A stretch of 63,051 bases of DNA, counting the filler, from Perkinsus chesapeaki ATCC PRA-425 (lineage: Eukaryota > Protista > Perkinsozoa), in NCBI GenBank assembly GCA_013115145.1. It is 4 parts of 4 records of this genome, joined end to end, with 100 filler letters (N's around TTAATTAATTAA, not from the genome) between each part and the next. Parts side by side here need not be neighbours in the genome. Positions count along the whole stretch, not along the records: positions 1 to 28,670 come from JAAPAO010000467.1; positions 28,771 to 30,129 come from JAAPAO010002019.1; positions 30,230 to 59,879 come from JAAPAO010000452.1; 1 more part is not named here. The stretch is one strand, 5' to 3'. The notes beneath the pieces are model-generated. The model was not told the DNA's origin. It saw nothing but the letters and a program-made list of their open reading frames with translations, and ran no database searches. Made by a program: the position numbers and the translations under genes. Each line of letters begins with the position of its first letter. The first letter of the stretch is position 1. Positions 1-63,051 of the stretch are shown here, piece after piece.

Positions 1-71
1 GCGCTCGTAGTGTAACGGTATCATACAAGCTTCCCATGCTTGTGACCCGGGTTCGACTCTCGGCGGGCGCA
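1..71 (+). tRNA. tRNA-Gly(CCC), copy 1
   Basis: Full cloverleaf: acceptor GCGCTCG/CGGGCGC-A, anticodon arm CAAGC-TTCCCAT-GCTTG, T-arm CCGGG-TTCGACT-CTCGG. Resembles canonical eukaryotic Gly-CCC. Confidence 0.95.
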
Positions 72-183
72 GTCTTTAAGTCACAAACATACACTTTCTA
101 GTCCACTATTCTGGTAGCATTTGCTCCCGTTACTCATCCCCATGGGTAATCGCGAGCTGCTAAAGAGTAATGTACACCAGGCA

Positions 184-254
184 GCGCTCGTAGTGTAACG
201 GTATCATACAAGCTTCCCATGCTTGTGACCCGGGTTCGACTCCCGGCGGGCGCA
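184..254 (+). tRNA. tRNA-Gly(CCC), copy 2
   Basis: Same as copy 1, with a fully Watson-Crick T-stem (CCGGG/CCCGG). Confidence 0.95.
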
Positions 255-366
255 GTCTTTAAGTCACAAACATACACTTTCTAATCCACTATTCTGGTAG
301 CATTTGCTCCCGTTACCCATCCCCATGGGTAATCGCGAGCTGCTAAAGAGTAAAGTATACCAGAAA

Positions 367-437
367 GCGCTCGTAGTGTAACGGTATCATACAAGCTTCC
401 CATGCTTGTGACCCGGGTTCGACTCCCGGCGCACGCA
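367..437 (+). tRNA. tRNA-Gly(CCC), copy 3, with two acceptor-stem mismatches (possibly non-functional)
   Basis: The 3' acceptor strand is CGCACGC instead of CGGGCGC, giving C-A and T-C mismatches. The rest is intact. Confidence 0.8.
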
Positions 438-549
438 GTCTTTGGGTCACAAACATACACTTTCTAATCCACTATTCTGGTAACATTTGTTGCCTCTAAT
501 CATACCCATGAGTATACGGGAGCTGTTAGACAGTAGAATACGCTAGAAA

Positions 550-575
550 GCGCTCATAGTGTAACGGTATCATAC
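550..575 (+). pseudogene. Truncated 5' fragment of tRNA-Gly (copy 4)
   Basis: GCGCTCATAGTGTAACGGTATCATAC starts exactly 183 nt after copy 3, then similarity stops abruptly. Confidence 0.85.
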
Positions 576-957
576 CTGATCCTGCATATTCTCATGTCAG
601 ACGTCAAGAGCAGAGAGTCGCCCATGCCCCTCAACGAATCCCTTCCCCCTTCCGGCTTCCACACCCTAAGTGATGCCGCACACTGGCTTGTATACTCAAC
701 ATATTTTCACATCTAAGAATCAGTCGTTCCAGACTCTGTCGATTGTTTATTCGAACCGTCTTTCGATGTCGTCTTATCTTTGATCTTCAAATCGCTTACC
801 TTGTACTTCTCCGCAATTTCACCCGAGCGCAGAATATAGCGTTCCAAAGGAGTATATCTAAGATAGCAGAGAGCATTCAAATCAGACTACGTTAGTCGGA
901 CTGCCACCCGTAAGAATGCCGGCAATGCCCAACTACACCGAGGTGAAGGAGTTGAAC

Positions 958-1452
958 CTACCCCGCTTGAAGCGCTGCTTCCTGCACCTTAGCTCTCTCC
1001 TCGGCTGTCTTCTCCATCACAGCGCGTTGCTTTGCGCGGTTCTCGTACTGCTTGTCGATGTCTTCCAGCGCTCGCTGACGAGTGAACTGGTTCACAGACG
1101 GGACCGCCACCATCCCATACCTTACCTTCCGCCGCTCTTCTCTCTCCCGGGCCCACCGCTCGTCCTCACTGGCTTCCGAGTCGCTATCACTTTCGAGCCT
1201 TGTCCGCCGCGCCTTCTTCGTATTACTTGTAGAAGATGCTTTTGCTGCAAAAGGTTTGTACAGTGCGGCGCGGACATTCCACCCTACCGATTTTCCGAGG
1301 AGCAGCATCCTTTGGAGTAGCACTTGCTTTCTGTTTCAATTGTTCAGCTTCTAGCATCGCGAAAGGGTCATTTTCGCCTTTGCACTTTTCAGGCGATGAC
1401 TTCTCTTTCTCAACCATGTGCAGTCGCACAAGTGTGGGCCGGCCGCACTGTG
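958..1452 (-). CDS. Hypothetical charged/coiled-coil protein (spliced, ends uncertain)
   Basis: Exon CGRPTLVRLHMVEKEK...PRKI joins in phase, through a GT-AG intron, to AKASSTSNTKK...ERWAREREERRKVRYG. No family recognised. Confidence 0.45.
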
Positions 1453-1832
1453 AAATAATCCCACCCACTTTGCAGAACGCAACTCTTCATCAAAACGAGT
1501 AACACACGTATAAATGCACGCAGTATGAACGTATGTCCGACAAGAATGATACTGAAGACTATGTACACATCGCAAATGACGATACAGGATATTTTCGAGG
1601 TTGATAATAGGAATATTGAACAACCGATTCGGTAGAGAATGAATTAAAAGATAGTACGGAACCGCAGGAGACGATAACGCTGCGACGAGTTAGTGAACTG
1701 ACGGAGATGATATATCCCCACAAGTAGTGGGCACGAAATTTCGAACGAAGTCTTGGTAGGCGTCGCCCGTTTCGATATCTCCGCCACTGAAACAGGAGAA
1801 AACTACAATAGCAACGTCGATGTGCTCCGAAC

Positions 1833-4740
1833 TTACGAGATTGGGAAGAGCCCGTTGCAGAATGAGCGATCGAAAGTTGATATCTCGCCGCCCGTGATGG
1901 CCTCGAGGAAATCCTTCCCGGTGACGTCGTCACTAGCAAAAAGAATCGGGCACTTGCAAAGTGAAACGGAAGCAGCCTTACACTTTTGTCACGGCAAATT
2001 CGAAAACCTCTCCTAGGCCCTTGGGGCCGCCCCATACTGGATCCAGCGAGTCGGTTATGACAGACGTCTGTTGCAAGCATTGACAGTTGCTAGCTGATGC
2101 CGCTGATCCCAACAGTGGGAACGAGAACCCAATCGCATCGCGGGGGGACTGAGAAATGTGATATGATTCCCTGGCACGTCCATCGAACTACCCACCCTGC
2201 GCTTGACAAATCAAACTAGCTCAATCCGACATTGATATACTTGCGAGAAATAAGAAGACATAATCCGCCATTCGTTTCGGGATAGCATCCCGAATGAATT
2301 TTTCGATCGACTGGGAGTTTCAGAATTCACCAATCCTATAACGCGTGTCCCACTCACCTTGCCGCTCCGTCTCTCGTCCTTAACACACTGAGGCATTCTT
2401 GAAGGATTCTCGATGGGTAAATCTGTGACGCCAACTGTGACAGCGGCGTCACAGCTGCCTATATAATCTTTAATCGGCAGGTTCCTGGCTTGCTCTACTC
2501 GCACCAGAAGGCCCTCTTTGAAGCGAGACCCCTCCGAGTACTCAATCTTCTTCAGGCTTACATAAAGCAGGGACGCGTCGCCGCGGGAATTCCTCGTCAA
2601 CGTTTTCTCATCTTCACAGTCAAGCAAGTATAAGACATAATTCGTGTACGTTTCAGCAGACAATTTTGACATCTCCACAGGGATCGCCACGCGCCCAACA
2701 AAATCGTTTTCCGTGATAGAGTCATAGTCCCAGACCTCAAAGACCACACTGCGCCACTCCACGGCGAGGTAACGATTATAGTAGACCCTTGCAGTCTCAT
2801 AAAAAAGTCGATGGGCTGCACAGAGGTAATGGCCCCAGTATTTGGTACGTCGATGTTGCTCTTCTTGACTCAACTTGCTGTTCTTTGTCGATGTGTTCAA
2901 TTCTGACCGACCCCAATCAAACAATACAACTTGTGTTTTCGGTGTGCCAAGCGCACTGAAGCCATCGGCGTCGAAACCGAGTGCGATGCTACTGCCAACC
3001 CACATTTGGGGGACGTTAACTTCGCTTAAAGCAGAGCATATTTTACATAATTTTTGCAAAATTTGTAGAAGTACGAGTTCAACATACTCCTCAGGTGAGC
3101 GCTCTTCACAGAGAGGTCCATCGGAGGAGTAAGCTTGACGCATATCGAGGAAGTAAGTGAGAAAGTCTTGTGCACTCAGTCGCTGGTATTGTAATCGACG
3201 AGCTTGACTTTTGTACATCTGAAAATGGAGTAGCTAAAAGGGCTGAGCCGAGAATCGAACCCGGGACCTCGCGCACCCGAAGCGCGAATCATACCACTAG
3301 ACCACACAGCCGAACGAAGACTTGTCAAAATCCATATCCTGGCTCCCCACCTTAAGAGCCGCACTGGGGTCCATACTCTCCAAACACCATGGAGCCCCAT
3401 CAAAACCTTCCAAGCGGAATCCTTCGACTTGCGAATTTGTGTGCTTGTCTATTCTATGGCCCCTCCACGCTCGGAACCGACTCTTCCCCTGAACAATCAG
3501 TCAAACTCATCTCCCTCCTTATCCATCTTCTCACTTGCCATCCAGCAACCGCCGTCACCTCTCCCATTTTAATGTCCAATAACCTCAAGCTCTTATATCC
3601 GTCATAAAGATTTCTCATCAATATCAAATCCCTCTCTTCTATCACCTCTCCTCCGCTTGTTTGCGAAGTTCCGCTGCCGTCCGAAATAGCACGGCCAGGC
3701 GATTTTATCGGGCATTTAACGCGGAGACGGCAAACTCCTGAACGAAGCTCATAACACCTCAGATGCCTCGGCTCCTCCCACCTGCGTATTCGAGCATGTA
3801 GTCGCTGATGGCCCACGATTGGGCTTTTAATTCACTTGCGTTCTCCAGCTTTCTCAATGCGTTAATTTCATCGTAAAAGTCAACTTCATCGGCGGCTCTT
3901 GAAAGATCCTTACCGATCCAATACTCAGGAGATCTGTAATAGAAATGTTATCCATAAGGCAAGCCTCGATGAAGGCCTCTATTGAACGAACAAAGTTCAG
4001 CAGCCGCTTTTACAGTCCAGTTTGACATAATTGCACCAACTCCTATAAAGAAAGTTCAATGGGCAAGAGTGCGTACTATGGCTCCTACTCTGCTCCACTG
4101 TAAAGCTCGACGGAAAGCTCTCCCGAGCTCCTCCCCGGATACCCCCACCATCCCGTCCCCATACTACCTGCCATCTCCGCAATTTGGACGATACTTGACC
4201 CTATAAAAGGCCGCTGTACCGCCCGACTGATGTATTGGTGATACTGGCTCCTCGAAAGGGTCCTTATCGACAAGCATCCTCAAGGAGACATCCTCTGCCG
4301 GAATACTGCCACCCCCTGCTAGCGCAGAGGTCCCTACGGCAGACGATACCTCGCGGACGGGAGAACCTGACCACGACCACCATCGTAGCAATTATTGCCT
4401 CCTAAATACACCGAGAACGCTAGGCATCGGAGACCGAAATCAGGGACAGTACTTTGACGTGATAAAACACCAGACGAATCAAAAAAACCTGGGCGTCAAG
4501 TCTATAGTTATGAGTAACTGTATAAGACTGAGGCAGCCAAGTCTCATATAGATAAGCGGTCCTCTTGAGATTTTAACAAAACGCACCCACCGTGGCATTC
4601 CCATCCAAGTGTAGCCCCGCTGAAACATCACCTGCCACTGCGAGCTGAGAGCTATCTCTCCTGCCGTCAGACCTGTCCATTGAAGCCGGCTCCTTTGTCA
4701 ACGAGGATGACGATGATGCACCGCAGCACACCCCTCCCAT
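1833..4740 (-). CDS. Inositol polyphosphate kinase-like domain plus two C2 domains, with N-terminal MGGVCC acylation motif
   Basis: Inferred exons give IPK-family motifs in order: HQSGGTAAF, DEVDFYDE, LILMRNL..GYKSLRLLDIKMG, TNSQVEGFRLEG, WVGSSIALGFD, VVLFDWG. These are followed by C2 motifs VVFEVWDYDSITENDFVGRV and LLVRVEQARNLPIKDYIGSCD...QTSVITDSLDPVW. The 3' end is tentative. Confidence 0.75.
3240..3311 (-). tRNA. tRNA-Pro(CGG), intact, inside an intron (3219-3350) of the IPK-C2 gene, same strand
   Basis: GGCTGTG-TG-GTCTAGTGGTATGATT-CGCGC-TTCGGGT-GCGCG-AGGTC-CCGGG-TTCGATT-CTCGG-CTCAGCC-C followed by TTTT. Flanking donor AAG|GTGGGG and acceptor TTTTCAG|ATG. Confidence 0.95.
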
Positions 4741-4838
4741 GTACAAAAATGATTCCTTCAAGGTCGGTACATCCCCCCCCCTATTACCAACAACACCAGT
4801 CACATAACTTCCAAAGGAAATACTAACATTTGCTTTCA

Positions 4839-5618
4839 TCACTTTTTGAGGTCCCTCAGAGGATTCTCCGGTGACTTCTGCCACTCCTTGAATATCTTGT
4901 CTTTGTACTGTGATCGCTTCAAGTTCGGATACTCCTCTTTCATCTCAGCCATCCGCCTCTCCTCAAATGCAGCATACAGAGCCTTAACCCTCTTCTCAGG
5001 ATGTCGATCCTCCCCCACGTCACCCTCACTCGCTAGAGCCCCAATTGCCTTATCGATACCACTGGCAGACACCACCTCAACACCTTTCTCCGCCTGGGCT
5101 CTAATAAGGTGGTTTATGTTCTCTTGTAACGGTACGTCCGTAACAACCTTTGGAGCGGCCGCTGCTGGCTTGTGGGACTTCTTTTTGGTTGGGGGCGCGG
5201 ACAGGCCCATGAGAGCGTGAGACTGGATGTCCCTCCTGCTGACCTTCTTCGAACCCGCCAGCTGCTTTTTAGATTTCCCCACATTCTTTAGGGCCTCCTC
5301 CTCGGCTTGCAACAGCTCCCTCTTTTCCTTATCCTTTTCAAGTTTCGCATCGTGTGCTTCTTCCTGAGATACCGCGTATCTTACCATGTTAACCTTAAGA
5401 TTCCCCTCACCTTGGCTCGAGCTCTCGCATCTTTCGCTGCCTTAGTCTTATCGTCGTCTCGCCAGAGAGCGTCTTCCTTTCGTTTTTGCTGAGAGCAGGT
5501 GTCCCCTAACCGACCTAAAGATACCTCCTACCTCCTCAGCATTCTTCTGTTCTTGCTGATCCTTCTTCCTCTCCCTAGCGGCTATTGCCTTTTCGTTACC
5601 ACCACCGAACTTACCCAT
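4839..5618 (-). CDS. CCDC124: CCDC124/Lso2-family ribosome-binding protein (3 exons)
   Basis: N-terminus MGKFGGGNEKAIAARERKK, then EDALWRDDDK, and C-terminus DRHPEKRVKALYAAFEERRMAEMKEEYPNLKRSQYKDKIFKEWQKSPENP. Confidence 0.9.
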
Positions 5619-5917
5619 TTTAACAAACTACCCTATCGATTCCAATCTTAAAGGATAATCGATCACCAGGGCGCGCGCTAAGTTCATTTGCCCCGCTTTC
5701 GTTGCCATCCTCACTAGAGCCGGCTGAGCTGAAGAGGTGGCGTCTATGAAGGGGTGCGGTTGAGTATATTCGCATGAGGAATAGATATAGGCTTTCTGGG
5801 AATCTGCTGTTATTGATCTGACAGAATTTTGAGGCGCAGTGACGATATCAGCAGTGGGTGGCTAATAGCGTTGGGTAAAGATACAAAATAGGTCAAGTTG
5901 GAAGCTTCCCTTTATCC

Positions 5918-8399
5918 ATGGCTACCAAAGACTATCAGGACCCCTGGTACTCTATATGGAGCTCCAACAATCGATATATAAATTCAATGATCGATAGAGT
6001 TGGCGGACAAGGTGTAATGAAGGCCCTTTTAATAGACAAGGACACCCTCCCGATTGTCAGCACTGTTTTAACTCAAACCGAAATACTCAACAAAGAAGTT
6101 TTTTTGGTACCACACTTCCCTCAGATCTTTGCTGGATATACCCCTTCCTTTCAGGTAGAGCCCCTAGAAGAGGCAATCGCCAACGAAGATGAGCCTGCGT
6201 CGAGCAGCATGCGCCACATGAAAGCTTGTATCTTTGTTCGACCCGCGAACCAGAACTTCCTAGCCCTCGCGAAGGTTCTAAGGCAGCCCATTTATAGCGA
6301 ATACCATCTCTGTAAGATACAAAAGAGGTCGGTTTGTTAACCTCCCGCGTATCTTTAGTTTTCTCAAACGTTGTTCCCCACAGTAGACTCTCCCAGCTTG
6401 CAGCCTGCGACGAGTACGAATGTGTCGCATCTGTCACCGAAGTGTAAGCCTCTTCGCCGTAGTCACTGCGCCCCAGATCTCTATCAGGTATGCCGACGTC
6501 ATTGCTCTGAACCCAGCTTTGTTCGCGTTAAACTCGCAATCGGTCGCTCAGCTTCACCGGGAACAAACCATGTGGACTGCTTTCGAGGAGAGTGTCTTCC
6601 AGCGCCAAGTTGATGGTATCTTCAGCGCGACCATCTCCCTAGGATGTCTCAAAAGAGGTATGTCTTCTACCATCTTCAACGTGATCCCTTCCTTCAGGTC
6701 GAGGCCCTGTCACCGCAGCCAGCTCCTCCGGGCTCACTCTCCCCGTGGTGCGGTATTCCTCGGCATCCCCATTGGCACGGAAGGTCGCCCTGGCCCTGCA
6801 GAAGCGGCTCGAACAAGACGAAAGCCTTTTCGAAAGTGTCGGGGGCTCCGCGGCAACGCCTGTGAACAGTGGAGGAGGAATGCTTGTACTGGTGGCCGAT
6901 CGAAGAGATGATCCCGTGACGCCTCTCTTAACCCAGTGGACCTATCAAGCCATGGTAGCAGCTTCGATGGTGATAATTATGCCACCGATCAGTGTTAGGT
7001 TCATGAGCTCCTTGGTCTGGAGAATAATCGTGTGATGCACCCTCTAGCGGTGGCAGGTGAGACAGCTGCAGGCTCATCGAAGGACGGCGGCGTCGAGGTG
7101 GTCCTCAGCACGGCCACCGACAAGTTCTTCCGGGACAATTACGTAAGTCGGTCGTGGTCGAGCTTAAGATTCTCCAACGCCCGAGTTCAGTTGAGCAACT
7201 TCGGAGATCTCGGAGTTCATATTAAAGAGTATGTGGAGATGTACCAGCAGCAGACCAAGAACCAAGCAAAGGTCGACAACGTCGAAGATATGCAAAGATT
7301 CTTGGACCAGTAAGAGGAGGAAAAGAAGGATGTCAGGTGCCGGGATCGAACCTGCGACCTCCTCAGATACCCGGAGTACCGCAAACTCAGCAGCAATGTG
7401 TCGAAGCACGTGGCGCTGGTTCACGAGATCTCTCGGATGGTAGAGAAGTACAATTTGATGGAATGCTCGGAGCTCGAGCAATCTCTTGCCTGTGATGACC
7501 ATATCAGTATGCATGAACAACTGAAAAGGGTTAAAGGTAATAAATACCGTCACCGGGAATCGAACTTGGGTCGTTATCAGCAATGATTGAGAATCCTCGC
7601 AACTCCAACTTGGAGCGTTTGAAGGTCTCGATTCTCTACGCCTTGCGCTTCGAGACCGACACCAGTGGCATACGTGAGCTCAAAGGCCTTTTGCAGCAGA
7701 AGGGTGTGCCTCCGGAGCAGGCAGGACCAATCCACCTTCCACCGTTGGTTACCGCATCTTTTAGGTCGGCCTCATTTCGACCATGCTGGACCATTTCGGC
7801 TCAGCGTCCCGTCTTCCTTATCCGTCGAGTTCCGGTGCAGCAGCGGCACTGGCACGCCGCTTGGGGTTCACCAGCGCTACCGACAACGTCTACACCCAAC
7901 ATCGATCACCGATTTCTATAACGGCAGAGCAAGCCATTAAAGGGAAAGTGAAGGAGCAGGATTATGTGACAGTGGTTGGCAGCAAGGGTCGAATCAACGG
8001 GGTTGAAAATATAAAGTAATAAAGGACGGTTTGGGGGTGAACATTGGCAACTTCAGGCCTTCGTTGGTGCTAGTGTTCATGGTCGGTGGCTGCACCTTTG
8101 AGGAGGCCAGGGATGTCGATGTCCTCAACGAGCAGTTCGTAGCTGCTTCGACAAATGGGCCATCTACGGACGCAAGGGGAACAGGCTCGCGGCCACCAGC
8201 TATAGTGCTGGGCGGGAGCACAGTCCACAACTCTAAGACGTAGGCCATCACCTCCACCCTGTCTTGGCGATACCTTCTCTTCAGTTTCCTGGCGGATGTT
8301 GCACAATTGTCGCGGTTACACGGCCCTACTAGCAGCGGGATCTTCGGCGGGCTTTCGTCACCGGTTGTCGGTGGGAGAAGCGGCGGTTTTGCTGAGTGA
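5918..8399 (+). CDS. VPS45: Sec1/Munc18-family vacuolar sorting protein VPS45 (multi-exon)
   Basis: MKALLIDKDTLPIVSTVLTQTEILNKEVFL, MRHMKACIFVRP, LLTQWTYQAM, YPEYRKLSSNVSKHV, ILYALRFE, VFMVGGCTFEEA, IVLGGSTVHNSKTFL. Confidence 0.93.
7331..7362 (-). pseudogene. tRNA 3'-half fragment, antisense, in the 57-nt VPS45 intron 7310-7366
   Basis: Minus strand reads GG-AGGTC-GCAGG-TTCGATC-CCGGC-ACCTGAC-A then TCCTTCTTTT, in exact tRNA 44-73 register. Confidence 0.75.
7545..7572 (-). pseudogene. tRNA 3'-half fragment, antisense, in the 44-nt VPS45 intron 7537-7580
   Basis: Minus strand reads GAC-CCAAG-TTCGATT-CCCGG-TGACGGT-A then TTTATT. Confidence 0.7.
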
Positions 8400-8670
8400 A
8401 TAATCTAGCCATTATTAACAACAATGAACATTTGTTTCTCACATTTGCTTTTTTGCACATGTACATTTTACTTGCAGATCCCCGTGGCCTTCGAGTTTCT
8501 GTCTAATACCAGCTGCAGCAGATCAGGATGAATCTGATTTTGCTTTCTGGTCTAAGGAAATTTCTTGATTATATTTCCGCATTGGAGCGCTTCGATCCTC
8601 GGGAAGTAGATGAATCTCTGCTTGCTAGTTTGTTATCGTAAAACTACTTTTTCTGCCCCCACCAGTATTG

Positions 8671-9234
8671 ATGGCGCCACATAAGAAGCAACAACAGCAG
8701 CAGCAGGCCGGTAACGCGGCGACGGCGGCGACCTCCGAGATGGTCAACGCTCGAACCAAGAACAAGGCCTTGAAGGAGCAGTTATCAAACCTCAATGTAA
8801 GTTGCCTGCCATCAGCTGGCACCATGGGGTGATACTGTTATGTTTCAGCGCATGACCAAGTCCGATGCTAAGCAGCTGGCTAGTCTCACAAAGGAGGTAG
8901 AGGATCTTCGTAATGCTGTGAAGGAACTGATGAAGTTGAGTAAGAGACCCGGTCAGAAGCCGACCAAGATGGAGGTAGCATCATCACTGGGTAGGAGGAG
9001 TACATCCACTGTGTTTCCTGTTAGTTGGACAAGGTCATCCCGGAGAGTGTTCGTGCGGAGGTCATCGACGCCGCCTATGCTCCGACGCGCTCGCCCAGTG
9101 AGGAGCGAGGCCGCCAACAACCGGCTGCTAATGGCAATAAGAATGGCCATAAGGCAGCTCCCTCCACCGGTGTCCGATCAACGCAGCCCCAGCAGCGTCA
9201 AGGGAACAACAAACGTGAGGAGGAGCTGATGTAA
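8671..9234 (+). CDS. Hypothetical coiled-coil protein (3 exons)
   Basis: MAPHKKQQQQQQ...KALKEQLSNLN|RMTKSDAKQLASLTKEVEDLRNAVKELMKL|LDKVIPESVRAEVIDAAY...EEELM*, with canonical splice sites. Confidence 0.55.
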
Positions 9235-10368
9235 AGCTTGATTTGATATCACTTGTGGGCATGGCAGGTTACAACAGCTCGAAGGTTGTAGCGGAGAATC
9301 AGCTTAAGAATATGTTGGGCATGCCACCAGCTCCCCCGAGGCAGCGCACTCAACCACAGGGCAAGAGGAATGCTGAGAAGCAAGCTAAACAAGGGGCACC
9401 GGATAACGAGTGAGTGACCCAGCGTTGTATTGTGTCCAACTGGATGCGATCGTTTCAGACTTGCACAGTCCATCCGAGAGAAACTTCGCCGTGCTAATAC
9501 AAAGGAGGAGGTCCGCGCTGCTACCAATATGGCAAGAGCTGTGGGGATGACGTACGAGGCCGGCCTCGGTGACAAGAAGTTGAGCACTATGGCTTAAGAA
9601 GCTGTCTAGCGGCGGCGGTTGTTGTCATCGTAGTCAATGACATCACCACTATTGAAGTTTATTCTGGCTCGCCTGGCCGACACTTTGCGGTGAATGAGCC
9701 ATAGTGGATGGATTGGTGATGTTAGCGATAACCACTACCAGGAAATAGTAGTTCCCTCCTATTCGTATTGATGGAAGCATTTTCTAGTCTATCTTATGTG
9801 GCGTTGTGTAGTTGGTTTATTAGAGCAAAAGGAGAGGCATAAAGCATAAAGGGGGAGGCGGTGATTGACCGAAACACTGTTGCAAACGCAACAACACTAC
9901 CGATGGTTACAAACTAGATGAGCAACGGTGAGAAGCAACCGTCACATGAAGTTCCGTTAAAGTATATCCCACATACTAAATGTAGTTGGTAGTATTAGCT
10001 TGTAATGCGATACTACTGTTACAATGCTTATCCGGACACATTACGGGCACCAACAGTAAGAGAAGAAGTACGACTCAGGGCTACATTGACAAGTCTTCTC
10101 ACAACCGGAACACGGGCTGTTCAGCTTTCTCAAATAAGATGGTTTATCTGGAATGTCACTCGACCCGATGAGGGCGATAATAGTGCAGATGAGGAGGAGG
10201 AAGATGTACTTGAACATCGTCAAAGGAGCTAACTGCGAAGGGAAACTTAATAGCTCAAAAATTGAGACCACTAGTTGAAAGTCCGACTTCGATTGAATAG
10301 TTGTACGTATTCAGCGCACAGTGCCACATGGCGCCTGGCGCCGACTTTGCGCCAGATGGGTGACATAC

Positions 10369-10426
10369 AAATTAGAATTTCCATTATCAGTTTCGCTAAA
10401 TTAGAATTTCCATTATCAGTTTCGCT
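10369..10426. repeat. Perfect 29-bp tandem duplication
   Basis: AAATTAGAATTTCCATTATCAGTTTCGCT occurs twice in a row. Confidence 0.9.
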
Positions 10427-12182
10427 CTTTGTAACGGCTTTTTCTCCGTAAGTAGTGACTATATAGTAGTCTGGCTTACATCGCTAGCTACGACGTTGCT
10501 CCTCCGAGTCCGTGGTGTCCTAAAAACATCGACTCGGGCTCGGGAGTAGTCGTAAGAGAGACTGCTCCATCTCCGGAGACGACTGCGGAAGCACCCCGTA
10601 GTAACTCGCAATTTGCACGCAATGGAACCCAAATGACCGGGGCCTCTGGAGTCCTACTTGGGAGCAGTCCAGTGCTCGATGGGGAGGATGCCTGGTTCCA
10701 AATAAAAGCTACTTCATTCACCATTTTGGTGTCCAGTTGTGGTCTCATAGTGGAGTTTGAACCAATTTAGCATGGTCCGAACTTCCCTGTGTGTTGTGCG
10801 GCAACTTGTGCCTAGAAGGCGGTTATCCCTTGTGCTCCACCTTCTCCATTGTCCATGCGTGCCCAGGTCGTGTAAGACGGGATAGTGAGAGGTAAAGAAG
10901 GAACGTTTGTAGATCTGCTCGTTGTCGTCTGGTGCTCATCATCATGTCATGATAATTCGTCTATTTAACGAATAAAAAGCAAGATCAACACGTTCGTGCA
11001 ACAAGGCTCTTGTCAGGGCAGAAGGCAGGTACGCGAGTTGAGTACGTGAGTCTGAGTCTTGAAACGGTTGCCCAGACTACCTCCCAAGGCCAGGGCGATG
11101 GCCCATCGCCGATGGGGCATGCCAGGCGAGCGCTGCCGTGCTTCCCCGTCTCCGAATATTGCTAAACTGAAGAAAATCAAGCTGTGTTGAGCTGCTCACT
11201 ACACTCACCGCAACCTGTCCAACTTGAGCAGGGCTCCTGCGCTGTGAAGTTCCTTCGTCGAGTAATTCAACGAGCAAAACGGGGGTATCGCAAGCGACGA
11301 GCCCACTGAAGATGGACGGAATTCAAACTCCGGATAGTCTTGAGTCAAGACTCTTGACAATGTTAGTTGCATTATGTTACGTTGCCTTCGAAGAATTACT
11401 AGGTTCTCTGAAACATTGGGCTTCCGATTGCAGGAGTCTGCCAGGGAAATGATTTCCCGGAAATCAAGGACCAATAAATTCAAATCCTTGAGGAGAATAG
11501 GGATTTGATGATTGGGCAGCCCGATTTGGGCTACAGGAGATCAGGTACATCCCGCTGGAGCAGACAGAAATGAACTTCCCAGGCCCTACAGAGATGTATT
11601 GGGGGGCACTGTCAGCTCCAACAAGTACAGTTCTCGTCAGAGAGCATGTTCAAGCAGGTGTACGCCGAGGGCGGAGAAGTTTATCGTGTGTTTGGCGGCG
11701 CCAAATTGGCGCGCGCCCGCATTGTGTCCGACTCGGACAGTCCGAGGGAGCGTGATTCAGGTTGTCCGTTACCTCGAAGCGGAAGCGAAGTCGAACGAGC
11801 GGCGCTCGTTTGACTTCGCTTCCCGACGATATGACACCGACATGGTTACAAACATTGGCACATGCACAGGTAACATGTGCAATGTTTGGTATCCACAACA
11901 TGCCGCTTGTCTGTCCTCACCCAATACTCCCATCTGACTGCATACGTGATTGCTTATAGATGACAGTGTAGCCGCTGCTTTCTAACCTTACTGCTCCTCC
12001 CCTCTTTGGAGGCTTTACCGACAAGGAAGCGCGTCGCACATTCTTCCAGACTTTAGAGGGCTATTCGACAAATCCAATTTCCGTGAATGTGTTTGATTCC
12101 GGGATTGTGGAGTGTAATCAACAGATCACCGAAGACCTCGAGCATCAGTCCAAGATCGTGGCTGAGCAGTACCACATAATCA

Positions 12183-12283
12183 ACATGTGAATTTCACATG
12201 TCGCAATGCCGACTATGTATAGTTTCACATTGTGAAACTATACATAGTCGGCACTGCCGGCTCGGCAGTACACTCGCCGAGTG
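12183..12283. repeat. Cluster of four consecutive perfect inverted repeats
   Basis: Stem/loop sizes: 9/1 (12183-12201), 23/1 (12207-12253), 7/3 (12253-12269), 6/1 (12271-12283). Confidence 0.92.
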
Positions 12284-12827
12284 GCAGTTCGCCAGTCGCG
12301 AACAGTCCATTCATTATGTTCGCTGGGAGAATCACCCGCGATGTTTGTAAATAGTGATGATCGCAGTCAGTTCTCCACGATGTATGCTACGGAACCGCGT
12401 CCTTGAGTGACTGGATGCGATTGTCGCCCGCTGTCAAACGGCGTTGAAGAATTTGCTCACGCTGTTATACCGTGAAAAGGTCGAAACGCTCAATTCGGCT
12501 GAAATCATTGATGTCGGGAGCATGGTCATCAGTATTGTGTGACATATATCAAGTGGCGTCATCATAGACTCAAAGTATGATACTTCTGCCTATCATAGGT
12601 AGGCTATCAAGCCCAACAGCTTTACCAGCAATAACCAAGCTTCCTACTCCAAATGATAAGAAGTATATTGGCCTGAAGTAGCTTGAAATGTATCATACAT
12701 CATGCATGTGACATGCATTATGTCACAGATTGAATGGAAGTGTACCGCTGCAACTAAATACTAACACAGGGTGAATGAGAAACATTTGGCGTACTATAGT
12801 CTGATCATGAATTGACATGCACTTTCA

Positions 12828-15800
12828 TCAAAGGCCTTCGGTTTTCTTCGGCTCCTCAGGGGTATGAGGAGCTGTCGTACCGCAGACACTCTCTGTATCC
12901 TCGCTCTGGTGGAAAGGCTGCCGATCACCAGGATAAACCTTTCTCGTAACCTGGTGGCCTGCAGGAAATAATATCATAATCTTGCTAATCTATTAGCTAT
13001 GATTCATTGGAAATGAGTCATTGCTTCATGAATGTCGAGGACATGTGAGGTCAAAGTAATCTCGTTCTCGTGCGATTCCATGAGGAGCCCTCTTGAGTCC
13101 TCCACTCACCTGAGGTCCGAGGTGAACGATGGGGCCTCCGGTGCAGCGATGCCCTGCTGTAACTGTTATTGGAGCCGCTGCCGGTCCTCATGAATTCCAT
13201 GCGAGTATCGTCATCCTCCCCCAGAGGCCCCTCAACCTCCTCCCAAGCCTCGATGCCTGTGCGAGCTCTTGGGACCTTCATCGCGCTTCTTCGAATACTT
13301 GAACCTACGGGAACTATAGTGAGTCGTAAGTCTCTGGATAGCAGCTCTACTCGACAATCCACGACCTCATGGTCACTAATACATTTACATTTCACTAATA
13401 TCATTTACGACAACCGAAGTTTGCGCACCATTCAAGTCGTGATATTTTTGTTGCATATTGGCGCCGTCCTCTTCATCCTCTGGAACGTGGAAGATGTCAT
13501 CGTCCTCGCCCAGATCTTCGTCATCTTCGATTGGCTCCTCCACACGCTCGGGAAGCTGCTGGCGTAGGGTCTCCAATGCGGCCTTTGCAGCGTCCTGATC
13601 CTGCGGTCTCCAGATAACCTGAACCCATAAACTGGCATTGCGTCTTTAACTGAACTCGTCACTCTTGTTTTTGTTCGCCCCCCACGGATCCCTCCAACTT
13701 CCGTTGTATATTCGTAGCCAATCTTAGCATTACCAGTCTTGTCGAAATCGAGTTGATGAGCACCCGTAGCGAAGCGGCGGCGTCTGAGTCTCACACACAC
13801 ATACCGTAAGATGAGGGCTAGGACAAGGCAGCCTCCAATGATACCAAGGATATGGAAAGCGTTGAGGCGGAAATAGACGTCTAGCGGCCCCGCGGCAAGG
13901 GTGAACTGTTCCATAGTGCCACAGCCGTCTGCGTTTGCATCATGACAATAGCAGAGTTGGAGAGTCTTTGTGGACGACCCAGATTTGCCGAAGTCGAACT
14001 CGCCGACAGAGCGATCCTCATTAAGCAAGATTTCAGACGGGTTACCGAGGGGTTTGGAACTGCCGTCACCACATGAGCCCTCCGCGAGAAGTACCGCTTG
14101 ATCGCCTTCTGTGAGAAGAATGCCTTCTATCTCGACTCGGCAGTCGGACTGTATAGGGCACCTGAGGACCACCGACGACCGCAATGGGCCAGAGATTATC
14201 ATGCCACCAATGGCGATGTTGAAGTGCTCCGGCTTGGTGCAGTTCCAACCATCTAGGCTGAATGCAATCCTCATACACGCACATATAGCCCTCACAGATC
14301 CGAAGCCGAACTGTTTCAATACGAAGGACCCATCCGGCTCTCGTCCGACAGGCTTCTCTACCACACTATCTTCGGAAGCCCCACATATCGTGTCATCTTC
14401 TTGAGAGGTCGATGCATAATTGGTTGTCGCGCCTGATGGCACGGAGACCGTAGTGAGGAATATGTCTGCCCCTTCGATGTCACCTACACCGGTAACCTCG
14501 CAGAGTTGGCCGGCAGCGCAAGGCAAGAACGGGTCGGTGGAGTTACCCTCTTTGGCGATATTCAGCGTCGGGCTGATGACATCGATCTCACCAAGATCTA
14601 CTAGAGCCCCCGCATCACCGTTTTCGTGGCAGCTACCAGTGCAGCCACATGCTCTGTATTTCCCCTCAGGCAACTGGCTGACATCAACGACGAGAGTACC
14701 CTCACCACGAGGATCTACGTCTGATACCATGAACACTTCGTCACTGCCTATGCTGCTGTTGCATTGGCGGCTCACCGGCCTAACTTCGATCTTCCATCCT
14801 CGAGTAGGTTGTCCTATCATTGTCACCGGCAATGTCGCCGTCCCCTTGTAGCGACCCAGAGCTGTGTGATACTCGCCAGAGCTCGGCTTGAACCCTTCAA
14901 CGTGGAGCCTGCCTATTTTGTGAGGAGACCGAGCTAAGCAGGGGTTTTCGACCCAGTCGGGAAGGCCAGTGAAGGGACAATAGCAGAGTACAAAAACGTC
15001 TGCACTTGCAAAAGAGGGCAAAACGAATATTGCCATTTGCTCATTATCGGTGATGGCTGACGCATTGACAATCATGTCGCCAAATGCCTCTACGACGATG
15101 TTCGTGCATGGCCGATCTGCACTATTGAGAACCTTAAGGCGGTCTCGACTATCGAGGCCGACGCCGTCTATGGAAACTGTACAAGTCTCGCCTGGTACGC
15201 AAGAGTGATTCACACCCTGCTCCACGGAGCCCGACACGATGAGGTCTCCGGCACGAAGATGATAAGAGGCCTCGATCACGCAGTCGCTGTCATCCAGCCC
15301 AGCCGCACAATAGCAGACAGTGTAATTACCGCCTCTTGGCATGGCTCTTGGAGGTATGACTACCCCCCATGCCACCGAGCGTCCCTGGTAAAGGGAGACC
15401 GGTAAGCTCGTTCGAACGGCAGCTTGGGGGAGATTGCTGCAGGAATCGCCGACGGCAATGGTGACCCGGTCTCGACGGCTAAGCCCAAAGCTAGCTCCCG
15501 TGTAGTTAAATATGCAGTTGGCGTCCATCGCCCCACAGATAACGGAATCATTGGAGGTTTGATCTATACCAATAGAGCGGACTATGCCGGCTTTCACATT
15601 GAACTGATCAGCGTATAAACATCGGTCATTCTGCTGCTCTCTTTCTGCTAGCATTCGGGGGTCCGTTGCGAAAGAAGCACAGACGCATACTGTGTAGGTG
15701 CCAAGGACACCGAAGCGGTAAGGATTCAGGAAGGACCCTAGCGTCGGGCTGGAGAAGGAGTACCCCGTGATGGTAACCCGCTCATTGCCTGGTAAATAAA

Positions 15801-18800
15801 GTACAGTTCGGGCTAGAGCACACATCCTTGCCTTCCGTGGGTGGATCCATGCTCCGCACAATTAGACTATCGTTTGCAGGTGGACATGATACGCCGCGAG
15901 TCGCCAACAAGCGGTCAGTGTCCTTCACCATTCCCGTGCCCGAAATACGCATCCGGCATTGCGAGCCGATTGTGCATTCAAATCTGCAAACGTACATGCT
16001 GAATGCTCCAACTCGCGTTGCAGCAGAGGCGCGTTAGTTACGTAGGGGAACCCTCATCGGCGGGTAATCTCACCTTTGGTTGCCATACACACCATTCACT
16101 GTAAGGTTCCCCACTAGCGTTTCGACCGCTCCACCGCCACCGCACAATGTCCCCGGACTTGTGCAATAACACAGAGAGAAGCTTCCCGGTTGAGCAGGGA
16201 AGGATAAGTGAAAACCGGTACTGGCCTGCGCCGATGTCTGAAGGAGCAGATCGTTGAGCGAACGGTAGCGATCGGTAATGTCACCAGTTGTATCTGGGTT
16301 ACTCCATACGGTTGCGATGGAAATGCCGATAGAGCAAGCGCCGTGGAATTGGCACAGAAGGGAGTCGTCTTCAATGCGAGCTTATCGATAGGTGACAGCT
16401 GATACCTGATCGGCGAGCATCTTCGCTTGAACTCTTGACCTGGCCAGCGAAGCTCACCCATTTATGAGTATATTGCAGGGTTGGCCTAGGACACAGACGT
16501 GGTCCTGATTTAGAAGCGGACCGATAACATTCAGAGCTCCACTGAAGCCTGTGAACTTGGAAAGGGTATCGCACCCAGTCTTATAGTGGATCACAGCTGA
16601 ACACCAGCAAAGGGTAAATGTACCTGAGAACGCGCCATCCGACTCGAACTAAAGAACAGCGATGCCGTCACCTATTTGCGGAAGGCTTGTGCGCTGCACA
16701 ACCGCGGTAATCCAGCGACCCTCCCCGTCAGCTTGCTTGACAGGGATAACTTCTTCCTCATCGACTTCATCCGGGCCTCGCGGAACCTGAGTCGTCCAGT
16801 TTAGTGCTGGCTGACTAAGCCCCAGCTGACTCCGCATTGGCCTGGACTCGCGCCCGTCAACAAAACCAGCTTGTCTTCTTTTGACAAGCCGTAACCTTTG
16901 ATCGATATGCTGCAGTCTCGTGCCTGCCGAATCCGCATTCTCGCTACCAGAGCATTAGACAACGCTCACTTGGGTACAGGAAAACACCTGGCCGGCTGAT
17001 GGCCCTAGCACGTCAATGCGCCCAAGAGGTACGGAATAATTATCGGCTGTTGGAGTCCCTCGGGGGCAATCTCCGAGACATATGCAAATTCCATACGAGC
17101 CGACAACCTGGAAAAGATCACCAGCTTCACTTGACTTATTTGCCCTCTTCGATACGTAAGGGTATCCAAGGTCGAAGTTTGACGTGTGCTCCTCGTCTCC
17201 GAAGTAGGCCACTTCGATTGGCGCATCCTTCCTCCCTCGCCATCGGTCATGCGCTGTGCTATTGTGGTCCCCACAAGATGGCGGCATCTCTCCCTCAGAG
17301 GACGCGCGAAGTACAACCACTCTACTCGCTGTTGCCTTCTTTGAGAAGCCTGTCGTGTTGACATAGTACGAGCTCGAAGAATCCCAAAGCGCCTACTTCT
17401 GACGTCGATAATGCATTTGCCTGTTTCGCTTTGAGCAGTGTACACAGTGACCGAGCAAGACCAGACAGAATAGGCCCTTGCAGGGCCATAGACGGTCAAG
17501 CTGCCAGCTGCCGTCACGAAGTCCTCGTCACGTGTTGGCTGGCATGGGCGGCCCTCCCCCCCGCTGCAGTAGCAAATACTGAGCTGTATGCCACGCTAAA
17601 ATGGAGAAAATTTCCACTGGCGTGAAAATGGACTTAGATTACCCAGAAGGCAGAGGAGTCCAGAGACACCTGTGCGAGGTTGGCATAGGTCGAGGACGAG
17701 TCCACAGATACATCGACAAGCCTACCACTGTTGATCTGAAAGTTGGTGATTCAAGTCACCGTTGCCAAGCGTACTGGAGCCGCCACGACGCCTACAGTGG
17801 ACTTCAACTGCGGGTGCAGCGCATAATATGTATTATGGCAGTAGTTATTACTGCTATAATTAACCACTGGGCCAGTATTACTAATAATACTGGCCTAATA
17901 CTGGCCTAATACTGGCGTAATACTGGCCCAGTGGTTGAGTTAGTGGTCAAAGCGAGTGTATTATACACGTAGGTAGGTAGTGGGCGAACTTCCGTAAGAC
18001 TAGCGACTTCAGAAAATCCAAGAGGCTCGTTTGGGTTGAGATCAAGACAAGATATGATCTTGCAAATTCTCACGGACGGTGAAGCGATAAAGAAGAAGAT
18101 TTTTACATCAGGAATCAGACGATCTCCAGGGCACTCTTGGTCGAAGGTGACCAGCTTGACTTTATCGTACTGAGTTAACCTATATCCTTGTATAGTGAAG
18201 TTGCAGCCATCCTCATAGGCCACTCCACATACAACATGCCTCTGGTCAATATACGCTCCTCGGACCTAACCGCGCACTCCTCGAGCTCACACCCGAGCTG
18301 CTTGCTCACATGCACCGTTATGCCATAACCTCTGTCGTATTCTCCCCAGTCTTCGCACGGACCTTTGCCAAGACAGAAACACGTGGTGTACACCGAAGGC
18401 GTCTTCACCACTCCAACTGAGAACACAGCCTCAGGGGACTCCTTCACGAGCATCCCAGCCACCCTTGTCAACATGGCTCGACTGTCGGTCGCGAGGCTGC
18501 TGCAGTTAGTGCCGTAAACCCTATCGTACATGACTACTCGGTGACCCCAGGTGAGACCAAAACCTTCGATTCTCAAGGTGCATGGGACCCCAGCACGGCA
18601 CTCAAGCTCTTGGTCGATGCTGATGTCTCTGGCTGGGGAAGCCTCCAATGGTCCAGGCTCGGCCCGAACAACTAGCGTTCCGGGGACAGGCATACAGCGT
18701 CCTTGACCGAAGCAGTAGCAAACACTCAGGTTCCTCTGGCCACGGTACGGGATGACCTCGCCAGCGTAGATACCAAACGATACCAGCTGCCGCTCACTGC

Positions 18801-20796
18801 TGGCAACAACAATCCTTCCGGGATCTGTCGAGAACAGCCCCGACGTCACGACGTCACAGGATTCGTTTAACAGTTTAGCTTTAGCGAAGCCATCCATTGA
18901 TAAGGCACCGCCCTCAAAATCTACTATACATTCCTGTGACGTGACGCACGTCCAGTTTCGTTCGTACTCTTGTTCGTTTGTGAGACCCTGAACGGTTAGA
19001 CTGCCCAGAGGGAATGCGAAGTCCTCCCAAGAGCTACACTGTCCTGTGTGCGACCTCAAACACAGACAAGTTGCGTAGACACCAGCGGCGCGAGGCACCG
19101 TTTCCAATACGGCCGTCGAGTTATCGCCGACTCCAGCTTCATAAAAAGTTTTAACATCTGCCCCACACTGGTCGCCCTCAATGGCTCTGAGCCGGTCTCC
19201 TCGCTCTATCCCCATGCCTTCAAGTCGAACTGTACACGGTCCGATCGGTGAGCAGGTGAAGTTGTTGGCCCCATCAAGAGGGCCGCGGATCTTCAGGATT
19301 CCAAGAGGCAACGAAAAGCTCTGTGGACCGTTGCAGCCTCCCGCCGAAGAGGCCATGCAGTAGCAGATCGATAATAAACCAGGAGTGTCAACCATCGCAG
19401 GAAAGGTAAGGGTGCTGGCATCGCCTTCACCGAGGATCGAACCAGGGATCGCTCGCGGCTCTACTATACGTTGTCCGCAACCGTCATTGGAGAACCTTAT
19501 TGCATCGCCCTTGGCGGCGTCATCAACCTTGATATCAGTGGTCTTGATAGAGCAAGGCAGGCCTTTGTAGCACACAACGCTGTCCCCTCCCGACGCCAGC
19601 CTTGGGCCTCTCATAGATATCATTAAAGGTAGCTTATGCGCGGTGTTATCATCACAAGGCGGACTGCAACGACACACTTCATACTGGCCGCCGGGAACTT
19701 GGCCTGGGAGGAGCCTTATGTCCTGGCTCCGAGGCCTCATAAGGCTTCCGTGAGGGGACAAGCTATCGGCCCCAGACGCGAGGCAATCCGCCCGAGGCTC
19801 CACCAGACGGATTCCCGTGTCGAGGCCAACCAAAAATCCCTCTATGGGAACCAGACAGTCGTCGATGGCATCGCATTCAACTGACTTGTTATTGCGGAGC
19901 TCCACGGAAGCCACAGCGACCTCCTCCATACCGCCATAGCAAAGCTTGTATGTCCTCGCAGGCAACCATTCGAGCAACTGCTCGTCCAGCACTATAGAGC
20001 CGACGCCTGTCGTGGCCTCCACCTGAGGTGAGGCAAGATTTCAACAACACACGGTGGGAACCTCACAGTAAGGATAACCGTGGCGAACGGCAGGGGGATC
20101 GCCGACTTGCAGTCTTCCTCAGTTTTCACAATATCGATCGAAGTGTCGCTACGAAGGCCTTCCGCTTGAATGCCATCAACAATGCAGACTGCCTGAGCCG
20201 GGATGCCGTCCTATGTAGTTCGGATTCCCCACCTCATCCGCGTGACACTCCACCAGGCCCGGTCGGCCCAGTAAGGGACCCTGGACCCACGCTCTCCCCA
20301 AGGACATGGCGTACTCTAACGGCCTCACACATGGCGAGAACAACTGGAGACAAATACATATCTAAGAGGAAAGACGATAGCCACTTTCCTTCTGCCTTCG
20401 CCTCACTTTATAACTGCCAACCCTTGGGCCACTAGGATCGGCAAAGTCCATCCTGTAACGATACCATAGGTCGCCAGTGTCCTCGGGGAGCTCCTCGTCC
20501 AGTAGTAGCTCCGCGAGGTAGTTCTCGTACTCCCCTGGTGCGCCACAGAATGTGACGTCATCTACGAGACTCAGATAAAGCGATGATTGCAGCTGGCCGA
20601 AATCTGGCGGAAGGCTGAGCAGACAGTCTCTGCCTTCAACACAGGAGGCGTTGACCTCGGTGATGCGCTCGAAGACTTTGGACAGTAGCATCTCGATGAG
20701 ACCAGCCGCTGATGCTGCATCAGTCATGTTGATGACCTCCCCCTGAGCGGCAACGGCAACCAGTAGCCATAAGTAGTGAGATAGGACAGGAAACAT
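12828..20796 (-). CDS. Giant type I membrane/surface protein with many Cys-rich beta modules of about 130 aa
   Basis: Signal peptide MFPVLSHYLWLLVAVAAQG. Repeated C-x4-C-x-V-x-I-x-G...C...CYC...C...G-x-L-x-V-x-GP modules across ORFs 18175-20022, 16955-17517 and 13432-15861. TM helix FHILGIIGGCLVLALILRYVCV and an acidic cytoplasmic tail. Confidence 0.8.
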
Positions 20797-21194
20797 GAAT
20801 AAAGACAAGTAAACTCGGAAGAATGCTCCTCTACAGAGAAGAGGGAGTTGCTTGGCTATGAATCTATACTTACAATAGTATATAGTTTACTATAATAATT
20901 CTATTAATCCATAATATTAACTAATAGATATTTAACTCAGACAGATAAACAGACCAGTCAAAGATCAGAGTGACCTACTGCGGCAAAAGCGGTAGGTGTT
21001 GGATGGAGTTCATCATTACAGGCGTCGGCACTTCCGACAGGAAAATATTTCCTATGAATACATAAGAGCGATATACCCCAGAAACTCGCAATCTGGTAAC
21101 CGCTCTGTTACCGTTACCATTTTTAGGAATCTGTAAATCCCTGACGTCAGATACGGAACTACCGTTGCTATCAGCTATCGAGCAAAAGTAACTA

Positions 21195-21575
21195 ATCAAT
21201 TAGACAACTATCTCAAGAGCCTTCCCAGTAGAGCAAAGGTAGTTGATCAATTAGACAACTATCTCAAGAGCCTTCCCAGTAGAGCAAAGGTAGTTGAGCA
21301 ATTCGACAACTATCTCAAGAGACTTCCTAGTATGGCAGAGGTAGTTGAGCAATTCGACAACTATCTCAAGAGACTTCCTAGTATGGCAGAGGTAGTTGAG
21401 CAATTCGACAACNNNNNNNNNNNNNNNNNNNNNNNNNNNNNNNNNNNNNNNNNNNNNNNNNNNNNNNNNNNNNNNNNNNNNNNNNNNNNNNNNNNNNNNN
21501 NNNNNNNNNNNCTATCTCAAAAGACTTCCTAGTATGGCAGAGGTACGTGAATAACTAGACAACTCTCTGCCAGAG
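21195..21575 (+). repeat. 51-bp tandem repeat (at least 6 units, interrupted by an N gap), open as a 17-aa repeat
   Basis: GACAACTATCTCAAGAG recurs at 21203, 21254, 21305 and 21356; a fifth unit starts at 21407 and runs into the gap. It translates as (L/F)DNYLK(S/R)LPS(R/M)A(K/E)VV(D/E)Q. Confidence 0.9.
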
Positions 21576-21644
21576 AGTCTCTGGTAGCTTATGTCAATTA
21601 ACAACTCAATCCACCATCTTCTCCGAAATGTATCGTCGTAATCC

Positions 21645-24600
21645 CTATCGTCTGTATCTATCACGTTTGAAGTTGAAGTGTAACTGCAGCATGCCTCTCT
21701 CGAACACAGCCTTAAAGCCACTTCTTCTATCATAGTCCCATTCCTTATTCGCTATCTTAAAAGCAATGTCCTCGTATGGTGGCCCTGCCGAGAACCGGAG
21801 GATGATCGTTCCAGGGGTTGGGGAAGCCTCTTGATGGTACTGAAACAAACAGGCAATCTTCCATCACCAAGAACACCGACGACAAGGAAGGGCGCAAGAA
21901 CATACACGAAGAGCTTGTATAGTGACAGACCAATGACACATCGCTCAGTGGCCGACATATTTCTGCTGGGTGGCAGGAATAACATCCCAACTACTGGTCC
22001 CTACGGACAACTTCGAAAGGCTCGTTGCGTCAACGGGGTCATCCAAATTATAAATAAGCGAACTCGAACGCACAGAATTTCCCATTGAAGTCGTCTATCA
22101 AAGTCTCTTAAATCAATGCCACAAAGATACTCCCAAAACTCGGCAGTAGCGCGGCGGAGAGTACTCAATGACATAGACTCAGCGATGATGAGCTCACCTG
22201 TGGCGTCTTCCTCATGTCAATAAGATCCGGATAAAGTATGTTAAATCGATATCCCATCACCCTCTTAGGCGGAGGAGTGTCCTTGTCATAATGAGTCTGA
22301 TTGTATTTATTCCAGTCGTAACCAGTCTTAACCTTGTTATAGAACTTCGGTTTACGAGGTCGATATCTGACGACAGATGACGATCGATCAAACAGAAGCG
22401 AGAGGAAAAGTAGCAAACGAGTTAATAAAAATGTTATGAATGAAAAGTGCGCGAAGGTTGGGTGTTGCTCGATAGCGTTAGTGAACAATGAAAACCGTGC
22501 CATGTGGATGAGTCTTCTCGAGATTATCATCAGCAAGTAGTTGGAGGTGAATCAGTTAGTGGTAATTCGTGTCAACATCAGTTCAGGGAATAATGAAAAA
22601 AAATAATTTTACACAAGTAACATTTGGCATGCTAAAGTCAATACTGTCCTATAGCATCCACAAAAGGTTCATTTCGCAGAATGAAACGCCCCAGAATAAC
22701 CGAAGTCAGCCTTCAACTTGGTTTCTTTGCTTTTCCCAATTTCGTCAGCTTACTTATCTTCCCAAGCGTATCTTTTGTTAGCCTCGCCAGGTTCCACGTA
22801 AAGATCCGAGAACATCTCTTCGGTAACATCGCCATCATCAACTTTCCTGTTCCTTTCCTCGGCCAGCAGTCGTTTCTCGGCAGCAGTGAGAAGGTTCGCC
22901 TAGAAATAATAGATGAATCGATGACAGAGACATTCGTAAAATACGCTCGTTGTGACGATGAAATTATTTTGTTCAGCCGAGCCGAAAGCCAGAGTAATCA
23001 TCCAATTCCACAGCGATACGTTTCTAGTGCGAAGAAACTTCTACACGAATTGTGTCCCCTGGATGAAGAGATACGTCAAATAGTAAATATCGACACTCAC
23101 TTCCTGTTTGGCACTCCTGTCCTGTCTGTGCCACTGCTCCACAACCTTCCTCCGAAGATCAGCAAGCTCCGATCGACTGGCGGCTTCTGTGATCGGTTCC
23201 AACGCCGAAGTCCCTCGATCAATAGGGACAGGGGAAACCGCTCGGCGACGAGAGGTCCGACCTGGCAAAATATCATAACCGAATCTCGATGTCATCTTTG
23301 CTAAGTCACCTTCGACAGATGACTCCGAAACAATCGAGGGCGCAGGGGACTCCTCCGGGCTTGCTGGAACTGCTGAAGCGGGGCCGCTGAGAGAAACCGA
23401 TTCCACGAAAGAAATTTATACGTCAAAGTTTCCACACATGTGATAGGGAATCGCCAAAGGAGCTTCACAGCCGACCAATACAGTACTGAAGAGCGCACTT
23501 GGCGTGCTCATTCGACAGTGACGGGGTCGAGAAATAACACGACACTAGATGGTACCTCTCCTCCTTTGCTGTGCTCTTGCTGTCTACAATTTCAACGTCA
23601 TCATCATCCCCTATCGTTGCGGCCACTTTCTCGACCACTTTACGAGCTTCACGGTGAACTTCATCGACGCGCAAACGGGAGATGTAGTGTGGTATCCTGA
23701 AAGAAGCGCTCCAATCAGTCAATCGCGGTGAAGTCTTTGTGGCATGCTTCTAGTTACGTATCAAACAAATATTATATTCAGTTACGCACTATAAGGATTT
23801 AAATGAACGGAGGATATCTTCAACCTCCAATTGCGCAGTACAAGTAATTTAAAGATATCTTTGAAGATTCCTCGACCTCCAATTGCGCAGTATAAATAAT
23901 TTAAAGATATCTTTGAAGATTCCTCGACCAATTGCGCACTACAAATAATATGAGGACCTGGAGAGATCTTCAAGAGATCCCCAATTGCGCACTACGGCGA
24001 TTTTCGAGGGCAAAAAAACACCTCTGAAGATTCCTTAACCTCCATTTACGCACTACAAAGATTCCAAAAGCAAAATATCTTACAAAGATTCCACTACGCA
24101 CAGCAAAGATTCTTTCCAGCAAATACTTACTTTTCCAACGCCGCCGTGATGAACTCCTCATCGACCGCATCAGATGGACCACCACTGTCCTACAACAATC
24201 AACAGCATCTCACCTACTCGCCAAACCCTAGTGACCGCGCGCCACAAAATGCCGTCATTCAGGAACCACCTTGCTACAAGACGCTGTTTTCTGAAGGCGT
24301 TGTTCTGCACGCTCCTCGATTGATGTTTCCTCCTTCGTGAAAGTGACACCTTCCCAAGGCTTTCCATATTAGCTCCATTTCGGAAACACTCCAAAAAATT
24401 AACGAAATTAAAAAAATCCTAATTTTTTTCCAAAATTTTCCCTGGTTCTCAGTTTATTACCTTGCTCGTTAAAAGCCATTTAAGCTCGTCTTCAACTCCT
24501 CTTAGAACAGCCGATGATTTAATCCCCACGAGGAGAGCCTCGACGGAGCTGTCCTCGACACCAAGCCCACTGGTCGGTGCAACTGACGCAAGAAATAATA

Positions 24601-26299
24601 CTGCTAAAGCGAAAAGTCACGCGCCAAGAGATATCGCGAAATCCGCGATGTGACTCCTCGAATTTGACGTGTGAAAAGATCTGCCTTAAGATTCTCGCTC
24701 TCTCGATTGCGTTGTTTTTCTCTCAAGTCTTACTATTCCCTTTTCAACTTATACTATACGTTGATACGTCTAATGGCCCAGCAAGTCCCCTTTATTAAGC
24801 ACTGCTTACGCATACTGACACGGTCAACTGCTGCGCATCCCTCAAGTCCCCCTCCCGATTACGTTTCGGCCCCGCCTCCGTCTTAGCCGCCAACTGTTCC
24901 TTCACCAAGGCATGCACACAATGCCAGAAGTCCGCATCCTCTCCCTTCCCTCTATCTCGTGCTGCCCGCTCGAGGTCCGTGATGTGCTCGGCGGAAGCCT
25001 CCAATTCGGCGGCCGGCAAACTCTACAGAAAAAACAATAATAACATCACCCAGGATAGAACCCACGACCTGTGGATGCAATTCCGGCTGCTCTACCATTA
25101 CACCCAAGAGTCGCAAAATAACATGACATGTCCCTCGAAGGGAGGCATTTGATGTCTCCTTTTTGACTAAGACCACTTTCTACAACCATATTAACCGCAT
25201 TCCCCCCCGATCATGATCCTCGAGGAATACACTTCGCTAGATGCCTCCCCGTTTCTACCGCTATCGTATCCGTGACCAGCGGAGATTCCAGTATAGTATA
25301 ATCTTCATAGGGGTACTTCTCCCTCCCTCTGGTGGCCAACAAGAGCTCCTTATAAAGGTAATCTTCCAAATGCTCTGTACTCGTTTTAATACGTAATGAA
25401 CATCTCAATGCTGCTTGGGACTGAATGAGAGAAACCGATACCAAAGATTCTTAAGAGGTCGGAACGATGTCACAGCCGGAGTAATACAAAGTAAAGACAT
25501 CGATGAATATGTACCTGCCTATCGATAAGTGAGCACCACTTGTACATGAGAACTTGAAGGTAAAACTTCCAACCCATATTTTTTCATCAGGACCCGAAAC
25601 GGTTGATTAGTTTGCATTCGCTTAGTCACGATGCGATGTTCTAATTGAGGAAAGTCGAATGTCCCCAGAAGGAGTGCATTCCTTTTGCAATCTATTTTCT
25701 CACGAACTTCCAGCTGTATCTTCGCATTCAGACCCGCAGAGAAAATTCCCGCGAGGCTACATGAACCTCTTACTACCACTACTCGTTTTCTCCTATTATT
25801 ACAATATCGAACTTCTCCTCCTTCGCCAGCCAGTCCTTGTACTCATCCTCCATCATTTCCCTTTCTCTTTCACTCCGCTGCTGCTCGAGCAGACTCTCCT
25901 CAGCGGCTCGCTCTTCTCGCCGTTGTCGAATTTGGACGACTTCATTTAAATTGGCTCTGACGAAAAACGATCATCGTCAGGTTCGAACCCACAACCTCCT
26001 GAACCACAGCCATGCCTCCCACCACTCCACCATTACTTCGCTTGCTCCCGTGCTTCACTCGATCGTAACGGCCGGACCCCCGCGGCCTCTTGGAACTGCT
26101 CCTTCTTCTTCCATCTAAACACCAGCTGCCTTCAACCCCCCCAGCTCCCGAGCTACTACCTAAACGTCGAGGCGAGGTTCGAATCGCCGAAGGGATTGTT
26201 GTCATTTGTGTAGCCCAGCGAGGTGCTCAACTCCGCTTCCCTCACTTTGGCCCGTTTAGCATCTCGATGATGATGAGTCGACGAGGAAGAAGTGGCCAT
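21645..26299 (-). CDS. CACTIN: Cactin (spliceosome-associated factor), multi-exon
   Basis: GYTNDNNPFGDSNLASTF, WKKKEQ..., QAALRCSLRI, DADFW, YRPRKPKFYNKVKTGYDWNKYNQTHYDKDTPPPKRVMGYRFNILYPDLID, and C-terminal ILRFSAGPPYEDIAFKIANKEW...FKRDRYRR*. Confidence 0.93.
23820..24110. repeat. Degenerate minisatellite of about 50 bp in a cactin intron
   Basis: CCAATTGCGCA(G/C)TA recurs at about 23828, 23879, 23928 and 23982, with decayed copies near 24042 and 24091. Confidence 0.85.
25041..25112 (-). pseudogene. Heavily decayed full-length (72-nt) tRNA relic in a cactin intron, sense orientation
   Basis: GACTCTT-GG-GTGTAATGGTAGAGC-A-GCCGG-AATTGCA-TCCAC-AGGTC-GTGGG-TTCTATC-CTGGG-TGATGTT-A. It keeps tRNA length and register with A- and B-box-like motifs, but the stems are broken. 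Followed by TTATTGTTTTTTCTGTAG (the acceptor). Confidence 0.6.
25968..25997 (-). pseudogene. tRNA 3'-half fragment, sense, at the 3' end of cactin intron 25957-26036
   Basis: AGGTT-GTGGG-TTCGAAC-CTGAC-GATGATC-G-TTTTT-CGTCAG| then exon ANLNEVVQIR. Confidence 0.75.
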
Positions 26300-26347
26300 A
26301 AGAAAGGAAGAGCTGCAATTAAATTACATTACTGCATTCCACCAAAG

Positions 26348-27050
26348 TCAAAGCATTAGTTGGCCAAGATCTTGGGAATTTTCCGACAAAATACCGAGTG
26401 GGAAATGCAGCATTTGAAACGGTTCCCGACCGAGTCGACCAGGCGAGGCAGTTGAGCTGTGGACTGGGGTTGCCCGCGGACCCTGAATCGGGGGTGAGTC
26501 TGAGTCGGTAGCCAGGAAACCAACCAACACAGTAACCGCAGATTTCATTAATTCCCTCCTCAGTTGAGTCTCCAACGAGATTCAGCGAGTCACCTGCGAC
26601 TCTTTGGACAAGTCACATACGCCCAAAGCTGGCAGCAGTGACAGCTGGTAGCTCTAGGATGATGTCCTTCTTCTACCCTTTCTAAGGGGAAATAGCCTCA
26701 CTGACCCAACGACGTGGACTTAGAACTACACCACAACAACAACAAATGCGTATGTTGTGTTATCTATGGGATCCAAGTCGCATTGGAGATCCCCCCCCCC
26801 CGCAGTTCCTTCTCCAGCGTTCACACAACCCCGCAGAAATTACACAACGAGCGAAGACCGACAAAAGTAGACCTGCGGAAAGACTATAGGAGAACCGCTT
26901 ACCAGTTCGCTGCAATCGTGAAGCCAATTTAGGGGACAGGCGTTCCTCGTTGAGGGTCAGAAAGTGCTCCCAGTGTCGAGAGGAAAGTTTGACGATATTC
27001 TCACCCTTGTGGAATAAGAAGTATTCTCCCATTATGAAGCTTTCGAGTTG
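26348..27050 (-). CDS. Hypothetical protein (fragmentary exon evidence)
   Basis: Open frames MGEYFLFHKGENIVKLSSRHWEHF... and ...LRRELMKSAVTVLVGFL. No family recognised. Confidence 0.3.
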
Positions 27051-27168
27051 CTCCAACGCCACCAAGTTACCGAGTACCCGACTATCTACTTCGAACACAA
27101 GGACCTCGAATCAAGCTGAAACGAATCTTATTAGCTCAATGCATGCACTCAACTCCCCCAAAAGATAC

Positions 27169-27493
27169 TCAAGCTTGTCCATTTTTATTTTCCTTATATT
27201 CCTGCATACAAAGCTTGTATCGATCCCTCAGCTCCTCGCAGTCGGTCGCCCGCAACCCTTCAGGCTTCCTGCCATACCAACCTCACCGACGTGAAGCACG
27301 CAAGTGTTTGCCAAAGAGAAAATTTCAAACCCGTTCTTTACGGTTGGGCAGCCAGGATTGGACCCACAAGCGGCAGGAGTAAGTCTTACGATTTCACGCA
27401 CGCCACAAATGCGTCCATTTCCGGCTGGCAAGGCAGATCCTGTTCAATCGGAGGGGCAGGAGGCGGTGCAGAGGTTGATGTATTGGCACCCAT
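27169..27493 (-). CDS. Small twin-CX9C (CHCH) protein of about 67 aa, 2 exons
   Basis: MGANTSTSAPPPAPPIEQDLP-C-QPEMDAFVA-C-VKS|KPEGLRATD-C-EELRDRYKL-C-MQEYKENKNGQA*. A GT-AG intron joins the exons in phase. Confidence 0.75.
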
Positions 27494-27609
27494 TGAAAAA
27501 ATCTTAGGTCGAAGCGTGCAAGATACGCGAAAGGTCGACTGTATTAGCACATGAAACCAAACAATTGCTTTATGAGATACTGTGTCTAACCATTATAATT
27601 CCTCCATAT

Positions 27610-28040
27610 TCACTCAGACTTCTTCCCCTTCTGTTTCTTCTCCTCCTTCTCCAATCTCTTACTCTGGGCGTCCAAATACTTATGATGGCTCAATGACAGC
27701 AGCACGCATAAGATGGCATATAACAATACATGCGTAAGGTTGAATTCGAAACGGTTGCCCTGAAAAAACAACAACACCAAAGCTCCCCTCCATCCTCGCC
27801 TCCACCACGCTGACCAAACCTTCTGGATTCCGATGGAAAACGCGAAGTGGTGCTTTTACGCGGTCAGAAAAGATCACAACCAAGTGCGAGCTCCTCTCTA
27901 TCGAGGAAGGAGTGACAATCTCCGGCCATACAAGGCCTTTAGCTCAACGAACAATCAAGCAAACGACTTGCTCTAGAGCTATAAAGACGAGCTTGAAGCA
28001 TGCATCTCGTATGGGACAAAGATACCGCCTCGTTCTCCAT
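27610..28040 (-). CDS. Hypothetical small protein with basic C-terminus
   Basis: Exons HLVVIFSDRVKAPLRVFHRNPEG... and LLSLSHHKYLDAQSKRLEKEEKKQKGKKSE*. Start uncertain. Confidence 0.4.
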
Positions 28041-28268
28041 CTTAATTCATCACCGAATATGCTTTTAGACATTTCTAACATTCGCATGCTTTGCCAAACC
28101 GACCTTAAGACGCTCAATGTCGACTAAATGGATGACTGTACTTTACACTGTAGAAGATCTCAGCATCGACAAAGGGTGCGGTAAAAAACAAACGCATTTT
28201 TTCTGCTATTATATTTCCTCTTCCATCCCTCAGAAGTCCTTCCACTGAGGTATGATTTTCAACCATCC

Positions 28269-28670
28269 TCATACGCCGTAACGTGCTGCCCTGCGGACCT
28301 TGAATGGTAGAGCATTCGCCACAAGATTCCCAAAAGCTCCGAGCTTGTTCCTCTCAGTAATAACAACCATATGATGCACCAGTCCCATACAGTATCTGAA
28401 ATGACCCTGTGCGATGGCCTTCCTCTCGGCCACTTACAAAGCAGCACCAGCAAGTATAACAGTGAACATGGCCAGGACTGCCGAGTCTAGCAGACGACCT
28501 AGGTTGGCGATGGCACCCATTAGGAGACGAAGGGACGATCGAAAAAATGAAACCTGACCAGTTTTCAGCACATTCGGTCCAAGTAGGTAAGTTCACTTTG
28601 TCGCAGAGACTGCGATATAGATCACAATGGCGAGCGCAATAATGTTGGCTAAGTAGAGAATGGAGACAGG
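28269..28670 (-). CDS. C-terminal fragment of a hypothetical membrane protein (cut by gap)
   Basis: Hydrophobic exons ILYLANIIALAIVIYIAVS and LLDSAVLAMFTVILAGAAL, separated by short GT-AG introns. Confidence 0.4.
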
Positions 28671-28714
28671 NNNNNNNNNNNNNNNNNNNNNNNNNNNNNN
28701 NNNNNNNNNNNNNN

Positions 28715-28726
28715 TTAATTAATTAA
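28715..28726. other. Artificial six-frame-stop contig linker within a 100-nt N gap
   Basis: N44-TTAATTAATTAA-N44. The same construct occurs at 30174-30185 and 59924-59935. Confidence 0.97.
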
Positions 28727-30032
28727 NNNNNNNNNNNNNNNNNNNNNNNNNNNNNNNNNNNNNNNNNNNNTTACTTATCCTCTCTTCGCTTACTTCAACC
28801 CTGTCAAGGACTGGGCTGCTTATGATGCGAAGCAGATTCGTCCAGAGCTTTGAACGATGAACTAAGTTCCACAGCTTATCCTGCCTTTTTCTATTATTAG
28901 TAATGCCCGTTCGCAAGGACTGTAGGTCCGGGTATACTGGGAACTTTTTACGACATTTATATTTCTTTGGTTACCAGAAATCGAGCATGTTGTGTTTATG
29001 TCTCACAATGGAGCTGGCAGGGATTGTACGGGCCGGCGCAACAAAGCCATATAGGTGATGCCTCAGGGTTTGTGTACATAGCAATCACGTCAGCGGTATT
29101 GAGCCGCAAAACTCATGTTTTAGGCTTAGTGCTTATTGCGTGCCAAACAAAGCCCCTTACTGAGCAAGCATTACTCTAGTAAAAGCGTGCTATGCTACAC
29201 TTAACTGGTCGATTCTAAGCTCCAGAAGTTCATCCCACCATGGTACGAATGAAGGCGACGAAATCGAATGCACTGTAGAATGAACTCGTGAAGCTCAACT
29301 AGGGTTTCAGTTGTTACATACATACCTTCTCCCCTGAAACCGACAGTGTTGCGTGTGCTACCCTTCACGAGCTACCGCTTAGCTACGCGGATGCGAGTAT
29401 TTCCTACGGCGTGCCTAATAGGCACTGCCTATATCAAGCGTTTTAGGTTCTTAGTAATACTTTTCTCAGAGACAGCTTGAACTGAGGAAATCAGTGCATT
29501 TGTTAAGCGAACGTGAACCCAGGAAATTGTTCTACGCTTATATTACACTACGCCGGCCAAATCCTGTAGGCTACACCCTCTGTGGCACGGGTTCCGTAAC
29601 GCCGCCTCTAACGATTTGATACTATCGAAGGCGTGGTACAGGAACTGGCCAAAGCTGGACTGTAAACGATTATCGCTTCACAACTCATGGCAAGAACTAA
29701 CAGCGTTGCATGTACACCCTTGCTAGAGTTCTCCTTGTTCGTCGATAAGCGAATACTCTCTAGACATGATTTAGATGGTGTGGCCATATGCTCTGTTGAA
29801 CATTCTAAACTTCTAATCATATCACGCTCCAAGCACAAGGACGTAGCGGATATACCTGCACAATTCAAGCTAAGATTCTCTGTTAGCTTAGGCTGTCCTC
29901 TAGCTCTTTCAGCATCAGTTCTGTGTGCATCTTCAGAGGCTTTGTCCCTTCTTGTGGAGCGTGATCACTAATACCACTATTTTTCGTCCGGGTTTGTTTC
30001 AGAGCTGTGACGTTTCAGTTTTTTTACGTGCG

Positions 30033-30129
30033 ATGTCTGAGTCGTCCTGCAATCAAGTTATCGTCGTTGGTGGCGGCCTCGCAGGGTTTTCTGCTGCTAA
30101 TAGTATTTTAGAGAATGGTGGGAGCGTAC
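30033..30129 (+). CDS. 5' fragment of an FAD-dependent oxidoreductase (soluble fumarate reductase/Osm1-like), truncated by gap
   Basis: MSESSCNQVIVVGGGLAGFSAANSILENGGSV, a Rossmann GxGxxG motif. Confidence 0.7.
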
Positions 30130-30173
30130 NNNNNNNNNNNNNNNNNNNNNNNNNNNNNNNNNNNNNNNNNNNN

Positions 30174-30185
30174 TTAATTAATTAA
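30174..30185. other. Artificial six-frame-stop contig linker
   Basis: TTAATTAATTAA centred in an N gap. Confidence 0.97.
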
Positions 30186-30423
30186 NNNNNNNNNNNNNNN
30201 NNNNNNNNNNNNNNNNNNNNNNNNNNNNNCTGAGTCGCTCAAGAGACACCCAAGCCTGAATTGAACCCGGAAATCGTCTATCACTTGCCTAGAGTCCATC
30301 ACCCGCAGTACCGGGAGCGAACGCGGAGTAGACGAGAAAAGTGGCAGGGAAAGTAATAAAGTGGCGAGCGGAGAAAAAGTGGCGCGGCAAGAAAAAAAGT
30401 GGCGGGAGAAAAGAAGGAGAAAA

Positions 30424-30450
30424 TGCCCGACCCGGGGATCGAACCCGGAC
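30424..30450 (-). pseudogene. tRNA 3'-half fragment with perfect T-arm
   Basis: GT-CCGGG-TTCGATC-CCCGG-GTCGGGC-A-TTTT. No complementary 5' acceptor strand upstream. Confidence 0.75.
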
Positions 30451-30531
30451 GAAAAGTCCAAGACGCAGCGAGTAGTTTCGTGGCGCGCTATCTGACATCT
30501 CCGTCTTTATAAACGGGTATGTCAACTCAAG

Positions 30532-31568
30532 ATCATGATTCTTCTCGAGCTATGATGGAACAAGTGTTTTCTGTTGCTGGTACTATACCGGAACGAGCAC
30601 TTATGGTCGGCACTTGGCTAGGTAAGCTCAGACGGCTTAATGTGAGTTTTACAATATATTTAATTCACAGTATGAAAATATAATTAGATTACATCGAACA
30701 GTTTATAACTTATTACCCCATAATCCACCATACCGTTCGCCACCTTCCTTAAGCTTGAAATTGTTGAAAGTGCGTCATTCACCAGGTAGGGGTATCTTCA
30801 CTAGTACATTATTCGGTATTGTGGGCGGTCATCTTGGAGTCTTCACATTTGGTTGTGGTCCTGTTATACCATTCGCAGTTGGATCCTGGCTTGGATTCAC
30901 TGCTAGTTTATTATGGTCTTATAAAAGTGAGCGGAGCGAAGCTATACGATATTGCTATATGTATGTCAACTATTGGTACTGACCAATACTAAACTAATAG
31001 GTATCCAAGGTTGATGCAAGTAGGTCTGCAAAGGCTCATGTCTGGTCAAGGGAGACCTTTGTATTTCGCGGACCCTGTACACTCTGACACGGTAATATAT
31101 GATGTGCGATATCTACTAACCCGTAGAAATGAAATTAACATAGGCAATTGATTAAATGGCGAATTTTGATAGTTCCATGAATGTGCTGCCGCCAACGCTA
31201 CCCCCAGACTACCAGTCGTGGATTAGGCTTCTGGCGGTTACATCGTTATTGCTACTGTAGAAGGTGATCTGGCTGTTCTCGAGCTTAGGCTTGCCAATAG
31301 CTCATTTCATCTAGTCTACGTGGTTTATTTATCATCTCTATACTTTCAACTTCAGGTGGATTGGGAAGGATTCATGAAGGGTTTAGAAAGCAGCTGGGTG
31401 AAGACAGGTTGGGCAATCACGGCCATGTATTCAATCAGGCCAGCCATCAAAGAGGTATTACCTGCACCTCAGAAATGCCGCAGCAATTGGAAGATTATTG
31501 TTTTTGGATTTTATCAGCTCGAGGAGCGGAAGATTGCCGGTGTCACGGAGGAGTATGCTGCGGTTTGA
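30532..31568 (+). CDS. Uncharacterised membrane protein (multi-exon, 5' end uncertain)
   Basis: Gly-rich hydrophobic exon TLFGIVGGHLGVFTFGCGPVIPFAVGSWLGFTASLLWSY, then YPRLM and VDWEGFMKGLESSWVKTGWAITAMY...EEYAAV*, with GT-AG junctions. Confidence 0.55.
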
Positions 31569-32021
31569 TGTTTATGTGCGGGGCTTTGTCCTTAACCAAT
31601 AGGGAGTGGTGTTGGCGTACTGTTGAGGGTTTATAATAGGAAAAGAGGCATTCTGTAGGAGGGGTTCTGCTTTGTCGATTGAGGGTAGCATTTTTGGTTT
31701 AATGGTCGAATCGAGCGAGTCGATGAGGTCACTGCGGAGGGCATTGACTGAGGCAGGAGTTACGTGGTCTATTACGGATGATGAGGATATGTTAAGGGAA
31801 AGGTTGGGAGGTAGTTTTTGGGAGTATTGATATATTCATGACTAGTCAACGCAGGTGGTGTGCAGAATGTCCGTAAATATTCGTTTTACCGAAGTAGTGA
31901 TTTAGAGTAGTAAAGCTGCTCCCGGTGTGCCTCGTAGCTTGTGAAGGGTTTAGTTATGGGAAATGAAAGTCAAACAATTATGAGGCGAAATAGTATTTCT
32001 GAAATATTATTTATTAATGTG

Positions 32022-32230
32022 AATATTATTTATTATAGTAGNNNNNNNNNNNNNNNNNNNNNNNNNNNNNNNNNNNNNNNNNNNNNNNNNNNNNNNNNNN
32101 NNNNNNNNNNNNNNNNNNNNNNNNNNNNNNNNNNNNAGTAGATATTATTTATTATAGTAGATATTATTTATTATAGTAGATATTATTTATTATAGTAGAT
32201 ATTATTTATTATAGTAGATATTATTTATTA
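32022..32230. repeat. 19-bp AT-rich minisatellite spanning an N gap
   Basis: (AGATATTATTTATTATAGT)n, with at least 4 copies after the gap and a partial copy before it. Confidence 0.9.
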
Positions 32231-33336
32231 ATGTGAGTATTGTTGATTGCATAACCTACCCATCATTTGCCATATAGTATCAGTCGGTCGAAGCTTAGAC
32301 GCTTCTTTGATCAGGTCATCCTGGATTCGAATTCCATACAGGATTATTAACCAGAGGGGAGAATAGACTATTATGTAACTTGAGGGAGCTAACAGTGACC
32401 GTGGTGGATAGAGCGGTGAATACGAATGAAGCACCGGTAATGAAGGACAAAGCGATAGAGGTAATATCGGGGAGGGGGTGGGGTCGGTTGGTTGTTGTTG
32501 TTGTTCTCTTTGTGTCCGTTCGGCAATCCTCCTTGTTATATGATGGTTAATCTGATCGCAGTGTTTAATACGGTCACTTTTTTGATAGTACTTTCACTCA
32601 GTTTCCTGGTATAACGGTGCTCTGTGATGTGTAATATAATGCTGTTCTATCCACTCAACAATATACGATATACACCAAGTATTGATATTTTGTTGAAGAA
32701 AATAATTTGGACTAGTTCTCAGTTATAAGCTATCACTCGATTGTTCCTTCAGTGGTCGCCTTAAGGTTTGAGTGGTAGGAAATGCAGAGGGTATGTAAAA
32801 TTCGAGATAGCAGAGCGTGATACAACTTTAATAGTATTAATGTGACTACTGAGTTTATAATAATATTGAATATCTCTAAATGAGCAACCTCGATTATTCA
32901 TCGACTAAATTATTAACTACTACTCTGGGCTAGGTTTATAGCAGCGAGTACTGTCGTATTAGATATTACTGTGTAGAGGAGAGGAGTCGTAGAGCTCTGC
33001 AGAAATGTGGTCTCGGGAGCTCTACAGTGCGAACCAAACCGTTATGCAAATTCGTCTTTTTGCTATAACTTTTTTAATTTTACGACTTAGAACATGAAAC
33101 TTGGAAGATAGCATGATGGTAACAGTTAAGAATACTTTTTATAATATCATGACCGTTTCTCCACCCAATAGAAGTAATGCGGAGGAACTGTAATGGGAAT
33201 TTTGCTATGAAGGAGACAACAAAGCCATTCCGGCTGGACCTGAAATCGATGTTTGTCTGCGACTCCGTGGATACGATATATTTATATAATATGCATACAA
33301 ATAGGTCAAGGATCAAATAGATCCTGAGTTATTACT

Positions 33337-33783
33337 TTGTATTTCCTTCTTCATTGGGTGTATGTTACTATTGATAATACTTCCTCAGGGCAGGCAGCAG
33401 CAGTATTCGACGACCTAGCTGGGTGTGATGTTGGTGTGCAAACGGATGCTATGGGAGAGCTGGATCGTTTAAGAACAGAACTAGCATTTGAGAGACGTCG
33501 AGCTATAAGTCTTGAGCGGCAATATACCAGGTTATATAGGGAGTCGGTGGGAAAGGTCGCGGGTTCGAATCCTGGCTGGAACATTTTTAAACAATTTTAT
33601 CTGATCGTACTAGTTGCAGAGTTGAAAATTATTGCTTGTTCTATTAGGTCTGAAGTTGATCGCCTCGATATGATAGCTCGTAATAATACTCTAGAAGTTG
33701 AGATACGCCGGTTGGAGCAGCAACTGGCACATAACAGGGACTTCCACTGTATCCAAGCGACCAGGGAAAGTAGTAGGACATAG
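33337..33783 (+). CDS. Hypothetical coiled-coil exon(s)
   Basis: DVGVQTD...LDRLRTELAFERRRAISLERQY...SEVDRLDMIARNNTLEVEIRRLEQQL. The middle AT-rich part is probably an intron. Confidence 0.4.
   Translation: MYFLLHWVYVTIDNTSSGQAAAVFDDLAGCDVGVQTDAMGELDRLRTELAFERRRAISLERQYTRLYRESVGKVAGSNPGWNIFKQFYLIVLVAELKIIACSIRSEVDRLDMIARNNTLEVEIRRLEQQLAHNRDFHCIQATRESSRT
33554..33583 (+). pseudogene. tRNA 3'-half fragment (3' end resembles Val), probably intronic
   Basis: AGGTC-GCGGG-TTCGAAT-CCTGG-CTGGAAC-A-TTTTT. Confidence 0.75.
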
Positions 33784-36390
33784 TTGGAAGGAAAAGAGTG
33801 GTAGGATTTCAGGCATAGAAGGAGCACTGAGGAGGGGGGCGGAATCTTTATTGAGTGGAGGGCCGCATATAGTGTTGTCTATGAGGGTAGTAATGGTATT
33901 ATGGCATCAGCGGTGCTCTGTGGCTTTGACAATAGCCTTGTAGCTACTATGGTACTAGCTAATATTTACTATTGTTTCACAAGTTGGGAATATAGTAAGT
34001 CAGTAGGCGAATTGGAAAGATAAAGAATGATTCCTGGTGTGGCTGCTGGAACCGTTACGGTTCAATTTTCTTGGCGCGCAAGAAACAATATGGCTTGATT
34101 GAGTTATGCGGCATGCTCGAGCCGAAGAAGGGTCGGAGATGAAACTTGGCGAGCTAATGATTGTTTGGAAACTTGATCTCGCCTTCCAACGTTAATACTT
34201 CCAAAGGCGCCATTACAGAATTTAAGAAAGCTCAAGATAGATAATAAGAGACCTACATTACTGTATACAAGTGAACATGTCCATAGAGGAAATAAAGTAT
34301 GTATTCACACTGGGGACGAGTGTGCAATAAGATAAAGTGTACATGGATTAACGAGAATGATGGATATAAACGTGACAGCTTCTAGCTAAGTGTCTACGTA
34401 GCGTTATGGTTGTTGTACTCCTCTCTGAATCATATTATTGAAGTTCTCAGAACTTGACTTGGAGAATATGATAGTCAGGTTGAAAGTGCGAGGTCAGCTG
34501 GCGTAAATCGTGGCGATTACTGTTGGGTTGAGATAAGAATATCTTTTGGAGAAGGAGGTCGATTGGTGGCTGCCGGAAGGACACATCAGGAAGTCTATAA
34601 TGAAGGGGAGGTTCACTTTGGTGGTGTCGAGTTGGAGATGGCATGCAATGGTAGTGTCACGTGGGAGTGGCAGTGCGGCTTTCAACCGCGATATGCCAAA
34701 TGCCAGGCTGAAATATATTCGAGACTTCGCAGGTTTTGGGTATGATGAGTTGAATAGTTTTGGTTTCGGGGACTGTCCGTCTCTCCGGATCGGTTTTAAA
34801 ATCGAGTACGTTTGTGGATGTGAAGTAGATCAGAGTCGTACCTGTCTAACATTTCTCCTTTGTTGGTATTGTACGTCTCCTTAGTCTTGCCGAAGTTAGC
34901 ATCCTTATCTCATTCCTTGTTGAAAATGGTATTATGTATTTGGGGTAAAGCAAAGGGCGGAGAGAAGGCCTATTTGGTGGAGAAATCGGAGAAGTGGGAG
35001 CCTATAACGACACATGAGGATCCTAAAACGTAGTAGTCTGGTGGCATCGTGGTTATATAGGAAAAGCTCTTATAGGAATTCCGTAAGCATTTGATATTGG
35101 GTAGTTATATGCGTACAGTTCTCATCATTGAGAAGTATTAATATTTTTAAATGTATGTTAATGCTCACGTAATGGTAGTGTAGTGGGAGCGTGGTGAATA
35201 AGAGCTGCAAAGTGGCTTCACCGTATAAATTAAGTTGGAGAAAGCATTGGATGAGCCAATGCCTTTTCGAACTGATCTTTTCCGATATAAAATTGCGTCT
35301 TCATATCGCTGAAATTATCGCGATATTTAATATCGCCTTTTCCGGTAGCCTATTTTTTCCGGTAAATAAACTGTACCTGCGTCAGGCTTGAAGGCGTGTA
35401 CAGGTACAATCTCTCAATAATTATACATAAAGTATTATTAATGTGTAGTATAATTATTAATATAAAGTATATTGATTACACTGGACACGAGGTTGAACGG
35501 TATTATGAGCTTTGAACTACAACCGTAGATATGGTCTTAATTATTATGGGCAATCTTGGGCAGTTGTATAAATGTATTTCGGTTCTCCGTGCATGACTTC
35601 GGCGTCTAGCGCACATGGGATTGGTATGGAAACACAAAGTTCGTAATGCCAAGTTTTGTCGCTTGTGAGAGATGTCTGGTAAGTTGGTATTAAGGTACTT
35701 CTTGGAAAATGCAGGCGATGTTGTTTTGAGTCACATCCATGCTCGTATTGCCGATTAGTTAGTATGACGCTAGACTTCCAGGTGGAGGTAGTAGGCGTGA
35801 TGACAGTGATGATGATGATAGCATCGTAGCAGCTCCGTTATGACTACATTCTCCCTGTGCTTGTGTTTGTGTAGCTCTGGCATGTACTTTCATCGACTGG
35901 TTCATCATATAACTATATATCGTTACAAGAACAGACTTGTGGACATATTCTGCATGTTGGTGATAATGAGGAGGAGGAGGAAGTGTTGTTGAGTTTCGTC
36001 GGAGAATGTGTTGTTGAGTTTGTGGTGTATTGGTGGTATGATATTCATCAGTAGTAGTTGTTGTTTGTCGTCTTGATGGCGAACATAATAGAGAGGATAT
36101 CTTCCTGGACGGGAGGTAGTAGTATTATTGGGAAAGCACGCTGGTTGTGACATTGCTGTTATGCTGGTTGTTGATGTCTCTTTTGCTCAATTCTTCTAAT
36201 TTCCAAGTGAACGTTTGAACTGACTAATAGGGGGCAAAGATTATTGTATTCAAAAGATGAAGGATTTAGTATGTTATATAATATGTATGTAATAAGTTTA
36301 GTTATAATTGTATAATAAGTATGTATATTATTACAATCAATAATATCATACTAATACTCGGTATTCGGCCACTTGGTTCGTTCATGAGTT

Positions 36391-39300
36391 GTTTTCGCAT
36401 CACTCGAACTTCGAGTCGCAGAGAAAAAGCTTGAGGTTGTCGCACCTCGGGAGCCATTGTATTTTAGTCAGCAGGCCTTTGGTTTCTTAAGTGAACCCTT
36501 CTGGTAGAAATAGGATCCCTGGAAACTAGATAGATTCATTTTCGATGAATCATACTGGTATTATTATATAACAATATATTACAGCTACTGCTACAAGGGT
36601 TTCGTAGTAGATATATCTATAATGTGATATTTTATGTCGTTTTTTCCCTCAGGTGGGAGTGATGATGAGCATACTCTCACCACCTTACGAGAGCTGCTAT
36701 CAGCGGTAACAGCCCCGAATAGTGCAGTGCATGGCGAGGATCTTATTAAAGGGGTTAAGCTCTGTTTTGAGGTGAGAGAAAGATATTTTTATATCAACTG
36801 AATGACTTGTTACAGGTTCACCGATCGCCGAAGTCGTCGGAGTTGGCGCAGAGGACAGCGCAGGCGGTACTAACCCAAATACTGCATGCCACTGTACAGA
36901 GGGCCGAGATGTCTCCAGGTGATATTATAGCTGAGGCGCAGAAGGTAATAAAGAGGGGTGCTCAACGCTGATGTATTGGTGACGGGTTGAAGGTGGTTTA
37001 AAATATGGTGAAGGTGTTAAATTATAAAAATCAGAGTCAGAGTGTTGAGATTGATAATTGTCTGGTTTATGTGGTATTCTGATGATGAGGTGATAATGTT
37101 GGATTTTCCATACATGGTAATTTTACTCAAAGCGGGATATATAATTTTTAACCGCGCAATTTTCGACGGTTTCATATACATTTACTGGGCAAATGAGATA
37201 TGCATGATCATTGGAACTAAGATAGTTTGAAGACCAGTGACGAGAATTCGAATAATATTGAGAGAGTAATCGAAAAGGATTGGTAGGTCGTATAATTTTG
37301 TAACTGTGATATATAGTGCTCCTGTCGATTAGCGTTCTCTCAGGCGAAAGCGGCATCGGTGGATGAGTCTACCACAAGAGAGCCGAGTCCATCAGCGTCA
37401 CCATCATCGAAGGAGGACAATATGTCTGAAGGGGGAAGGGAGAGGCAGGCGGAGGAGTGGATTGATAGTCAGGTAGTGAGGCAGGGTCGAGACACTCTGC
37501 GACTTGTACTTAGCAAATATAAAAAACAGCTACTTTCCGTTTACAGCTTCTAATTATAATGGTTCTCGCCTTTCTTTTGCCCCTCTCACTGGATGTGCAA
37601 TTTGAGTGTGGCATTTTGGGAATTTGTGAGTGAAATATAATGAGGGGGAAGAGTGTTATTAAATATAATTACTAGACCGGATCAAACCACAGCGAGTGGC
37701 CGAGGGGTAAGGAAGAGGTGTGGTCTCTGTGACGCTTGCTGAGCTGAGGGGACAGTGCAATGATTAAGGGTCAATTAGAGGTGATTAACGTTGATGAATG
37801 ATAATATACAACACGCAGACGTTCTAGAAATAATAGCCCATAAAAACGTATAAGTCTAGCTGCTAAAATGTTGAAAGGTTCATTGTGAAGGAAACTGTTG
37901 TTAGTATTATTCTGAGAAGATTGAGGTAGAATTATGTTACCTAAGGGCAATTTTTTGCGCAGAAATGTACAACACAATTTGTCCCTTTTTTGTCAGGTTG
38001 GGCAATGGCTCGACGAAGCAGTAGCGAAGGTGGATCCTTCAGCCCCCAATGAGCGAGGCGAAGCCCCTAAGAAGTTTGGTTTTTGTATTGTGTGTCGGAA
38101 ACCGGCACCTCATTACTGTATAGACACTAAGGATCCGGTGTGCAGTAAAGCATGCAAGGAGATCAACTTGCAAAGGCGAAAGGTAACCATGGGAAGTAGA
38201 GTGTATTATTGCTGGTTGTTGAGTGCGTCAGGAAGTGAATTGTTTCATAGGGAGGCTCTGTTAAGCAGGAGAGGATATAGACGGAAACCTTAGGGAGTTC
38301 CCTTGTGGAATCTGTTGCACCTGGCGTTTGGTATGAATCGTGATAATAGCAGATTTTAGCAGGACTTTGTGTAATTTTTGTGTAAGATCATTTGGGCTGG
38401 TCAGTGGGCTGGCTAACAAAATTTCGTTATAAAATACGCATTTCTGGAAAAGAAGTCGCCAGCAGTTAAACAGCCTTTATTATTGTTATCAGGTAGTTGA
38501 CCACTGCCCTCCGATAGAGTCTGAGGAGGAGGGAGCCCCAACTCTGAGTAACGGGGAAAGATCACCTATTAATGACGGTGTAGATGTTGATGCCCGAATA
38601 GCCGTGTACCTGGATGATGCACTGAAGATCTTCTCAACGTTGTGTAAGTGGGGGGAATGCTCTTTTGTATTGAGTACATTGCTTACCGGTTTAATAACGT
38701 TCACGGGCGGTTTATAATTTCATACCGCTCTTTCCTCAACTTTTGTTGCTAATAATATACAGGAATCTTTTTCATAGGTACCATCTCCTTGTATGGTACA
38801 TTAGAGCCTCCAGCGGAAGGAGCCCAAGTGGACCCTTCCTCCACCACCGATCCCTTAGTAGGCATTCTATTTTCATTATTTCGATGAACATATTTCTATT
38901 TTGGATCAGGCTGTGAAGACGAAGCGTTTGAGTCTGGATATGGTCCTGTGCGTCATCAATGGTTCCGGTGATAATTTGAAGACAAACCCAGCATTTATTG
39001 AGGAAATAAAGTAGGTCGTGGGTTCGAACCCCGGCGGGGTCATTTTTCTTGACTTTTAGGACACGTTTGATGTACTCGATTCTGAGGAATTGTGTGTCTC
39101 CGGTGCCTAAGATTTTTACTTTGGCACTGCAAGTGTTCGTTGCTGTTGCGACCAATCCGGATTTAAAGGCGCACATCAGCACTCAGATAGGAGTGTTTGT
39201 GGAGGAAGTCTTCAAGCGAATATTGGACTCGGGCAACTCGAGCTATCAGCACAAGCATAGAGTCTTGCAGGTAGGAAAGATTATTACAACTTATCATTCG

Positions 39301-42300
39301 AAAAAGCGCGTGAATCTCTATTGCGTTCTAAAAATAACAGATATTTATCGGACGCTGGATTATTGATTACGAAGTGATTGTTGAAGTGGATGCGAATCTG
39401 GATAGTATATATAGCTGTGTTCTTCCGCCGTCATGCATATCCGTCCGTCTGCATCCCTGCAGGCTTTTTCTATGAGCATGAATAATATATACTTGTTGCT
39501 TGTGATACCAAATTGTCTCACTTCGATGATAGAAAGTTTAATATCGTAGGCCTGCCCGGACGGGAAGCTTTGAAAGTTCCAGGGGGGATTTTTACCACTT
39601 CCAGCAATACCGTGTCATTTAGTTGGGGCAAACCTGAGTCTTGTAATTATTGGTCTTTAGGTTTTCTACAAGCTCTGCACCGATGCCACCACTTCACTTG
39701 ACCTTTTCATGGAGTACGATTGTAGTGTGTCGGAGAGGAATGTTTTTGAAGGGTCCATTTCGACACTGGCAAAGATAGCACAGGGGGGCATTCAGAAGTC
39801 TGGAGGAGGCGATCTTCAGCCGGAGCAGGAGTCAAAGCTCCGAACGTTGGCATTGGAAAGCTTGGTGACGTTAACGGGGAGCATGGTGGAACTTTCTAAC
39901 AGGCCGATAGAGCCGGCAGGGGGGAGAGAGAAGTCATCGGAGGAGCAGGGATCGGAGGAAAAGGGGAATGACGTGACGACCGGGAGTTGCTCTGGCGGAG
40001 ATAGTGAAAGTGGAGGAGGCACGCCGAAGAATGCAATAAGCTCTGCAGTCAACGGCACGGCGAAATCGAGCGCGATCGTGGCAAAGGCCAGAAAATCCGA
40101 GCTTGAAGCGGGCGTGAGAAAGTTTAATATGAAGCCTAAAAGAGGAGTGGAGTATTTCGTGGCGCATGGGTTTTGTAACAGCGATCCTCAAGATGTGGCG
40201 AGGTTGTTGAAGAGAACTCGAGGGCTGAGCAAGACGGCTTTTGGCGATTATCTGGGAGAAGATGAACCATTTAACTTGCAAGTGATGTATTCGCTGGTTG
40301 AATCACACGACTTCAGGGGCATGGACTTGGTATCAGCATTGAGGGAGTTTTTGGAGGACTTCAGATTGCCGGGAGAATCTCAGAAAATAGACAGAATGAT
40401 GGAGAAGTTCGCCGAGCATTATTGCAAGCAAAATCCGGAGGCATATGCCAACGCTGACTGTGCCTATATACTGTCATTTTCACTGATAATGTTGAACACT
40501 GATCTGCACTCTTCGCAAGTGAAGAACAAGATGAGCTTAGATGACTTCAAGAGGAATAATAGAGGGATTAACGATGGCGCAGATATTCCGGACGCACACT
40601 TGGATTTCCTTTACAACGAGATCAAGAACAAGCCATTCTCGCTGGACGAGGACGAGGATCTTAGGTTGAAGCTTGCAAGTCAGCAGAAATCAGCAATGCA
40701 ACCATCGAGAAGGTTTGAATTGTTTATTAAAGAGACGGAATCTATTGTGGAGAAATCGAAGGAAATGCTGAGCAAGAAGCCGGAGGACCTGAGAGCAGTG
40801 CAGGATCCGCAGGAGTAAGGGTACCATATTGATCATAGCGTCACTCTACTGTACCTGCTGGGAACTTGTTTCACAATTTTTGTCTCGAGCATCCAATTTT
40901 TCAATGGAAAAATTGCTTTTTGTGGAATATTTCTGTCGAAATAATAGGGGGGCTAGAAGAATTATTTACTCGTTTTCGCGGGGTGGGGCTTTTCGAAGAG
41001 GAAGGAAGTTGCGGCAAGCTTAATAGTCCCACTGATCCTCGTGGAGAGCTCAGAAGGGCGTCCCGTGTATGCTCGTAATTGCTTATAATATTCTAAAATG
41101 TCCCGGTAGGATCGGAGTGTCTGCTGTGGCGTTTGGGCAATCGAATCGTGCCGAATGTTACCCGCTCTTCAGTAACATTCACGACGTGAACTTCACGTAA
41201 TATCTGATCAGGTATCTTGGGCCTATGTTCGAGGTCATGTGGGGTAGCATCCTCGGTACACTGTCACAGTTGATGAACTCTGAAGATGAATCTATTGAAA
41301 CGATAGAATGGTAAGAAGCAAGCTTCAACCTTAGATATCGTTCTTCTTTATAGGTGCGTGGAAGGCTTGAAGCACGCAGTCCGATTGTGTGCCAAGTTTG
41401 ATATGGAAACAGAACGAGAGTGTTTCGTCGCCATGCTGGCCAAGTAATTTTCTCGTCCTTTGCAAACGTTATTTTCCCTCCCAGATACACCGGTTTAATG
41501 AGGAGTCCATTCGATGCACCTGTTAGTACTAAAAACATTATGTGCATCAAGGCACTCTTGAGCCTGGCTAATAATGAAACTGACGGCGGTGAGGTTGTCC
41601 TGGGTAAGAAAACTGCCGAGCATTTGGCCCGCTCGAAAGAGCACTGAACAGAGATATATTTTAATGATATTTCTTCCTCCTGGAAGTTTTTCTTGCGGAA
41701 CGGGTCTTTGTTTTGGGATGCGCTAACCGAAGCATCAAATAGACAACCGTGGCCGTTCGGTGCTTTTTCAACTCGCCAGATTTTTCCCCTATGCCGATGT
41801 GTTTGACCAGGTCACTCTTGGAAGCATATCCTTCTGATGGCGTCCCAGATAGACAGACTGACTCTGTCAGCTAACCGGGCAAAGAGTGATTATGTCTACT
41901 TTACCAATCCAAATGGCTCTGAGCCTCAGAGGGTGAGTAATTGGGAATCGTTTTCATCGCGGCTACAGAAATGAAACGGAATAATCATGCCTCCTCCCTC
42001 TCACCGCCGCCGCCGCCGCACATATGCACCTTCCGAGGGTTAATTATTTATAATGTTATTAAAGGGAATAGTTTCTCATAATACATTACCTCTCGTTGCC
42101 TTCTTGCGGTGCGATCATCTCCATCATTATAATATTTTTCTTCGTGCTTTCCGGGTTGTTATTATTTGTTACTTTGATGTTTCAATTCTCAGCATACCCG
42201 GTCGAGCATGATGGGTTCGATGTTCGCCACACATTCCTCATCGACGTCGGCTCCTCATCTGGCGAGACAATGGGTAGGCACTGGAGTTAGTGTTATGATG

Positions 42301-45300
42301 AAACAACCGGAAGAACCATCGGAAGCCGAGATAAATGTAAGGAGAAATGCGCTGCCTGGGACTCGAACTCGCGGTCTCTGGGTCTGTGCTTGCCTACTCG
42401 ACGAATATAATGTGACCCTCTTCAGGCCAGTAAGGATTTAGTTGAAGGGCATCCTGAGATCGTTCCCGCGACCGACGCTATCTTCCAGAGGTACGTGGCT
42501 CCAGCCGTATGGCGTGACACCTCCAAATGCCCGTCTTCGTTAAACCTATGTTTATTTTTTTCAATTTGCACTACTCATTATGTCTTGGCTTGAATTGAAA
42601 TGCAAACTCGAAAATTCGAATTCAGAAATCGCCTCCAGCGAACTTGTTATCCCACACGCTTGCCGATCAGATTCACCCCTTGTTCAGGTCTATCAATCTC
42701 TCCAACGGTGAAATCATAGTGTTCGTTGAGGAGCTCTGCAGCCTCTCCTCGGCCGAGCTAGCGGTTGTCGACAACCCTCGAGTCTTCTGTTTGCAAAAAC
42801 TTGTCGAAGTCGCCGACATTAACATGTCCAATCGAATCCGTTTGGTTTGGTCTCGGATTTGGCGGGTGCTCTCGGCCCACTTTGCTCAAGTAGCCCAGAG
42901 CAAGAACCAGCAGTTGTCCATGTACGCAATCGACTCTCTGCGCCAACTGGCGTTGAAGTTCCTCCAGAAGGACGAGCTTTCGAACTATCATTTCCAAGTG
43001 GAATTCTTGCGACCGTTCGAAGCCGTGATGGCATCGTCGGAGAGCTCTCGAGAGGTGAAGGAGTTAATTCTGTCGATTATGGAGTCCTTTGTGGCCTCGG
43101 ACGTGACCCGATCAAATATGAAATCTGGTTGGAAATCTGTTTTCCATGTCTTATCGCTGGCGGCTACCTCTGGTGGTGACAAGGTTGTCGTTGAGATGGG
43201 CATGAGAATCGTCACCAGATTGCGGGAAGACTACTTCGACACTGTGTGTGTTGAAAATATGCGGGACTATGTCCGAGTGCTGGTGGGGTTTGCCCAGTGC
43301 ACTGCTGGGGGGTTGGAGGTATCGATGAAAGCGATGCAGTATTTGCAGGACTGCATAGGTAGGCTTAATACTTTCTCATTACCTTTAGTTGATACTCAAA
43401 TAAAGCGCGTAATTGATATTGGACGATTCGGGCGTCTTTTGATCATCGGTTCTACTCCCGCCATGCTAGTGTATGCAATGCAAGGGTATCACAATATAAT
43501 ATAGTTAATTGATTCCTGTCTTGGTGGTAGTTTTGCTCTACTAGGGAAAGATGTCTTCTCGGGATCGTCTACAAAATATCTTTATGCTGCGAGACTCGCA
43601 CAAATCAAGACTCCGAAGTTTACCCCCAGCAGGGTTATCTCTGGGCACTGTTCGAGCTCACCTTGAGCTCGTCGAGTGCATTCACTTCCTGTCAGATTAC
43701 CTGGCCGATCCAGACAACCAGCTGCCTCCTATCCAATCCTCGTATCAGCAGACTTTGATACCCGGAAGTAGGACGACTACTTCCTTTCACTTTTCATACG
43801 GTGAATTAGGCACGCCCCAGTCGGGATCGACATTGCCTACGACGGCTTCGCCGGGGAGAAGGGAAGTTGCGTTGGCGACGAGCGCACAGCAGCAGCAACC
43901 TGCGTTGCACTGGTTTCCGGTAAGGCTTTATGATCGTGGCTGATGGGAGGAGGGGACCGGCTTCCTCACTCCCACCAGGCATGCTTTGATTTACTCTGTA
44001 ATTCGCTGCGGAGGTATTGGTAATGGTCGTCATTTTTATTAATCTGGATAAAATATTGTTTGAAATTATAACCCTGATATGTTATCATCTCATTTTCAAT
44101 ATTAATACCCATAGGTCCCATTTGGATGCCTATATGCCCATGCTGTCATTTCTTCAGATCCTCCACGGTTTGGAAGTTCTGGTGTTCGACAGTCGAAGAG
44201 ATGTTCGCACCTCAGCGATCGATAAGCTATTTGACTGTCTAACCTCACAGATCGATGACTTTGACAATGATACTTTACTCATGATTTTCAATGGGGTAAG
44301 TCGACTTCGCCGGGGAGTCCAGGAAGCCAAGAATCTGTGCTACATCGGTGTTTATATGGTACATTATAACCTTGTCATTTCAAGCTCAGACATGCCGAAC
44401 TAACCGCGGTTCGATGAGCATGCTGCTCTTTAAGGTTTTTCGTGAGGACCATGCGCTCTTCTTACCCAGCTTACATTTTTCCGGAGAATGTCGAGTGTTG
44501 GAGGATGATTATTGTTGACTCAATAGCAATGATTAAACGGAATCATCAGTTTGAAAAAATAGTTACCAGTCGCACCTTCTTGGTTGTAAGTATAGTTGTT
44601 GCCTTCCAGGTACTGTCGCCTTTGTTCGATGACCTACTACATCTGCTAACCCCAGGCAATCGGCCGCCAGCCCCTCCAGCTGAGAGAGGCGCTACTGAGC
44701 AGGGTGTTACCAGCAGTAAGATGCATCTATACGGATACATTAACGCGCCGTAGAGACATAGTTTTTTGTCAAAGTGTAGTTGAACGAAGTAGTAGTAAGA
44801 TACTTTTTCGAAATTTATCACGTCCAAGTTCCGGCAATGTGAATTTCGTACCGCTCTTTTCTTTCAAATCCGTTTACGGGCATGTTTTTGCGAGGCTCGT
44901 GGAGAGAGATCTCATGGAAAGATAATCGTGTTAGCGCAGAGCAGGGTGGGCACGAACACATGTCTTGGACCCCTTGGACGATTCCACAACTATGCGCATT
45001 GTACTGTAATGAGCTCCGTTCGCCGCTGTGGTCGAAGGCCGGTATCCCACTTTGTGATAGACTATCATGCTTGCCTATATTCGTCCCTCAGGCACTTGCC
45101 TATCTGCAGTATCAGCCCTCACACGCTTGGTTGACAGACGATTCGATCGGTTGGGGTTCCTACTGCCGCAGGTCAGTTGGTCAGCAGCCCTCAGCTCCGA
45201 TACCCTGCCTTCAGGTCCTCACATTACTAGGAGCTTGCATTCATCATGAGAGTGAAGCTGTTGCTCGCATAGGTAACGTGCTTGTTATTAGCCTCCCATA

Positions 45301-63051: not shown

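What the first reader, a model, noticed from the sequence alone, without database searches (positions are those of the whole stretch)
7310..42425. A set of short spliceosomal introns built around tRNA 3'-halves with many different acceptor strands
Eight tRNA-derived segments occur at 7331, 7545, 25041, 25968, 30424, 33554, 39013 and 42348. Seven are 27-32-nt 3'-halves; the one at 25041 extends to a full-length relic. All follow the exact tRNA 44/46-73 register: variable loop (AGGTC, AGGTT, AGACC or GAC; only GT survives at 30424), 5-nt T-stem, TTC(G/T)A loop, 5-nt stem, 7-nt acceptor strand and discriminator. A genomic T-rich trailer follows directly, and none has CCA. Six lie in introns of VPS45, cactin and Sec7 whose boundaries are supported by in-frame protein homology; the other two are probably intronic. 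Each has a different acceptor strand, so this is not one SINE family. The seven 3'-halves break near the same point, at the variable loop. Both orientations occur. Candidate explanations are all inference: (i) intron birth from, or shrinkage around, dying intronic tRNA genes; (ii) retained B-boxes acting as extra-TFIIIC chromatin sites; (iii) footprints of an element that targets tRNA 3' ends, analogous to integrase att duplications. I know of no described system like this, but could not search the literature.
Basis: partly seen in the sequence, partly recalled or inferred. Interest (0 to 1): 0.88.

Follow-up and report, generated by a model that had tools for sequence, protein, structure and literature searches.

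The report
Shrunken tRNA genes inside Perkinsus introns
Several short introns of the shellfish parasite Perkinsus carry the back ends of dead tRNA genes, likely left as introns shrank around tRNA genes that once sat inside them, and in the one intron compared base by base with a related genome the tRNA promoter box is conserved, so it may still serve as a protein-binding site.

Summary
The window is Perkinsus DNA. All eight tRNA-derived segments are present and exceed chance (7 observed vs 0.26 expected). Six lie in homology-supported GT-AG introns; 33554 is probably intronic; 30424 is not shown to be. They are not all halves. The window holds a graded series: an intact tRNA-Pro gene in a 132-nt intron, a full-length relic (25041), a near-full His-like relic (25968) and true 3' halves. 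A second, divergent Perkinsus genome has the 39011-39059 intron at the same place and length. Its variable loop and T-arm differ at 1 of 22 bases, against 11 of 37 third codon positions, while the acceptor strand differs at 3 of 7. B boxes are intact while T-stem pairing is broken, and there are no target-site duplications. Best reading: intron-resident tRNA genes died, the introns shrank, and the terminator (doubling as splice signal) and B box were kept, the latter probably as an extra-TFIIIC-like site (binding untested). Intron birth from tRNA halves is not shown. The scan reported this pattern before in other Perkinsus DNA (20 notes); nine literature searches found no description.

The parts
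3240..3311 (-). Intact tRNA-Pro(CGG) gene inside a 132-nt intron (3350-3219) of an IPK-like/C2 gene, same strand as host, 21 nt from the acceptor AG; starting point of the series
   Evidence: ARAGORN and Rfam 49.5 bits; spliced alignment to P0128, 81% identical
7310..7366 (+). VPS45 intron, 57 nt, phase 2, holding an antisense tRNA 3' half (7331-7360); 21-nt trailer reaches the donor
7537..7580 (+). VPS45 intron, 44 nt, phase 1, holding an antisense 3' half with a short variable loop (7545-7573); the 8-nt trailer is the complement of the donor
25023..25258 (-). Cactin intron, 236 nt, with a full-length decayed tRNA relic (about 25041-25112; Cys-like by my reading) at its 3' end; the only segment with a broken B box; not alignable at 85% to the second genome
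   Evidence: P0126 and P0127 give one intron; the P0125 model splits it at the variable-loop GT
25957..26036 (-). Cactin intron, 80 nt, almost entirely a His-like tRNA relic lacking only the 5' acceptor strand; T-run 11 nt from the AG
   Evidence: second genome aligns through it with 7 nt missing at 25970-25979
30424..30448 (-). T-arm, acceptor strand and T-run without a variable loop; upstream of a likely ATG at 30519; not shown to be intronic
33554..33588 (+). tRNA 3' half with T-run, in a probable intron (33531 or 33543 to 33647) of a coiled-coil ORF
   Evidence: no homologue test
39011..39059 (+). Sec7/BIG1 intron, 49 nt, phase 2; the 3' half starts at base 3, the donor overlaps the variable loop and the terminator forms the pyrimidine tract; same length and 44 of 49 bases identical in the second genome
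42337..42425 (+). Sec7/BIG1 intron, 89 nt, phase 0, with an antisense 3' half (42348-42377); 11-nt trailer reaches the donor

Best explanation
These segments are likely the remains of tRNA genes that lived inside introns and died, after which the introns likely shrank and kept mainly the variable loop, B box and T-rich terminator, with the B box probably still acting as a TFIIIC-binding DNA site. Shown: the tRNA derivation, the intronic position of six relics and one intact tRNA gene, the graded loss of the 5' part, and conservation of the T-arm sequence at one orthologous site. Inferred: deletion towards the common 40-60-nt intron size removes the 5' flank and 5' half first. The terminator survives because it serves as the pyrimidine tract (sense) or as donor-adjacent sequence (antisense). 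The B box survives through DNA-level selection, which fits both orientations and the loss of stem pairing. Untested: TFIIIC occupancy and any effect on chromatin or splicing.
For: Graded series in one window: intact intronic gene, full relic, relic minus 5' acceptor strand, halves. 7 of 60 homology-supported introns hold tRNA sequence (1 intact, 6 relics); 29 of 60 are 60 nt or shorter. In those 7 the discriminator lies 8-21 nt from a splice site. In the second genome the 39011-39059 intron has no gaps and differs at 5 of 45 non-GT/AG bases, against 11 of 37 third codon positions (binomial P 0.003-0.01). Variable loop plus T-arm differ at 1 of 22 (P 0.004-0.01; the change stays within the B-box consensus), the acceptor strand at 3 of 7. 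Nine longer stretches of cactin, mostly intron, could not be aligned at 85%. B-box invariants mismatch at 1 of 64 while 11 of 32 stem pairs are broken; uniform decay conditioned on detection gives this jointly in at most 0.1% of simulations. In 59 introns perfect B boxes are enriched (7 matches at 5 sites vs 1.25; 0 of 1000 shuffles) and A-box/D-arm pieces are not (6 vs 9.4). 18 other contigs of run X1 match the 39013 half at 80% or more; the upstream consensus of 13 fits a mix of whole tRNA genes and pieces without a 5' half. Precedent: 47% of C. elegans tRNA genes and 95 of 211 pseudo-tRNAs are intronic (PMC4999229).
Against: Sequence-level conservation rests on one orthologous pair, and part of that intron is splice signal; outside the donor the T-arm test is weaker (1 of 18, P 0.015-0.03). 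Given 9-13 broken pairs, so few B-box changes still arises in 1-17% of simulations depending on the assumed decay rate. The His-like relic has lost 7 nt in the second genome and the Cys-like relic does not align. G opposite G at 49:65 in 4 of 8 segments (0 of 24 reference tRNAs) is not explained by simple decay. The 5'-half scan has about 60% of the power of the 3' scan, and a 5'-only remnant does exist outside the modelled introns at 550-575. Reference tRNAs were mostly phage genes, not Perkinsus genes. In C. elegans, pairs of intronic pseudo-tRNAs and host genes are not conserved between species. The series could be several unrelated processes placed side by side.
Confidence: 0.55

Rival explanations
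1. tRNA 3' halves were inserted as such (5'-truncated cDNA of pre-tRNA, or DNA fragments captured at breaks) and created or refilled introns, using the latent GT of the variable or anticodon loop and the terminator as splice signals.
For: In 39011-39059 the donor overlaps the variable loop and the T-run is the pyrimidine tract. A public gene model uses the same latent GT as a donor at 25068 (P0125). Three short introns begin or end within 2-7 nt of the variable loop. Pre-tRNA ends in the same U-run, so the trailer and lack of CCA do not exclude an RNA intermediate (established knowledge).
Against: Junction repeats are only 0-2 nt in the six relic introns. The 39013 intron is already present in the second genome. 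Whole and near-whole relics and an intact intronic gene exist. An introner survey lists none for two Perkinsus species (PMC9860276 supplement rows).
Confidence: 0.2
2. The segments are neutral decay products of intronic tRNA genes; only splice signals are under selection and the 3' bias reflects what is easiest to recognise.
For: Small introns are largely splice signal. Power for 5' halves is lower. Two cactin relics are not well kept in the second genome. None of the six relic-bearing stretches folded reached a z-score below -1.6.
Against: 1 of 22 changes in the T-arm region against about 30% at third positions; B-box intact with stems broken; no A-box excess in introns.
Confidence: 0.13
3. 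The segments are chimeras made by recombination at the B box, either ectopically between tRNA genes of different types or by a tRNA-targeting element that leaves an att-like duplication.
For: Non-pairing T-stems with G49:G65 in 4 of 8, P below 0.001 under uniform decay. Perkinsus has tRNA-targeting Dada transposons and hundreds of tRNA gene copies (PMC3706591).
Against: Flanks of related loci are close to unrelated (agreement 0.44). No element lies beside the six homology-supported intronic segments. The Dada sites described for Perkinsus Ile and Tyr genes are in the A box.
Confidence: 0.11
4. Chance B-box matches picked out by eye.
For: B-box-like words are common (191 matches at 7 of 8 or better), and one coding hit scores 19 bits.
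Against: 7 vs 0.26 for the full register; 9 vs 0.38 for an independent profile.
Confidence: 0.01

Closest known systems
Extra-TFIIIC (ETC) sites of yeast and the CeRep3 putative tRNA-pseudogene ETC sites of C. elegans (PMC3395662, PMC6950938; passages read)
   Same: B box kept without a functional tRNA; conserved between related species (one site here); tRNA-pseudogene origin and intronic location as in the worm.
   Different: Here the sites fill most of a 44-89-nt intron and keep the variable loop, acceptor strand and terminator in tRNA register. Yeast sites are intergenic with a 10-base 3' extension; worm sites keep both boxes. TFIIIC binding is untested here.
Intronic tRNA genes and pseudo-tRNAs of Caenorhabditis (PMC4999229; passages read)
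   Same: tRNA genes and pseudogenes in introns in both orientations.
   Different: Worm pseudo-tRNA/host-gene pairs are not conserved; here one half is conserved, and the remnants supply or abut splice signals of minimal introns.
Introners (PMC9860276 supplement rows; PMC12130899 term search)
   Same: A recurring sequence type forming most of many short spliceosomal introns.
   Different: Copies are not near-identical (9-24 of 30 bases shared), there are no target-site duplications, the tested intron is shared between genomes, and the survey lists no introners in P. olseni or P. marinus.
Tailless tRNA retropseudogenes (PMC5322556; passages read)
   Same: Partial tRNA copies with a preferred break region.
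   Different: Those keep the 5' end, lose the 3' end and have target-site duplications; these are the reverse.
Dada transposons of Perkinsus marinus (PMC3706591; parts 1-2 of 4 read)
   Same: Same genus; tRNA genes as substrate.
   Different: Dada inserts in the A box (Ile and Tyr families) with a 6-7-bp duplication; the break here is near the variable loop with no element or duplication.

Membership tests
Intronic tRNA pseudogenes | Derived from a tRNA gene, in tRNA register | tested here: met
Intronic tRNA pseudogenes | Cannot form a tRNA | tested here: met
   No ARAGORN or Rfam call; 11 of 32 T-stem pairs broken
Intronic tRNA pseudogenes | Located in a spliceosomal intron | tested here: met
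   6 of 8 by spliced protein alignment; no RNA junction evidence
Extra-TFIIIC (ETC) sites | B box without a functional Pol III gene | tested here: met
   7 of 8 have all 8 invariant positions
Extra-TFIIIC (ETC) sites | B box conserved between related species | tested here: inconclusive
   Met at 1 site read base by base; the relic with a broken box did not align, and the His-like relic's box could not be read
Extra-TFIIIC (ETC) sites | TFIIIC bound without TFIIIB or Pol III | not testable with these tools
   No occupancy data; presence of TFIIIC in Perkinsus was not checked
Extra-TFIIIC (ETC) sites | Yeast-type 10-base 3' extension of the B box | not tested
   Described in PMC3395662; consensus not compared
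Introners | Many near-identical intron copies | tested here: not met
   Pairwise identity 9-24 of 30 in the tRNA part; related loci differ at 5-7 of 36-43 bases and have unrelated flanks
Introners | Target-site duplication or terminal repeats | tested here: not met
   Junction repeats 0-2 nt
Introners | Recent gain, absent from sister genomes | tested here: not met
   39013 intron present in the second genome; both cactin introns appear present; VPS45 and 42348 introns not resolved
tRNA-derived SINEs | One master with A and B box head, body, tail and target-site duplications | tested here: not met
   No shared body or tail, A box missing from 6 of 8, no duplications
Tailless retropseudogenes | 5' end intact, 3' end truncated, target-site duplications | tested here: not met
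   Opposite polarity
Dada transposon footprints | Break in the A box with a 6-7-bp duplication | tested here: not met
   Breaks lie near positions 39-49
Split or permuted tRNA genes | A partner half that restores the cloverleaf | tested here: inconclusive
   T-stems do not pair and no 5' halves were found in introns; the whole genome was not available

The most novel reading that the evidence does not exclude
In Perkinsus, tRNA genes act as intron-making units: a copy landing in an exon is spliced out through its latent GT donors and its terminator, then shrinks to a 45-nt intron that keeps a TFIIIC-binding B box. The genome would then carry thousands of intron-embedded TFIIIC sites (about 5,000 if this window's 8 per 63 kb held across 43.5 Mb), a new route of intron gain and a dense chromatin-anchoring system in the sister lineage of dinoflagellates.
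Probability: 0.2. Interest if true: 0.82.

Novelty: new variant of a known kind. Interest (0 to 1): 0.55.

Why it matters
About one in ten introns examined here (6 of 60) carries a tRNA remnant, and at one site the B box is conserved between genomes while the tRNA structure is not. If general, Perkinsus offers a natural series showing how tRNA genes turn into conserved non-coding elements within minimal introns. It would also give thousands of candidate TFIIIC sites in a lineage next to dinoflagellates, whose chromatin is unusual. It makes two questions testable by genome comparison alone: whether tRNA genes can seed introns, and where extra-TFIIIC sites come from. It also matters for annotation, since the variable-loop GT appears to have misled a public gene model of cactin.

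Tried and rejected
No whole genome was held, so no genome-wide scan. No RNA holder was listed. Runs X6 and X7 (RNA by guess, under 90% alike or few pieces) did not bridge any tRNA-bearing intron; X6 joined exons exactly across the control intron 25421-25802. A metagenome scan with cactin P0126 gave 9 loci, best segments 32-62% identical, none usable as a Perkinsus orthologue. Rfam on 24900-26150 found no tRNA match. Folding of six relic-bearing stretches gave z between -1.55 and +0.33, so no general RNA-structure role is supported. The hit at 19446 was rejected as coding sequence without a T-run. The 33554 host protein could not be tested: no Pfam match and the Atlas did not hold it. For the profile, 5 of 27 phage tRNAs were dropped: 1 without a T-loop match and 4 with long variable arms; because the T-loop was required, the reference set has no B-box mismatches by construction. 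Two weakly supported introns were dropped from the Sec7 C-terminal set, and the intact Pro intron was left out. Look-ups of earlier notes by place and by sequence returned nothing. The Perkinsus draft-genome paper I tried by a recalled DOI is not held, so its text and supplements may bear on the novelty claim; only two of 11 Perkinsus rows of the PMC9860276 supplement were seen, from a file cut when stored.
Full report
Source. No whole genome was held. The window's VPS45 and cactin exons match Perkinsus chesapeaki proteins closely (cactin exons 97-100%), and its Sec7/BIG1 exon is 86% identical to P. olseni. It is therefore Perkinsus DNA, most likely P. chesapeaki. ARAGORN and Rfam find four real tRNA genes (three Gly-CCC, one Pro-CGG) and none of the eight segments.

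Noticed in passing
window 1-575: Tandem tRNA-Gly(CCC) array with a 183-nt period: three genes, the third with acceptor mismatches, and a fourth unit at 550-575 that matches the first 26 nt (25 of 26) and then breaks off, a 5'-only remnant.
   Followed up: partly
window 29981-29994 and 30442-30455: Perfect 14-nt inverted repeat 447 nt apart that overlaps the 30424 T-arm and encloses assembly gaps and a short tandem repeat; no target-site duplication seen.
   Followed up: partly
window 30246-30275 (-): A second, more decayed B-box T-arm 178 nt from the 30424 segment (11.6 bits), a spacing close to the Gly array period; possibly a decayed tRNA array.
   Followed up: no
window 25069-25179 (-): The public P. 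chesapeaki cactin model P0125 has a 37-residue exon here that the P. marinus and P. olseni proteins lack; likely a misprediction caused by the relic's variable-loop GT.
   Followed up: partly
window 5987-9594 (+): The public VPS45 model P0121 (854 aa) continues into a downstream stretch that P. olseni P0122 (594 aa, partial) lacks; it may fuse two genes.
   Followed up: no
run X2 laid on window 6600-26400 and 38925-39145: X2 holds a second, divergent Perkinsus-like genome (exons about 88% alike); runs X6 and X7 carry the same species label as X1 but are under 95% alike, and X6 shares letters with that second genome.
   Followed up: partly
window 11620-12020: Raised contig depth and loose ends in X1 and X2 mark a repeated element here that is not tRNA-like.
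   Followed up: no
window 60830-62749 (-): Intronless 639-aa ORF that looks to me like a hAT-type transposase (recalled resemblance); no Pfam match at E 0.01.
   Followed up: no
window 13432-20886 (-): Long exons (809 and 621 aa) of a cysteine-rich repetitive protein, probably a surface protein; no Pfam match.
   Followed up: no
window 53694-54890 and 58664-59500 (-): Two ORFs that look paralogous (shared 'LDH.YP.KYYC.FD..LQSVCLAKH' pattern); the first has no Pfam match, the second was not scanned.
   Followed up: no
window 17862-17936: Strong local hairpin or inverted repeat, seen as a sub-threshold Rfam microRNA match.
   Followed up: no
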